Below are positions 1-64,000 of a DNA stretch of 64,000 nt, piece by piece. Position numbers and translations under genes: made by a program. The stretch comes from Nitrospirota bacterium. Its GTDB lineage: Bacteria; Nitrospirota; UBA9217. Position 1 is the stretch's first letter. Every line of letters starts with the position of its first letter. The DNA is taken from the NCBI GenBank assembly GCA_963751455.1, contig CAVVUN010000008.1, positions 160,001 to 224,000 of the forward strand, written 5' to 3'. The notes below the pieces were generated by a model. It did not search any database. It was not told where the DNA came from and worked only from the letters and a program-made list of their open reading frames with translations.

Positions 1-30
1 TATTGTAAGGCTTGAAAAACGAAATAGAGG

Positions 31-243
31 ATGAGGATGTCTTTTCATAAACAGAATTTTTCTGAAATATATGATGAGTATCATCCGAAGATCGTCAGAT
101 ACCTCACAAGGCTGATCGATCCGGTAGATCCATGTCGACAGGCCGGATTCACCACGAAAGTTGTCCAGCGAGCGGCTTATTTTCACAAACACTTCCTGTG
201 CCGCGTCCAATGTAAAGATCAGGCTGCATCGCGCGAGGGGTAA
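31..243 (+). pseudogene. ECF sigma factor remnant with an internal 99-bp inversion, truncated
   Basis: N-terminus [20 protein letters not shown] is typical of ECF sigma region 2. The reverse complement of 118-216 reads [30 protein letters not shown], the expected continuation. No region 4. Confidence 0.8.
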
Positions 244-330
244 GGGGCAGGGGTCCAGGTTCAGGGTCTAGGGTACAGGGGTCAGGGAACAGGAGGGCAA
301 GCAATTCTTCAATTGCGAATTGCGGAATGT
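244..330. repeat. Degenerate heptamer tandem repeats (GGGTCAG-like, then ATTGCGA/G-like)
   Basis: ggggcag gggtccag gttcag ggtctag gggtacag gggtcag; aattgcgaattgcggaat. Confidence 0.6.
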
Positions 331-397
331 AAAAGCAAAGGGCGAGACAATGAATGCGACACGGGGTCAGAGAAGCGACGATGAAACGTTTTATTAT

Positions 398-1768
398 TTA
401 AATCCTTTTCTCATATCCGCAGTTGCGGCACTCCCAGACCTTCTCCGACTCGTACCAATACATAGTTTTACCGCAAGACGGGCAAGGCTTGTTCTTCGAT
501 GGCTTTTTAGCGGGCGGTGATGATTCCTTTGTTGATTCCCGGTATCCGTCGGAGTCCCGTTTTACCGAAGAAAGATCGAAGATCGGCTCGCTCGCCGGAA
601 GCGCTTCTAGTTTGCTCGAGTGTTTATTTTTCTCTTCCCTTTTACCCTGAGCTTCATCCTTTTCTAAATATTCGAAGCCACAGGAATAACACTGCCATTT
701 CCCCTCAGAAATGTAGAAGTCCATTTGTCCGCCGCACATAGGGCATTTTTTCTTCTGTTCGGAATCCGGACCTGGTTCAGGTGCGATCGTACGTTCGCTT
801 TTCTCTCCGATATTTACCTGAACTTCATCCTTTCCCTCTTCTTCATGTCCGCAGGAATAACACTGCCACTTTCCTTCAGAAATGTAGAAGTCCATTTGTC
901 CGCCGCACATAGGGCATTTTTTCTTCAGCTCCGAAGCCGGAGTTGGTTCAGGAGAGTTCGTATGTTCGCTTTTCTCTCCGTATTTGACCTGAACTTCATC
1001 CTTTTCCAATTCTTCGTATGCGCAGGAATAACACTGCCACATTTTCCCAATCATGGAGAAGCTCATTTGCCCCCCGCACATAGGGCATATTTTCTGCGAT
1101 TTTATATCGGGGCGCGAAGATGATTGACCCACGTTGCTCATCTGTTTCTTTTTCTCGGCGGAAAAATCACGTACAGCAAAATCCTCATCCGGGACGGGCT
1201 GCGACACAGCACTTTCAGCAGTTAATTCCTCAACGTGTGTTTTGATAGAGGTTATCTCCGCCCCGATATCCGTAAAGACTTCACGCATTGCTTTTTCAAC
1301 ACGTTCCATCTCGTTTTCCTGAGATGCCATCCTGTTGGCGATCTCTTTTTCTTCTTTCTCAAGCTGTGCTGTTTTTTCGCGTAGTCTCGAAATCTCGTTT
1401 CTCATTTCCTGCGATTTGGCTTCCTTTGCTTTAAGCTCGTCACGCCAGCCGGGGAGTGCGGGAATTAAGAGCTTCTCGAGTATTTTAAGCTCATTGAGCT
1501 GAATGTTCACGGCGGCAACGATCTCTTGCCGGCTCAGCTTCGAAGTCGTCAACAACGCTTTGATAGCGGCATGATAACGCTGTTTCTCCTCGGGAATTAC
1601 TTCCCTGAACGATTCGGCGAGTGCGTGGAATTTGCCGAATATTGTAGTCTCACTTTCAATTACTGTTTTGATTTCATCGCGGACACGATTGATTCCGGAT
1701 GACAGATCTTCGCCTTCCTTCGCTTTCGCAAAGAGATCGGCAACTATCCGGGAAAGGTTTTCATTCAT
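398..1768 (-). CDS. Hypothetical protein: helical/coiled-coil N-terminus plus four C4 zinc-ribbon repeats
   Basis: Three CPMCGGQM..WQCYSC units at 171-nt period plus C-terminal CPSCG..WECRNC; RBS-like GAGGGG upstream. Confidence 0.85.
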   Translation of the reverse strand: MNENLSRIVADLFAKAKEGEDLSSGINRVRDEIKTVIESETTIFGKFHALAESFREVIPEEKQRYHAAIKALLTTSKLSRQEIVAAVNIQLNELKILEKLLIPALPGWRDELKAKEAKSQEMRNEISRLREKTAQLEKEEKEIANRMASQENEMERVEKAMREVFTDIGAEITSIKTHVEELTAESAVSQPVPDEDFAVRDFSAEKKKQMSNVGQSSSRPDIKSQKICPMCGGQMSFSMIGKMWQCYSCAYEELEKDEVQVKYGEKSEHTNSPEPTPASELKKKCPMCGGQMDFYISEGKWQCYSCGHEEEGKDEVQVNIGEKSERTIAPEPGPDSEQKKKCPMCGGQMDFYISEGKWQCYSCGFEYLEKDEAQGKREEKNKHSSKLEALPASEPIFDLSSVKRDSDGYRESTKESSPPAKKPSKNKPCPSCGKTMYWYESEKVWECRNCGYEKRI

Positions 1769-1976
1769 GGTTTTCCCCTCACTGCTTATTTATTTTCCTA
1801 TTTTAAGCTATAATGAAAGATAGTTCCAGTCTCCTTTTTTTGTTTCTCGCAATCGCCCGATATTAAATGTCAGTCCATGAAAAAAGAGGCGACAGATTTA
1901 ATTAAGAATTACTCCAGCAGGGGCGACGCAAGTAATGACTCGATCATCGGAAGCAGCAGATTGGAGCGATTTACAA

Positions 1977-2010
1977 TAAAAAAACCTTCATGATTGCTCA
2001 TGAGGGTTTT
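1977..2010 (-). terminator. Intrinsic terminator after cytochrome c gene
   Basis: aaaaccttcatga-ttgc-tcatgagggtttt hairpin followed by a T-run on the minus strand. Confidence 0.7.
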
Positions 2011-2026
2011 CGCTTGATAGCCGGTC

Positions 2027-2338
2027 TTACTTCTTCTTGTGGCATTTGTTGCAGTCGCCTTTGACACTGAATGCCTTGGTTCCGTCATGGCACTTTCCGC
2101 AAAACTTTCCCCCTTGCATCTCTTTCATGGTCATCTTGTCACCCTCTTTTTTCATCTTGAAGAGGGCCGGATGGCACTCGCTGCATTTGAACATTTTATG
2201 CGCGTCCCCGCTGAAAGTTACCATACCCTGTGCTCCGTCCTTCAGTTCGATACTCTTTCCCGGCCCGACCGCGAACACCGGCATTGACAGTACGAGCGTT
2301 ATCATGATAACCAACACCGAAACCATAATCCTTTTCAT
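2027..2338 (-). CDS. Periplasmic trihaem c7-type (cytochrome c3 family) cytochrome
   Basis: Signal peptide; CSECH, CGKCH, CNKCH motifs; GGAGG RBS. Confidence 0.9.
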   Translation of the reverse strand: MKRIMVSVLVIMITLVLSMPVFAVGPGKSIELKDGAQGMVTFSGDAHKMFKCSECHPALFKMKKEGDKMTMKEMQGGKFCGKCHDGTKAFSVKGDCNKCHKKK

Positions 2339-2626
2339 TCTGGTATACCTCCTCATTGTTGTTTTAGCCGAGAACTACTTGGCGTGAGCGACACTATCTT
2401 ATGCGCGCCTTGGACGCACGCCCCTGGATTGAAGAATAACTATAAATAAAGTTAGTAGAAAAAGGACTGAGCGTCAAGCAACGGGGGAACAAGGGACTGT
2501 TACTTGTTGCGTTTCTACGGTGCCAAGCATCATTGTAAAAAACCTCATGAGCATGAGGTCCAGCCTTTTTGACATTTGATAATTTTGTTCCAGACTCCGC
2601 TTTGCCCACGGACTTATATAGTTGCG

Positions 2627-3291
2627 TCATTTGGACGGCTCGTAGCACAGCAGCACATTCCCGTTGCCGAACGTTCGCGTCTTTGTCAGCTTCAAAACAA
2701 GCTTGTTTTTAAGGCCCTCAAACATTGTCCTTCCCTTGCCGATGGCAACCGGATTTACCAGGATCTGGTACTCGTCGATCAGTCCCTGCGCTAATTGTGA
2801 AACGATGGTGCCGCTTCCCAGTAACGTTAAGTCTTTTCCGGACTGCTGTTTCATCTTCCGTACTTCGGCAACCACATCGTCCGTCACGAGCCGGGTATTG
2901 GTCCAATCAACTTTATCCAGTGTCCTGGAAAAGACAACCTTCGGCGATTTAGTGGAGCCCCCTCCGGCAGGAGCCGGAGGCTCCCCTGAACAACGCGACC
3001 TCCCAGCGCGGACTACGGCGCATTACCCCCGGCAAGAGCCGGGGATTGCAAGTCGCGGCATTCATTCCTTCGGCCACAATGGGATCATTCTTGATCGCTT
3101 CCGGGGTGGGCCAGTAGCTTGTCCATAAGCTCATATGTTACGCGCCCGAAGAGGAGCGTATTCCCGGAATTGGCTTTCTCTTCTGCATATTTATTGAACT
3201 CCGCATCGACGGTATGCCAGGAGATGTCGCCGCCCGGGCCTGCAAAGTAACCGTCAAGCGTCACCAGGTTGAAAACAACCAGTTTTCGCAT
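2627..3291 (-). pseudogene. Dihydrofolate reductase-like (RibD C-terminal) protein, disrupted by a +1 frameshift (~3123) and a 109-bp element
   Basis: MRKLVVFNLVTLDGYFAGP..LLFGRVTYELM / SYWPTPEA..EGMN | KSPKVVFSRTL..GSGTIV..LIDEYQILVNPV. Confidence 0.9.
2951..3059 (-). mobile_element. Twin-hairpin non-autonomous element, copy 1 (IS200/IS605-derived PATE-like)
   Basis: Near-identical to 23529-23635 and 53193-53299; sits between codons AAT and AAA of the DHFR-like gene, 3' of TGAAT on the minus strand; no TSD. Confidence 0.85.
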
Positions 3292-3393
3292 TTTTTCGCC
3301 TTTAACCAATTTTGGGAACATGTTCTCACTGTGCCTTTTCTCCCGTCGTACGCTGTTTACAGGTGACAAACATGCATGTCGACTCAACGGATT

Positions 3394-3678
3394 CTAAGAG
3401 CGATTAGTCTTCGCCAGTCCGAATGCCAGGCGTTCCTCGAAATTCCTGATGAACTGGGCGACCTGGATCCCGAAATAAATGCATTTTATGCCATTCATGC
3501 ATTCATCCGCATCCGCCTTTTCGAGGTGGGTAGTCAGCACTTCTTTCCCTCGCCTGAATTCGACGATATAGCTGTTTTTTTCTTCGTCAAAACGAAGGCC
3601 TACAGAAAGGCCATGTTCGCCGATCTCGGGATACATTTCGATAATTTTTTCTTTCAGGGCAACAATCGTATATGCCAT
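3394..3678 (-). CDS. Small hypothetical protein
   Basis: 94-aa ORF with GGAGG RBS and plausible protein composition. Confidence 0.7.
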   Translation of the reverse strand: MAYTIVALKEKIIEMYPEIGEHGLSVGLRFDEEKNSYIVEFRRGKEVLTTHLEKADADECMNGIKCIYFGIQVAQFIRNFEERLAFGLAKTNRS

Positions 3679-4025
3679 CGCCGCCTCCTTCCTCGTTTGA
3701 GGAGTGGTTTATCTTTCAATCGACGTGAAGCGTTATTCTCTCTGTCTAATAAGAGATAGATACCTACTCTTACTTTAGTATAGCACCTGGTATGAACAAA
3801 GGAATGGAGTAGGGTAAGGTCTTTATGGAAACTCGGGGACTTCCTCATCTGATGGAGCGAAATCGTCATGATGTTGAGGTGATGTTGAGGCATTGAGCAA
3901 TTTATTAACTCAAACGGGAAGGTTTAGGGTATCATGATTACCGGAATATTTATGCAGCGAATGCAATAAACGAATGCCATGGATCGTCATACTAGCAGAG
4001 GCATGAGAAACGGAATGACTTCGTT

Positions 4026-4574
4026 ATGAACGAAAAAGCTCGAAGCCGCGATATTTCGCAGTTTTTCAGCGACAAATATCGAAAACTGGTTAAGTACTTT
4101 AACGCGAATTATTCCGATCTCTCGGAAATGGAGGCCGAGGATATTGTCAGCGACCTCATGGCCGATCTCTTCGAGAAGGCGGATTTTATTGCTCATGTCG
4201 AAAACCTGTCTGCCTACATCTACCGTTCCATGCAAAACAGGGCCAAGGATTATCTAAGAAGAAGGAAAAGGACGGTTTCGTATGAAGCGGCCACGTACGA
4301 TGAAGAGAACAGCCTGGACACGGAAACTGTGCCGGAACCGCGTTACGATATGGCAGGCGAGATCGAAGCCGCGGAGATTCGCGGCCGGCTTATAGAGGCC
4401 CTGGACCAGATCGAACCGGACCAGCGCACTGTCTGGATCGCCACGGAACTCGACGGTTATTCGTTTCGTGAGCTGGCAGAAGAATGGGGTGTGCCTATCG
4501 GCACCCTTTTGGCGCGAAAACACCGGGCCAATGCGGCCCTGCAAAAAAAGCTGAAGGATTTGAAAAACAGGTGA
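4026..4574 (+). CDS. ECF-family RNA polymerase sigma factor
   Basis: AEDIVSD, YIYRSMQNRAKD region 2; GYSFRELAEEWGVPIGTLLARKHRA region 4 HTH. Confidence 0.9.
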   Translation: MNEKARSRDISQFFSDKYRKLVKYFNANYSDLSEMEAEDIVSDLMADLFEKADFIAHVENLSAYIYRSMQNRAKDYLRRRKRTVSYEAATYDEENSLDTETVPEPRYDMAGEIEAAEIRGRLIEALDQIEPDQRTVWIATELDGYSFRELAEEWGVPIGTLLARKHRANAALQKKLKDLKNR

Positions 4575-4587
4575 AGGAGGGGAAAAC

Positions 4588-5028
4588 ATGATGACAAAAG
4601 AACGGAGTTCCAATCAATGCAACCGGCCGGGACCGTGGATTATCGGCCGGGTCGTCCGGGGGATCGTCATAGCTTTGGCATTCTCCCTGGTGTTCGCGAT
4701 TTTCGTCCGGCTGCTGTGGAACTGGCTGATGCCCGGGATATTCGGCGTTCATGAAATCAATTTCGGACAGGCCTTTGGGCTGCTGATCCTGGCGCACCTG
4801 TTCTTCGGAGCGAGAGGCATGCACCGTATGCATCCTGAATTTACTCGCAGGTGGCACGGGCACCACAATTGGGGATGGGGGCCCTGTTCGAAGGAGAATG
4901 CGGCAAACGGGGAAATCAAGGACTGGCGCCACTATGACGCATGGTGGCAGGCTGAAGGACGGGAAGCATTCAAGAAATATATAGACGGTCATGAACAGGG
5001 CAAGGAACGCAAGGACCCCACGGGGTAA
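4588..5028 (+). CDS. Membrane protein co-transcribed with the ECF sigma
   Basis: Two TM helices with LLWNWLMP.IFG..INFGQAFGLLIL motif; GGAGG RBS. Confidence 0.75.
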   Translation: MMTKERSSNQCNRPGPWIIGRVVRGIVIALAFSLVFAIFVRLLWNWLMPGIFGVHEINFGQAFGLLILAHLFFGARGMHRMHPEFTRRWHGHHNWGWGPCSKENAANGEIKDWRHYDAWWQAEGREAFKKYIDGHEQGKERKDPTG

Positions 5029-5249
5029 ATGGTTTTAGTTTTGAATTTCGTAGCCTGGACAAGCTGAAACGAATATGCCACAAAGACTCAAGGGCACAAA
5101 GAACTCAAAGTTAACTAGCCGCAACGATGCACAAAAAGCACAAGTAAATTTTTTCCTTGCGTATCTTGCGCGTCCTTGCGGCAAAAATTCTTTTCATTTT
5201 GGATAGACATTCAGGATGTTGGCGTAAAATTACTTTAAAGGAGGCAATC

Positions 5250-5681
5250 ATGTTAAGAAGCAGGACCGCATTACTGGTTGTAATGACCGCCCTTTTGGCG
5301 CTGGTCAGCGCAGGATGTTGTCACAGGGCGCCTGAAAAACGGGCAGAGCACGTCGTAAAGCACCTCGTGGGAACGCTGAACCTGGATGCAGCACAAACGG
5401 AAAAGCTCGAGAAGATCAAGGACGAATTTCTGGCGAGGCACGCGGGCATCAGCAATGCAAGGGAGGAATCCGTAAAAGAAGCCCGGGACATAATGGTGAG
5501 CGCGGAGATCGACCAGGCAAAGTTAAACGCGTTGGTTGAGAAAAAACAGGCAGAGGCGAACAACCTGATCCGGTTCGTTTCCGCCAAATTTACCGAGATT
5601 CACGACATGCTTACTCCGGACCAGAGAACCAAGCTGGCAGCGGAGATGGAAAAACATGCAAGCCGGGCGCATCACTGGTAA
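5250..5681 (+). CDS. Spy/CpxP-family periplasmic chaperone (lipoprotein)
   Basis: Lipobox SAGC; LNLDAAQ and MLTPDQR LTxxQ motifs; GGAGG RBS. Confidence 0.8.
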   Translation: MLRSRTALLVVMTALLALVSAGCCHRAPEKRAEHVVKHLVGTLNLDAAQTEKLEKIKDEFLARHAGISNAREESVKEARDIMVSAEIDQAKLNALVEKKQAEANNLIRFVSAKFTEIHDMLTPDQRTKLAAEMEKHASRAHHW

Positions 5682-5700
5682 TTTTGACGGAAATAAAGTA

Positions 5701-5830
5701 GATAGGAAATCGCAGAAGTCGGATTTGCCACTGAGCACACAGAGAGCACGGAGGTAACGCTTTAAAACCTGAAATATTTTCTCTGAGTCCTCGGTGATCT
5801 CTGTGGCAAAAAACTTTTTACGAATCTATC
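5701..5830. mobile_element. MITE family A (GAT..GTAAAAAGTC ends), degenerate copy with CACAGAG core
   Basis: Highly similar to 34774-34906; ends ACTTTTTACGAATCTATC. Confidence 0.7.
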
Positions 5831-5866
5831 CTTGAAGAAGAGCAGATTTCAGGGAGAGGTAATAGG

Positions 5867-5975
5867 TCAGGCATCACTCGTCGCAACATTCAAACGAGCT
5901 GCATCAATATGCACATCTCGGAAGCGGGAAACGGCCCTGTAGTCGTCTTAATTCACGGTTTTCCTGAATTGTCGA
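5867..5975 (+). pseudogene. N-terminal fragment of epoxide hydrolase/alpha-beta hydrolase
   Basis: Reads GITRRNIQTSCINMHISEAGNGPVVVLIHGFPELS and then loses homology. Confidence 0.7.
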
Positions 5976-6075
5976 CACGCCGCAGGGGCCTATGCAAGTG
6001 AAATTCGTCGAAAAAAATAATTTCGGCGTTTTTATAGAGTAACTTTAATGTTTTGACTTCCCTTTCTTCTGCGTT

Positions 6076-6636
6076 TCACAACATCCCCGGCCGGAACAGT
6101 GATTTTCGGCTGATGATCTTGCCGGAGACCACGAACACGCCGGCGCCCGTATAGTGCAGCGTCTCGGGATGCTTCGGCGAAGCGGCCACATTCGCCTTGA
6201 CCACTTCGAAGATGAAGAAGTTGTATTTGTCGACAAGCGCGTCGTCGTGCAGGCGACACTCGAAGCTCGCATGACACTCGCGGATCAGCGGCGCCTCCAC
6301 CTTGTGCGCCTTGCCGGGCGTCAGTCCGAATTTCTCGAACTTGTCGATTTCAGCACCCGAGGTGTTGCCGATCTTGATGACAATGTCGGTCAGCGCCGTG
6401 GTCGGCAGGTTGATGACGCATTCGCCGCTGTTGCGGATCATCTTGAAGCTGTGATTGCTTTCGGCGATTACGCAGCCCACGAGCGACGGCGTGAACTCCA
6501 TCACGGTGTGCCAGCCCATTGTCATGATGTTCGTCTTGCCTTTCCATTTCGACGAAACCAGAACAATCGGACCGGGCTCCAGATATTGCCGCACCTGGCT
6601 CACCGGGAAATCCCTCTTCTCCGGTTTTTTTCTCAT
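6076..6636 (-). CDS. Flavin reductase family (flavoredoxin-like) protein
   Basis: EPGPIVLVSS, NIMTMGWH, ECVINLP, GNTSG..IDKF, APLIRECHASFEC. Confidence 0.9.
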   Translation of the reverse strand: MRKKPEKRDFPVSQVRQYLEPGPIVLVSSKWKGKTNIMTMGWHTVMEFTPSLVGCVIAESNHSFKMIRNSGECVINLPTTALTDIVIKIGNTSGAEIDKFEKFGLTPGKAHKVEAPLIRECHASFECRLHDDALVDKYNFFIFEVVKANVAASPKHPETLHYTGAGVFVVSGKIISRKSLFRPGML

Positions 6637-6934
6637 AGGCGATTCCTTTCCGGCGAATGATCTTCTGTACCTATTAAACATATCATCTCCAATTTTGAAA
6701 TCAAAATGCTTTTACCCGGGGTCTGAGTCCCGGCTGCTTCTCCCACTCCATTATTTTTCTTTTTGACCGTCTCTCCATTCTCATCCGGCATAACACCGCA
6801 TAGGTGTGCGACCAAAGATGCAGATTAACACGGACTGCGGATTTGACTCGGCCTCAATACCTTCTATATTTAAACGAGACACATATAAAATACTCCTGAC
6901 TCCTGACTACTACTGATTACTGAGGTTAAACCAA

Positions 6935-8215
6935 ATGGATGACTTTGCTAAAACAAAGGATATCGGCGGCATCTTCCGGTTTGACAGACTGCTCGCAATT
7001 GAGAAAAGGCTGATCCGCAGACAGATGGCTCTTTTAGGCGATCCTCCCGTTACCATTGCCATAGGAAACGGCAACACGGTCTGCTCAGCAAACGGGAAAT
7101 CAGTCGGCACGGTCATTATCCGCGATCGAAAAACTTTGCTGCGATTTGCCGTCCATCCTGAACTTCATTTCGGGGACGCTTACTGCGAGGGGAAAATAGA
7201 GGTAGACGGAAACCTGGTTGACGTTCTGAAAGCCGCTTACAGGTGCATGGCGAAGTCACCCAAAGAAGGCCTGGTCAAGATCTCGAGAACAAAGATCACC
7301 AATCGGCCTCGCTTGAACACGCTGAGCGGATCCAGGGAAAACATCCACGAGCATTACGATATCGGCAACGATTTTTACCGGCTCTGGCTTGATGACAGAA
7401 TGCAGTATACGTGCGCTTATTTCCCAACGCCCTCGGCTACCCTGGAAGAGGCACAGATCGCCAAGATGGACCATGTGTGCAAAAAGCTGACGCTCAAGCC
7501 CGGGGAAACGGTTGTGGAAGCAGGGTGCGGCTGGGGGACCCTCGCCTTGCACATGGCAAAAAATTACGGCGTCAAGGTAAAGGCCTGCAATATTTCCCAT
7601 GAGCAGGTCGTGAGCGCTCATGAACAGGCAAAGGCTGAAGGGCTGGACGACCGCGTGGAGTTTATCGAGGACGATTACCGGAACATCAAGGGCACCTTCG
7701 ACGTTTTCGTGTCTATCGGGATGCTGGAACACGTGGGCGCCCGATATTACCGGGAGCTGGGCAAGGTGATAGCACTCTCGTTAAAGGAAAACGGCAGAGG
7801 GCTTATACATTCGATTGGACGAAACAAGGCGGAACCCATGAACCCCTGGCTGGAACGGCGCATATTCCCAGGCTCCTATTCGCCGACCCTGCGGGAGATG
7901 ATGGAGGTATTCGAGCCTTCCGGGTTTTCCATCCTTGATGTTGAAAACCTCCGCCTCCATTACGCGAAAACCCTGGAGCACTGGATGGAGAAGTTTGAGC
8001 AGGCCAAGGACCGGATAGGGACGATGTTTGATGAGAAGTTCATACGGTCGTGGAGGCTCTATCTCGCCGGATCGATTGCGTCCTTTGCCGTGGGAGATCT
8101 TCAGCTTTTTCAGGTGCTGTTTGCCCGACCGGACAAGAACGACCTGCCCTGGACAAGGGCCCACTTGTATGCGGAGACGAGCCCGATAAGCCGGAAGAAA
8201 AAATATTCCATTTAA
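6935..8215 (+). CDS. Cyclopropane-fatty-acyl-phospholipid synthase family SAM methyltransferase
   Basis: HYDIGNDFY.LWLD..MQYTCAYF, EAGCGWG, SIGMLEHVG, HYAKTL..W. Confidence 0.92.
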   Translation: MDDFAKTKDIGGIFRFDRLLAIEKRLIRRQMALLGDPPVTIAIGNGNTVCSANGKSVGTVIIRDRKTLLRFAVHPELHFGDAYCEGKIEVDGNLVDVLKAAYRCMAKSPKEGLVKISRTKITNRPRLNTLSGSRENIHEHYDIGNDFYRLWLDDRMQYTCAYFPTPSATLEEAQIAKMDHVCKKLTLKPGETVVEAGCGWGTLALHMAKNYGVKVKACNISHEQVVSAHEQAKAEGLDDRVEFIEDDYRNIKGTFDVFVSIGMLEHVGARYYRELGKVIALSLKENGRGLIHSIGRNKAEPMNPWLERRIFPGSYSPTLREMMEVFEPSGFSILDVENLRLHYAKTLEHWMEKFEQAKDRIGTMFDEKFIRSWRLYLAGSIASFAVGDLQLFQVLFARPDKNDLPWTRAHLYAETSPISRKKKYSI

Positions 8216-8308
8216 AGCAAAGCTAGATCAATTTTCGCGCAACGCCCTGCACTTGCGTAACCCGCTGGGTGCGAGAGACGCAAAGGGAAAGCAAAATCTA
8301 TATTTTTT

Positions 8309-8474
8309 GTAACCATTCAGCTTCTTTTCAGAACGGCATTAAGACAAATCTGAGAAAAAACCCTTCTATCCGCAGATTTCGCAGATTTACGCAGATTTTA
8401 ACCGGAATTCTGGTTTTGTTTTTATCTGCGAAATCTGCGTAATCTGCGGATAAAAAAATGACCTGAATAGTTAC
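8309..8474. mobile_element. MITE family B (IS66-like GTAA ends), copy 1, nested in a GCAAAG/CTTTGC palindromic repeat
   Basis: TIR GTAACCATTCAG / CTGAATAGTTAC; flanks TATTTTTT / TATTTTTC; inverted copy at 38779-38946. Confidence 0.85.
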
Positions 8475-8822
8475 TATTTTTCAGTAATTCTTTCTTTGCG
8501 ACTTTGCGGCTTTGCGCGAGACGGTTTTGATTTTGAGTCACGCATGAAAACCCGATTATCACACAAAGCCACTAAGCCGCAAAGAAGGATTGAATTATAT
8601 TTTGAATCATGAGGTTCTTCGTGTCTTCGCCTGTGGCCAGTGTTTACGAGGCCCTTGATTCCCGTCTCGCTTTATCAGCGAGATGGTACAACAATGAGTC
8701 TAAGAATTGCCAAGCGCGAATACAGGCTATGCCTTCGTGTGAGACCGCTTTTGATTTTGACTTCATGCTTTATCGGTCGAGGCTTTTAGAAGAATTTCAT
8801 TTTTAGTAATTAAAGGAGGGAC

Positions 8823-9944
8823 ATGGAATCCTGTGATGTTCTCATCGTGGGCGGCGGCCCTGCCGGCTCCACTCTTGCCTGGAGGTTGCGGGAATACGGC
8901 CTGGACGTATTGGTCCTCGATAAAAGCACATTCCCGCGGGACAAGGTATGCGCAGGCTGGATCACGCCGCAGACTACAGAGCTCCTGCATCTGGACAAGG
9001 TTGACTATTCCCGCGAGCGGGTGCTGCAGAACATCACCGGGTTCCGGACGGGCATGCTCGGGGGGGCCGAAGTCGTTACCCGGTATGGAAGCACGGTAAG
9101 CTACGGCATCCGGCGTTCTGAATTTGATCACTACCTCCTGCGGCGCAGCAGGGCTCGTTTGCGGCTCGGGGAGCCCGTCAAGACCATGGAGCGGAAAAAG
9201 AACGACTGGATCATAAATGGTAACGTGCGGACCAGCCTGGTGATCGGCGCGGGAGGCCATTTCTGCCCTGTTTCAAGATTCATGAGAGGAAATAGGGCGC
9301 GAAGAGAACCCGCGATCCTCGCCCAGGAAGTCGAATTTGAATTGAACGGGTCCCAACAGCGCGAGTGCCGCGTGGCGGCAGATACTCCCGAGCTCTATTT
9401 TTGCGAAGACCTGAAGGGGTACGGATGGTGTGTACGAAAAGAGAATTTCCTCAACATCGGGCTCGGCCGTGAAGACAACAGGAACGTCGCGGAGCAGGTG
9501 AGGTCGTTCGTTGGTTATCTTAAAGAGAGAAAGAGGATCCCGCTGAATACCCCCGCAGACTTCAGGGGCCATGCCTATATGCTGTACCACGGCCAGTCTC
9601 AAGCCCTTGTTGATGACGGCGTGATGCTCATCGGAGATGCAGCCGGACTTGCCTATCCAAAAAGCGGGGAGGGCATCAGGCCGGCTGTGGAATCCGCCTT
9701 GACAGCCGCGGAAGTTATCCTTTCAGCTGCCGGAGATTATAAGCGCAACAGGCTTTTACGATATTCGGCCCTGTTGGCGCAGAGATTCGGTAAGGGCAAT
9801 CGCGCTTCCGACCTCTTGCCCGAGCCAGTGAAACGTCTCGTGAGCCGCAGGCTCATGCAAAGCCGATGGTTTTCGAGGCATGTCTTGCTCGACCAATGGT
9901 TTCTGCGCTCAACCGACGTCGCAAATAGCAGATTTAACCACTGA
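8823..9944 (+). CDS. FAD-dependent oxidoreductase, geranylgeranyl reductase family
   Basis: DVLIVGGGPAGS, FPRDKVCAG, LIGDAAG..PKSGEGIRPA. Confidence 0.9.
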   Translation: MESCDVLIVGGGPAGSTLAWRLREYGLDVLVLDKSTFPRDKVCAGWITPQTTELLHLDKVDYSRERVLQNITGFRTGMLGGAEVVTRYGSTVSYGIRRSEFDHYLLRRSRARLRLGEPVKTMERKKNDWIINGNVRTSLVIGAGGHFCPVSRFMRGNRARREPAILAQEVEFELNGSQQRECRVAADTPELYFCEDLKGYGWCVRKENFLNIGLGREDNRNVAEQVRSFVGYLKERKRIPLNTPADFRGHAYMLYHGQSQALVDDGVMLIGDAAGLAYPKSGEGIRPAVESALTAAEVILSAAGDYKRNRLLRYSALLAQRFGKGNRASDLLPEPVKRLVSRRLMQSRWFSRHVLLDQWFLRSTDVANSRFNH

Positions 9945-10188
9945 GCCACGGAGTTCACAATCGTTAACCGTCTTGAAATGAGCCCTCTCGATCATACACC
10001 CCTCGTCTTTATTTCTGATGTCTCAAAGCGGGGCACATGACGATTCGCCGCTATTGCAGCGATCCCGGCATTAATTCCAAACAGAAAAAGCAAAACCGCC
10101 CAGAAACAATTTGTTCAAAAAAAACTAATTTTATTATTGATTAGCTTCTTTCATACCTCTTGCTATAATCGAAAAAAGGGGGTGTGAA

Positions 10189-11151
10189 ATGGAGAAGGTC
10201 TGGGAAATAAAAAATCCTGAAGAGTATTTGAAACCAAGGGAAAGGAAGCAGCCGGCAAGAGAAACCACGACCCGGCTTGACCTCAAAAACCCGGCCCGGG
10301 CATATACCCTTTCACTTTTTTTCTGGGGAGTCGGCCAGAATTATAACGATGAAAGAGGAAAAGGCCTTCTGTTTCAGTTAGCGATGATCGGCTTGTTCGT
10401 CTCGATTGTTCTTTCCGTTGTGTTCGGCGATTCTGTTCTTGATTTTTTACGTTCTCATCAAATCGGCGCCTCTCAATCCTTCCTTGTTGCCGAACTCCTG
10501 TTTCTCTGTCTGCTGATTTTCTGGCTCTCCATCGCCGGCGATGCATACCACTCGGCTGCAAAAACCAGAAGAACCCGGTTTTCAGGAATACAGAATCATA
10601 TATATCCCTGTATCTGCTCCCTGCTCGTTCCGGGATGGGGCCAGTTTCTGAACGGGCAGCCGATCAAAGGCAGCATTTTTTCGGGTGTTTCCGTTTTCGG
10701 GATCTTTGCAATCGTCTCGATCCCCGCCACCCTGCTGATCTGGAGCCGGCTCGACACTTCCGACACCCGGCTTATAGTTGAAACAGTCTTCGCGATTACC
10801 GTGCTGTATGCGCCGATCGTGCCGTTCATATGGCTCTTCAGCGGCTACGACGCCCTGAAAGTAAGTCTCGATGACCTCAAGAAGGAGTCGTTGTGGGAGA
10901 GGATCAAGTCCGCAAACAACCGCCGCCGGACCCAGGGGTGGATTGACGGCGTATTTCCCAGTTTCAAATCGACCATATTGCTCATACTATTCCTGGTCGG
11001 GCTTTCGATAGTGATCTCCCGCACTTTGCCCCTCGACTTCTATACAGATCTGCTGGCCTCCGGCGGCGCATATTTACGCAATCAGGGAATGATCATCGTA
11101 CCGGACATCATCGACAGGCTCATATTGGTACTGCCGGTAACGGGAAACTGA
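10189..11151 (+). CDS. Hypothetical multi-pass membrane protein with duplicated SLxxxGxGQ motifs
   Basis: LSLFFWGVGQ.YN and CSLLVPGWGQFLNG repeats; several TM segments. Confidence 0.75.
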   Translation: MEKVWEIKNPEEYLKPRERKQPARETTTRLDLKNPARAYTLSLFFWGVGQNYNDERGKGLLFQLAMIGLFVSIVLSVVFGDSVLDFLRSHQIGASQSFLVAELLFLCLLIFWLSIAGDAYHSAAKTRRTRFSGIQNHIYPCICSLLVPGWGQFLNGQPIKGSIFSGVSVFGIFAIVSIPATLLIWSRLDTSDTRLIVETVFAITVLYAPIVPFIWLFSGYDALKVSLDDLKKESLWERIKSANNRRRTQGWIDGVFPSFKSTILLILFLVGLSIVISRTLPLDFYTDLLASGGAYLRNQGMIIVPDIIDRLILVLPVTGN

Positions 11152-11171
11152 TTACGCCCAGGTGCCTGAAA

Positions 11172-11187
11172 TGTGATTTGCATCACA
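11172..11187 (+). promoter_or_regulatory. CRP/FNR-family binding site upstream of ftsH
   Basis: Exact TGTGA-N6-TCACA; TATTGT -10 at 11209-11214 gives class II (-41.5) spacing. Confidence 0.7.
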
Positions 11188-11276
11188 GTAAATCATTTCC
11201 TCCCTTCGTATTGTATCAACAGTATGATTTCCGCAATTCGCCTATCGCGTAGCTGAAATCCCTTTCCGGAGCAATA

Positions 11277-13076
11277 ATGAATACTTTCAAGCAGAACCGC
11301 ATCTTAATACTGGTTGCAGTATTGAGTATCGCAGCCTTTACTGCGTATGGCATATACGCATGGAAACACTATCAGAACGGCGAGACAGGCAGAATAACCT
11401 ATACGGCGTTCATCGACAAAGTACATGCCCGCGAGATCGTCAAAGTCAGGATGGAAGGCGACGCGATCACGGCCGAAGCGAAATCCGGGGAAAAGTTCAA
11501 ACTCTTTCGGCCCGCGGACGCCGAGCTGTCCAAACTCCTTCTCGCAAAGCATATCGATTTTTCAGCCAAACCGCTGGGTTCTGAAATTCCCTGGATGGAA
11601 CTCGGCCTCATTCCTTTTGTTATGGTTCCCCTTTTCTTTATCATGAAGAGGATGACCGTTTTCGGCAAAAGCAAGGCGAAGCCGGTCGACGGATCGCACA
11701 CGAAGACCTTTTTCGTTGATGTGGCCGGGGCCGATGAGGCAAAGGCCGATCTTATCGAAACAGTGGAATTTCTGAAGGATCCGCGGAAGTTTACAAACCT
11801 CGGAGGAAAAATGCCGACCGGGGTTCTCCTTGTCGGCCCTCCAGGTACCGGCAAAACGCTTCTGGCTCGCGCCGTGGCGGGTGAAGCAGGCGTTCCCTTC
11901 TTCGCCATGTCCGGATCCGAGTTCGTCGAGATGTATGTTGGGGTCGGCGCGTCACGCGTAAGAGACCTTTTCAACCAGGCAAAAAAGGCCGCCCCGTGCA
12001 TTATCTTCATCGACGAGCTTGATGCCGTCGGCCGGCGGCGTGACTCGGGAAGCAACGGCGCAAGCGACGAGCGGGACCAGACCCTGAACCAGCTGCTGGT
12101 AGAAATGGACGGGTTCAGCGTAAACGCCGGCATCGTCGTCATCGCTGCCTCAAACCGGCCTGAGGTCCTCGATCCGGCGCTCCTCCGTCCCGGCCGCTTC
12201 GACCGTCAGGTCGTGGTCGGCTCCCCGGACATCAAGGGGAGAGAGGAGATCCTCAAAGTACATACCCGCAACGTGCCGTTGAGCCCCGAAGTCGATCTGC
12301 GGATACTTGCGCGTGGAACACCCGGCTTGTCCGGCGCCGACCTGGCAAATGTCGTAAATGAGGCTGCAATCCTTGCGGCAAGGGCAAACAAAGCCGTCGT
12401 TGAAATGCCCGACTTTGACGCAGCCAGGGACAAAGTTCTTATGGGCGCCGAAAAGAAGTCGATGGTGCTGTCGGAAAAGGCAAAGCTGAGTACAGCCTGG
12501 CATGAAGCCGGCCACGTGATGGTTGCGAAGCTCGTCCCGGGCTGCGATCCGGTCCACAAGGTGTCGATCATCCCGAGAGGCCGGGCGCTCGGGGTCACTG
12601 TGCAAATACCCGAGGAAGACATTCACTGCTATACGAAAGAGATGCTGGTCGGACATATCAAGGTGCTCATGGGAGGCCGCGCAGCCGAAGAAATCGTCTT
12701 CCATACGACCACCACCGGGGCGGGCAGCGATCTGGCCCGTGCAACCGATATGGCGCGAAAAATGGTCTGTGAATGGGGCATGTCGGAAGCATTCGGTCCG
12801 GTCGCATTCGGCAACTCCGAGAACCAGGAACTCGATACGAAAAATTTCAGCAACGAAACTGCGGTGGAGATCGATTCGGAGATCCGGGCAATCGTGACAA
12901 CTGCTTACACGGAAGTTAAGGATCTCTTGTTGGCGCACATGGCCGTTCTAAGGACTCTTGCTTCCGAGCTTATCGTCAATGAAACACTGAACAGCCTGCA
13001 AATTGACTTAATTCTCGGATCCGCTCCCGCACCATTGCCGGAGCTGTCCACAATTGCTTTCCGGACCGAAAGCTGA
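11277..13076 (+). CDS. ftsH: ATP-dependent zinc metalloprotease FtsH (paralog 1)
   Basis: Two TMs, [26 protein letters not shown]. Confidence 0.96.
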
Positions 13077-13207
13077 TTTCTTCCGCTGTCTCTACTCTTT
13101 CGATAAAAGGGATGCCGGTAACAATGGTATCCCTTTTTCGGATCACAAGCTCGCCTCATTCTCAGGTCGCTTCCTTCTTACTTCTTACTTCTGACTTCTC
13201 TTCATCC

Positions 13208-13507
13208 GTATCCCTGCAGACATGGAAGCGCATCGCGACCGAGGCGGGCTGCAACGAACTCTTTGAAAAGTCGGGCCTGACGGATATCAAAGTAAAGCAG
13301 CGGAACGTGGGTTATTTTCTGGACAGCGCTGAAGAGTGGTGGGACATTGTCTGGAATGCCGGGTTCCGGAGGTCAGTCGGGCAGCTGACGCCGGTTGATC
13401 GTGAGCGCTTTAAACAGGAGCATTTGCGGGAGGTTGATGCGCTCAGGACGGACGAGGGCATCCGGCTTGATGTGAACGTCTTGTTCACTGTCGGGAAAAG
13501 ACATTGA
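13208..13507 (+). pseudogene. Probable C-terminal fragment of a class I SAM methyltransferase
   Basis: LFEKSGLTDI..GYFLDSAEEWWDIVWNAGFR; no SAM-binding N-terminus; preceded by TTCTTAC heptamer repeats. Confidence 0.55.
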
Positions 13508-13560
13508 ATGGCCGGCTCAGCTGTGCATTTCGCGCCTGATCGGATATTTCCTTGATACAG

Positions 13561-15384
13561 TCACGCGGCAAGTTTCTTCTCAGGCAACTCCAGGATCTTT
13601 CTGATTTCGTCGCCCTCGATCGTTTCTTTCTCCAGGAGTTGCACGGCAAGCGTTCTCAGCTTGTTCTGGTTGGCTGTCAATAGCCGCTGCACCTTTTTAT
13701 ATGCTTCGTCGATCAACCGCTTTACCTCCTGGTCGATCTCGCGCGCCGTTTCCTCGCTGTATTCCTTGGCTCCCTGCGGGAGCCCCATATCGAGGAACAT
13801 GGGCCGGCGCTCCTTTTCGAAGGTCAGGGGGCCGAATTTTTCCGACATCCCATACTCGGTGATCATGCTGCGGGCAATCACTGCCGCTCGCTGCAAGTCG
13901 TTCTGGGCTCCCGTCGATATTTCATTGAAAACAATTTCCTCGGCAACGCGTCCCCCGAGCATGACGCAGAGCTTATCTTTAAGCTCGGTCTTGGTCATGA
14001 GGTAACGGTCTTCGGTCGGCAGTTGCAGGGTGTAGCCGAGAGCGGCGATCCCGCGCTGGACGATCGAGACTCTGTGCACCGGGTCCGTTGTAGGCAGGAA
14101 CTCCGCCACGATGGTGTGTCCGCATTCGTGGTAGGCAACCGTTTCTTTTTCCTTTTTGTTCATGACCCGCGTTTTCTTTTCGAGCCCGGTCACAATCCTG
14201 TCGATTGCGGCCTCGAAGTCCTTCATGTCCACCTCGGTCTTGCCCTTCCGGGCAGCAAGGAGCGCGGCCTCGTTCACGATGTTCGCAAGATCCGCCCCCA
14301 CAAAGCCCGGCGTCCGGGCCGCCACCACGCCGACGTCCACATCCTTCGAAAGTTTGACCCCGCGGATATGAATCTTGAGGATCTGCTCCCGGTCCTTGAT
14401 GTTCGGCCGGTCCACCAGAACATGCCGGTCGAACCGGCCGGGCCGCAGCAGCGCGGGATCGAGGATCTCCGGTCTGTTGGTTGCGGCCATGATAATGACG
14501 CCTTTTCGGGCGTCGAATCCGTCCATTTCGGCAAGCAGCTGGTTCAGCGTCTGCTCGCGCTCCTCATGCGAGCCCGCGATGCCTACCCCGCGGGCCCGGC
14601 CGAGCGCATCGAGTTCATCGATAAAGATAATGCAGGGCGCCTTCTGCACCGCCTGCTGGAACAGGTCCCGCACGCGCGATGCGCCGACCCCGACGAACAT
14701 CTCCACGAACTCGGAGCCGCTCATGGAGAAGAACGGCACCTTGGCTTCGCCTGCAACTGCCTTCGCGAGGAGCGTTTTGCCGGTGCCGGGAGGACCCACG
14801 AGAAGTACGCCTTTCGGTATACGTCCGCCGAGCTTCGTGAACTTCTCGGGGTGTCGAAGAAAATCGATGATCTCCATAAGTTCTTCCTTGGCCTCCTCGA
14901 CACCCGCCACGTCGTTGAACGTGACCTTCACTTCGCTCTCGCTGTAAATCTTTGCACGGGATTTACCGAAGCTCATGAACGTCTCTCCGGCGCCGCCCGC
15001 GCCCATGCGTTTGAAGACGACGCTCCATATGAGCATAAGAATGGCGAGCGGAAGGATCCATACGAGCAGAAAGTCCCTAAACCAGTTGTCGGTCACCTCG
15101 CCTCGATACGTGATGCCGCTCGCCATAAGGGTTTTTATGAGGTCAGGGTCTTCGATCCGCACGACGCTGAACGCCATGTCTTTGTCGCCTTGCTTCTCTG
15201 ATATCCTGATTCCCCTGATATGATCCTTTGTGATGATCAGGTCTTTTACTTTTTTCTCGGCAAGCATGGTCTTAAAGGAACTGTACGGCATTTCCTCCGC
15301 CGGCGGCTTGGAAAACAGCCGAAACATGCTTATGAATGCCAGAAAAATGAGCAGGTAAAAAAGGACCTGGGAGCTTTTTTTCAT
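13561..15384 (-). CDS. ftsH: ATP-dependent zinc metalloprotease FtsH (paralog 2)
   Basis: [26 protein letters not shown]. Confidence 0.96.
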
Positions 15385-15426
15385 AGTGATACCTCGGGTC
15401 TCAGGAAGAAGGATATCAGCTGGGCG

Positions 15427-15945
15427 TTAAAAGCGGTGGTATACGCCGAGGCCCACGCCGAAATGGAGCTGCGAGCCGGGACTCGGCTCCCACATCTGAA
15501 GCTCCCTCGATTTTACGACCGGGTAGCGGTATGGTATTTCCCCGAGCGGCTGGACTTTCAGGCCTGCAGCTTCACCGATTACGGTTATCTGCCTGCCCGC
15601 ATGGTAAACGGCTGAATCCAGAAATTGACCGGAGGCTACCAGGAACCGCCCTTCCGTCGTATCGGTATCAACCGGCCTTCCCCTCCGGCCCACAGGTCTC
15701 TGAAGCACTTCGATGAACGAGCCTTCCTTCGTGTTCTTCGTCCCGAGGATCACGCCGCCCAGCATGATCCACTTGCCGATATAGCGGTCGGGATCGCGCT
15801 GCAATTCCGCCAGGGTGATGTTTCGGTCGACCTGGTCCAGTGCCTGCCGGGAAAAGGGAGGGGCGCAGCCGGAAACCCAGGATGCCAGGGTGAAAGCCAG
15901 AAGGATTATGAACGGCAGTCGCTTTCCGGAATTAATCACATTCAT
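15427..15945 (-). CDS. Slp family outer-membrane lipoprotein
   Basis: Lipobox VSGC; GG.I..T.N, GRF, FLD.AVY..GR.ITV.G, YRYP. Confidence 0.88.
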   Translation of the reverse strand: MNVINSGKRLPFIILLAFTLASWVSGCAPPFSRQALDQVDRNITLAELQRDPDRYIGKWIMLGGVILGTKNTKEGSFIEVLQRPVGRRGRPVDTDTTEGRFLVASGQFLDSAVYHAGRQITVIGEAAGLKVQPLGEIPYRYPVVKSRELQMWEPSPGSQLHFGVGLGVYHRF

Positions 15946-16171
15946 ATCGGTGTCCCCGCGCATAGTGAAAATAATATAAACAGCGGAGCCATGAGTCATT
16001 TGCTTTTTTCAAGGCGTCTGAAGAAATGTTTTATGAGTACGCTTCTTGAGGTCTTGGGAAGACGGCGCGGGCGCACGAGTAAGGAAAGAACAGCGCTATG
16101 ATCATACCGAGTCTCTTCATGAGCGCCCGTTACCGCTCGTCTTACAGGCAACCGACATCGGTCTTAATGCT

Positions 16172-16435
16172 TTAACCGCCGGTATGGTCTTCTGATTCTT
16201 GCTCGATCTTTTTTCGTACAGGATCGGGAATCTGCAGAAGGCTGAGATCGAAACCCCCAAGCTCTCTCGCCAACAGATTTATTTTATCAGTGGTATGGAG
16301 GTGCTTGTTGATAATAATTCTTCGGCTCTCCATGACCCTGCATGAGCCGCCTTTCGACGTCTTCAGGTCGTCATACGATACCTTGATCGAAAGTGATTTT
16401 GCTACGTTTTCAAGATCGGTAAGAGTAATTTTCAT
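16172..16435 (-). CDS. Small hypothetical protein
   Basis: 87-aa ORF, LENVAKSLSIKV..KGGSCRV..IIINK. Confidence 0.7.
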   Translation of the reverse strand: MKITLTDLENVAKSLSIKVSYDDLKTSKGGSCRVMESRRIIINKHLHTTDKINLLARELGGFDLSLLQIPDPVRKKIEQESEDHTGG

Positions 16436-16592
16436 AACATTTCTTATGGATTTAGTATAGCAGATTGCAGTGTCAATTGAAATTGCGGGATTGGATGCTC
16501 TTGTCTCGCGACGTGCGGGCAGGTCGGGCTTGCGTCTTTTTTATCAGGTGACGGAGCAGCGTACCCGAAACCGGAATACATCAATCTGGCGT

Positions 16593-16718
16593 TTATGCTT
16601 CTTCCTTATGGATTTCCATGATACTTAACACGTTGATATTGGCATCCTTCAGCGCCTTCTGAACATCTACCAGCTTCGCATCCTGAACTTTGAGAACGAA
16701 ATTAGTCTTTGTGGCCAT
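16593..16718 (-). CDS. 41-aa small protein
   Basis: AGGAGG RBS ahead of MATKTNFVLKVQ. Confidence 0.55.
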   Translation of the reverse strand: MATKTNFVLKVQDAKLVDVQKALKDANINVLSIMEIHKEEA

Positions 16719-17086
16719 AACGATCCTCCTGAAAAGATAAGAAATAGATAAACAGCACAAATAAATTATCACAAACTGACCGGACAAGTCAACTCTGAAA
16801 ACCGGCGTTGGCTCGTACGACAGCGGCTTTCAAGGTGTTCAATCCGGACCAGGCAAAAAATACAGGCTGCGTCTTTTACAAAAAAGAATATATCGCGGAT
16901 ATTTCCTTCGATGCGGTAAGCGCTCTTTCAGCCGAATACCTTTAAAAACCCTTGATTGACGCATTTTTTTCGAAAATTTTTCTTGCTATTTTATTTTAGA
17001 CTGTATATACTTTCCTCCGTAATCGGGCAACTAATCTGCCTTGAGGGCGGTTAGAATCATTAATTATTTTTAGAGGAGGGATTTTT

Positions 17087-17374
17087 ATGGCAAAAGCCAT
17101 GACGAAGTCTCAGATTGCTGATCACATCGCAAAGAAAGCAGACCTCAAGAAGAAACAGGCAGTACAAATCCTGGAAGATCTCGCGGCGCTCGCCTACAAG
17201 GAAGCGAAAAATGCATTCACCCTTCCGGGCCTCGGCAAACTCGTGCTGGTTCAGCGCAAGGCGCGCATGGGCAGGAACCCGCAGACAGGCGAAGCAATCA
17301 AGATCCCGGCAAAGAAGGTCGTAAAATTCCGCGTTGCCAAAGCGGCAAAAGAGGCTATCCTCGGCAAGAAATAA
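17087..17374 (+). CDS. hup: DNA-binding protein HU
   Basis: MTKSQI, RKARMGRNPQTGEAIKIPAKKVVKF. Confidence 0.95.
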   Translation: MAKAMTKSQIADHIAKKADLKKKQAVQILEDLAALAYKEAKNAFTLPGLGKLVLVQRKARMGRNPQTGEAIKIPAKKVVKFRVAKAAKEAILGKK

Positions 17375-17400
17375 AATCCCTCAGGAATCATGTAAATCAT

Positions 17401-17434
17401 CAAAAGGCATTCCGGTTTTCGGAATGCCTTTTGT
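17401..17434 (+). terminator. Intrinsic terminator after HU
   Basis: caaaaggcattccg-gtttt-cggaatgccttttg. Confidence 0.8.
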
Positions 17435-17570
17435 GTCTGAAAGGCAACTATTCACCAGGAAGACTCGAAGACACAAAGAAGTGCTCACGGTTGAAGCAGA
17501 AGTAAGTTCGTGCTCATTTGACGAAGGCTGAACCAGCGCGCCTTCGCAGCATACTCAGTGTTTGGAATTT

Positions 17571-18275
17571 ATGGAAATCATTCTCTTCTTACTCTATCTT
17601 CCGGCCCTGTATAGACTTCGTCTTATCCTGCCTGCGCTTGTTATGCACGCCGGTTTGATCGGCTATACTTCGATGCAATATGGAAGGATTCCCCTGATCG
17701 GAATGCATGAGACGCTCGGTTTCCTGGCATTTTCAATCGGCGTTGTTGCGCTTGTTGCCGGCTGGAGACGCAAGCCCCGCCTTTTCACGTTTATAACGGT
17801 TCCGTTGATCGTCCTTCTCCTGGCCGGGTCAGTTGTTTCCCCCCGGTCCATGCCCGGAAGGCTACCGCCGGTGCTGAACACTGTCTGGTTTGAACTTCAC
17901 GTGATTTTGTCGTTTATCTCTTACGCCCTGTTCGCGGTTGGCGCTGTCTTCGGACTGCTTTTCTTTTTTAATAAGGATGAAAAAGCGGACGATCACCAGT
18001 ACCGGAGCATTTTACTCGGTTATGTCCTCTTTTCGATTGCCATGATTTTCGGCGGCGTGTGGGCATATCTCGCCTGGGGGTCATACTGGTTATGGACTCC
18101 CAAGGAACTGTGGACCACCATCGTGTGGTTCACGTACAGTCTTTACCTGCATGCGCGGCTTGTCCGGGGATGGACCGGCCCGAAGGCTGTCTGGATAGGA
18201 ATTATCGGGTTTGTGATCGTGCTGTTTACCTACGCCGGGGTCGGGCTTTTGATGAAAAGCTCGCATGAATTTTAA
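17571..18275 (+). CDS. ccsA: Cytochrome c biogenesis system II haem lyase CcsA/ResC
   Basis: WFELHV, GGVWA..AWGSYWLWTPKE, YLH motifs. Confidence 0.9.
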   Translation: MEIILFLLYLPALYRLRLILPALVMHAGLIGYTSMQYGRIPLIGMHETLGFLAFSIGVVALVAGWRRKPRLFTFITVPLIVLLLAGSVVSPRSMPGRLPPVLNTVWFELHVILSFISYALFAVGAVFGLLFFFNKDEKADDHQYRSILLGYVLFSIAMIFGGVWAYLAWGSYWLWTPKELWTTIVWFTYSLYLHARLVRGWTGPKAVWIGIIGFVIVLFTYAGVGLLMKSSHEF

Positions 18276-18389
18276 GGTTATGGAGCGAGCCGACCGCATG
18301 CGCCCAGTATTTACGAGTGCGGCAGCGCGAGTACAGGGTGTGTCGGCGTATAAATTAACGGCAACGCGGTTGCCTTGGTCCAAATAGTT

Positions 18390-19169
18390 ATGAAAAACTT
18401 TTTTCTCTCACTCAAGACCACCGTCTGGACGCTGTTCGTTCTGGTGTGCCTGTTCTTCCTCGGTTCATACATGATGCCGATGCATCGCGATATTTTCGGG
18501 CCGATGAATGACGGAATTCTCATGAACTGGGTTCAGGCCATAGCTGTGGCTAACCTCTGGCAGACCTGGTGGCTTTTTGTATCTGTGGCCGGGCTCGTAT
18601 TGCTCACCATGAATACACTCGTGTGCAGTTTCCACGCGATCAAAGGCAAATGGACGCGTGACGATTTTCTCCTTCGTATCTCGCCCCAGGCTGTTCACAT
18701 AGGTTTTTTGTTCATACTGCTCGCTCACCTGCTCGGCGCCGGCTGGGGCTATAAGGTCTCCGGCATGCTGCCCGAGGGGGCCGCTGCACGTTTGCCCGAA
18801 AACCGCGGACTGCATCTTGCGCATATCCGCGTTGATGCAGATCCCGCAGGCTATATGAAGGACTGGGCCGCGCAGGTATCCCTGTACGAGAACGACCAGC
18901 CGGTAAAAACCGGCGTGCTTGGTCCGAACAAGCCGCTCTTTTACAAAGGCACCGGAATATACCTGAAAAACCTGAACTTCGAACGCGGCCCAGCTGCAAT
19001 CCTTCTCGTGGCAAAGGACCCGGGCGCTGTGTGGGCACTGGTAGGAGGAATTCTGTTCATGCTCGGGTCCGTGTCGCTGCTTGCGCTGAAGTGGAAAAAG
19101 ACCGGGATATCTCAAATGCAGAATCAAGATAAGCCGCAGATTTCGCGGATTGACGCAGATACCGTCTAA
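18390..19169 (+). CDS. Cytochrome c biogenesis protein ResB/CcsB-like
   Basis: FLSLK, WW..LL..NTL.CS, HIGFL, NKPL.YKG, KDPG. Confidence 0.8.
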   Translation: MKNFFLSLKTTVWTLFVLVCLFFLGSYMMPMHRDIFGPMNDGILMNWVQAIAVANLWQTWWLFVSVAGLVLLTMNTLVCSFHAIKGKWTRDDFLLRISPQAVHIGFLFILLAHLLGAGWGYKVSGMLPEGAAARLPENRGLHLAHIRVDADPAGYMKDWAAQVSLYENDQPVKTGVLGPNKPLFYKGTGIYLKNLNFERGPAAILLVAKDPGAVWALVGGILFMLGSVSLLALKWKKTGISQMQNQDKPQISRIDADTV

Positions 19170-19215
19170 ATTCTTGATATTAGCACTTTCCATCCCTTCG
19201 TGGTAAAATCCCCCT

Positions 19216-20274
19216 ATGACCAATCGCGTTCTCGTTGCAATGAGCGGAGGGGTCGACAGCTCCGTCACCGCGGCCATGCTTTTGAAGCAGGGAATGGCCG
19301 TCGAGGGCATTACCATGAAGCTCACGGCCGGCCTTTGCTGCGATATCGCATCTGCGCAGGCTGTCTGCAGTCAATTGGGAATCCCCCACCGCTTGATCAA
19401 TGCCGAAAAGGAATTTTCGGAAAATATCATCCGGGACTTCATTTCCGAATACCGGCAAGGCCGCACACCGAACCCCTGCATTAAATGCAACGACCTCGTC
19501 AAATTCCGGCTTCTTCTTGATTATGCCGTATCGAACGGCTTTTATTATCTTGCAACCGGTCACTATGCCCGCGTTGAATATGATCCGGCGAAATCGCGCT
19601 TTCTTCTCAAGAAAGGCGCAGATCACGGAAAAGACCAGAGCTATTTCCTTTACCGGCTGACTCAGCCGCAGCTGAAGCACGTCCTTTTCCCGCTCGGGGA
19701 TATGTACAAGACCGCTGTGCGGGCCATGGCGAAAGAGCTGTCGCTTCCGTCTGCGGAGCGTCCTGAAAGCCAGGAAATCTGTTTTGTTCTCGACAACAAT
19801 TACCGATCGTTTCTCAAAGAGCATGCTCCTGATGCGGTCCAACAGGGTGAAATGGTATTGACTGACGGCACCGTAGTCGGCAGGCATGAAGGGATTGCAT
19901 TCTTTACGGTCGGGCAGAGAAGAAAACTCGGGGTGGCAGCGGGCGAGCGGCTCTACGTTATCCGCGTTGAACCGGACACGAACCGGGTCGTTCTCGGAAA
20001 ACAGACAGATCTTGCAACCGGCGAATTTACTGTTTCCGATCCCAACTTGATCGCAGCCGGCCGGCTTTCAAAACCCTTGAACGTGACCGTCAAAATCCGT
20101 TATCGCTCACCGTATGCAGCGGCGGTAATCGAACCCTCGGGTCCCGGCAAAATCCTCGTCCGCTTCGAACAGAGCGTCGCCGGCGTTTGTCCCGGCCAGG
20201 CAGCGGTGTTTTATGATGGGGATGTTGTAGTGGGCGGGGGAATTATCCTAAAAAAGGCATTTGAACACGGATGA
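19216..20274 (+). CDS. mnmA: tRNA-specific 2-thiouridylase
   Basis: AMSGGVDSS, TPNPC..CN, ATGHYA, KDQSYFL, SQEICF, PGQAAVFY. Confidence 0.97.
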   Translation: MTNRVLVAMSGGVDSSVTAAMLLKQGMAVEGITMKLTAGLCCDIASAQAVCSQLGIPHRLINAEKEFSENIIRDFISEYRQGRTPNPCIKCNDLVKFRLLLDYAVSNGFYYLATGHYARVEYDPAKSRFLLKKGADHGKDQSYFLYRLTQPQLKHVLFPLGDMYKTAVRAMAKELSLPSAERPESQEICFVLDNNYRSFLKEHAPDAVQQGEMVLTDGTVVGRHEGIAFFTVGQRRKLGVAAGERLYVIRVEPDTNRVVLGKQTDLATGEFTVSDPNLIAAGRLSKPLNVTVKIRYRSPYAAAVIEPSGPGKILVRFEQSVAGVCPGQAAVFYDGDVVVGGGIILKKAFEHG

Positions 20275-20410
20275 ACACGGAAACAGCGGATCAAAACAAT
20301 GTGATAGAGCAAAAAGCCATCTCGCCTTTTGGGTGAATCCATTACTGTTCGTAACTTCCTATAAATCCGTGTTGATCAGATTTTATCCGTGTCCAACTGC
20401 TTTTTTCAGG
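20247..20410. mobile_element. MITE family C (IS1380-like CCT ends), copy 1, in the 3' end of mnmA
   Basis: CCTAAAAAAGGCATTT / AACTGCTTTTTTCAGG ends; 5-bp TSD ATTAT. Confidence 0.8.
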
Positions 20411-20440
20411 ATTATTGAGAAGTCATGTGCAAGTTTACGT

Positions 20441-20788
20441 CTATAAAAAATCAATCATATAAGATGATATCCCGCCCTTGTGCTCCTTGGCGTATATTCT
20501 CAGTGCTGTTGCTACCGCGCGGAAATTATCTCCACGGTAGGAATGGGGAATAATAAGGACTCCGTGATGGGGGCGGTGTTCATTGAAAAACTGAACCGTG
20601 AGCCGGATGAAATCGTTTCTATTCCTGGTCACCATGCAGAGTCTTTGAGCAGCCGAATATTCCAGCTGATCGAGATCGGTTGCCTGGACCATGCCGACCT
20701 CATGTGCGCTTGCCGCGTCGATTTTTTCCTTTCTGAGCAATTGGGCGATCACGGGACTCAGGTCTTCATCCAGATAATATCTGATCAC
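20441..20788 (-). CDS. DUF5615-type PIN-like toxin
   Basis: YYLDEDLS, D..QLEY, VTRNRNDF, H.GVL. Confidence 0.85.
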   Translation of the reverse strand: MIRYYLDEDLSPVIAQLLRKEKIDAASAHEVGMVQATDLDQLEYSAAQRLCMVTRNRNDFIRLTVQFFNEHRPHHGVLIIPHSYRGDNFRAVATALRIYAKEHKGGISSYMIDFL

Positions 20789-21204
20789 GACTTACCCGCT
20801 GCCAGAAAAGGATATTTTTGTTTGATCTTTTCCGGCGACCACTGCTCGTTCGCCGCAATGAGTTCATCTATCTCTTCGGAATACAGCGTATTATACCCTA
20901 TCGCCGCTTTGATCTGCTGCTCCGTAAGCCAGTGATAGGACTGCGCAAGCCTTTTGATGCTCTTCCCCAGGCTTTTGTATGTCGCAATAAGTTCCCAGAC
21001 CTCTATACCGGTGCCCGCAATCCTGGCCCTCCTCCCGCTTACCCCTTCGGAAAAAATAATGCCCGGACAGCGATGCGCCTTGATTGCCTCTTCCAGCAAT
21101 TCATTCGTGACCGCTGTAAAATCTCTTTTGGTCTCTTTGGATATCTCGTCTATCTCCCGAACGATGCCCTCGGAAAGCCTCAGGCTCTTCTGTAATGTCG
21201 GCAT
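20785..21204 (-). CDS. RHH plus DUF433 antitoxin
   Basis: QKSLRL RHH-like N-terminus; ARIAGTGIEVWEL..YHWLTEQQIKAAIGY; ATGA overlap with toxin. Confidence 0.85.
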   Translation of the reverse strand: MPTLQKSLRLSEGIVREIDEISKETKRDFTAVTNELLEEAIKAHRCPGIIFSEGVSGRRARIAGTGIEVWELIATYKSLGKSIKRLAQSYHWLTEQQIKAAIGYNTLYSEEIDELIAANEQWSPEKIKQKYPFLAAGKS

Positions 21205-21251
21205 TTCAGACTCCCTTTATTCTATAGATCGGCAATACTTAGCCTGTTTAA

Positions 21252-21280
21252 ATATTACATTGTAATACAAAGAATGTCAA
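21252..21280 (-). promoter_or_regulatory. Sigma70 promoter with overlapping palindromic operator of the TA operon
   Basis: TTGACA-N17-TAATAT on the minus strand; TATTACA-T-TGTAATA palindrome at 21253-21267. Confidence 0.65.
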
Positions 21281-21401
21281 TGGGTTTTACTCCAGTAACG
21301 GGTCCCATTTGGGTATCAGTTGGAAAAACTTATCGTGCAGTTCGGAATTAGTACCAAGGACGAGGAGTAGGCCAGAAAGCATCAAACGCGGTTTCCGGTT
21401 T

Positions 21402-21821
21402 TCAGGGGTGCAGCATTTCGATTCCGTCAATACTCTTGAAATGCTTTCGATCAAAGGTATAGACGACCCGGACCCCGGCCGTTTTGGCAAAGGAGATAAT
21501 CCACGCGTCTATGAAATCGATTGTCCCGTCCCGATACAGGGTGATGGCCTCGGAGACGACAAGCTTCTCACTCACTTCGACTCCATGCGTATGCAGGATC
21601 GCGTTCAGGAGCGGCACGATCTCACTGCGTTCGAGTTTGTAAAAACTCTGCAGGACCCAGACCAGCTCGGCGATCACGACAGAAGGAATGAGGAGTCTGA
21701 CCTCTCCCTGCGCCGCCTTGAGAAGGAGGCGCTTGACATCGTGTGCCTTGGACGGATCGTCTTCCGTCAGATAGCGGACGAGAAGATTGGTATCTATGAC
21801 GGCGCGCTTGCTATCGTCCAC
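21402..21821 (-). CDS. vapC: VapC PIN-domain toxin
   Basis: IDTNLLVRYL, V.AELVWVL, DFIDA, YTFD. Confidence 0.9.
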   Translation of the reverse strand: MDDSKRAVIDTNLLVRYLTEDDPSKAHDVKRLLLKAAQGEVRLLIPSVVIAELVWVLQSFYKLERSEIVPLLNAILHTHGVEVSEKLVVSEAITLYRDGTIDFIDAWIISFAKTAGVRVVYTFDRKHFKSIDGIEMLHP

Positions 21822-22068
21822 CGCGCTTGCCCGCCTTTTTTCCGACATATGTTCTGGCTGTTTCACGGATGGTATCGGCATCGGCCGGCCTGGCCCGCCC
21901 CTTCAGATACCCTTGATAGTCCAGAAGGGATTGAGCGGGCTTGATCACGATCTTGTCATCCTCCTGCTCGAAAACAACCACGCCTCCCTCCCGGAGATGC
22001 AGCAGCTCCCGCACTTTTTTAGGAAGCGTAATCTGGCCTTTCGACGTTATCTTCGCCGTAACAGTCAT
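21811..22068 (-). CDS. AbrB/MazE/SpoVT-family antitoxin
   Basis: AKITSKGQITLPKKVRELL. Confidence 0.9.
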   Translation of the reverse strand: MTVTAKITSKGQITLPKKVRELLHLREGGVVVFEQEDDKIVIKPAQSLLDYQGYLKGRARPADADTIRETARTYVGKKAGKRGGR

Positions 22069-22185
22069 TGCTCTTCTCCTTACTTTGCCTCTATATCCTT
22101 ACTTATTATTGTAACCAATGCCGGGGAAATTATCAAGGGGAAAACCAAGTACGCGGTGGGGGGCAGTGTGAGAAGAGAAAAGCGG

Positions 22186-22254
22186 GTAGGTCGGGTAGAG
22201 CAAGGCGAAACCCGACAAAGGCTGTTGGGTTGCGCTACGCTTAACCCAACCTAC
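22186..22254. repeat. GTAG-family REP doublet (REPIN-like)
   Basis: GTAGGTCGGGTAGAGC..AAACCCGAC and inverted GTTGGGTT..AACCCAACCTAC; second copy at 23684-23745. Confidence 0.75.
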
Positions 22255-22561
22255 GGGCTGACCGGCTTTTTCCGACTCCTTGTTCGACGTTTTTTTACCG
22301 CGCGGGAAACTTTGGCGACCTTCCTTCTCACTATGCTTTTTCCTCCCGGTTTTTTCACTCCGCCAGTTCAAAGAGCCAAAGGGGCAGACAGAAAAGCAAG
22401 CCTGATGGGCACCCTTTACATGGACGAGCCGGTGAAGGGCTTTGCTTTTTTCATTTCGTCCGGCAGCAACATTCAAGACGCAACCCTATGAGTTCCCCTT
22501 CGTGTGCACACCACCTGCTCGCCTTTTCCCTTCCCCTCTCCCGCCGCTAAAAATTTCCATT

Positions 22562-23422
22562 TCATTTTTTCTTTCGGCTTTTTTTCGGGGACAATGACTT
22601 CTTTACAGCCGGAGGCAAAAAGTTCTCTCCGGTTATGACTTTTTTCCCCGTCTTTGCTTCAAGTTCCCGCCTTGCTTTCTTGGCGATTCCGCCGCCTGTT
22701 TTGCCGGCAACCTTGTTTTCTTTCATTCCGACGGCCTTCATGGTCTCCGCTATTTGTCGGGTGGACAGCTCGGCAAGGGCCGTAAAAATCAGTTCGGCTT
22801 CGCTCATGTGGTCTCTAAGGTTTTGTGTCTTCAGCCCCTTCATCGCCTTGTGCTTTTTTACGGACACATCCGCCCATTCTCGGTGGATGATGTTCGTCAA
22901 AATGGCGTATTCCTCTTCCTCTTTAATATCATGATCTTTCCAGTAATCCGTCAGCTTATTGCGGGTCTCCTGCCCCATCATCCGCTGCTGAATCCACTTT
23001 TCGCTTCTTCCATGCTGTTGCCAATATTCCCGCGCCCGGTCAAGAGACCGAGCCGGGTCCGCCATGTCCTGCATCCGTTCATAGCCGACCTTCGCCAGCC
23101 ATAGTTTGATCGGTTCCGCCTTGGGGCTGGGTACGGACTGGATCAGGCGGAGAAGCGTTTCAGGATCGGCAACATCAGTAATGTATTGCTTCCCGTCGGC
23201 AGCCTTCAATTTCAGTCGGTGACAATTTGTCACCGACTGACTTCCTTCCTTATTCAGCCGTTCTTTCAGTTTATTCCAGTATTTCCGAGCTGTCTGATAA
23301 TCCGGCTGCTGTATCAGAGCCTGAATAATATCGACAACAGAGAAATACCACGTTTCTGTCTCCTCATCATAAATTCTGCGGATACTATAATTTTCAAATA
23401 CGGCAAGCGATTTATCAATCAT
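22562..23422 (-). CDS. Bro-N domain protein (antirepressor-like)
   Basis: WYFSVVD, RKYWNKLK.RL, TDVAD.E.LLRLIQS.PSPKAEP.KLWLA, NLRDHM. Confidence 0.88.
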   Translation of the reverse strand: MIDKSLAVFENYSIRRIYDEETETWYFSVVDIIQALIQQPDYQTARKYWNKLKERLNKEGSQSVTNCHRLKLKAADGKQYITDVADPETLLRLIQSVPSPKAEPIKLWLAKVGYERMQDMADPARSLDRAREYWQQHGRSEKWIQQRMMGQETRNKLTDYWKDHDIKEEEEYAILTNIIHREWADVSVKKHKAMKGLKTQNLRDHMSEAELIFTALAELSTRQIAETMKAVGMKENKVAGKTGGGIAKKARRELEAKTGKKVITGENFLPPAVKKSLSPKKSRKKK

Positions 23423-23477
23423 CTTTCGGTCCTTTGTCCCTTACCTAAGTCCCTTCCTTAACCTGGCCCCATGGTTT

Positions 23478-23682
23478 GGCCATCAATTTCAACTGGTGAC
23501 AATTTGTCACCGATTGATTTCCTTCCTTAGTGGCGCCCTCTCCGGCAGGAGCCGGAGGCTCCCTTTAATAACGCGACCTCCCGCGGACTACGGCGCATTA
23601 CCCCCGGCAGGAGCCGGGGGATTGCAAGTCGCGGGATTCAGCCGTTCCTTTAGCCTGTCCCAGTACTTCCGCGCAGTCTGAT
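23478..23682 (-). pseudogene. Fragment of a second Bro-N gene, interrupted by the twin-hairpin element
   Basis: With the element removed it reads YQTARKYWDRLKERLN|KEGNQSVTNCHQLKLMA, matching the intact gene. Confidence 0.85.
23529..23635 (-). mobile_element. Twin-hairpin non-autonomous element, copy 2
   Basis: Inserted at CGGCTGAAT|AAGGAAGG; the empty site is present in the intact gene at ~23244-23260. Confidence 0.88.
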
Positions 23683-23683
23683 A

Positions 23684-23745
23684 GGGTAGAGCAGCACGAA
23701 ACTCAGCAAAGGCCGTTGGGTTACGCTACGCGTAACCCAACCTAC
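23684..23745. repeat. GTAG-family REP doublet, 5'-truncated
   Basis: GGGTAGAGC..GAAAC..AAAGGC..GTTGGGTTACGC..AACCCAACCTACGGGCT. Confidence 0.7.
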
Positions 23746-23756
23746 GGGCTACAAAT

Positions 23757-23924
23757 GAAGTATTTGTAAAAAGTCGGAATTACCTCTTTTTCGTCATACC
23801 GACGAATGGAGCCTGCCCCGGCATGCTTGTAGCCGGGAGTATCCAGTCTTCTCAATGAGCTCAATAAGTTCTGTGATTCCTAGACCCGGTTTTCACCGGG
23901 GAGACGACTTTTTACGAGACCATC
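23757..23924. mobile_element. MITE family A copy with CGTCATACCG..ATCCAG palindromic core
   Basis: TTTGTAAAAAGTC / GACTTTTTACGA ends; flanks ACAAAT / ACAAAC. Confidence 0.75.
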
Positions 23925-23959
23925 ACAAACGGGGGTAGCTCAATTCCGATCTAATTGAG

Positions 23960-24052
23960 ATTCCCGTTCAAACCATTGATGAGCCGCGCTATCTTGTGAT
24001 CGGCACGATAGAGGGGAAACACTGGTCGGGAGTCATCACCTATCGAGGCGAT
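23960..24052 (+). pseudogene. BrnT-family toxin fragment
   Basis: TIDEPRYLVIGTIEGKHWSGVITYRGD. Confidence 0.7.
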
Positions 24053-24218
24053 CCGCGAGCTGCCTGCGGTTTCAGTCGGTGACAATTTGTAACCGACTGA
24101 CTTCCTTCTTTTAAAGAAAAGTAACCTCTCCCGCCGTCTGACAACAAATGAGATTCGACCCTACACGTTATTATTAATCGGGTTGAGAACGGTGTCCCAC
24201 CGAAGTTCCGGATCTAAA

Positions 24219-24521
24219 TCATATTAAAACGGGTTCGCTCAACATCCGGCGTCCGTGGACCACGGTTACAATTAATACGGTTTCAGTGTCTCCGGAATAG
24301 CGGTAAATTACTCGATAATTATCTATGATTATCTCACGATGAGGAAGGTGCGGAAATTCAGGAATATGACGGCCGGATTCAGGAAACTGGATAAGTCTCT
24401 CTGCAGACTGGTATATCCTCTCTGCCTGGTGCCTGGCGTACTCATGTGAATCCCGTGCGATATAGTCGTAGATGCTCTCCAAGTCCGAGATGGCTGCGTC
24501 GCCCCATATCAGTTTTGCCAT
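24219..24521 (-). CDS. RelE/ParE-family toxin
   Basis: W...A.SDLESIYDYIA.DS, FPESGR..PE, YRVIY, VHGRR. Confidence 0.9.
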   Translation of the reverse strand: MAKLIWGDAAISDLESIYDYIARDSHEYARHQAERIYQSAERLIQFPESGRHIPEFPHLPHREIIIDNYRVIYRYSGDTETVLIVTVVHGRRMLSEPVLI

Positions 24522-24697
24522 TTCTTCGACAACCTTTTCATGGTTTCATCGTGTGAAAGGGTCTTCCCTTCTTTAATAGCGGCCTCGCCCGATTCGATTT
24601 TCTGAAGCAGATAGAGACGGTACATGACCTCTTCGATATCCACAGTATCAGGCAATTCCTTAATGAGTGTCTCCAGCTTTTCTTTCGTAACGTTCAT
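24509..24697 (-). CDS. Cognate antitoxin
   Basis: LPD..DIEEVMYRLY..QKIE.G..GK.LSHDE; overlaps toxin start; GGAGG RBS. Confidence 0.8.
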   Translation of the reverse strand: MNVTKEKLETLIKELPDTVDIEEVMYRLYLLQKIESGEAAIKEGKTLSHDETMKRLSKKWQN

Positions 24698-24779
24698 TAT
24701 ATGACCTCCTGCCTCTCACATCTAACGATATTCTTACTATATCATAGCCAAGATTGCGCCGGCTTAAGAAAGCGGAGCT

Positions 24780-25001
24780 TCATGTGCGCCGGTGCCTGTC
24801 CATTACTTCCTGAGAGGATACGGTGGGAATAGTGCCCGCCTTGTAGGCGGTCCATCGTTTGCGGGCCTCTTCAGCCCAGATTCGGTCTATCTCAGGGTCC
24901 GGCTTATCGAGGTCGGCAAGAATTACATCCGGCAATCGCAACTTTTCCACATCCGGCAAAGAACGGATCTCCGAAACAAGCTTTTCTGTGGTTTTGGTCA
25001 T
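24780..25001 (-). CDS. Orphan putative addiction-module antitoxin
   Basis: LP..EKL..LADLD.PDPEIDRIWAEEARKR..AYKAG; no toxin follows. Confidence 0.75.
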   Translation of the reverse strand: MTKTTEKLVSEIRSLPDVEKLRLPDVILADLDKPDPEIDRIWAEEARKRWTAYKAGTIPTVSSQEVMDRHRRT

Positions 25002-25037
25002 ATCAGCAACTCCTTTGCGAGAAAGCATAAGCCTTCT

Positions 25038-25088
25038 GTTCAACTGCGCTTATTATAGGCTTTTCGCGCATGACGCGCAATAAGCCTC
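25038..25088 (-). other. Possible truncated attC (right half)
   Basis: Minus strand hairpin GGCTTATTGCGCG..CGCGAAAAGCC then ATAATAAGCGCA GTTGAAC core just ahead of a TA gene; left core missing. Confidence 0.4.
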
Positions 25089-25126
25089 CACGACGCCAGA
25101 CTCGAGTTTATGGCAGGTCCATATTT

Positions 25127-25327
25127 GACGAGTTTGTAAAAAGTCACACTGAGTGTCTTTGCGAGCAGGTCCCTCGTTCGTCATTACGAGCGTAGCGAAG
25201 CAATCTCGGTTTCAACACTCGGGATAAACTCCGCAATCTCGCCTTTCGTAACCGCCTGAAAAATCGAGATTGCCACGTCGCTCCGCTCCTCGCAATGACG
25301 GCCTAAAAGACTTTTTACGAAACCATC
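25127..25327. mobile_element. MITE family A copy with GTCATTxCGAG..CTCGCAATGAC core
   Basis: GACGAGTTTGTAAAAAGTC / GACTTTTTACGAAACCATC ends; perfect 6-bp TSD ATATTT. Confidence 0.85.
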
Positions 25328-25476
25328 ATATTTATTATTCTATCGAAAAGTACCGGTTTCAGTGCTGATAACATCGCCGGTGACCCGTCTACCAAGCACT
25401 GCCCGGCAAAGCACTTTCAGAACGAACGTCCCCTCAGTTCTCTCGATACTCTTTTCTCATTTCTTCTTTTTTAGCC

Positions 25477-25686
<210 letters not shown>

Positions 25687-25700
25687 TTAAGAAAAAGATC

Positions 25701-25994
25701 CTATTTCAACCTGTCAATCCAGTAGTCCGGTTGCCGATGTAAATGCGCAAATGCGAGAACGACTATTTTGTCATCTTGAATGGAATAGAGAATCTTATAT
25801 GGGAACTTGTGGACGATGTATCGCCGGATTTCCTTGCGCTCCGGCGGCCATGCTTGAGGATATTGTTGAATGCGGAGAAGGGAATGCCTGATTTGTTCCT
25901 CGAATTGGGATCCTAAGCCGCATTGTTCTGTCTCGTAAAATTCCTTGGCCTCATTATATTCCCGATGGGCAATTTCGAGAATCTCCATTGTCAT
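25701..25994 (-). CDS. RelE/ParE-family toxin
   Basis: EA..FYE....GLG..F, P.AW, RRY...KFPY.ILY, AFAH..RQPDYW. Confidence 0.9.
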   Translation of the reverse strand: MTMEILEIAHREYNEAKEFYETEQCGLGSQFEEQIRHSLLRIQQYPQAWPPERKEIRRYIVHKFPYKILYSIQDDKIVVLAFAHLHRQPDYWIDRLK

Positions 25995-26197
25995 TTGGCG
26001 AACATATCCTCGAATGAGACCGTTTTAATTTTGCCGGCCTTGTACGCCTTGAGTCTTTTCTCTGCCTCAGCCGCCCAAATCTTTTCAATCTTTGGATCGG
26101 GGATGTCAAGGCTGCGAAGCAATGCTTCGATGAGAAGAGTTTTTTCCGCTGGCTTAAGGGTTAAGGCCTTTGAAATTAAAGTTTTTGTTGGGCTCAT
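25991..26197 (-). CDS. Putative addiction-module antitoxin
   Basis: ALTL.P.EK..L.E.LL.SLD..D..IE..W..EAEKR..AYKAG; ATGA-coupled to toxin. Confidence 0.85.
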   Translation of the reverse strand: MSPTKTLISKALTLKPAEKTLLIEALLRSLDIPDPKIEKIWAAEAEKRLKAYKAGKIKTVSFEDMFAK

Positions 26198-26276
26198 GTT
26201 TACCACCTTCGCAATTCATTAATTCACTTCTGTTCTGATGCAATTATATCAATATGGAACCTGTTAATCAATCGGT

Positions 26277-27182
26277 TTATTCCTCGGTAAAGTAATCGGA
26301 GTCAATCTTCTTCAAATCATACGTTGCAATTGTGGACACCCCAACATTGTGATCGATCATCAACTCGGCGAGAGTTTCGCCGTCAATCAGCACAAGTTTA
26401 GTGTCGACGCGAGAGACGTAGTCGATTGCTTCACTTGAGAAATCGGACGTGGCAATGAAAAGCCCTTTTTTCGCACGCTGCCCTGTTAACGCCCCGACAA
26501 ACTTCTGAATTTCCGGTCGCCCGACAGTATTCTCCCACCGTTTCGCCTGAATGTAAATCGTGTCCAATCCGAGCTTGTCCTCTTTTATTATTCCGTCAAT
26601 CCCTCCGTCGCCGCTTTTCCCGATCGCTTTGCCTGCATCCTGTCGCGTTCCGCCATATCCCATTTTTACGATGACTTCCACTACAAGGCGTTCGAAGAAT
26701 GCCGGAGAAGAGGATTTTAAGCGTTGCAATAATTCCGTGGCAAGGTCTTGCCGAATCTTTTCGTATGCGTTTTCCAGTGTCTCCTCCGGCGTGGCAGGTT
26801 GCTCATTATCAGAATCATCCGTTTCGGTTTTTACTCGTTTTGTGTTTCTGAATTGCACATATTCCGGGAATTGGAAAAGATATTTTAAGTTGATAGCCGA
26901 TGGTTTCTTTTCAAGGACCTCCAGTCCTCGCTCAGTTATTTTAAATACGCCTCGCTTCGGACTCTCCAATAAGCCCGCCATTTTCAAATGTGATTTCGCC
27001 CAAGCCAATCTATTGACGAAGATCCCCTGAGTCCCGCTCGGCAGGAGAGCCTTCCTCTCGTCGGTCGTCGATTTAAACGTGGCAGCCAATGCATCAGCCG
27101 TTTCACTGGTGTTGTGCTCCCTCCCGTCGCGGCAGTACTGCATCAGCGGCAGCATTATGGATTGAAAATCAGGGATCGCCAT
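26277..27182 (-). CDS. mrr: Mrr type IV restriction endonuclease
   Basis: MAIPDFQSIMLP Mrr_N; SP.FFERLV, DGGIDGII.ED.LGLD.IYIQAKRW. Confidence 0.95.
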   Translation of the reverse strand: MAIPDFQSIMLPLMQYCRDGREHNTSETADALAATFKSTTDERKALLPSGTQGIFVNRLAWAKSHLKMAGLLESPKRGVFKITERGLEVLEKKPSAINLKYLFQFPEYVQFRNTKRVKTETDDSDNEQPATPEETLENAYEKIRQDLATELLQRLKSSSPAFFERLVVEVIVKMGYGGTRQDAGKAIGKSGDGGIDGIIKEDKLGLDTIYIQAKRWENTVGRPEIQKFVGALTGQRAKKGLFIATSDFSSEAIDYVSRVDTKLVLIDGETLAELMIDHNVGVSTIATYDLKKIDSDYFTEE

Positions 27183-27277
27183 TTAATCTCCTTTGTATGT
27201 TTCGCTCGTAGGGATAAATTGCCGGCCTGTGAATATCTTATAAATTCTGCTGGGCATGATGAGGCATTTTGCCCAAC

Positions 27278-27559
27278 CTACCGGCTTGAAAAAGACCAGA
27301 TCAGACCTACAACGAGGGGAACAGAAAGTAGAAGCCAGCCGCCAAGTGCCACGATACAGCCAGGCGTCTCCTCGGTTATAGAAGGTTTGCTGAAACCGAT
27401 GAAGCCGGTATACCCACCCATTGCCTCACTAAACCATATGCATGCGAGAGGAAAAAGGAGGAATATGAAAAGCCGCAATGCAAGCTCTCCGCCGCCGGTA
27501 GCGTAGGCAATAATCAGATAAATGAGTGCAATAGATCCTGAGATAATCTTACTTTTCAT
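27278..27559 (-). CDS. Small membrane protein (cassette-like)
   Basis: Three hydrophobic segments; preceded by GTTAGAT core and the attC-like site. Confidence 0.65.
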   Translation of the reverse strand: MKSKIISGSIALIYLIIAYATGGGELALRLFIFLLFPLACIWFSEAMGGYTGFIGFSKPSITEETPGCIVALGGWLLLSVPLVVGLIWSFSSR

Positions 27560-27579
27560 TTTAAAGAATCTAACTACAG

Positions 27580-27640
27580 GTTCAACGCGTGGATAAGTCG
27601 CGGCGCTTCTCCGCGACGATCTTGATCCGCTGGTTGGAAT
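27580..27640 (-). other. attC-like integron cassette recombination site
   Basis: Minus strand: TTCCAAC-CAGC-GGAT[C]AAG..inner GTCGCGG/CCGCGAC stem..CTTATCC-ACGC-GTTGAAC; extrahelical base present; 15 nt after a stop codon. Confidence 0.75.
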
Positions 27641-27655
27641 CATCTCTCGCCGACC

Positions 27656-28318
27656 TTAACGCATGGGCCATGCCATAAGTGATAAGCCAAAGACAGCCAT
27701 ATCGACATCAGCAGCGCGTGGCAAAGACGACACATGCTGTTTGCGTATTTCCCTATATTGGTTTATGTATTCGCTTGCTCCCATTTCATCAATGATATCG
27801 AATGTCACACGTAAATCCTTGGCTTGGCGAAGTTTAGCCTCGTCTACCGCCCTGCGCACGTCCCAATTGTTTTTCTTTAAGAATCCCAACATCGCGGCCA
27901 CACGCCAGTCAATAACGCCCCATTTATCAGGCCAAAGAAATCTCAAAACAGATGTCGCAACCTTTGCGCGTTTCTGTCCTGTCTCATCATCACGTGATGA
28001 ACCAAAGCCTTTCAATTCCATGATGGCAAGGAGCGTTTCGATATCATTAGTCGATTTAGTGGCGGCGTTTATAGCATTCCAGATTTGAGTATCAGAATTA
28101 CGACAAGCATTGCCCATTCTTTGTTGTAAACAACCTGCTTTCCACTTTTCGATCTCAATTAGCAATTGACGGACTTCTTTCATAGCGGGTACAGGTGGAT
28201 TAGCATCGTATTGTTTGATTAGCTGTAGAATGTGCTCGGCTTCTTTTTCGAGACGCAATGTCCACTGATAGTCACCGGAAACCGTCATATAATGCTCTAA
28301 ACCATCGTGTAGCACCAT
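27656..28318 (-). CDS. Hypothetical protein with HhH DNA-glycosylase-like motifs
   Basis: MELKGFG..VATSVLRFLWPDKWGVIDWRV..Y..ADVDMAVF; lower GC than core genes. Confidence 0.65.
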   Translation of the reverse strand: MVLHDGLEHYMTVSGDYQWTLRLEKEAEHILQLIKQYDANPPVPAMKEVRQLLIEIEKWKAGCLQQRMGNACRNSDTQIWNAINAATKSTNDIETLLAIMELKGFGSSRDDETGQKRAKVATSVLRFLWPDKWGVIDWRVAAMLGFLKKNNWDVRRAVDEAKLRQAKDLRVTFDIIDEMGASEYINQYREIRKQHVSSLPRAADVDMAVFGLSLMAWPMR

Positions 28319-28445
28319 GATGTACCTTTCTCTGAAATTTCCTTAGAATGCGGGACTCGAATGATTCGTTATCAGTTTATGACTTCTAGGAATCTTGAAC
28401 TCATCCATCCAGCTTTCGATGCATTGGCGTCATTATGATATCTCG

Positions 28446-28985
28446 TTACCTGATTTGCATATAACTTTGACTCTCTGGGCCTCCAAATAAAATAACCGGC
28501 TCTGGTCCTTCACCTACATCTTTTATAGCTGAAATGAGGAACTTCTGAGATTGGCGTCTAAGACCAGATGAAAGCGTTAATGTAACAATATGCTGCCCAT
28601 CTCCGGCCCAAGTGTGATTTTTATTATCTCCCCAGTATGGATAACCCACAGGAACTTTTTTAGATACTCGCCTAGGAAAAGTAACCACTCGAATTTCTTT
28701 GATTAAATTCTTTTCGGTATATGGAATAACCTCCTGTCTTATCACGAAGCTGTTCTTTGCGTGATCTATGCCCGCATATTGAGTTACCTCAATCGTACAA
28801 CTCACATCTTTCAATTTGGATAAGAAGCGAAGATGAATTATGGCCTCGTACCAAGACTTTTCATTCTCGACCTTGCTAGCCAACACAAAGTTTTCAACGT
28901 TAGCAATCTTACTTCGTTCCTTTATCCAGCTTCGAAGTTGGGAGCTATCATTAAAAGCATCCGCATACACTATACCCAAGAGCAA
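28446..28985 (-). CDS. Low-GC hypothetical protein (start uncertain)
   Basis: 179-aa AT-rich ORF co-oriented with island genes. Confidence 0.55.
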   Translation of the reverse strand: MLLGIVYADAFNDSSQLRSWIKERSKIANVENFVLASKVENEKSWYEAIIHLRFLSKLKDVSCTIEVTQYAGIDHAKNSFVIRQEVIPYTEKNLIKEIRVVTFPRRVSKKVPVGYPYWGDNKNHTWAGDGQHIVTLTLSSGLRRQSQKFLISAIKDVGEGPEPVILFGGPESQSYMQIR

Positions 28986-29149
28986 TGTTAAGTGGACCCC
29001 TCTGTCAAGACAATAAAGGGGTGAGATTAAGATGGTAACCGACCAAGCCGCAGCTGCATGGCGCTGCCCCGGTTTCTACCTCTCCCTGAGGTTCTTTTCG
29101 CTCTTTGAATTTATCCACAATGACGCCGTCGATCTTATTTTTTTTTAAA

Positions 29150-29181
29150 TTGACAACCGTTATTCCCTCAGATATATTACG
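29150..29181 (+). promoter_or_regulatory. Promoter with ModE-type operator
   Basis: TTGACA at 29150; CGTTAT-TCCCTCAG-ATATATTACG resembles the ModE box CGTTATAT..TATATAACG. Confidence 0.65.
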
Positions 29182-29185
29182 GTCC

Positions 29186-29560
29186 ATGCCAAAGAAAAAA
29201 GATGACCGCAAAAAATCCCTAAACCCGAAACCGGTATTGCGCGGCAGGGTCTGGATCGACGGGCCTGAGGGCACCTTTTTCGGTCACGGAAGGGCGGTCT
29301 TGCTGGAACGTATCCGAGAATATGGTTCCATAACGAAAGCGGCGAAATCCATGCAGATGGCCTACCGTCACGCGTGGGACCTTGTCGACTCGATGAACCG
29401 GCAGGCTAAGGAGCCCTTTGTGGAACTGGCCACCGGAGGCAAGGGCGGCGGCGGGGCGCGGGTGACGGAAGCAGGAGAACGGGCGATTAAGATGTTCTGG
29501 CGGTTTCATGAGGATCTGCAGACATTCTTGAAACGGGAAGAAAAGAAACTCAAAATGTAG
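29186..29560 (+). CDS. modE: ModE-family wHTH regulator (no TOBE domains)
   Basis: FFG.GR..LLERI...GSITKAAKSM.MAYR.AW.L..MN, GG.GGGGA.VT. Confidence 0.88.
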   Translation: MPKKKDDRKKSLNPKPVLRGRVWIDGPEGTFFGHGRAVLLERIREYGSITKAAKSMQMAYRHAWDLVDSMNRQAKEPFVELATGGKGGGGARVTEAGERAIKMFWRFHEDLQTFLKREEKKLKM

Positions 29561-29704
29561 AGGCGTGTACGATCATCATTGCCAGGCAATATTATGAGTC
29601 AAAGATTTCTCACGGAGTTTATCCTGAGTTGCAAAAGAAAGATTTCTCACTTTGTTCGAAATGACAAAAATGCGTGATTAAATTCATTATAAGAGGAGTA
29701 AGTC

Positions 29705-30544
29705 ATGTTCAGAACTTTTCTAATCGCAGCTCTCGCTATCAGTGCAGCCTTTTTTGCATTAATGCTTATACTCCCTCCGTTCACTGCGGCCTCGGAGACA
29801 AGGATTCGCTGCGCCTCGACGACCAGCACGCAGAACTCGGGCCTGTTTGACTACCTGCTGCCGCTCTTCACGAAAAAGACGGGAATCAATGTCGACGTGG
29901 TAGCAGTAGGCACCGGCGCGGCCATCGAGATCGGCAAACGCGGAGACGCGGACGTCGTTTTTGTACATGCAAAAGAGCAGGAACTGAAAGCGGTTGAAGA
30001 GGGGGTTTTCGTGAACCGGCACGATGTGATGTATAATGATTTCGTGGTTATCGGCCCGTCCATTGACCCGGCGAAGATCAGGGGCATAAAGTCAGCAACA
30101 AATGCCTTCAAGAAGATCTCGGAGTCAGGATCGTCCTTTGTCTCCCGCGGGGATAAGTCCGGCACGCATACGAAAGAGCTTTCGCTCTGGAAAAAGACCG
30201 GCATAGATCCAACAGGGCAGAAGTGGTATCTCGAGGTGGGCCAGGGAATGGAAAAGACCCAGCGTGTTGCCGACGAAAAGCGGGCTTACACACTTTCGGA
30301 CCGTGGCACCTGGCTTGCCACGAAAAACAAGGACAAACTGGACATGGTCATTGTTCTCGAAGGTGACCCGTCTCTCTTCAATCAGTACGGTGTTATGCTC
30401 GTGAACCCGGAAAAGCACAAGCACGTGAAAAACAGGGAAGGCCTGCAATTCATAAACTGGATCATCTCAAAAGAAGGCCAGGACGCCATTGCGGGTTTCA
30501 GGGACAAAAACGGCAACGCGTTGTTCATACCGAACGCGAAATAG
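29705..30544 (+). CDS. tupA: Tungstate ABC transporter substrate-binding protein
   Basis: ASTTSTQNSGL, AVGTG.A, VHA, YNDF, SRGDKSGTH, DRGT. Confidence 0.92.
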   Translation: MFRTFLIAALAISAAFFALMLILPPFTAASETRIRCASTTSTQNSGLFDYLLPLFTKKTGINVDVVAVGTGAAIEIGKRGDADVVFVHAKEQELKAVEEGVFVNRHDVMYNDFVVIGPSIDPAKIRGIKSATNAFKKISESGSSFVSRGDKSGTHTKELSLWKKTGIDPTGQKWYLEVGQGMEKTQRVADEKRAYTLSDRGTWLATKNKDKLDMVIVLEGDPSLFNQYGVMLVNPEKHKHVKNREGLQFINWIISKEGQDAIAGFRDKNGNALFIPNAK

Positions 30545-30657
30545 TTAAAGACACACGGGTGAACTCAGATAAGCTAAGGCTTTTTTAAATTACTACCTGT
30601 ACTTATCTGTGTGTTTCGACGAAGTCGAAACCCGTGGTTAAATAAAGCTACTTATAT

Positions 30658-31359
30658 ATGGATTCCATTACTCACGGTTTTCTAAGGGCCTTTGAACTGA
30701 TCCTCCACCTCAATCCTGAGCTTGTCGGCATTATCGTGCTTTCGCTCAAGGTGTCCGGCCTTGCGCTTGTGTTGGCGACGCTTGTGGGACTTCCTCTCGG
30801 GTCTTTCCTCGGTCTGAAAAGGTTCCCCGGCCGCGGTTTTGTGGTAAGCGCCGTAAACACGTTCATGGGTCTTCCGCCGGTAGTGGTCGGACTCTTCGTA
30901 TATCTCCTGCTGTCCCGCCGAGGTCCCCTGGGTGTGCTCGGCCTCCTCTACACGCCCACGGCAATGATCATTGCCCAGACAATCCTTGCCGCGCCGATCG
31001 TAATCGCCCTATGCCGGTCTGCTATTGTAAGTGTCGATCCTATCATCGGCCGGGCGGCACGGACTTTGGGCGCGACACCCGTGCAGGCGACTATTGCAAT
31101 AATAAAGGAGGCCAGGTACGGAATCCTGTCTGCTATTATTGCCGCCTTCGGCAGGGTCATGGCCGAAGTCGGTTCAATCCTGATTGTCGGAGGCAACATC
31201 GCGGGATACACCCGTGTCATGACCACGACCATCGCGCTTGAGACAGACAAGGGCAATTTCGAGCTGGCTCTTGCGCTCGGGATCATTCTGCTGATCATCT
31301 CGTTTATTATCAACGGCGCCCTGCATTTCGTCCAGAAAAAGGGATTGGTGCCTTCATGA
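30658..31359 (+). CDS. tupB: Tungstate ABC transporter permease
   Basis: MGLPPVVVGL..LLSR.GPLG, FGR..AEVG, GGNI.G.TR.MTT.I.LE. Confidence 0.92.
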   Translation: MDSITHGFLRAFELILHLNPELVGIIVLSLKVSGLALVLATLVGLPLGSFLGLKRFPGRGFVVSAVNTFMGLPPVVVGLFVYLLLSRRGPLGVLGLLYTPTAMIIAQTILAAPIVIALCRSAIVSVDPIIGRAARTLGATPVQATIAIIKEARYGILSAIIAAFGRVMAEVGSILIVGGNIAGYTRVMTTTIALETDKGNFELALALGIILLIISFIINGALHFVQKKGLVPS

Positions 31360-32012
31360 AGCTTACCCTTTCGCGCATAGCAAAGAGATATGAAGACCGG
31401 ATCATCCTGAGAGATTGCTCCTACTCGTTCGACAGGAACGGTACCTATGTCCTCACCGGCCCCAACGGGTGCGGAAAATCAACCCTGCTCAGGATCTGCG
31501 CCCTGATCGAAGACCCCGATGAGGGAGAAATCGGTTTTTTCTCGGAATCGGAGATGCTGAAAAAAGACATAGACCTCAAACGTCGAATGACCCTGGTTTT
31601 GCCCCGCGTCGGCGTATTCAATACGTCTGTGTTTAACAACGTCGCCTACGGACTTGCTATCCGGGGAATAACGAAGACGGTCATCAGGGAGAAAGTCGGA
31701 CAGATGCTGGACTTCGTCGGCCTGGAGAATAAAAAGGACCAGCGTGCCCTCACGCTTTCGAGCGGCGAGACTCAGCGGCTTGGTATTGCGCGTGCGCTCG
31801 CTGTTGATCCCAAGTTCCTTTTTCTCGATGAGCCCACTGCCTCCATTGATGTCGAAAATACCGAGATCGTCGAATCGATCATCGCCGCTATGAAAAAAGA
31901 AGGCCGCACCACGGTCATCATGACTACCCACGATCGCTCTCAGGCGGAACGCCTTGCAGACCGCCTGCTGATCATCAGGCAAGGAGCGATTGAAGAGCTT
32001 TCAGCCCCGTGA
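31356..32012 (+). CDS. tupC: Tungstate ABC transporter ATPase
   Basis: GPNGCGKST, LSSGE, FLDEPT; operon position. Confidence 0.88.
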   Translation: MKLTLSRIAKRYEDRIILRDCSYSFDRNGTYVLTGPNGCGKSTLLRICALIEDPDEGEIGFFSESEMLKKDIDLKRRMTLVLPRVGVFNTSVFNNVAYGLAIRGITKTVIREKVGQMLDFVGLENKKDQRALTLSSGETQRLGIARALAVDPKFLFLDEPTASIDVENTEIVESIIAAMKKEGRTTVIMTTHDRSQAERLADRLLIIRQGAIEELSAP

Positions 32013-32068
32013 CCTGAGTGCTTTTCCATATTGCGGTTTTTACACGGATTGTGTAAGATTCCGTAATC

Positions 32069-33004
32069 ATGCTGCTTTACATCTTCAAAAGAATCCTTCT
32101 CTTCATCCCCACCCTGCTCGGCATCACCCTCATTACGTTTGTCCTGATGCAGGCTTTGCCCGGCGACCCTGTTGCGGGAATGGCAGGCGAACGTGCGAAC
32201 CCCGAAACGCTGGCCCGCATTCGCGCCGAGCTCGGCCAGGACAAGCCATTGGCTATGCAGTACATCGGCTATTTGAAATTGCTTTCAAAGGGCGAGCTTG
32301 GCCGCTCCAATTACACGAACAGGCAGATCGCGGATGATCTGCTCCAGAAATTCCCGAACACGGTCAGGCTTGCTCTTGCGGCCATGCTGTTCGCTTCTAT
32401 TCTCGGCATCGGGCTGGGTATATTCGCCGCGGTCAAGCGCGACACCGTATGGGACCGCGCGGCTACGCTCATCTCCGTGGGCGGCATTTCGGTCCCCGTT
32501 TTCTGGCTGGGGCTCGCGCTCATGCTCCTGTTCGCCTTCTACCTCAGGTGGCTCCCGCCTTCGGGCATGGGCAACGGCAGTCTCTGGTACATTATCCTTC
32601 CCACTATGACGCTCGGCACATATTCACTTTCGTACATAGCGCGCGTGACCCGGTCATCCATGCTCGAGTCCCTGTCACAGCCGTATGTCGCGGCTGCCCG
32701 CGCAAAAGGGCTGTCTGAAGCCAATGTCGTACTGAAACATGCACTCAAGAATTCTCTCATTCCGATCGTCACGATCATCGGCCTGGACCTCGGTTCCTAT
32801 TTAAACGGAGCGGTGTTGACCGAGACAATATTCGGCTGGGACGGTGTGGGCCGTTACGCTCTCGACGGCATCATGAAACGAGACTATCCCGTGATCATGG
32901 GCGTCGTACTGTTCGGCGCGGTCGTCTTCGTCTCCATAAACCTGATCGTCGACATTTCGTACCATTTTCTCGATCCGCGGGTGAGAATAAAAGCGGACCA
33001 TTAA
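32069..33004 (+). CDS. Peptide/nickel ABC permease (DppB/OppB-like)
   Basis: LPGDP, ARAKGL EAA loop, HALKN, ETIFGW.G. Confidence 0.9.
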   Translation: MLLYIFKRILLFIPTLLGITLITFVLMQALPGDPVAGMAGERANPETLARIRAELGQDKPLAMQYIGYLKLLSKGELGRSNYTNRQIADDLLQKFPNTVRLALAAMLFASILGIGLGIFAAVKRDTVWDRAATLISVGGISVPVFWLGLALMLLFAFYLRWLPPSGMGNGSLWYIILPTMTLGTYSLSYIARVTRSSMLESLSQPYVAAARAKGLSEANVVLKHALKNSLIPIVTIIGLDLGSYLNGAVLTETIFGWDGVGRYALDGIMKRDYPVIMGVVLFGAVVFVSINLIVDISYHFLDPRVRIKADH

Positions 33005-33016
33005 GGTTATATTTCG

Positions 33017-33853
33017 ATGGTTTCTACGATAACATTAAGGGATGTGACCGCGCATACGCCGGCTCTAGTTGCGTCGATCCTGCTCGTCCTGCTCGTCCTG
33101 ACGGCTGTGTTCGGACCCTTTCTTGTTCCGTATGATCCGCTTGCCCTGGACCTCGACAGCCTGAAGCAGCCGCCCTCCGCGGACCATATATTCGGGACCG
33201 ACAGCAAAGGCCGCGACATATTCTCGCGTGTGATTGCCGGTTCACGCATATCGCTTACGGTTGGAATCATTGCCGCGTTCCTTTCCATGTTCATAGGCAT
33301 ATTCTTCGGCCTGATAGCGGGATATTTCGGAGGCAAAACAGACGCGGCCCTTAGCCAGTTCTTCGATATTTTTCTCGCGTTCCCGAGTCTGCTCCTGGCG
33401 ATCGGGATCAGCGCGGTGATGTCGCCCGGCCTGACTTCGGCCATGCTCGCGATCACGCTGGTCGGATGGGCTGGTTTCGCGCGGCTCGTGCGCGGGATCA
33501 CTCTTTCACTCAAGGAGCAGACCTACGTGGAGGCGTCGCGGGCACTCGGGGCAACATCCGGCCGGATTCTTTATAAACACATCCTGCCGAATGCGCTCCC
33601 CCTTCTGCTCGTCGCCGGCAGCCTGCGCGTGGGCGGATTCATCCTGCTCGAGGCCGCGCTGTCCTTTCTGGGTCTCGGCGTCCAGCCGCCCACACCAACG
33701 TGGGGCTCGATGATCAGCCTCAACCGGGCGTACATCAACTCCGCACCCTGGATGGTGATCTTTCCCGGCCTTGCCATCAGCATTACGGTTATAAGCTTCA
33801 ATATCCTTGGCGATTTCCTTCGCGACAAGCTCGACCCCCGCATGCAGGTCTAA
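33017..33853 (+). CDS. Peptide/nickel ABC permease (DppC/OppC-like)
   Basis: H.FGTD..GRD, YVEASRALGA, LSFLGLG.QPP.P.WG. Confidence 0.9.
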   Translation: MVSTITLRDVTAHTPALVASILLVLLVLTAVFGPFLVPYDPLALDLDSLKQPPSADHIFGTDSKGRDIFSRVIAGSRISLTVGIIAAFLSMFIGIFFGLIAGYFGGKTDAALSQFFDIFLAFPSLLLAIGISAVMSPGLTSAMLAITLVGWAGFARLVRGITLSLKEQTYVEASRALGATSGRILYKHILPNALPLLLVAGSLRVGGFILLEAALSFLGLGVQPPTPTWGSMISLNRAYINSAPWMVIFPGLAISITVISFNILGDFLRDKLDPRMQV

Positions 33854-33928
33854 ACAGCTCCGGACTTTTCGGTGCTGACAGTTTTTATCCGTGGACATCC
33901 GTGTAAATCCATGGCAAGATATCAGTAC

Positions 33929-34720
33929 ATGAACCCCGATATCCGCGCAAAAAAATCTCTCGGTCAGAATTTTCTCAAAGACGAGAGCTATCTCCGAAGA
34001 ATTGCCGACGCCGCGCGCGTGGGACCGGAGGACCAGGTACTGGAGATAGGGCCGGGTCTCGGGCATCTTACGCGCGTTCTGTCGCTTCGGGCAAAAAAAG
34101 TAGTCTGTATCGAAATCGACGACCGGCTGATCCCCGTACTTCTGGACGAGTTCAGCGGCCAGAGGCATGTGGAAATTCTGCATGCCGATGCGCTTGAGTA
34201 TGCATACGACTCGCTCGTCGGAACATGGAAGGTGGTGGCAAACCTTCCCTATTATATTTCCACGCCCATCATTCAGAAGCTTATCCTCAGCCGTCAGAAA
34301 TTCACGAGTTTTACGCTCATGCTCCAGAAGGAGGTCGCGGAGCGGATAGCAGCATCGCCGGGAGGCAAGGAATACGGTTATCTCTCTGTGCTCGTGCAAT
34401 TGTTCACGATACCCAGGATCGAATTCAAAGTGCCTGCGGGCGCCTTCACACCGATACCGGAGGTTGACTCCGTCGTTATTACTCTCACGGTACGAGACCG
34501 TCCCGCAGTCGATCTCCGGGACGAGGGCTTTTTTACGCGTGTTGTGAAAGCTGCTTTTTCCCAGCGAAGAAAGACTCTGCGGAACTCTTTGAGGCAGTTG
34601 GACCTCGCCCCCGGCAGGATGGATCAAGTTCAGGAAATAACCGGGATCGATCCCGGGCGGCGGGCGGAGACTTTATCCATAGATGAATTTGGACGGCTGG
34701 CGGATTTTTTGCTGCAATAG
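33929..34720 (+). CDS. rsmA: 16S rRNA m6,2A dimethyltransferase KsgA
   Basis: KKSLGQNFL, EIGPGLG, NLPYYIS, QKEVAERI, F.QRRKTL, RAETL. Confidence 0.96.
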   Translation: MNPDIRAKKSLGQNFLKDESYLRRIADAARVGPEDQVLEIGPGLGHLTRVLSLRAKKVVCIEIDDRLIPVLLDEFSGQRHVEILHADALEYAYDSLVGTWKVVANLPYYISTPIIQKLILSRQKFTSFTLMLQKEVAERIAASPGGKEYGYLSVLVQLFTIPRIEFKVPAGAFTPIPEVDSVVITLTVRDRPAVDLRDEGFFTRVVKAAFSQRRKTLRNSLRQLDLAPGRMDQVQEITGIDPGRRAETLSIDEFGRLADFLLQ

Positions 34721-34773
34721 CGGCAGGATTATGATATCTTTTTTTGTTCATAGAATTTATGCCGGTAAATATT

Positions 34774-34906
34774 GATGAAATCGTAAGAAGTCAAGATTTG
34801 CCACAGAGCGCACAGAGAGCACAGAGGTAAGTCTTTAAAAGACTAAAATTTTTTCTCTGAGTCCTCGGTGATCTCTGTGGCTAAAAAGACTTTTTACGAA
34901 TCTATC
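34774..34906. mobile_element. MITE family A copy with CACAGAG core
   Basis: GATGAAATCGTAAGAAGTC / GACTTTTTACGAATCTATC ends. Confidence 0.8.
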
Positions 34907-34933
34907 AACTTTGACACACTTTCCCTTTTTGCC

Positions 34934-34961
34934 TTGACATTTGAACTTCATGCCATATAAT
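34934..34961 (+). promoter_or_regulatory. Sigma70 promoter of gmhA
   Basis: TTGACA-N16-TATAAT. Confidence 0.7.
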
Positions 34962-34983
34962 AAACATCGTTCCGGAGCCGGGG

Positions 34984-35562
34984 ATGAAAGACAGCATAAC
35001 AAAAATATTTGAAGAGAGCGCGCAGATCAAGGTCAGATTCGCAAAGGAAAACGCAGACAAGATCGTCGAGGTCGTTCAACTGATCGCGCAGGCGTTCCGG
35101 GACGGCAGGAAAGTAATTCTCTTCGGCAACGGCGGAAGCGCAACAGACGCCTCTCACATCGCGGGAGAATTCGTGAACCGCTTCCTGATGGAGCGCCCGC
35201 CGCTTCCCGCGATCGCGTTGAACACTGATGTTGCGGTGCTGACCAGCATCAGCAACGACTACGACTATTCCCAGATTTTCTCGAAGCAGCTTGCCGCACT
35301 GGGACACGAGGGGGACGTCGTAATCGGCATCAGCACAAGCGGCAATTCGGCGAATGTGGTGAAAGCCGTCGAAGTGGCCAAAAAGAACGGCATGAAAACC
35401 GTGGTCCTGACGGGTGGGACGGGCGGAAAACTTGCCGCTATGGCAGACTACAGTTTCATAGTTCCAACAAAGCATACTCCGCGAATCCAGGAGACCCACA
35501 TTACGCTCGGGCATACCATCTGCCAGATGGTGGACGAGGAACTCTTCGGCAATGCTCACTGA
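34984..35562 (+). CDS. gmhA: Phosphoheptose isomerase
   Basis: GNGGSA.DA.H..E, ISNDY, ISTSGNS, RIQE.H. Confidence 0.96.
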   Translation: MKDSITKIFEESAQIKVRFAKENADKIVEVVQLIAQAFRDGRKVILFGNGGSATDASHIAGEFVNRFLMERPPLPAIALNTDVAVLTSISNDYDYSQIFSKQLAALGHEGDVVIGISTSGNSANVVKAVEVAKKNGMKTVVLTGGTGGKLAAMADYSFIVPTKHTPRIQETHITLGHTICQMVDEELFGNAH

Positions 35563-35578
35563 CGTTCATTTTTAACCA

Positions 35579-36514
35579 ATGAAAAAGATCGACACCTCGA
35601 AAATAAAGACGTATTCGCTCAAGAGCCGTCAAAGCAAGGTGAGAATAGACGATTTTGCGAAGCCGCACTCCAAGGGCGGAAAATTCAACGACTTCTTCAG
35701 TTCCCTTCCGGACATTCTCGCAGCAAAAAATTTGAAGGAAACAACCGCAGCAATAGTCCAGGCGAGAAAAGACGGATGCCCTGTCATGCTCGGCATGGGC
35801 GCACACTCGATCAAGGTGGGATTAAACCCCGTCGTCGTGGACCTCATGGAGCGCGGCATTCTCACCAGTCTCTCGTTGAACGGCGCAGGTATAATCCACG
35901 ACCTCGAACTGGCTCTCATCGGCAGGACATCGGAAGACGTGGACAAGGAAATCCTCTCTGGCGCTTTCGGAATGGCGGAAGAAACAGCAACTATTCTGAA
36001 TGGCGCCATTAAAGGCGCTGGAGATGCTGAAGGCATCGGAACCGCGGTCGGCCGGGTGATACAATCATCCGACTTTCCGTTCAAGAACATGAGTCTACTC
36101 GCCGCGGGGTTTCGCCTTGGTGTGCCGATCACGGTTCATATTGCGATAGGAACCGACATCATTCATATGCATCCTTCCTTCGACGGAAGGGCTACCGGTG
36201 CGGCCGCGCATCGGGATTTTCTCTCGTTCTGCGCTCTCGTATCCGAACTTGAGGGAGGAGTGTATATCAACCTCGGTTCCGCCGTGCTGTTACCGGAGAT
36301 TTTCCTTAAAGCAGTAACCCTCTGTAGAAACCTCGGCGCGCCATTGCGCCGCTTTACAACCGTCAATATGGATTTTGTCCAGCATTACCGACCGAATACA
36401 AATGTAGTCCGTCGCCCGACTCAGGAAGGCGGCAGAGGCTATGCAATCACGGGGCATCATGAAATCATGTTCCCGCTCCTCGCTGCAGCAATTATCGAAC
36501 AATTCCCGGCATAA
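35579..36514 (+). CDS. Conserved hypothetical protein (possibly deoxyhypusine-synthase-like fold)
   Basis: MGAH.IKVGL, NGAG.IHD, GTDIIHMH, GSAV.LPE.FLK, GHHEIM.P. Confidence 0.75.
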   Translation: MKKIDTSKIKTYSLKSRQSKVRIDDFAKPHSKGGKFNDFFSSLPDILAAKNLKETTAAIVQARKDGCPVMLGMGAHSIKVGLNPVVVDLMERGILTSLSLNGAGIIHDLELALIGRTSEDVDKEILSGAFGMAEETATILNGAIKGAGDAEGIGTAVGRVIQSSDFPFKNMSLLAAGFRLGVPITVHIAIGTDIIHMHPSFDGRATGAAAHRDFLSFCALVSELEGGVYINLGSAVLLPEIFLKAVTLCRNLGAPLRRFTTVNMDFVQHYRPNTNVVRRPTQEGGRGYAITGHHEIMFPLLAAAIIEQFPA

Positions 36515-36658
36515 CAGTTTAAGGCCCTCCTTCACAGCCTCCAACTTCAAAATCAGCTGCCAAAAAACTACCGTCGGAAAAGCAACGGAAGGCATGTATT
36601 TTGGTCCCCTTTACTGACTCGTTTCTTTTAAGCCATTCAATTTTATAGAAAAAATATT

Positions 36659-36673
36659 TGGCAAGTAAATTGC
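36659..36673 (+). promoter_or_regulatory. Sigma54 -24/-12 promoter
   Basis: TGGCAAGTAAATTGC (GG-N10-GC). Confidence 0.65.
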
Positions 36674-36951
36674 TTTTATAATACTAAAGCTTGGCTTTCA
36701 AAAATCCTATTTACACTTTCCCCCGACGCCTGTGCGTCAAGGGCAGCACTATTCCCGAGACGTGCAGGCGTCCCCCTCTTCCTGACACCAATTCTAAATT
36801 GCAATCCTGGTAATCGGTAACGCTCCTGTTCCGGCGCGCCGCTTTATGCTATCATCAAATAAATACATGGACAGTTGAGCCAAACTAGCGTTGTTACTAT
36901 TATCCGGTTTACTTTTCCTGTTTTTTCATGCACGGGCCGGAGGTTGCCGCA

Positions 36952-37401
36952 ATGGAGTCACTTAAGCTTACCAGTCCAGTTTTCAAAGAGAATCAGCCTA
37001 TACCTTCAAGATATACATGTGAGGGACTCGATATAAACCCCGCCCTCGGCATCGAGCAGGTGCCTTCTGAAGCTCAATCTCTTGCGCTAATCATGGATGA
37101 CCCGGATGCGCCGGGCGGGACGTGGGTGCATTGGGTTCTCTGGAACATAAACCCGACAACGAGCGAGCTCCGCGAAGGCTCTGTGCCGCCAGGCGCACGG
37201 CAGGGAATCAATGATTTCAAAAAAAACAAGTACGGAGGGCCATGCCCGCCCTCGGGAATTCATCGCTATTTTTTCAAACTATACGCGCTCGACACCAAAC
37301 TTGACCTACCCGAGAAAAAAGGCAAGGCAGCGCTGGAAGCCGCCATGAAAGGACATGTACTGGCGCACGCCGAGCTGGTGGCATTATACGGTAAGAAGTA
37401 G
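36952..37401 (+). CDS. YbhB/YbcL (PEBP family) protein
   Basis: DDPDAP.G.WVHW, G.NDF, YGGPCPP.G.HRY.F. Confidence 0.93.
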   Translation: MESLKLTSPVFKENQPIPSRYTCEGLDINPALGIEQVPSEAQSLALIMDDPDAPGGTWVHWVLWNINPTTSELREGSVPPGARQGINDFKKNKYGGPCPPSGIHRYFFKLYALDTKLDLPEKKGKAALEAAMKGHVLAHAELVALYGKK

Positions 37402-37474
37402 CCTCCCCGCATTTTCCGCACTAACTCACGAAATTTGGTATAATGACGTCTGTTCCCTGCATTGGTTGTTCGGG

Positions 37475-38650
37475 ATGCCCCTCGCTCATGCGCAATCCGG
37501 GAACAGGAGGATCACGAGCTTGCAGGATAAGAGCAGAAAACGGAAAATTGTATTTATCGAGGACCGCACTCATCACGAGGACCTCATCCGGGACGCTTTT
37601 GGCCGGCCGGGAGACGGCGACGTCATTGAATTCTTCAACTCGCCTGCAGCGGCCGCCGATATGCTGGGCCGCGAAGAAGTCGATGCCGTGTTTTTCAGAA
37701 GATCGTTATGCGGACTTGATCAAATCAAGTTTCTCAGGGCGGCCGGTAAGAACGAAATTAATATACCGTTGATTATGATTGACGAGCGCGAAGATCGTGA
37801 AACTGCGGTCGAGGCGTTCCGGGCCGGCGTGAGTGATGTTGTATCGGACGATACCCGGTCGATTGGCGCATATCCTGTTGTTGCCGAGTGCGCTCGTGCT
37901 CGCTCCACATCGAACCTCCCGGACATGCACCGTCTCAAGGACCTCCTTCAAAACGCACATAGGTTGTCCTGTATCGGCCTGCTTGTCTCCGATGTGGCAC
38001 ATGAGATCAACAACCCCCTTACCGGCACCATAGCTTACAGTGAACTGCTGGAGATGAAGGTTTCGGATGACAGCATCAAGCAGGACGTAGCGAAGATAGT
38101 GGGAAGCGCCGAGCGTTGTAAGACAATCATTGACAATCTTCTTACATTCACCGGCCGGCATGCAACCTCAAAGATCGTCGAATCGATCAACGACATTATC
38201 GACAGGGTTATCGATCTCCGAGGCTATTCGCTCAGATCAAAGGGCATCCGGGTCGAGAGGGATTATGATTCTGACTCCACCGTTTTTGCGGATTCTCCCA
38301 GGATGCACCAGTTGATTCTGAATATCCTGATAAACGCGCAGGAAGGCATCGAGGCATCGCCAGGGACGCACGGAGTAATAAGGGTAACAACGCGTCGTAT
38401 TCAGGAACAGGGGCTTGTAAGAATAAGCATTGCGGACAACGGGCAGGGTATTGCCCCGTACCTGATGTCGAGGATATTCGAACCATTTTCCACATCGAAG
38501 CCCGGCGCGATCGGACTAGGGCTTTCCATATGCCGCAGCATTGTTACCGACAATGGCGGCCTGATACGGGCCGAAAACAGGAACGAAGGGGGCGCTGTTT
38601 TTATCGTGGAGCTTCCGTCCGGGGCAGGCAAAACAGGGATTGCGCACTGA
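37475..38650 (+). CDS. Hybrid protein: degenerate receiver plus histidine kinase (start uncertain)
   Basis: AHEINNPL, NILINA, DNGQGI, GLGLSIC; REC-like N-terminus apparently lacking the phospho-Asp. Confidence 0.85.
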   Translation: MPLAHAQSGNRRITSLQDKSRKRKIVFIEDRTHHEDLIRDAFGRPGDGDVIEFFNSPAAAADMLGREEVDAVFFRRSLCGLDQIKFLRAAGKNEINIPLIMIDEREDRETAVEAFRAGVSDVVSDDTRSIGAYPVVAECARARSTSNLPDMHRLKDLLQNAHRLSCIGLLVSDVAHEINNPLTGTIAYSELLEMKVSDDSIKQDVAKIVGSAERCKTIIDNLLTFTGRHATSKIVESINDIIDRVIDLRGYSLRSKGIRVERDYDSDSTVFADSPRMHQLILNILINAQEGIEASPGTHGVIRVTTRRIQEQGLVRISIADNGQGIAPYLMSRIFEPFSTSKPGAIGLGLSICRSIVTDNGGLIRAENRNEGGAVFIVELPSGAGKTGIAH

Positions 38651-38778
38651 TGTCTGTCGTTGAGTTAAACACAAAAAAAGAATCGAAAAACTTTGTCTCA
38701 CGCGGAGGCGTACCCTGCACTCGCGTAAACGCGGGCATAAACAGAGTTCGCGGAGAAGGAATTAATGTATTTTTTCTG

Positions 38779-38946
38779 GTAACTACTCAGGTCATTTTTT
38801 TATCCGCAGATTACGCAGATTTCGCAGATAAAAACAAAACCAGAATTCCGGCTTTAGAATCTGCGTCAATCTGCGAAATCTGCGGATAGAAGGGCTTTTT
38901 CTCAGATTTGTCTTAATGCCGTTCTGAAAAGAAGCTGAATAGTTAC
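38779..38946. mobile_element. MITE family B copy 2 (inverted)
   Basis: GTAACTACTCAG / CTGAATAGTTAC ends; perfect 8-bp TSD TTTTTCTG. Confidence 0.88.
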
Positions 38947-39089
38947 TTTTTCTGTTTTAATCTTTCGAAGGCTTTTATAACAAAACCGACGTGCCGGTAT
39001 AAAAGAGAGGATGCTGTGGAAATTATTTTGGAGAGAGGACTACGGTTAAATGGGAGCGAGGCGAACATGACTACGGATTACTTTTAGGA

Positions 39090-40541
39090 TTACCTTCCGT
39101 TTCCAACCTGCTGCTTGATTCTGGGATTTTGCGTCTCAATTCCCATTTTTTTTATTTTTTCCAGCAGAGTAGTTCGGTTCAGTCCGAGTAGTTGGGCCGC
39201 TTTGCTCCTTACCCCGTTGGTCCGCTCCAGCGCCTTCCGGATAAGGTTCCGCTCGATGCCGGCGACAATGGCATTGAGGTCTACACCCGCGGCGCCGATC
39301 TCGATATTGTGAGATACCGGACCGGAATTCTCCTGTCCCGTCTGGTCCTTCCCCGGCTCCGTCGTGTGCAGCTTTTCAGGCAAGTCCGATACCTGTATTA
39401 CGTTTCCTGATACCAGGATCGAGAGGCGCTCGATAAGGTTCTCAAGCTCTCGAACATTCCCCGGCCATCGGTACTGGTTGAGGCATCTCATCGCGTCCGG
39501 CGAAAAAATAAACGGCTCTCGTTTTCTCTTTCGTGCAAATTCCTCCACAAAGAAGGCCACCAGCAGGGAAATATCGTCAACGCGGCTTCGAAGAGGCGGA
39601 AGGTTCAGAGGAATAACATTCAATCGATAGAACAGATCTTCCCGGAAGGCCCCTTCCTTTGTAGCCTTATCGAGGTCCTTGTTGCTTGCGGCAAGAATAC
39701 GGACATCGACCTTGATCGTTTTCATTCCGCCGACCCGCTCGAATTCGCGTTCCTGAAGCACGCGGAGCAGTTTGACCTGGAGCAGCGGGTCAAGCTCTCC
39801 TACCTCGTCGAGGAAAAGGGTTCCTCCCTGTGCAAGCTCGAAGCGTCCGACACGCATATTGACTGCGCCGGTAAAAGCACCCTTTTCATGCCCGAACAGC
39901 TCCGATTCCAGCAGATCTCTCGGCACCGCGGCGCAGTTCAACGGCACAAACGGTCCGCCTGCCCGTGCGCTGTTATTGTAATGTATCGTTTTCGCGATAA
40001 GTTCCTTGCCTGTTCCACTCTCTCCCGTGATAAGCACTGTGCTGTCGGTGTCCGCTATCTTCTCTATGAATTCATACACTGCCTGCATCTGGGGCGAGTC
40101 GCCGATCAGACCCTTGAAATCGTACTTTTTCTTCAGCTGCATCTTGAGCATCACGTTCTCTTTTTTGAGCATAGAGACCGAAAGGGCTTTGTCGAGAACG
40201 ATCATGAGCTCATCGAGGTTAAAGGGCTTCGTCAGATAATCGAATGCCCCGATTCTCATTGCCTCAACAGCGGTTTGGACGGAACCGAAAGCAGTCATCA
40301 CAATCACGGGTATGTTCGTTTTGGCGTCTATTACCTCTTTCAACACGTCCATACCGGTAATACCCGGCATGACCAGGTCTGTAAGTATTAAGTCGTAGCT
40401 TCCTGCCCGGAGCATCTCCAACCCTTTTTCACCGCTCCGCGCAATCGTGACTTCAAAACGTTTTTGCTTCAGAAACGTACTTAGTACGTCCTGAACCGTT
40501 TCGTCGTCTTCTATGACAAGAACTCTCTTGGCTTCATGCAT
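39090..40541 (-). CDS. Sigma54-dependent response regulator (NtrC/AtoC/FleQ-like)
   Basis: REC; [22 protein letters not shown]; Fis HTH. Confidence 0.95.
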
Positions 40542-40569
40542 GCCCTACCTTAACAGATAAATAGTACCC

Positions 40570-40710
40570 TGTCAACTGATTGACGCACCTATTAAATGCC
40601 GTTCTGCCGACGCTAAACCTTGCAAAATCAGTAATTAGTCATTGGTTTGACACCATGATGTAAAAGATTCTTCGTTTTTTCAAATGGTTCGTACGGGCAC
40701 AGTATTTGTA
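40570..40710 (+). promoter_or_regulatory. Candidate activator sites and sigma54 promoter for flhG-fliA
   Basis: TGTCAActgaTTGACG (~40570), GTCAttggtTTGACA (~40637); GGCACAGTATTTGT at 40696-40709 (GC to GT variant). Confidence 0.5.
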
Positions 40711-40777
40711 ATACTAACTACATAAGAGAAAGGCGATGTTTTTATAAGATTGGCATGAGAAAGGACCGGTTCGAAGG

Positions 40778-41632
40778 ATGAACAGGAGATATGTACGAAC
40801 GATTGCGGTAGCGAGCGGCAAAGGCGGCGTGGGTAAAACCAATTTTGCTGCCAACCTGGCTGTTGCGATGAGCAATCTGGGGAAAAAAGTGATGCTTATA
40901 GACGCGAATCTCGGATTAAGCAATATGGATATGCTTCTTGGTCTGGAGCCGGAATACACGATTCAGGATCTGGTAACGGGCACCATGAAGCTCCAGGACA
41001 TACTGGTCGAGAGCTCACACGGAATAAAAGTCCTTTCCGCCGGTTCCGGATTGCACGACCTTACCGCTCTTGATGAGTTTCAGCGACTGAAGATCCTGAC
41101 AGCTTTCGACTGCTATGGCGAGGCTATCGACCTTCTTCTGATAGACACCGCCTCCGGCATATCGGGAAATGTTGCGTTCTTCTGCAGTGCCGTTCAGGAA
41201 ATAATCATCGTGACGTCTCCGGAGCCGACATCGGTGAGCGACGCATACGCCCTGATTAATGTGCTCTTCACACGCTATCATGAGAAGGGATTTCTTATTC
41301 TCGTAAATTCTGCTAAAAACTCGGAAGAAGCCTTCAACGTCTTCCGACGGTTATCCGGCCAGGCTGAACGTTTCCTCAGCATTTCTCTGGATTATCTCGG
41401 CTTTCTTCCCTTCGACGAATCAGTCCCGGAAGCGGTCAGGGCGCAGCGGGTTTTCCTCGATCTCTTTCCGGAGCGGGCTGTATCAAAAAAAATGATGGAG
41501 ATCGCCCAGAAGTTCAGGGACCAGTCGGACAGGGTCAAGGGTTCTCTCCAGTTCTTCATAGGTAATCTTCTGTCGACTTCGACAGGCTTGTCTCCGTGGT
41601 GTGCGTCAGGCACAAGCCGGAAAGTCCCTTAA
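40778..41632 (+). CDS. FlhG/FleN MinD-like ATPase
   Basis: ASGKGGVGKT, DANLGL.N, IDT..GI, PEPTS..DAYA. Confidence 0.88.
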   Translation: MNRRYVRTIAVASGKGGVGKTNFAANLAVAMSNLGKKVMLIDANLGLSNMDMLLGLEPEYTIQDLVTGTMKLQDILVESSHGIKVLSAGSGLHDLTALDEFQRLKILTAFDCYGEAIDLLLIDTASGISGNVAFFCSAVQEIIIVTSPEPTSVSDAYALINVLFTRYHEKGFLILVNSAKNSEEAFNVFRRLSGQAERFLSISLDYLGFLPFDESVPEAVRAQRVFLDLFPERAVSKKMMEIAQKFRDQSDRVKGSLQFFIGNLLSTSTGLSPWCASGTSRKVP

Positions 41633-41666
41633 TCAACGCTGTATTTCCCTCAGCCTGGTTGCACTT

Positions 41667-42404
41667 ATGCAGATATCGATAGAAAAGACAGATGAGCAGA
41701 AAAAGGAGGCCATCATCAGCGACTCGCTGCCTTTTATCAGGCATACTGCATACCGGCTCGCCTACCGCTTGCCTCGGCAATTATCTGTAAACGATCTCAT
41801 CAGCGTCGGGATCGTGGGCCTTCTTGACGCTCTCCAGCGCTATACCGAGGGTCGCGTAAAACTGAATACGTTTGTCGAATACAGAATCCGGGGAGCCATG
41901 CTGGATGAGCTTCGTTCGCATGACTGGATGCCGCGGTCACTCAAGGACAAGGTCAGCCGGATCCGGAAAGCCGGAATAAAGCTGGAAAGGGACAGCGGTC
42001 GCATACCGGAGGCTGAAGAGGTGGCGAGAAGCGTGGACATGACGCTGGACGAATACTATCGGGCGCTTGAAAGGGCAAGCAGTGCAGTCGTGTTCAGCTT
42101 CGAGGATTTTCGGGATCCGTCCTCGGAAAGTTCGGTCAGTCACTTCGCTGAATCCATCCCGGACACCTCCATGAAAACGCCTTTGGAACTGCTCGAAGAA
42201 AACACTACCCGCGAAGCGCTTACTTTGTTGATCGACGGCCTTTCAGAAAGGGAAAAACTGGTCCTCTCGCTTTACTATTGGGAGGAGTTTACCTTAAAAG
42301 AAATAGGGCGGATATTGAAACTGAGCGAAGGACGCATCTGTCAGATCCATAATGAAGCGCTCTTGAAATTAAAGACCGGCATTGGTGCGTTCGGCCTTGC
42401 ATGA
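41667..42404 (+). CDS. fliA: FliA/WhiG (sigma28) family sigma factor
   Basis: DLIS.G..GLLDA, RIRGAMLDELRS.DW.PRS, LSLYY.EE.TLKEIG..L.LSEGR.CQIH. Confidence 0.88.
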   Translation: MQISIEKTDEQKKEAIISDSLPFIRHTAYRLAYRLPRQLSVNDLISVGIVGLLDALQRYTEGRVKLNTFVEYRIRGAMLDELRSHDWMPRSLKDKVSRIRKAGIKLERDSGRIPEAEEVARSVDMTLDEYYRALERASSAVVFSFEDFRDPSSESSVSHFAESIPDTSMKTPLELLEENTTREALTLLIDGLSEREKLVLSLYYWEEFTLKEIGRILKLSEGRICQIHNEALLKLKTGIGAFGLA

Positions 42405-42495
42405 CCTGTTGAGGTTTTCCGCTGGATCAGACAGATTTTTTGATTCTCTTTGCGCCCTTTGCGATCTTTGCTTGCACCCGGCAATACAGCGTCGC

Positions 42496-43440
42496 TTATA
42501 TATGCTTCGCGCGGTGAAGTTCCACGTAATGGGCGGCTGCGAGAGCTGCAATGCATCCATCAGCCGCCGCGACGATGATCTGGTTTGCGAATTTCTGGCG
42601 CAAATCGCCGGCCGCGAAGATGCCCGGAATCGACGTCTCGCATTTTTCATCCGTAATCACAAACCCCAGTTCATTTATCCGGATACCCGATGGAACCAGT
42701 GCATTTGTCGGATAATACCCGACGCGAATGAAAACCCCGTCGGTCTGCAGCGTTCCCGTTTGCCCGCTGTTCGTATTCTCAAAAGCAACTGAGCTTACCC
42801 TTCCGCTGTCGCCTCGTATCTCGGTAATGATTGTGTTCCAGATGACTTCAACAGTCGACTTAAAGAGCCGATCCCGGAACAGTCTCCCTGCGCGCAAGCT
42901 GTCTCCGCGATGAACGAGATAGACTTTCCCCGCTATTCTTGCCAGGTGGAGCGCCTCTTCAACCGCGCTCTCTCCACCTCCTACCACAACAACCGTCTTG
43001 TTTCGGAAAAAAAAGCCGTCGCAGGTGGCACAGTATGAAACTCCGCTGCCGAAATATTCAGCTTCGCCCGGTATGCCCAGCTTCCTGACGGTCGCGCCGG
43101 CTGCCAGAATCAAGGCGACGGTTCTGAATTGTTCTCCTCCGGCCAGCCTAATCGTGTGCAGATCGGCCCCTGCTTCTATCGCTGAAACTTCTTCCCGGAT
43201 AATATCGAGCCCGAAGGAGCTTACCTGATGGATGATTTTTTCAGCCAAATCGAACCCGGTTATGCTCTCGATACCGGGATAATTGTCCACTTCTTTTGAA
43301 ACGGCAATCTGCCCGCCGACCAACCCTTTCTCAAAGAGGACAGCCTTGAGCGCTGATCTTTTTGCGTAGAGTCCGGCAGTCAGGCCTGCAGGACCCCCTC
43401 CTACGATGATAACGTCGTATATGTCATTTACCGATGTCAT
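42496..43440 (-). CDS. trxB: Thioredoxin reductase
   Basis: GGGPAG, GVSYCATCDG, VVGGG.SA.EEA, GIFAAGD. Confidence 0.92.
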   Translation of the reverse strand: MTSVNDIYDVIIVGGGPAGLTAGLYAKRSALKAVLFEKGLVGGQIAVSKEVDNYPGIESITGFDLAEKIIHQVSSFGLDIIREEVSAIEAGADLHTIRLAGGEQFRTVALILAAGATVRKLGIPGEAEYFGSGVSYCATCDGFFFRNKTVVVVGGGESAVEEALHLARIAGKVYLVHRGDSLRAGRLFRDRLFKSTVEVIWNTIITEIRGDSGRVSSVAFENTNSGQTGTLQTDGVFIRVGYYPTNALVPSGIRINELGFVITDEKCETSIPGIFAAGDLRQKFANQIIVAAADGCIAALAAAHYVELHRAKHI

Positions 43441-43751
43441 GGTATTTCCCTGGGTATTCGGATTGAGCGTGTTCGCGCGCGTGTTCCAGGCTACACTCGT
43501 AAAGTATAGCATCACTCCTTTTTCGACAGATGGATCAGGCAGTGTTGTCTGCTATTGGGCATTTTACCAAATGCGTGGTCATTTAACCCCGTCTCACCCT
43601 TTTATAATGTCTACGCACGCAAACTTTCAGAAGTAACTCTATAATTTTGCTTAGATTTAAGTCATCCTGATTTCTTAAGCCTTTGGTATTAGGCTTGCAC
43701 CGTAAATCTGAATACAACGCACTGGCGCACGAGAGTAGTGTGGGGCCCGCC

Positions 43752-45377
43752 TTGAAAATAAGTATTAAATTCCTGATTATCATCGTCCTGCTTACCGTTG
43801 TCAGCGGAATAATCGCCGTATCGGGCATTATCTCATCCAGTAATTTATTGGAAGCTCAGATAAAAGATAAATTTACCGCGGTATCGGTATATACCATGAA
43901 TAAAATTCACAGGCTTTTTCTCGCCCGGTATCAGGATCTAGCGATGCTCGCTGATGAACCGGTCATTCGGTCACCACGCTCCTCCCCGGAGGAAATCAGA
44001 AATAAGCTAATTGAATATAAAAAGCATTTCAGCCCGTATGTTCGCTATGCAGCGTTATCGTTTTTCAACCTCAAGAGAATTCGGTTGGCCGATACGGAAA
44101 GCGGGCATATCGCGCAAGAGCACTCCTTTTCGGAATACTGGCCCGAGATCGCCAAGGGCAGGGAGTTTGTGCTCAACATATCGAAATCCGAATCGCTCGA
44201 GGATCGCGTGTTTCACTTCGTCCATAGCGTGAAAGATGACAACGGCACGCCATTCGGTGTCGTTGTAGCAAGGATACCGATCGAAAAATTAGAGTCGATT
44301 GTTGAAACGCCTTTGCGTCATTTCGACAGGGGTCACACGTTCAATGTAGATCTGATAGACAAAAACGGTCTTCTGCTGTATTCGACCTATAATAAAAACG
44401 GCATGCTCAGGGAGACTGTGGCGGAATGGAACACGCTGAAAAAATTGTTAGCACAGGGGGCCAAATCCGGCCACGTACAGGTAAAAGACCCGCAAAACAG
44501 TGATGAAAAAATCCTCATTTTTGCAAGAGAGGAAAGTGATTCGAATTTCATAGGGAACGAGTGGACACTGGTCATTTCGATAGCCAAGAGAGCGGCGATG
44601 TCGCCCATCACACAGCTGAGAAACCGGCTGATCCTGATTATCGCAGTAATCGGATTGTTCGCGCTCGGCGCGGCGCTTCTCCTGTCAAGGACCATCACTG
44701 AACCGCTTGTGAGATTGCGCAATGCCGTATCCGAAGTCGGGAAGGGAAGTCTGGACATTCATGTTAAAGCTGAATCCAGAGACGAGATCGGTCAATTAAC
44801 CGACCTGTTTAATACAATGGTGAAGAAACTGAAGGAAATGCATGAGGAACTGAAGAGGTCGGCGTCCATCGACACATTGACGGGCATCTGCAACAGAAAT
44901 ACAATCGAGCAGATTCTCGAAGTCGAGCTTGAACGGGCCAGGCGATATAACAGCCGTGTATCGCTGATTTTATTCGACTTGGACAACTTTAAAGCAATCA
45001 ATGATACTCACGGCCACCAGGCAGGCGATTACGTGCTACAGACAATGATCAACCTCATAAAAACGAAAATCAGGCAGATTGATTCTCTCGGCCGCTGGGG
45101 CGGAGAGGAGTTCATGCTGCTGGCGCCTCAAACCAATCTCGAAAAAGCGATCGATCTTGCGGAGAAGATCAGGCAATGCACGGAAGCGTTCCGCTTCGAG
45201 AAAGTCGGAACAGCCACGATAAGCTGCGGCGTTTCTGAATTCAGGGCCGAGGACAATGCGGATACTCTGATCAAGAGAGCGGACGATGCATTGTATAGGG
45301 CTAAACACAAGGGAAGAAATGTCGTTGAAGCGGGGGACAGTCGCGACGATAAACAGTTCCCGCTGTTCAAGCAGTAA
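43752..45377 (+). CDS. Membrane diguanylate cyclase (Cache-like, HAMP, GGDEF)
   Basis: Two TMs, DEIGQL HAMP, D.DNFK.IND, RQID I-site, GGEEF. Confidence 0.92.
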   Translation: MKISIKFLIIIVLLTVVSGIIAVSGIISSSNLLEAQIKDKFTAVSVYTMNKIHRLFLARYQDLAMLADEPVIRSPRSSPEEIRNKLIEYKKHFSPYVRYAALSFFNLKRIRLADTESGHIAQEHSFSEYWPEIAKGREFVLNISKSESLEDRVFHFVHSVKDDNGTPFGVVVARIPIEKLESIVETPLRHFDRGHTFNVDLIDKNGLLLYSTYNKNGMLRETVAEWNTLKKLLAQGAKSGHVQVKDPQNSDEKILIFAREESDSNFIGNEWTLVISIAKRAAMSPITQLRNRLILIIAVIGLFALGAALLLSRTITEPLVRLRNAVSEVGKGSLDIHVKAESRDEIGQLTDLFNTMVKKLKEMHEELKRSASIDTLTGICNRNTIEQILEVELERARRYNSRVSLILFDLDNFKAINDTHGHQAGDYVLQTMINLIKTKIRQIDSLGRWGGEEFMLLAPQTNLEKAIDLAEKIRQCTEAFRFEKVGTATISCGVSEFRAEDNADTLIKRADDALYRAKHKGRNVVEAGDSRDDKQFPLFKQ

Positions 45378-45679
45378 AATCATTTATCCTTGACTGTCCT
45401 CCATTCTGAATTTCATCTTTTTTAAATGACCGGATTAAAGTTTTTTTCTTTTCCGAAAATAATGGAAAATTCAGCTTTTTGCTCACTCCGGTCATGTAGG
45501 GTGACTATTGTGAGTGCTTCTCGAAGAAGTGACGCAAGCGTTGGTTGGACCTGCTATTACTTTCTCACTATTCTCTTACCTAATCCCGACAAGCCCTTTC
45601 GGCCATACTACAAAACTCTTCTTTTGTCGTGTTAACTAACAGCTTGTTTCTTATAAATAACCGTTAGGTTTATAATTTG

Positions 45680-45778
45680 ATTAGAACAATCCGATTGCAC
45701 CGGAGGGTCATCCTCGTACGGGACGGCGTTGAAGCGATCGAACATCTCTTCTACGACCACGGAGAGTTTCTAGTTTAA
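45680..45778 (+). pseudogene. Receiver-domain fragment
   Basis: RLHRRVILVRDGVEAIEHLF resembles the Rcp1-like receiver V..DG.EA motif. Confidence 0.5.
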
Positions 45779-45828
45779 GGTTTCAAATACAACAGTTTCA
45801 ATGAAAGAATTTCACGCGGAGGCGCGAA

Positions 45829-47367
45829 GTGAGTAGAGATAGAATGCAATGGAGTCGAATAAAGCTTGGATGGACACGATATTTTCTGCCCATAAGCACG
45901 GTTGCGCTGGGAGTGGTATTACGGTCCATATTAATTCCAAGCTTGCGGGAGACGCCCTACGCAGTGTTCTATCCGGCCGTAATAATCTCTGCGCTGTATG
46001 GCGGGTTTTTGCCGGGACTTGCAGCTTTGGTGCTTTCAGGAATAGCCGCTTCCGTCTGGTTCAGCCCTGGGGCATTGGTGCAATTTTTAATACCAGGCAC
46101 CACAGCCGGCATGCTGGTCTTTCTGTCGGGCGGCCTTATTATCGTGGCTATTTGTTCACAGCTTCGGAAGGCAAACGAGCGCATAGGCGCAGAGGCCCGA
46201 CGGCTGCGTGAAAGCGAACGGGCGCTGGCTGCCGAGATCACAGAACGCAAGCGCGCCGAGGAGGAGTTAAGGCGGCTCAGTTACCGGAACAAGTTGATCC
46301 TGGAATCGGCGGGTGAAGGCATCTGGGGAGTTGACACGCAGGGTATTGTCATCTTTATAAATGAGATTGGAGCTTCCAGCCTCGGCTATGACGTAAACGA
46401 CCTGGTCGGAAAACCAAGTCACGCGACGTGGCACCATAGCAGGCCGGACGGCACCCCCTACCCTTCGGACGAATGTCCTATCTATGCGGCATATCGAGAT
46501 GGGGTTAACCATACCGGCGAAGAAACGTTCTGGAGAGCAGACGGGACCGGTTTTCCCGTAGACTTTACGAGCAGACCAATTGTTGAGGAAGGCAGGATAA
46601 CAGGTGCGGTTGTCACGTTCAGGGACATTACCGGACGCAAGAGGGCTGAACAGGAGCGGGAGAGATTGATTGGGGAACTTCAGCGTTCCAACACGGAACT
46701 TGAGCAGTTCGCGTATGTAGCTTCCCATGACCTGCAGGAGCCGCTCCGCATGGTAGGCAGTTATACCACTTTGTTACAAAAGAGATATAAGGAACACCTG
46801 GATGAAAAGGCGCACGAGTATATTAATTTTGCTGTTGACGGCGCTGAGAGAATGCAAAAACTCATTGAGGGTCTTCTCGCCTATTCCCGTATAACCCGGA
46901 AGGGCGCTCATTTCAACCAGGTAGACCTTAATAAGGTTTTTTCGATGGCGGTTTCAAATCTCTCAGTGACGATCCAGGAAAACAATGCCGCGATCACGAA
47001 AGATCCGCTTCCGACAATACCAGGCGACGAGATTCAGCTCGTGCAGCTGTTCCAGAACCTGACCGGCAATGGCGTAAAGCATAGAAAGCCGGAGAGCGCT
47101 CCCCGTGTGCACATATCAACGAGGAGAGACGGACAAAAGTATGTATTTTCCGTAAAAGACAACGGGATTGGAATCGAGCCGGACTATTACGAAAGAATAT
47201 TTCAGATCTTTCAGCGCCTCCATACCCGTCATGAATATTCAGGAACGGGCATCGGGCTTGCGTTATGTAAACGCATTGTGGAACGGCACCACGGACAGAT
47301 CTGGGTCGAATCGGTTCCCGGCGAAGGCTCGACGTTCATGTTTACGGTTCCGATTGAAGGGAGATAA
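45829..47367 (+). CDS. Membrane PAS sensor histidine kinase
   Basis: TM region, PAS, FAYVASHDLQEPLR, DNGIGI, GTGIGLA. Confidence 0.93.
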   Translation: MSRDRMQWSRIKLGWTRYFLPISTVALGVVLRSILIPSLRETPYAVFYPAVIISALYGGFLPGLAALVLSGIAASVWFSPGALVQFLIPGTTAGMLVFLSGGLIIVAICSQLRKANERIGAEARRLRESERALAAEITERKRAEEELRRLSYRNKLILESAGEGIWGVDTQGIVIFINEIGASSLGYDVNDLVGKPSHATWHHSRPDGTPYPSDECPIYAAYRDGVNHTGEETFWRADGTGFPVDFTSRPIVEEGRITGAVVTFRDITGRKRAEQERERLIGELQRSNTELEQFAYVASHDLQEPLRMVGSYTTLLQKRYKEHLDEKAHEYINFAVDGAERMQKLIEGLLAYSRITRKGAHFNQVDLNKVFSMAVSNLSVTIQENNAAITKDPLPTIPGDEIQLVQLFQNLTGNGVKHRKPESAPRVHISTRRDGQKYVFSVKDNGIGIEPDYYERIFQIFQRLHTRHEYSGTGIGLALCKRIVERHHGQIWVESVPGEGSTFMFTVPIEGR

Positions 47368-47368
47368 A

Positions 47369-47831
47369 ATGGAAACTTGCAAAACAAAGCCGATAGAAAT
47401 CCTTCTGGTAGAAGACAATCCCGGACGATGTTGGACTGGTCCAGGAGGCCCTGATAGAAGGAAAAGTCTGTAACAATTTACATGTCGCTTATGATGGAGT
47501 CGAGGCGATGAAATTTCTGAGGGGGCAGGGCGATCATGCGAATGCCCCGTGCCCGGACCTTGTCCTGCTCGACTTGAATCTTCCCCGGAAGAACGGCAGG
47601 GAAGTGCTTCAGGAAGTCAAGTCGGATCCTTATTTGAAGAGCATTCCCGTGGTTGTTCTCACAAGCTCAACGGAAGACGAGGACATTTGCAGGTCTTATG
47701 CAGAGCATGCCAATTGCTATGTCAGCAAGCCGGTCGGCTTCGAATCATTCCTCAAGGTGGTAAGGTCCATTGAGGATTTCTGGTTTTCGGTTGTCAAGCT
47801 GCCCTGCAGGGCGCTTCCAGAGGCGAGGTAA
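47369..47831 (+). pseudogene. Rcp1-like response regulator with +1 frameshift at ~47424
   Basis: [19 protein letters not shown] / [31 protein letters not shown]; extra base in CCC GG[A]C GAT. Confidence 0.85.
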
Positions 47832-47833
47832 CA

Positions 47834-50800
47834 ATGAGTAACTCGATTCGGAATATACTGCTGATCGAGGACAATATTGCAGACGTTGAGCTTATCCGGG
47901 AGATGCTGAACGAAGTTGAGGGCAGCTATGCCCTTACAGAGGCAGGCCGTCTTTCCTCAGGTTTGAAGATTCTGAAAGAGGATGCATTTGATATTATTCT
48001 TCTTGACCTGGAACTGCCTGACAGCAGCGGGATCGATACATTCCTGACGATTCTGGACCAGGCGTCCGACGTGCCTGTAATTATTCTGACCGTGTTCGCT
48101 GATGAGAAGCTTGCAGCGGAAGCGATATCACAGGGTGGTCAGGACTACCTGATCAAAGGCCGGATCGACAGCATCCTGCTGGAAAGATCGATTCGCTATG
48201 CTATCGACCGCAAGAGGTCAGAGGCAAAGCTCAGACGAATGAGCCGCCGAACCGAACTCATCCTGGAGACCGCCGGAGAAGGAATCCTGGGTCTGGACAC
48301 TGAAGGCACGATCATATTCCTCAACAATGCCGCTGCCGCCATGCTCGGGTATACGACTGATGAGGTGATCGGGAAGAACTGTCTGATTATGTTTCATCAC
48401 TCAACTCTTGGCGGCATTCCCTATCCTGCTGAAAAATGTCCGGTCGATGCTGCATTCCGGCACGACTCCGACCAGTACGGTGAAGAGGTGTTTTGGAGAA
48501 AGGACGGATCCAGCTTTCCCGTTTATTTTACCAGCAGACCTCTTTACGAAGAAAATAAAAGAATAGGAGCGGTGGTCACATTTAGAGACATCTCCGAACG
48601 CAAGCGGGCTGAGGAGGCATTGCGCGAAAGTGAGGAGCGATTCCGCCAGATGGCGGATGCAATGCCGCAACTGGTCTGGACCGCCGACCACGACGGAAGA
48701 GTTGACTATTACAACAAGCGTGTAAATGAATTCGAAGGATTTGAGCTGAAGCCGGACGGCTCATGGCATTGGCAACCAGTGCTGCATCCCGATGATCTTG
48801 AACCGACGAACCGCGTTTGGCAGCACGCTCTCGAAACGGGCTCAATCTACGAGATAGAGCATCGCGTCCGCAAGCGTGACGGCGCCTATCACTGGTATCT
48901 GTCACGAGGAGAGCCGGTTCGGGACAATGCCGGCAGGATCATCAAATGGTACGGAACTGCAACCAATATCAACGCCTTCAAACTCGCACAAGAAGCTCTT
49001 CGGGAGAGCGAGGAACGGTTCAGGACGGCATTTGAAAATGCGGCCACCGGCAGGGTCCTGACCGGGACCGACGGACGCTTTATCAGAACCAACAAGTCTT
49101 TCTGCGAAATGCTGGGTTACTCTGAAGAGGAAATTGCTTCTCTGGATTTCGCTTCCCTCACCCATCCGGACGACCTCGAAATCAGCCGTGAAACAGTGCG
49201 CGCCCTGTTGACGGGAGAAAGAGAATTACAGCGGTTCGAAAAGCGGTATCTTCACAAAGACGGCCACACGGTATGGACGCTGGTCAGCACCTTTCTGTTC
49301 CGCGATCAGATGAATCAGCCGCTTTATTTTATTACGGATATTCTTGATATTACCGAGCGCAAGAAGGTTGAAGAGCAGCTGAAAAGAGCAAAAGAGCTGA
49401 GCGACGCACTCAACCGTATTAATACAGTCATCCATTCCACTCTCGATCTGGATGCCATCATGCAAAGAGTCGTTGTTGAAGCAGCTCAGGCGATACATGT
49501 CGAGGCTTCATCTATCGGGCTGTTTGAGGGCCCGGCTTTCGTAATGCGATATATGCACAATATGCCGCAGGACCTCATGGGTCAGCGACTTACCTCAGAT
49601 AGCGTCCGGGGAGTATACTGCGCTGCATTGGCAAAGGACGTGGTTGCCTCCAATGAGGTATCCCAGGATAACCGGGTCAATGTCTGGTTCTGGCGCAAAT
49701 ACGGCATCAAGTCGCTTATGATCGCTCCTCTGATTCTCCGTGAACAGGTCATAGGCGCTTTGACCTTCTATTCTATATCAAAGGCACTGGTATTTACAGA
49801 TATACATATTGACTTCGCCAGAAAGCTCACTACTTCGCTTTCTCTTGCACTCGAAAACAGCCGTCTGTTTAACGACCGAAAAAAAATGGAAGAGGAAATG
49901 AGGCAGATGGCTCACCATGATCCTCTGACGGGCCTGCCGAACAGGCGTCTCTTCATGGACATAATGAAAGTCGAGCTTAATCAAGCCAATCGACACAGAA
50001 AAAAAATGGCAATTCTCTTTCTGGACCTTGACCGTTTCAAGGAGGTTAACGATACCCTCGGTCATGAGGCAGGCGATCTTATCTTGAAGGAAGCTGCTTC
50101 ACGGCTTGGAACAGCTGTGAGAAAATCCGACACCATCGCGCGCATCGGAGGCGATGAATTCAATGTCATCCTGGCCGACATCGTTCGTCCGGAAGACATC
50201 GCGGATATCGCCCGAAAAATCGTTGAAGCTTTCAGAAAGCCTTACCGGATTATGGGACACGATCTGCATAGTACTACCAGCATCGGCATCAGCGTCTATC
50301 CTGATGACAGCGAAGAAACAGATACGCTCCTGAAATATGCCGATATTGCAATGTATAATGCAAAGGAGAATGGAAGAAACAAGTATCAGTTCTATAATGT
50401 TTCAATCAACTTCAGGTCTCTTGAACGAATGCGGCTGGAAAACATGCTGCACCGCAGCCTTGAATTGGGCGAAATGCAGGTTTTCTATCAGCCGCTCGTG
50501 AATATAAGAACGCAGCGTATCGTATGCGCTGAAACGCTTGCTCGCTGGCAACATCCTTACAAGGGGCTTCTTGAGGCGAAAGAATTTATTCCCGCAGCCG
50601 AAGAAACCGGTTTCATAAGCGCAATAGATGAGTGGACGTTAAAAAAGGCCTGCAGACAGGTCAGGGCATGGCGGAATTCGGGACTTTCATCGGTGTGTGT
50701 CACCGTAAATCTTTCAGCGCGGCAATTCCAGAATCCGCATCTGGTCGAGAGGGTCACCTCGATTCTGCATGAAACGGGCACGCCGCCGAGCTGTCTCGAT

Positions 50801-51190
50801 ATTGAAATTACGGAGAGTACGGCAATGAGCAACGTTGAGGACACCGCGGTGCGTCTTAAACAGCTGGCCGAAATGGGTATTCATATCTCCATAGACGATT
50901 TCGGCACAGGTTACTCGTCTCTGAGCCGTCTTAAGCGGCTTCCGATCAAGCGCCTTAAAATCGACCAGTCCTTTATCCGGGATATTTCCGGTGATCCTGA
51001 TGACAAAACGATCGTCCGAGCCGTAACAGCAATGGCGCATAATATGAATATTATTGTAGTCGCAGAAGGCGTGGAAACTGAGGAGCAGCTTGAATTCCTC
51101 CGAAAGACGGGATGCGATGAAATGCAGGGCTTTCTATTTAGCAAGCCGTTACCGGCGGAAAAATTCAGGGAGCTGATGAGTAAAAGATAA
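47834..51190 (+). CDS. REC-PAS(x3)-GAF-GGDEF-EAL c-di-GMP enzyme
   Basis: [15 protein letters not shown] motifs, GGDEF, ETL (EAL variant), [10 protein letters not shown]. Confidence 0.95.
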
Positions 51191-51774
51191 CACCTCGAAT
51201 CAAGAATAACCTACTGAACTTCTGTCCTCTCGACATTTTTACAAATACAGAAATGCTCAGCCCGTTTTATCGCTTGTATTTGAAAAACAAGTTGTCAGGA
51301 TAGGGGGCCATCCATTTCGGCGGAAATCACGGTACCGGCATCGTCTACGGCTGACAAGTCGGGCGGCGTTTTTTTAACAGGTACGTTAACCATGAGTCCC
51401 AACACGTAGGACGAGTCCAGCAGGCTGGACTTCGCAGCTCATTCGCCGCTGTTCGACAGTTCGTCCGGCTTGAACGGGGTCGCTTTGCTTTCTTTTGTCC
51501 CGCAACCAGTGCTTCCGCACTTTTTTTTATTTTTGAGTTCCTCGAGAATGGCATCGGTAAAATTCTTAAGCATTATATATTGCACTCTCCTTTAATACTT
51601 ATTTCGTAATTCGTAGTATACCCCACATTTATCGGCAGATGTTTAAGTTTATTAATACATCTAACAAACATAATCTCTTTATTTCAGAAAAGCACTCTAA
51701 GGCGCATATAAAGAGCCTAAAAGAGAAGGGTTAGGATGCTTTTCGGCTTTTACTGGTCTTCTATAGGTGGAAAA

Positions 51775-52324
51775 AGTAGATACCCACGGGCTTACGCCCG
51801 TGGCACTTATTTTTAAAACCCAAACTTCAACTGCCCTTTATCAACCTTTTCTTGAAACTCCACGTACCTCTTGATTACCTCTTCGTTTATTCCTACCGTT
51901 GAAGAAAAGAACCCATGGGACCAAAACTCATTTCTCCAATATACTCTCTTGATCCAATCGAAATGTTTTCTTATTTCCCTACTCGTATTTGCCTTGATCT
52001 TTCCGACGATCGCCGACACTGCATATTTTGGCGGAATGATGATTATCAGATGTACATGATCCTCCTGAATGCTGTACCGCTCAATTTCTACTTCCGGATG
52101 ATACGTATCAATATCGTGCAATCGCTTCTCTACAAACTGCTTTAACTCCCCTTTTAAAATCCGTTTCCGATATTTGGGAATCCATACTATGTGATACTGG
52201 TGATGATAGGCACCATGAGCACTATGTCTAATTTCCATGCCGCCATTGTATCACATTAAAACATTACCAGCCTACGGCTGGTACGCTTTCATCCACGGGC
52301 TTACGCCCGTGGTCTTCAGCGCGT
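51775..52324 (-). mobile_element. IS200-group insertion sequence (tnpA only)
   Basis: Identical subterminal hairpins CCACGGGC-TTAC-GCCCGTGG at 51784-51803 and 52293-52312 flanking tnpA; ends approximate. Confidence 0.88.
51813..52238 (-). CDS. tnpA: IS200/IS605 Y1 HUH transposase
   Basis: YHIVWIPKYR, DHVH (HUH), FWS.GFF..TVG, YVEFQ catalytic Tyr. Confidence 0.96.
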   Translation of the reverse strand: MEIRHSAHGAYHHQYHIVWIPKYRKRILKGELKQFVEKRLHDIDTYHPEVEIERYSIQEDHVHLIIIIPPKYAVSAIVGKIKANTSREIRKHFDWIKRVYWRNEFWSHGFFSSTVGINEEVIKRYVEFQEKVDKGQLKFGF

Positions 52325-52440
52325 TTTTTGATAAATCGCGCTTAAAATAAAAAATTGCAGAAAAACTATCGCGGGAAGGTATTAAGACTAACGGCGGGGA
52401 CGCCCCCTGTGGAATGAAAAAATTGAGCAGCGGTCCGGCA

Positions 52441-52482
52441 AAAATAAAAGAGGCACGGGATCCGATGCCCGATGCCTCATTT
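52441..52482 (-). terminator. Terminator after ytxH-like gene
   Basis: GAGGCA..CGGG/CCCG..TGCCTC stem followed by a T-run on the minus strand. Confidence 0.55.
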
Positions 52483-52523
52483 CCGGTATTTCCCGAATGT
52501 GTATTCAAAAACGCATAAAAAAG

Positions 52524-53069
52524 TCAGGCTGCTTGCTTCAGTCTTTCTTTTCCTTCCGCATATGCTTTCTCGGCAGCTTGTTTCGCACTCGCGGCGGCTT
52601 CCTGGTAGACGCCCTTGCCCTTCTCGATGGCTGACCCGATGCTGTCCGCAGCGCTCCCGGCCATACGCTTCATGTCCCCCCATAGCTCGCTCCCCGCCTT
52701 GGGTGCGAACAACAGTGCAATGCCCGCGCCGATGATGCCGCTCACGAGAAGCGGAACCACAAACGAAGCCTTTGTCGTCCCTTCTGCGCCTGCAAGCTCT
52801 TCAAGGCTTTCCGTTCCTTCAACATACGATTGTTTTGCCGCTTCGGATGCGGAGGCTGCGACAGCTGCGCCTTCTTCATAGAGTTCTTTGCCTGTATCCG
52901 CCGGCTCGTACAGTTTATCCCGGGTACGCGTTGCGAAACTCTTTAAATCGCTCCGCATCTCACTTCCCGATTTGGGCGTAAGCATGAGCGCAATACCCGC
53001 TCCGACTATGCTGCCCAGCAGAACCGGCACTACAATTGAACTTCTCTCGTTGATACCTTCCTCTTTCAT
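52524..53069 (-). CDS. YtxH-domain protein (two YtxH units)
   Basis: GAGIALMLTPKSGSEMR and GAGIALLFAPKAGSELW. Confidence 0.85.
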   Translation of the reverse strand: MKEEGINERSSIVVPVLLGSIVGAGIALMLTPKSGSEMRSDLKSFATRTRDKLYEPADTGKELYEEGAAVAASASEAAKQSYVEGTESLEELAGAEGTTKASFVVPLLVSGIIGAGIALLFAPKAGSELWGDMKRMAGSAADSIGSAIEKGKGVYQEAAASAKQAAEKAYAEGKERLKQAA

Positions 53070-53192
53070 ACGTTGCTCCTTTCTTGATGTTGAATTCTAG
53101 CAGGTTTGCCTTCTTGTCGGTCTTGTGGTTACAGATTATTTTGTCGGCACAGGCCGAGATTGATAAGTGAATTGATTCAGACCTGGGGAGTC

Positions 53193-53299
53193 AGTGGAAC
53201 CCCCTCCGGCAGGAGCCGGAGGCTCCCGTTAATAACGCGACCTCCCGCGGACTACGGCGCATTACCCCCGGCAGGAGCCGGGGGATTGCAAGTCGCGGG
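53193..53299 (-). mobile_element. Twin-hairpin non-autonomous element, copy 3 (intergenic)
   Basis: Near-identical to copies 1 and 2; again abuts ATTCA (TGAAT on the minus strand). Confidence 0.85.
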
Positions 53300-53581
53300 A
53301 TTCATAATTTGATTATAACACCGCTTGTCCAGATGTCTTTTACGGAATAGGCCTCGAACAACTCACAATAAGTGATCTGAAACAGGTTCCCCGTCAGATG
53401 CCGGCGCTGCATAATCCGTCGACAAATGCACAATTCGTTTCTTTTTGCGCACATATTATTTCCTGTCGTGCATCAAAGTCGGATGGCTTTCGTTGTTTTT
53501 CTGTCCTAAAACCATTTTTTATGATATCGTTAATTCATAGTCCTTTTTTACTAACTACGCCGCATTGCAGGAGGATGAACG

Positions 53582-53899
53582 ATGTTGAGAAAAACAGCTG
53601 CAGTCACGATAGCGGTTCTGGTATTCTGTGGTCTTGCGGGTGCTGCCGTACCGGGCGGCGGGGATATGACCTTCAAGTCCCTGAACGCAAAAACAGTTGT
53701 CTTCAGTCATGAACAGCATGTTAACGTTAAAGAATTGAAATGCAGCGCCTGTCACAATCATTTATTTCATATGGCAAAAAACGAGGACAAGGTAGACATG
53801 AGCAAGATCACCAAGGGGCAGTTCTGCGGGTATTGTCATAACGGAGCGCGGGCCTTCGACGTAAAGGACAAGGCGAACTGCGAACGGTGTCATAAGTAG
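53582..53899 (+). CDS. Periplasmic trihaem c7-type cytochrome
   Basis: Signal peptide; V.FSH..H, CSACH, CGYCH, CERCH. Confidence 0.9.
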   Translation: MLRKTAAVTIAVLVFCGLAGAAVPGGGDMTFKSLNAKTVVFSHEQHVNVKELKCSACHNHLFHMAKNEDKVDMSKITKGQFCGYCHNGARAFDVKDKANCERCHK

Positions 53900-53930
53900 C
53901 GCGTGCCAGGGCCGGCTTTCGGCTCACAAT

Positions 53931-54236
53931 CTATTTTACCTTCTCAATTTGCTTTTTCTGGCCTTTCTCGCGCTCGTCCTGCACACTGCATCCGCACGCG
54001 GAGAAGATCAGGGTATTTAAATCGGAGCCCGAATAGCTTCCGGCCGGCCCGTCGCAGGCAAACCCGGTGCCTTCTTTGAATTGACATGTTATAGGCAGGC
54101 CGTTATTCGAGCACGCGCCGGTCACGGCATTGTTATTCCCGACTAGTGTCTCACGGGCGTTTTGAATGGTACACGCAAGCGCAGTACCTTCAAGCGCCGC
54201 TATCGCTATGCAGAGTCCGAGCACCGCGATTTTCAT
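53931..54236 (-). CDS. Secreted Cys-rich hypothetical protein
   Basis: Signal peptide ending ALA; six Cys in the mature part. Confidence 0.65.
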   Translation of the reverse strand: MKIAVLGLCIAIAALEGTALACTIQNARETLVGNNNAVTGACSNNGLPITCQFKEGTGFACDGPAGSYSGSDLNTLIFSACGCSVQDEREKGQKKQIEKVK

Positions 54237-54465
54237 TTCTTCCTTCTTGGGGCGTTACCGGCACAAAGGTTCTGACTCAAGTCTATCACGAAAAAGGTAT
54301 CGGGTGTATTCGAGGGCAGGAATTGCCATGGCGCTCTCAAATGGCTCACCTATGCCGGCGTAAACTGAAACCAGCTTTGCGGAAAAAAGATTGCCGATTA
54401 TAAATGAATTAATTATACTGGCTGAGAGAGTAAGGAAATAACGCTCCGACGGAAAGAGGTCATGC

Positions 54466-55230
54466 GTGACCGAAAACAAAAACAGGGAGCCGGCCGACAG
54501 GAGTCCGGACCGAAGTAAAAATCGTGCCCTCCTGGTTGACGGGTATGTACGGGACCTCTTCACCACCGGGATGATTCTGCAGCGTCTCGATTATGATGTA
54601 TATATCGTCAATACGGGCGAGGACGCAGTGAAAATCATGGAGGCCGCTCTTCCGGTCCTAATCATAACGGAGCTTACGCTTCCGAAGATGTCGGGTCTGG
54701 AACTGCTCATTCGCGTCAAACACGATCCACTGACCAAGGCGCTCCCGGTAATCATTCATACTGCGGAGGATGATGTGCAGCGTAAGGAACTGTGCCGGGC
54801 ATCGGGGTGCGCAGCTTTTCTGAAAAAACCGGTTGAACCCGACGCACTGTACAGCACGATCCAGCAGGCAACCAATGCAACGCCGCGGCAGTTCATTCGG
54901 CTGCGGACGCTGCTACCCGTGATGGTCGCCGGCAATCCCGTATCGGGAAACGTTTTCAGCACAGAGTATGTATCGGAGCTGTCCGAAAACGGCATCTTCG
55001 TTCGCACACTTAATCCCCGGCCGGTCAACGCAGTCGTTTCCGTCACGATTATGGTCCGTTCCATTCCCGTTAAATTGAAAGCGGTTGTCATGCACAGCGT
55101 CGCCTTAAAGCCGGGCCTGTTCAGGGAGCCCGGCATGGGTATGAAGTTCGTCGAAATATCGCCGACAGACCGTGAGCTGCTTAAAAATATAATTAAAGGG
55201 CAGATCCTCAAAGATATTCCGGCACAATAG
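54466..55230 (+). CDS. Atypical receiver plus PilZ domain protein
   Basis: REC with E at the phospho site (ITELTLP); RQFIR, ELSENG.F, PGMGMKF. Confidence 0.85.
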   Translation: MTENKNREPADRSPDRSKNRALLVDGYVRDLFTTGMILQRLDYDVYIVNTGEDAVKIMEAALPVLIITELTLPKMSGLELLIRVKHDPLTKALPVIIHTAEDDVQRKELCRASGCAAFLKKPVEPDALYSTIQQATNATPRQFIRLRTLLPVMVAGNPVSGNVFSTEYVSELSENGIFVRTLNPRPVNAVVSVTIMVRSIPVKLKAVVMHSVALKPGLFREPGMGMKFVEISPTDRELLKNIIKGQILKDIPAQ

Positions 55231-55429
55231 GGCTGGTCGTCGCTTTATAAAGTTTTTATTCTGATATGCTGTTGATGCATCTCATAGCCCCCATCCGAAA
55301 TGAAAACTGTTCTTGTTTTTTACGAATAATTCCATTTAAATATACTTTTTTAATACTTATCTCCAACTCTACCTGGCCTTCGTATTATATAATTGAATCT
55401 AGAAAGTTGTTCTCGTAAAAGGAGATTTC

Positions 55430-56932
55430 ATGAGAGTACTTCTGGTTTATCCCAAATACCCCACTACGTTCTGGGGCTTCAGTTATGCGGTCAAGTTCAT
55501 TTCAAAAAAGGCGAGCCTGCCGCCTCTCGGTCTCGTCACTGTTTCTTCGCTGCTTCCCCCGGAATGGCAACAGCGACTGGTTGATATGAACATTCAGACG
55601 CTTGAGGATGAAGACCTGAAATGGGCCGATTATGTTCTGGTCAGCGCCATGACGATCCAGAAACATTCGGTTATGGAGGTAATCGAGCGATGCAGGTCGC
55701 TCGGGGTTAAAATAATAGCGGGTGGTCCGCTGTTTACAGCGGCCCCCCATGAATTCGAGCTGGTGGACCACCTCGTCCTGAATGAGGCTGAAGTAACGAT
55801 GCCTCTGTTCCTGAAGGACCTCGCAAAAGGAACTGCAGTTCATATGTATTCTTCGCCGCAATGGGCCGATCTCACCACTACTCCGACCCCGAACTTCGAT
55901 CTATTGGATCTGAAGGCGTATGCTTCCATGAACATCCAGTATTCGCGCGGGTGTCCCTTTGACTGCGACTTCTGCAACATAACGGTTCTGTACGGACGCA
56001 TGCCCCGCACGAAGACCGCAGAGCAGATACTTTCTGAGCTCAACGCACTGTATTTACGAGGGTGGAGAAACGGCGTTTTCATTGTAGATGATAATTTTAT
56101 CGGGAACAAGGGGAAGCTCAAGAAAGAGATTTTGCCTGCTTTGATCCAGTGGATGGAGAAACGAAATTACCCGTTCACGCTGTATACTGAGGTGAGCATT
56201 AATCTGTCTGACGATGAGGAACTGATGCGGCAAATGTCACAAGCGGGTTTTGATCAGGTTTTTGTGGGAATCGAATCACCAAACGACGAAAGCCTTGCGG
56301 AATGCAGCAAAGTTCAGAACCGGAACCGCGACCTCATCGCGAGCGTCAGAAAAATCCAGAAGGCCGGCCTGGAGGTTCAGGCGGGATTCATCGTAGGATT
56401 TGACAAGGACCCTTCCACCATATTCGAGCGTTTAACCGCCTTTATCCAGGAAAGCGGAATCGCGACTGCAATGGTGGGGCTTTTGAATGCCCCGCACGGC
56501 ACAAAACTCTATCGCAGGCTCAAGGAGGAAGGACGGCTGCTCAAATCACCGACCGGTGATAATACGGATTTCTCGATCAATTTTATTCCAAAAATGAGTA
56601 TGCAGCACCTGATGGACGGATACCGCAAGATTCTGAAGACAATTTACTCGCCCAAGAACTATTATGCCCGGGTAAAGACTTTCTTGAAAGAATATAAACC
56701 GCCGAAAGTCCGCCGGACGCGCCTGCGCTTCATGTATGTTAAAGCGCTCATCAAGTCATCAGTGCGGCTCGGCATCATCGGGCGCGAACGATATCAATAC
56801 TGGAAGTTGCTTTTCTGGTCTTTATTACGCCGGCCCCGGCTTCTTTCTGTCGCGATTACCCTCTCAATTTATGGCTTTCATTTCCGCAAGATCTTTGCGC
56901 ATCATGAAAAGGAATATCAGGCAAAACTCTGA
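55430..56932 (+). CDS. B12-binding radical SAM protein (DUF4070-type)
   Basis: PPLGL, GGP, SRGCPFDCDFC, DDNFIGN, GFIVGFD. Confidence 0.92.
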   Translation: MRVLLVYPKYPTTFWGFSYAVKFISKKASLPPLGLVTVSSLLPPEWQQRLVDMNIQTLEDEDLKWADYVLVSAMTIQKHSVMEVIERCRSLGVKIIAGGPLFTAAPHEFELVDHLVLNEAEVTMPLFLKDLAKGTAVHMYSSPQWADLTTTPTPNFDLLDLKAYASMNIQYSRGCPFDCDFCNITVLYGRMPRTKTAEQILSELNALYLRGWRNGVFIVDDNFIGNKGKLKKEILPALIQWMEKRNYPFTLYTEVSINLSDDEELMRQMSQAGFDQVFVGIESPNDESLAECSKVQNRNRDLIASVRKIQKAGLEVQAGFIVGFDKDPSTIFERLTAFIQESGIATAMVGLLNAPHGTKLYRRLKEEGRLLKSPTGDNTDFSINFIPKMSMQHLMDGYRKILKTIYSPKNYYARVKTFLKEYKPPKVRRTRLRFMYVKALIKSSVRLGIIGRERYQYWKLLFWSLLRRPRLLSVAITLSIYGFHFRKIFAHHEKEYQAKL

Positions 56933-56951
56933 CGGGAGGCGTGGACTGATG

Positions 56952-56982
56952 CGGAAGCCCGGAACATTTCCGGGCTTCGCGC
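56952..56982. terminator. Hairpin between convergent genes
   Basis: gaagcccggaa-cat-ttccgggcttc. Confidence 0.6.
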
Positions 56983-56987
56983 ATGCT

Positions 56988-57257
56988 TCATGCAGCCCTG
57001 CTGTGGAATGACGCGATTTCGTCAGCAGTGAACTTGTCCACCTTGGTGATACAGGCGGAATCGAGCAACGAATCGGGTACCAGCGAAAGGGCTTCCTTTT
57101 CATTATTTGCGTCGACAATCGCGTATGCAGTATGATCTCCGTCCCTGCAGCCGTATACGAATTTATCGAGTGTTTCGGACCCTTTCGCCGCAATCTCGTC
57201 CAGCGCCTGCAGGCACTGTACAGGATCGTGTTTTGATGTAATTACAAAAAGCGCCAT
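56988..57257 (-). CDS. Small hypothetical protein
   Basis: H.P..C..ALD, F.YGC..GDH; GAGG RBS. Confidence 0.7.
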   Translation of the reverse strand: MALFVITSKHDPVQCLQALDEIAAKGSETLDKFVYGCRDGDHTAYAIVDANNEKEALSLVPDSLLDSACITKVDKFTADEIASFHSRAA

Positions 57258-57287
57258 CTTCCATTTCCTCCTCTTGCCTTTGCCCGG

Positions 57288-58190
57288 TCACGCAGCTCTC
57301 GGCAGCGCCTCCCGGTATACAGGCACGATTACTTCATCACAGAATTCTACGAACGAAGTGGCAGTCGTGTTTTCCGAAGACCTTTTTTCATGCTGAATGA
57401 TGCCTTCATTGAAGGCCCTGCTCATTTCAATGTATAGCCTGCTTACATTCGGGGAAATCCCCATTTGAACCAGCTGTTTTTCGGCATCCAGGTAGGACGC
57501 CATCCGATACTGAAGCTCGGGTTTATTGATCTTGGTTCCAATTATTCTGGTCGCATCGTTCATGCTGAGCTCCTCTTTGCCGAGCAGATACCTGACCGAT
57601 GAGCCGGAGAAGTCCTTTTTTATAAGCCGTTCAGCGGCAAAAACCGCAACGTCTTTCGTTGAGATCATGGGAAAGCTCATCTCGCCCCGGTATGGGCCGC
57701 TGTTCAGCCCTTTTGCCTTGATCGAACTCATGTTCATAAGCAGGTTTTCCATGAAAAAAGCAGACCTGATATGAAGAACATTCAGCCCTTTAATCCTGTT
57801 GAGGCGTTCTTCCATGGAGTGCAAACCGACAATGGGACCTGTTCCCCGCGCTAAATCAGCTCCTACGCTCGACATATTAACCACATGAGATACACCGGCA
57901 ATCTCGAGAGCGCGCGCTGTGCTCTCGCAAATTTTGTCGGCATATGACACGTAATTATCGACCTTAAAAGCGGGCGGAATAAGGGTAAATACCGCATTCG
58001 ATCCCTTGAACGCCTGCACCAGAAACTCTGTATCGAGGATGTCTCCCGCCATGGCATCTGCGTTTTTCCCCACGAAAGGCCGAAGCTTTTCAGCAGAGCG
58101 GGCCACAAGACGGACTTTTTTCCCCTGTTTGACCAGGTTGTCGACGATCTTGCTTCCTACTTTGCCCGTTCCTCCTAAAACAGTAATCAT
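57288..58190 (-). CDS. NmrA-family NAD(P)-binding protein
   Basis: ITVLGGTGKVG, SSVGA, FFMEN. Confidence 0.9.
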   Translation of the reverse strand: MITVLGGTGKVGSKIVDNLVKQGKKVRLVARSAEKLRPFVGKNADAMAGDILDTEFLVQAFKGSNAVFTLIPPAFKVDNYVSYADKICESTARALEIAGVSHVVNMSSVGADLARGTGPIVGLHSMEERLNRIKGLNVLHIRSAFFMENLLMNMSSIKAKGLNSGPYRGEMSFPMISTKDVAVFAAERLIKKDFSGSSVRYLLGKEELSMNDATRIIGTKINKPELQYRMASYLDAEKQLVQMGISPNVSRLYIEMSRAFNEGIIQHEKRSSENTTATSFVEFCDEVIVPVYREALPRAA

Positions 58191-58381
58191 ACGGATCCTC
58201 CCTTCAAATACAGGACAAACATGGTCCTTGATACCTTAAAAGGTAGCACCCTCATACCGTGATGTCAACCTGGCTCCTTCTCCGCAGTATATAAAACCTG
58301 CGCGAAGCTTCATTGCGGATGTTGGTCTTGACAAAGAATGAGGTTATGCTATATGATTTTTCAGTAGCCAGGAGATTGTAA

Positions 58382-58669
58382 GTGGCCGGGATTCCTTCAC
58401 CCAATACCAGTATTGTCATCGAGCAGCGTGCCAGCCTGATTCCGAGGTTTAAAGTCCTCCTTCACAATGACGATGTCAACTCGATGGACCATGTTACGGA
58501 AGCGCTCATGCGTGTGTTCAGTCTTGCGCGATCCCGGGCCAAAAGTATCATGCTCGAGGCCCATCGAAACGGTGCGGCCGTGTGTGTCGTTGAGCCGCTG
58601 GAGCAGGCCGAACTGCACCGCGACAGGCTGATCTCGTATTCACTCATCGCAACGATTGAACAGGACTGA
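58382..58669 (+). CDS. clpS: ClpAP adaptor ClpS
   Basis: FKVLLHNDD.N.M..V, MLEAH..G.A; TTGACA promoter at 58328. Confidence 0.9.
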   Translation: MAGIPSPNTSIVIEQRASLIPRFKVLLHNDDVNSMDHVTEALMRVFSLARSRAKSIMLEAHRNGAAVCVVEPLEQAELHRDRLISYSLIATIEQD

Positions 58670-58749
58670 TCGTACAGGTAATGATTCGAGCTGTATTCCG
58701 GCGTTGCCGGTATAGAACGTGGGATTTTGTGTTTTGGAGGTTGTTACCG

Positions 58750-59193
58750 ATGTCAAACAAAAGAATCACCGGTGCCCGGTTTTACAGGGACGGACTATTC
58801 TTTGAGTGCCAGGGTGACGGCAAATGCTGTATATCTCGCGGCCGGTACGGCTATGTTTATCTTTCCTTCGGAGACCGGCGAAGACTTGCCGCCCATTTTG
58901 CGATTTCAACGGCCGAATTCACTGCGCGATATACCGAGAAAGAAGACAGTAACTATCAGTTGAAATACACCGGAAAAGACTGTCCCTTCTTCAGCCAAAA
59001 CCGCTGCTCCGTGTACGACGCCCGGCCATGGCAGTGCCGTACATGGCCTTTCTGGCCCGAGAACATGAATGAGACGGTGTGGCTGCGCGAAGTTGCCGCG
59101 TACTGTCCGGGAGTGGGAAAGGGCAGGCTTTATACGGCAGAAGAGATCAAAGAGATCATTGCGAAGAAGAAAGAGGTATCAAGCTGCCCCTGA
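58750..59193 (+). CDS. YkgJ-family cysteine cluster protein
   Basis: FEC...GKCC, CPF, CSVY.ARP.QCRTWPFW, CPG. Confidence 0.88.
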   Translation: MSNKRITGARFYRDGLFFECQGDGKCCISRGRYGYVYLSFGDRRRLAAHFAISTAEFTARYTEKEDSNYQLKYTGKDCPFFSQNRCSVYDARPWQCRTWPFWPENMNETVWLREVAAYCPGVGKGRLYTAEEIKEIIAKKKEVSSCP

Positions 59194-59506
59194 AGCGCTC
59201 CCCTGATGTTTTCTTCGGGCTCTGCTTTGATTGATACAATAAGGCATTTCGCAAGAAGCAATTGTTGAATAATTGATAGTTGTAATTAGACTTTGACAAA
59301 GGGCCTGCGTGAGCTATAAAATCTTCATAGGCGCAGTTCAATCGCCGCGCGATTTTTCCGGGCTTTTTACGAGTATCGATTCCTGACACCGCGGTTTCTG
59401 ATTCATGGAAAACATAGTCATGACAGTTTGAATCCGGTGCAGGACACAAGGCCTGGACGCCCACAAAAATGGTTGTCCGGCTTTTTTTATTTGAAGGAGG
59501 CACACA

Positions 59507-59950
59507 ATGAATACACCGATCACAGTAAGCCAGGTATTACGGTCAAAGGGACATGAATACTGGTATATAGCACCGTCGGCGACCGCATATGAAGCTCTCG
59601 ATGTAATGGCCGCAAAAAATGTCGGCGCGCTGCTTGTAATGGAAAAAGGGAAACTCGTAGGCATTTTCTCCGAGCGTGATTATGCCCGAAAGGTCATCTT
59701 GAAGGGAAGATCGTCCAAGGTTACAACGGTAGAAGAACTCATGACGAGCCCTCCGATCTGCATCGATGCCGGCAAGTCCCTCCGTGAATGCATGGTGCTC
59801 ATGACCCAGAACCATATTCGCCATGTGCCGGTCATGGACAACGGCATGCTGAGCGGGGTCGTCAGCATCGGCGATATAGTGAACACAATAATCAGCGAGC
59901 AGGAAAGCACTATCCAGGATCTCAGCAGCTATATTTCCGTAGGGTACTAA
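59507..59950 (+). CDS. CBS-domain protein
   Basis: VGAL.V, GIFSERDYARK, IRH.PV, SIGD.V. Confidence 0.92.
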   Translation: MNTPITVSQVLRSKGHEYWYIAPSATAYEALDVMAAKNVGALLVMEKGKLVGIFSERDYARKVILKGRSSKVTTVEELMTSPPICIDAGKSLRECMVLMTQNHIRHVPVMDNGMLSGVVSIGDIVNTIISEQESTIQDLSSYISVGY

Positions 59951-59965
59951 GGCGGCGCCGGCCTT

Positions 59966-60463
59966 GTGGTCTTCTCTTACTACAATCGATTATCTGCCTC
60001 GCAAAAGAGAATTTACCGGAAGAGCGATGAAATACACTCGGTTGCCTTGCCGAACGCGGCTGAGCTTCATCCTCTTATAAGCCGTCTTTCTTCGGCGCTT
60101 ATAAGCGAAGACCGGGCCGAAATTGAAGAGCTGTGCTCCAGACTTGCCTCCGGCATTGCATCCGGACTGGGCACGCCGCCCATCCGTGTGCGCGTCCTTG
60201 CCGTACGGCCCAGCGCATCCTGGGGAGAACTTCACGGTCTCTATGCTCCGGCAGAGGGCGCTGTTTCCGCTGTGATTACGCTCTGGATGCGCACAGCGGT
60301 GCAGCGGCGGGTTGTGGCTTTCCGGTCCTTCCTCCGAACGCTCCTGCACGAGATCTGCCATCATCTTGATTATGAACTTTTCATGCTGCCTGATTCCTAT
60401 CACACCCAAGGGTTCTACAAGCGCGAATCAAGCCTGTTTCATCAATTAGTGCCTGCTGAATGA
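59966..60463 (+). CDS. Hypothetical HExxH metallopeptidase-like protein
   Basis: ELHGLY, TLLHEICHHLD, H..GF. Confidence 0.75.
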   Translation: MVFSYYNRLSASQKRIYRKSDEIHSVALPNAAELHPLISRLSSALISEDRAEIEELCSRLASGIASGLGTPPIRVRVLAVRPSASWGELHGLYAPAEGAVSAVITLWMRTAVQRRVVAFRSFLRTLLHEICHHLDYELFMLPDSYHTQGFYKRESSLFHQLVPAE

Positions 60464-60479
60464 AACCTTTACGGATGAA

Positions 60480-60654
60480 CCTAAAAAAAGCATTTGGGAC
60501 GCAGAAAAATCGGATAAACGCAGATAAGGTCGGATAAAAAAACGTTCTTGTATCGTAAAAGCAGTCACCCTGCGGGTGAATTTTTTTCTCTAAAAATTCT
60601 TTTGTTTGATCTGCGGTTATCTGCGTTCATCTGCGTCCAACTGCCGTTTTCAGG
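60480..60654. mobile_element. MITE family C copy 2
   Basis: CCTAAAAAAAGCATTT / AACTGCCGTTTTCAGG ends; perfect 5-bp TSD ATGAA; CGCAGAT core. Confidence 0.82.
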
Positions 60655-60676
60655 ATGAAAGATGACCATGGCTGCA

Positions 60677-63376
60677 CTACACAATTCCTCTCCTTCTCAG
60701 CAGCTTTTCTATCTCCACCGCGATAAACACAATTGACGACAAGGCTAGCGTAAGAACGAGTTCGGCCGCTGTCAAGGGCTCGGTCTTGAATATGGGATTC
60801 AGAAATGGAATATAGACCGTCGCCATTTGAAGAATAAACGTCAGGAAGACCGCTGCGAGAAGGTATGTGTTCGAGAACAGCCCTATTGTGAAGAGGGACT
60901 GTTTTTCGGACCGGATGGCAAGCACATGACCAAGCTGGGTAAGGCAGAGCGCCGTAAAGACCATTGTCTGCCAGTGAGCGTGTCCGGTCCTTATCGACCA
61001 TGCCTGCAGAAACAAAACAATGGCGGCCATCAGCAGTCCCACCCATATTGCGTGATACCCCAGGCCCTGCGCGAACACGCTCTCTTTGGGGTGCCGCGGC
61101 GGCCGTTTCATGACGTCGCCTTCCGCCGGCTCGAGCGACAACGCGAGGGCGGGCAGACCGTCCGTCACGAGGTTGATCCATAAGATATGGATCGGCAGAA
61201 GCGGTATCGGCAGGCCTGCGAAGGGCGCAAGAAACAATGTCCAGATTTCGCCTGAGTTCGTTGTTAAAAGATACTTGATGAATTTTCTGATGTTGTCGTA
61301 GATCTTTCTCCCTTCCTTAATGGCCTTCACAATCGTGGCAAAGTTATCGTCCAGCAGGATCATGTGAGCCGCTTCTTTTGAAACATCGGTCCCGGTGACG
61401 CCCATGGCGATTCCTATGTCCGCCCGCTTCAGCGCAGGTGCGTCGTTTACTCCATCACCGGTCATGGCGACATATTGTCCCCTGTCCTGGAGTGCCTTTA
61501 CAATCTTCAGTTTCTGTTCGGGAGCAACCCGTGCGTAAACCCGGATATCCATCACCCGTTTTTCGAATTCTTCGATGGACAGCTTTTCGAGTTCCAGGCC
61601 TGTGATCATGGATGAGGCATCCGCATCGATTATGCCCAGCCTCCTGGCGATTGTAGCGGCAGTCAGCGGGTGGTCTCCTGTTATCATAACCGGAATAATG
61701 CCTGCCGCCTTTGCCTGGCTGACCGCCTCCCTGGCCTCTTCACGCGGCGGATCGAGCATGCCGACCAGACCCAGAACCATGAGCTCCGATTCAAGTTCTT
61801 CCGGTGACATCTCGCGTGGCAATGTATCCCATTTCTTCATGGCAATGCAGAGGACCCTCAGTCCCGAGGCGGCCATCGTATCGCTGATTTTCATGATAGC
61901 AGCCGGATCGACTGCGGCCGGCCCGGCTGAGGTAAGGATGGTCGCCGATTTATTAATCAGCACGTCAACGGCCCCTTTGGTAAAGGAGACAAAGCCATCG
62001 CCCCACTGGTGTATGGTAGTCATCGTTTTTCGAGCCGAGTCAAAAGGGATTTCCCCGATGCGCGGATATCGCAATTCGTAGTCTTGCTTTTCAAAGGAAT
62101 GCCGTCCTGCGAGTTCCAGAAGCGCGGCTTCCGTAGGGTCGCCGATAATTTTCGCCGTATCGTCTTTCCTGGCGTCATTGCAGAGGGCAATCGCGGACAA
62201 AAAAAACGTATGCGGTGTGCGGAGACTCATATCCCCGTTTATGAGTGGAACCGAGATTACCGGATGTCCGGCTTTCGTTTTAAGGTCCTTTTTTTCTTCA
62301 CCGTTCTTATTCCGCATTCCGAAATCCGCAATCCGCAATATCTCCTTGTCAATCCACAGCTCCTCCACGGTCATTCTATTAAGAGTGAGCGTGCCGGTCT
62401 TATCGGAACAGATGAACGTTACCGATCCCAGGGTTTCTACGGCCGGCAGCTTCCTGATGAGCGCATGCTGTTTTATGAGTTTTTTCGCGCCAAGGGCAAG
62501 TGAGATTGTTATGACCGCGGGTAGGGCCTCCGGAATGGCAGCGACGGCAAGCGATATGGCAGTGAGGAGCATCAATACGAGCTGCTCTCCTCTGACAACC
62601 CCCACAACAAACACGATGCCGCAGATCGTAAGAACCGCATACGCGAGTTTTTTGCCGAAGACGGCGAGACGCTTCTGAAGGGGCGTTTTGACTTCTTCCG
62701 CCCCCTGAAGCATGGCCGCAATTCTTCCGAGCTCGGTTTCCATGCCGGTAACCGTAACTACGCCCATACCGCGGCCATAGGTGACGAAGGTCCCCTTGTA
62801 GAGCATGTTTTTCCGGTCTCCAAGAGGAAGCGATTCGTCCGGAAGCGGGTCCGTATGTTTCTCGACCGGTACCGATTCTCCGGTAAGGGCCGCTTCTTCG
62901 GCCTTCAACTGTGCCGATTCGACTACCCGCATATCGGCAGGAACGATTTTGCCTGCTTCAAGCAGCACGACGTCTCCCGGGACCAGTTCCGAAGCGGGGA
63001 CCTCCACGGGCATCCCCTTCCTTATAACGAAAGCCGATGCGCCCGCCATCTTCTTAAGCGCAGCCATGGCTTTCTCGGCCCGATACTCCTGGCTGAAACC
63101 GAGGACCGCATTCAAGACCACGATCACGACGATCGCGATTGTGTCCTCGGGATCTCCCAAAACACCGGAGATGACAGCGGCCGCCACCAGAACGATGATC
63201 ATGAAGTCCCTGAACTGGTCCAGAAACATCATAAGCAGTGTTTTTTTCTTTTTCTCGAGAAGAAGGTTCGGACCGTACAGGCTCAGTCTTTTTTGTGACT
63301 CCTCGGCGTTAAGGCCTTCAAGCGTCGTTTTCAATTCCGACAGAACGTTCTGTATGCTGACTTTACGGTAATCCAT
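60677..63376 (-). CDS. P-type IIA (Ca2+-type) cation ATPase
   Basis: LTGES, IPEAL, DKTGTLT, TGDH, GDGVNDAP, INLVTD. Confidence 0.95.
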   Translation of the reverse strand: MDYRKVSIQNVLSELKTTLEGLNAEESQKRLSLYGPNLLLEKKKKTLLMMFLDQFRDFMIIVLVAAAVISGVLGDPEDTIAIVVIVVLNAVLGFSQEYRAEKAMAALKKMAGASAFVIRKGMPVEVPASELVPGDVVLLEAGKIVPADMRVVESAQLKAEEAALTGESVPVEKHTDPLPDESLPLGDRKNMLYKGTFVTYGRGMGVVTVTGMETELGRIAAMLQGAEEVKTPLQKRLAVFGKKLAYAVLTICGIVFVVGVVRGEQLVLMLLTAISLAVAAIPEALPAVITISLALGAKKLIKQHALIRKLPAVETLGSVTFICSDKTGTLTLNRMTVEELWIDKEILRIADFGMRNKNGEEKKDLKTKAGHPVISVPLINGDMSLRTPHTFFLSAIALCNDARKDDTAKIIGDPTEAALLELAGRHSFEKQDYELRYPRIGEIPFDSARKTMTTIHQWGDGFVSFTKGAVDVLINKSATILTSAGPAAVDPAAIMKISDTMAASGLRVLCIAMKKWDTLPREMSPEELESELMVLGLVGMLDPPREEAREAVSQAKAAGIIPVMITGDHPLTAATIARRLGIIDADASSMITGLELEKLSIEEFEKRVMDIRVYARVAPEQKLKIVKALQDRGQYVAMTGDGVNDAPALKRADIGIAMGVTGTDVSKEAAHMILLDDNFATIVKAIKEGRKIYDNIRKFIKYLLTTNSGEIWTLFLAPFAGLPIPLLPIHILWINLVTDGLPALALSLEPAEGDVMKRPPRHPKESVFAQGLGYHAIWVGLLMAAIVLFLQAWSIRTGHAHWQTMVFTALCLTQLGHVLAIRSEKQSLFTIGLFSNTYLLAAVFLTFILQMATVYIPFLNPIFKTEPLTAAELVLTLALSSIVFIAVEIEKLLRRRGIV

Positions 63377-63543
63377 GATCGTTCGGTATCCTTCTAAAGA
63401 GTCGTTAGCGTGCGCTGATTCGGGTCAAACACAACAGGTTTTTATTGCTTAGGGGAAACGTCAATTTTATTAGAATTTAGCACTATTACGGCGGGAAAGA
63501 AACCTGGGGACCGGACCGGAGCGAACAGGTGAATGACATTCAA

Positions 63544-63783
63544 TTACGGTTCCAGATCAGCAGCAGGATGGCATTTCTTATGGAACTTGACTTTTATTTT
63601 CTTAAGCAAACTCTGGGCCCATACGAATTCAGTGGCGAGAATTCCGAGGCCGACAGGTATTACGATAACGGCAGGCCCGGGCAAAACAATCATGGCAATG
63701 CCGACCGCGAGGACGAGAAATCCGGTCACGGCAATTACCGCCTGTTTTGCCCTTTTGGTGCCTTTTGACAGGAATGACGTCAT
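63544..63783 (-). CDS. PGPGW-like small membrane protein
   Basis: G.AM.VLPGP..IP.GL.ILATEF.WA. Confidence 0.8.
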   Translation of the reverse strand: MTSFLSKGTKRAKQAVIAVTGFLVLAVGIAMIVLPGPAVIVIPVGLGILATEFVWAQSLLKKIKVKFHKKCHPAADLEP

Positions 63784-64000
63784 GCTTATGCTCTTCTCTT
63801 GGAATCAAATAACGAAGTCGGGTTTCGGGATAAAGGCTATTTACTCCAGAACAGCAGCGGTGAGCCAATCTTTGCCGTATCGATTATTCGTACTTTTTCA
63901 CGAAGACCCGGAGCTTGCTGACTGGAGCTATGAGCATGCGTAATCCGCTGTCATAATCGTGCTGGCATATTGCCCAGCATCAAGTATTACTTACCACGTC

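Follow-up and report, generated by a model that had tools for sequence, protein, structure and literature searches.

PATEs, non-autonomous derivatives of IS200/IS605 elements, are described from Haloquadratum walsbyi (PMC3119063) and Geobacillus stearothermophilus (bioRxiv 10.1101/2023.03.14.532601). In the parts of these reports available to us they have no terminal inverted repeats, carry similar palindromes near both termini, leave no target duplication, are of non-coding length, form homogeneous subfamilies, can lose the core between the palindromes to give a terminal-only form of 52 bp, are frequent targets of other small elements and live in hosts whose transposase genes are mostly broken. 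Since both the PATE class and the guide/target co-variation of IS200/IS605 ends are already published there, the mechanism discussed below is not new. For IS608 and ISDra2, the available parts of PMC3201880, PMC5934647 and PMC5027513 describe hairpin feet that each have a guide on the 5' side, cross-wise guide/target pairing, an A at C3, triple bases 3' of the hairpin, a +1 preference and a lagging-strand-template bias. REP/REPIN repeats and TnpA-REP (PMC3333891, PMC3479197, PMC8266576, likewise in part) combine non-coding hairpin repeats, a Y1 HUH enzyme and a right-end C^T.

The window analysed here, 64,000 nucleotides of contig CAVVUN010000008.1 from the Nitrospirota genome G000, contains three copies of a mobile DNA, 107 bases long and without genes, that occupies about 40 sites in this genome. 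It shares the features listed above for all three systems, its own terminal-only form measuring 43-45 bp, and is a new family of PATEs, i.e. of an already known kind of element. Compared with the PATEs as portrayed in those excerpts, its sequence and hosts are unrelated, four guide classes with matching targets occur in one gene-less family, an IS605/TnpB parent is lacking (the autonomous element that matches it in the hairpins is an IS200 whose guides differ and which carries tnpA alone), and one terminal-only copy lies in frame in tilS. Unlike IS608 and ISDra2 as covered in the cited parts, it has neither tnpA nor tnpB; its 8-bp stems are perfect, with a TCCT loop and no bulge, its +1 base is T, its left cut lies 16-19 nt ahead of the hairpin foot and its right cut 9 nt past it, and its first 7-9 bases are paired in an outer stem. 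A published description of the family was not found in the literature searched, one set of which never mentions Nitrospirota; ISfinder, the bulk of subscription literature and the supplements on bioRxiv lay outside it.

Anatomy, host sites and spread

A first-pass annotation of the window had reported three twin-hairpin copies. All three are where it placed them, with both hairpins common to all and with unrelated flanks; the guide rule (see below) moves their boundaries by one base, to those in Table 1, and predicts cleavage at TGAA^T and at CCAC^T. The hairpins lie near both termini as direct repeats with 8-bp stems, and terminal inverted repeats are absent. The minus-strand folds of copies 1-3 are better than 200/200 shuffles (z -6.1, -4.2 and -5.0). 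The outer stem had been given as CGCGAC/GTCGCG, the sixth pair of which is present in 51/87 copies without compensation. TCCCGCG/CGCGGGA fits instead: each pair is kept in 79-86 of 87 copies, RNAalifold picks the same stem, and its pair 9 co-varies (49 versus a shuffled mean of 22, maximum 33).

Table 1. Coordinates of the three copies and their parts, counted from the first base of the window
Feature	Position	Strand	Remark
Copy 1, 109 bp; target TGAA 3064-3061	2952..3060	-	splits RibD_C/DHFR-like gene
RibD_C/DHFR-like pseudogene interrupted by copy 1, ends approximate	2620..3291	-	extra frameshift, 1 base, near 3122
Intact Bro-N gene, empty site for copy 2	22562..23422	-	paralog alignment
Copy 2, 107 bp; target TGAA 23640-23637	23530..23636	-	within duplicated Bro-N gene fragment
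Copy 3, 107 bp, CAAT-guide subfamily; first T 53300, CCAC end 53194	53194..53300	-	intergenic
C_L of copy 3, TGAA, left cleavage/target tetranucleotide, host sequence	53301..53304	-	putative cut 3' of TGAA; PMC3201880 rule
G_L of copy 3, CAAT, left guide; G1:C2, G2:C1, G4:C4 with TGAA	53285..53288	-	guide rule
IP_L of copy 3, left hairpin; 8-bp stem, TCCT loop; same as both L411 IS200 hairpins	53265..53284	-	
Two bases 3' of IP_L in copy 3, predicted base-triple partners of guide	53263..53264	-	co-variation with guide class
CGCGGGA, outer-stem 3' strand of copy 3; partner is element bases 1-7	53243..53249	-	fold and alignment
G_R of copy 3, GGAG, right guide; predicted C_R is CCNC	53223..53226	-	guide rule
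IP_R of copy 3, right hairpin; 8-bp stem, TCCT loop, direct repeat of IP_L	53203..53222	-	
C_R of copy 3, CCAC, right cleavage site; next T (53193) is target +1 base	53194..53197	-	guide rule

Both empty sites that had been proposed are upheld by gapless junctions against paralogs. For copy 1 this is the C3 RibD_C/DHFR-like paralog (72% over 114 nt), compared with which the interrupted gene is damaged at a further point by a single additional base, possibly a sequencing error. For copy 2 it is the intact Bro-N gene (85% over 98 nt), of which the host sequence is a duplicated piece of about 100 bp rather than a whole gene. Copy 3 starts 12 nt past the extended -10 box of a promoter-like site (53339-53312) and likely lies in the leader of a YtxH-like gene (52524-53069). 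It is also the sole element end near a scanned Y1 locus, about 1 kb from the IS200 of the window.

As predicted, the family is genome-wide. The 40 paired copies in G000 are dispersed, range from 43 to 210 bp and are thus too short for a transposase; 16 are of about 107 bp, 7 of 43-45 bp, 16 longer and nested, and 1 of 80 bp. Three are mutually identical (107/107), and therefore movement was recent. Coding copies were not found; the family is ORF-less as claimed, and some of its copies disrupt genes. The family is present in 21 of 63 family relatives of G000 and also in Smithella/Syntrophaceae-type genomes, i.e. in two bacterial phyla. Of the 301 genomes in the class of G402, 16 bear the element, and G402 itself is the richest (40 matches). 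The closed genome G048 has six copies. Searches of Rfam with the element, and of viral contigs, plasmids and phages for it, gave no match. A classical MITE, which needs terminal inverted repeats and a target duplication, was rejected, as the element shows neither.

Guides, targets and junctions

The target can be predicted from the tetranucleotide that precedes the left hairpin, under the rule derived from IS608 (G1:C2, G2:C1, G4:C4; PMC3201880, as far as available). CAAT guides go with TGAA in 43/47 copies, GAAT with TCAA in 38/54, GCAT with GCNA in 29/46 and AAAT with TTAA in 6/8. The test set comprised 163 de-duplicated copies from 308 sources under a strict filter, which discards copies with a degenerate left hairpin (20/40 G000 copies are retained and window copy 1 is lost). 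G1:C2 was Watson-Crick in 128/163 copies (145 with G-T allowed; 2000 shuffles: mean 66.7, maximum 83) and G2:C1 paired in 147/163 (shuffle mean 90.8, maximum 110), shuffle values that overstate the effect since the guide classes are lineages, with at least three guide changes, rather than independent events. The wrong-register controls G1:C1 (14/163) and G2:C2 (24/163) were low, and on inspection of the class table, moving the register by one base, so that the cut comes after T, does not work for CAAT or GCAT guides. In G000 alone three guide classes stand side by side, each with its own target (CAAT with TGAA 13/13, GCAT with GCNA 10/13, under a looser filter that lets in about 10 false starts). 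The right guide GGAG goes with the right end CCAC, the right-end counts being partly pre-selected by the search pattern. The Y1-type IS200/IS605 ends and the PATE assignment of the first-pass annotation stand, whereas TGAAT as a fixed target does not: the target varies with the guide, and TGAAT flanks only the CAAT subfamily, the others having TCAA/TTAA, GCNA or TTAA.

At h+2, a triple position, G occurs in 88/96 copies whose G1 is G compared with 2/50 others; this is co-variation only and parallels the C-G*G triple of IS608. AG follows the hairpin in 44/50 GAAT-class copies, as in the IS608 RE, and AT in 6/8 AAAT-class copies, as in the IS608 LE. Base triples with the guide are predicted for the dinucleotide immediately 3' of the hairpin.

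A T lies next to CCAC in 45/48 copies not chosen for T, with +2 to +4 mixed. IS608 and ISDra2 have a known base preference at +1 (PMC5934647), and the accessible text of PMC3479197 holds that "A3 dictates T on the 3' side". T also follows IS200 ends with G3 = T (L001, L002, L005, L445, L473); therefore G3:+1 pairing need not explain the +1 T. The exceptions at the two junction Ts (1/58 versus 3/48) are inside background divergence and insufficient alone to place the cut, and judging from the sequences a one-base duplication of the T may formally have occurred. Past this T, apparent duplications of 0, 1, 2 and 3 nt in 108, 27, 12 and 4 of 151 copies (looser filter) are chance-like, which together with the gapless empty sites bears out the earlier statement that there is no target duplication.

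In G000 the G>C strand carries 32/40 copies (28/31 where the skew is clear) compared with 48-50% of the target pentamers. This strand is the leading-strand sequence, as given by long ORFs (1167 versus 519) and the orientation of dnaA, and the same preference was seen for 6/6 copies in G048 and 9/9 IS200 loci. The active strand of the element thus lies on the lagging-strand template, a bias predicted for IS200/IS605 elements in the cited part of PMC5027513. Co-orientation with genes could explain part of it.

Candidate helper transposases

Both hairpins of L411, a tnpA-only IS200 of about 545 bp, are identical to IP_L (20/20). Outside the hairpin its sequences differ from the element; the outer-stem design is common to both and the guides are different. 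Its 142-aa TnpA matches NF033573 (111.5 bits) and, in the PDB, the IS608 and ISDra2 transposases. G000 holds an L411-type remnant, 89% identical, truncated and broken, with an element copy between the two HUH histidine codons, as well as a core-deleted mini of an L411-type IS. The dead state of this candidate contrasts with the recent-looking element copies. In G402 there are nine copies of the L411 TnpA family, one within an element copy.

An HUH element with the same ends had been expected: a hairpin-identical IS200 was found, an exact-end autonomous element was not. No Y1 match occurred in 325 element-bearing loci, in the 86 loci of an exact right-end scan of GTDB, or among the matches listed in the metagenome scan (at least 120 loci). 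Unpaired element ends in G000 followed outward led to no tnpA, and the PF01797 matches, whether the 33 in G000 or those in relatives, all have other ends. The co-occurrence of TnpA and element across genomes is weak: among 64 family genomes the right end is present in 22, IS200 TnpA in 22 and both in only 4; four relatives with an L411-like TnpA (G009, G043, G060, G066) have no right-end match, and in the class of G402 one of three genomes with such a TnpA does. G048 has no PF01797/Y1 match despite its six copies. The TnpB profile PF07282 found nothing in G000, with the control positive in 8/14 genomes. Together with the tnpA-only nature of the hairpin-matched IS this leaves unsupported a TnpB/IscB parent with TGAA(T) as its TAM, and membership in IS605, IS1341 or ISC (tnpB/iscB in element or parent) was rejected on the TnpB result and that IS.

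Mechanism and alternative explanations

By analogy with IS608 and ISDra2, the element very probably belongs to their Y1 mechanism class. It is likely that an IS200 Y1 (HUH) TnpA acting in trans carries out both excision and insertion of these PATE mini-elements, whose target is set by the guide, in single-stranded form. A TnpA dimer would grip both hairpins at the replication fork and cut at NNNA^T (left) and CCAC^T (right); the donor site would be resealed and a circle of about 107 nt freed, with the junction CCAC|TCCC, which would then enter 3' of a tetranucleotide that matches the guide and is followed by T. Deletion from one hairpin to the other is the likely origin of the 43-45-bp forms, which are expected not to move, as the one guide left to them mismatches CCAC. 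Going by the hairpins, the chances are about even that the helper belongs to the 142-aa TnpA family of L411. It is possible, and we say so tentatively, that it is instead another IS200 TnpA of the genome, or the true parent, an unsampled element with a CCAC end, which may have escaped the metagenome scan. G000 has seven IS200-type matches, several of them intact, while its L411-type copy is dead and recent identical elements exist; moreover, one GstTnpA excises several ISGst families (bioRxiv 10.1101/2023.03.14.532601, in part). One candidate is encoded in the window itself by an intact tnpA (51813-52238; 141 aa, with 39% identity to L411); another is the C9 TnpA (L003), whose hairpins have CCCCCGGC and CCACCGGC stems in common. 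However, the loops of these IS200s are GTAA, TAC and TCT/TTC compared with TCCT in the element, TnpA binding in IS608 depends on loop bases (PMC3201880, cited part), and G043 and G050 have 14-15 IS200 copies yet lack the element.

Spread as a REP/REPIN-like repeat by RAYTs/TnpA-REP (Y1 proteins of about 300 aa) or another host HUH enzyme, with IS200 uninvolved, is unlikely. RAYT-like Y1 proteins occur in most element-rich genomes without IS200 TnpA, which is absent from 18/22 element-positive family genomes, and the C^T right end is compatible with TnpA-REP chemistry. Yet the hairpins are direct, whereas those of REPINs are inverted; the GTAG foot is absent, the guides being CAAT/GAAT/GCAT/AAAT and GGAG; and the four-base target specificity makes use of G1 and G2, bases that TnpA-REP sequesters according to the available part of PMC3479197. 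In addition, a flanking RAYT gene was not found, no element end lying within 1.5 kb of a RAYT-like locus among 56 Y1 loci scanned, and G048 has copies with zero Y1 matches. Strong folding, the conserved outer stem and many intergenic copies would also suit a functional RNA structure, or a repeat resembling a terminator, propagated by recombination or an IS110-type RNA-bridged recombinase, for which the T, on either side and unassignable by sequence alone, would be a one-base core or duplication. This is very improbable: there is no Rfam match and no U-tract terminator, copies lie within genes in both orientations, and cross-wise guide/target pairing with co-varying triples is a specific mark of Y1 HUH chemistry.

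Copies translated in frame

A 45-bp core-deleted copy lies in frame within the single tilS of G000 and adds 15 residues to TilS. Open frames span the element in 35 cases through 183 copies. A general in-frame coding role was rejected: of 20 longer frames examined with Pfam, tilS and a PIN-domain gene (L220) were the only ones to encode a single genuine protein with the element within its domains or between them. These two copies resemble the Rickettsia palindromic elements (review PMC10969869, in part) in being palindromic repeats translated within a housekeeping gene. In contrast to those, in-frame cases are rare here (two clear), and the tilS case is a 45-bp core-deleted Y1-type form.

Implications

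Annotators of Nitrospirota and Syntrophales genomes now have the exact ends of this gene-splitting repeat. The 163 copies of one gene-less family are a clean natural experiment that mirrors the engineered retargeting of IS608, triples and +1 base included, and a named helper candidate bears on how PATEs stay mobile where tnpA is broken or missing. A possible interpretation, which we put forward with some reserve, is that the element is a free-standing parasite lineage without its own parent, which crossed between Nitrospirota and Syntrophales-type deltaproteobacteria, had its target switched naturally on three or more occasions through matched shifts of guide, target and triple, hijacks the TnpA of a hairpin-matched IS200 with other guides, even landing in its HUH codons, and can become protein when shortening to 45 bp puts the essential tilS back in frame. 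If so, one small TnpA would serve at least six natural target codes, including that of a minimal 107-nt cargo carrier.

The element family in the window and in the genome

The three repeats of the window were found where the first-pass annotation had placed them, each with two hairpins and in flanks unrelated to one another, and their minus-strand folds beat 200 of 200 shuffles (z -4.2 to -6.1). Both of its reconstructed empty sites held as well. Excision of copy 1 yields a RibD_C/DHFR-like gene (Pfam) that aligns gaplessly with a paralog on contig C3 (72% over 114 nt); this gene has a further lesion, a single surplus base near 3122 that may reflect a read error. Excision of copy 2 yields the sequence of the adjoining intact Bro-N gene (85% over 98 nt), the host sequence being a duplicated piece of that gene of about 100 bp. 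Immediately upstream of the intact gene are two partial Bro-N duplicates. Copy 3 is intergenic, with an extended -10 box 12 nt before it and a YtxH-like gene downstream.

As had been suspected, the family is multi-copy: a BLAST search with copy 3 against the whole genome (G000) gave 15 full-length matches. By profile searches, left and right ends were paired to 40 copies: 16 measure 105-113 bp, seven 43-45 bp and one 80 bp, and the other 16, which span 140-210 bp, have other small hairpin repeats nested mid-element. Three left ends had no partner. Three copies are identical at 107/107 positions and two at 108/108. One worn copy (L355) splits what we take from its translation to be an integron-like integrase gene, the empty site being visible in two paralogs, and a 43-bp copy (L354) splits a gene that, from the translated flanks, is presumably higB-like toxin-antitoxin. 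The nested units of the 140-210-bp copies, GCCCTGCAC...GTGCAGGC and CTCGCG...CGCGAG, are also present at other places in G000.

The right end (at most 2 mismatches) was detected in 22 of 64 family genomes, G000 counted, with no match in the reversed-sequence control; in the class to which G402, another genome compared, belongs, 16 of 301 genomes had it. Exact matches came from records labelled Nitrospirota, Smithella, Syntrophaceae and delta proteobacterium; viral contigs, plasmids, phages and Rfam gave no match to the element. A second gene-less family (70-190 bp, ends TCAT then T) occurs in Syntrophales-type genomes and has inserted repeatedly at TTAT in the element spacer (L163, L167, L183, L187, L192, L203 and others); in locus L466 an entire IS200 of the L411 type (see below) occupies this same site.

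Coordinates of the features discussed (contigs belong to G000)
Feature	Location	Coordinates	Strand
Element copy 1	window	2952..3060	-
Element copy 2	window	23530..23636	-
Element copy 3	window	53194..53300	-
Intact Bro-N gene	window	22562-23422	
Partial Bro-N duplicates	window	23440-23700; ~24070-24111	-
Complete IS200	window	51776-52330	-
ORF of this IS200	window	51813-52238	
Copies with nested units (examples)	C3; C6	324682-324875; 203379-203571	
Worn copy, L355	C2	448265-448372	
Gene-splitting mini, L354	C8	238788-238831	
tilS with mini	L353; C15	570-2018; 864069-865514	
Truncated L411-type remnant, L482	C11	40223-40611	
L411-type mini, L483	C11	26360-26407	
IS200 in RAYT-like gene, L004/L018	C1	505331-506108	

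The target follows the guide

In IS608 the cut sites are set by four bases 5' of each hairpin, through pairing with the tetranucleotide that precedes the cut; G1 pairs with C2 and G2 with C1, an A in third position stays unpaired, and triples are formed with two bases 3' of the hairpin (PMC3201880). G4 pairs with C4 (PMC3479197). We tested this code on 163 de-duplicated copies from 308 sources, selected by a strict filter that retained 20 of the 40 G000 copies. The TGAAT flank, first read as a fixed target, turned out to vary with the guide class: guide CAAT goes with TGAA (43/47), GAAT with TCAA (38/54; the G-T wobble TTAA in 8 more), GCAT with GCNA (29/46) and AAAT with TTAA (6/8). G1:C2 pairing was present in 128 of 163 copies (shuffled mean 66.7, maximum 83 in 2000 shuffles) and G2:C1 pairing in 147 (mean 90.8, maximum 110), as against 14 and 24 of 163 in wrong-register controls. 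Three guide classes, each with its own target, exist side by side in G000; thus it is the element, not the host, that determines the target.

At the other end the guide was GGAG in 144 of 146 copies, predicting CCNC, and the end was CCAC in 140 of 146, counts that are partly selected by the search pattern. The second base 3' of the left hairpin was G in 88 of 96 copies with G1=G versus 2 of 50 others, which would match the C-G*G triple requirement. Since guide classes are lineages, the sample is fairly counted as at least three guide changes, and each of them is matched by the target that the rule predicts. Guide/target co-variation, with one TnpA for several end families, is described for ISGst1-5 (bioRxiv 10.1101/2023.03.14.532601).

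By the guide rule the cuts would fall at TGAA^T and CCAC^T. With this boundary the first base of the element is T in 161 of 163 copies, and the target +1 base is T in 45 of 48 copies not selected for T, with no preference from +2 onward. Beyond this junction T no target duplication was found, in line with the initial reading. The preferred +1 base is C in IS608 and, paired with guide position 3, G in ISDra2 (PMC5934647), and in TnpA-REP the T on the 3' side is governed by A3 (PMC3479197). Guide position 3 is A in 162 of 163 copies, the filter having demanded A3 or T4. A T also comes right after several IS200 ends whose guide has T at this position, which counts against pairing as the sole cause of the +1 T. 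The first T of the element pairs within an outer stem TCCCGCG/CGCGGGA in 85 of 87 copies; pair 9 co-varies (49 versus 22 shuffled), and RNAalifold also selects this stem. The outer stem drawn originally, CGCGAC/GTCGCG, does not stand: its last pair is lost in 36 of 87 copies without compensation.

Single-hairpin and translated copies

Among the 163 copies, 17 retain a single hairpin. In guide and target these still conform to their class, and their crossover points differ, as would be expected if deletion between the two hairpins had occurred repeatedly. Core deletions of PATEs have been described (PMC3119063). The guide of these minis does not match CCAC, hence they are predicted to be immobile. 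The single tilS of G000 carries a 45-bp mini in frame, seen as 15 extra residues in a variable loop when compared with most of 29 homologs; it has four differences from a GAAT-class mini, three of them synonymous. Some homologs (L369, L387, L392) have unrelated insertions in the same loop, possibly other translated palindromic repeats. In locus L220 a PIN-domain gene contains a 111-bp copy, which is antisense and in frame.

Strand preference

The active strand is the G>C strand in 32 of the 40 G000 copies, and in 28 of 31 where the skew is at least 0.01; control target pentamers lie on this strand in 48-50%. Of 1686 long ORFs, 1167 lie on the G>C strand, as does dnaA at the skew turn, which identifies this strand as the lagging-strand template. 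All 6 copies checked in the closed genome G048, one of them where skew is close to zero, shared the bias, as did 9/9 IS200 loci of G000. A lagging-strand-template bias is a signature of IS200/IS605 (PMC5027513), to which co-orientation with genes may add.

A candidate helper

A TnpB/IscB-bearing parent had been considered, and no TnpB was found in G000. Within element copies no Y1 transposase was matched in 325 element-bearing loci. G000 has 33 PF01797 matches: seven, whose hairpins differ from those of the element, belong to the IS200 type, and the remainder are mostly RAYT-like. The RAYT-like genes number more than 20, many for that class, and several are near-identical; one RAYT-like Y1 gene contains an IS200 with TAAC at both cut sites. 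The window itself holds a complete 555-bp tnpA-only IS200, which has hairpins of its own with GTAA loops, targets TTAT and ends in CTAC; HVY replaces HVH in a second copy, located on C14, and the third, on C9, is split by another element.

One of the IS200 loci of relatives is L411 (contig C84 of genome G060), ~545 bp long with tnpA as its sole gene; the 142-aa product matches NF033573 and is a relative of the IS608 and ISDra2 enzymes. Both hairpins of L411 are identical to the left hairpin of the element. Its outer stem shares the design of that of the element, and its guides follow the same rule (AAAA with TTAT; in relatives GAAA/GAAG with TCAT/TCAC). G000 retains a 5'-truncated remnant of this type (89% identical), in which an element copy lies antisense between the codons for the two histidines of the HUH motif. 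G000 also has a core-deleted mini of this IS. G402, with the most element matches in its class (40), has nine members of this TnpA family; one lacks a stop and one lies inside an element. Seven of its eight full-length tnpA copies (L461-L471) have one early TAG stop in common; the broken version itself thus appears to have spread in trans. In metagenomes this TnpA family is frequent (583 proteins, E<=1e-40). What counts against such a helper is its distribution: any IS200 TnpA is present in only 4 of the 22 element-positive family genomes, four relatives with an L411-like gene gave no right-end match, in the class of G402 the right end occurs in only one of three genomes with such a gene, and G048 has element copies and no PF01797 match. 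Transient helpers together with collapsed assemblies can explain this weak co-occurrence, and a like puzzle was described for Haloquadratum (PMC3119063). We therefore regard the L411-type TnpA as a candidate whose chances are about even.

By analogy, the element very probably works like IS608 and ISDra2. Every PATE feature open to testing was found in it, whereas by the class tests of REP/REPIN, MITE and TnpB-bearing elements it falls outside each (further comparison literature: PMC7290912, PMC8266576, PMC6006769, PMC3333891, PMC10969869). It is a real, previously unlisted PATE family, in which natural retargeting can be read cleanly and for which a helper candidate can be named.
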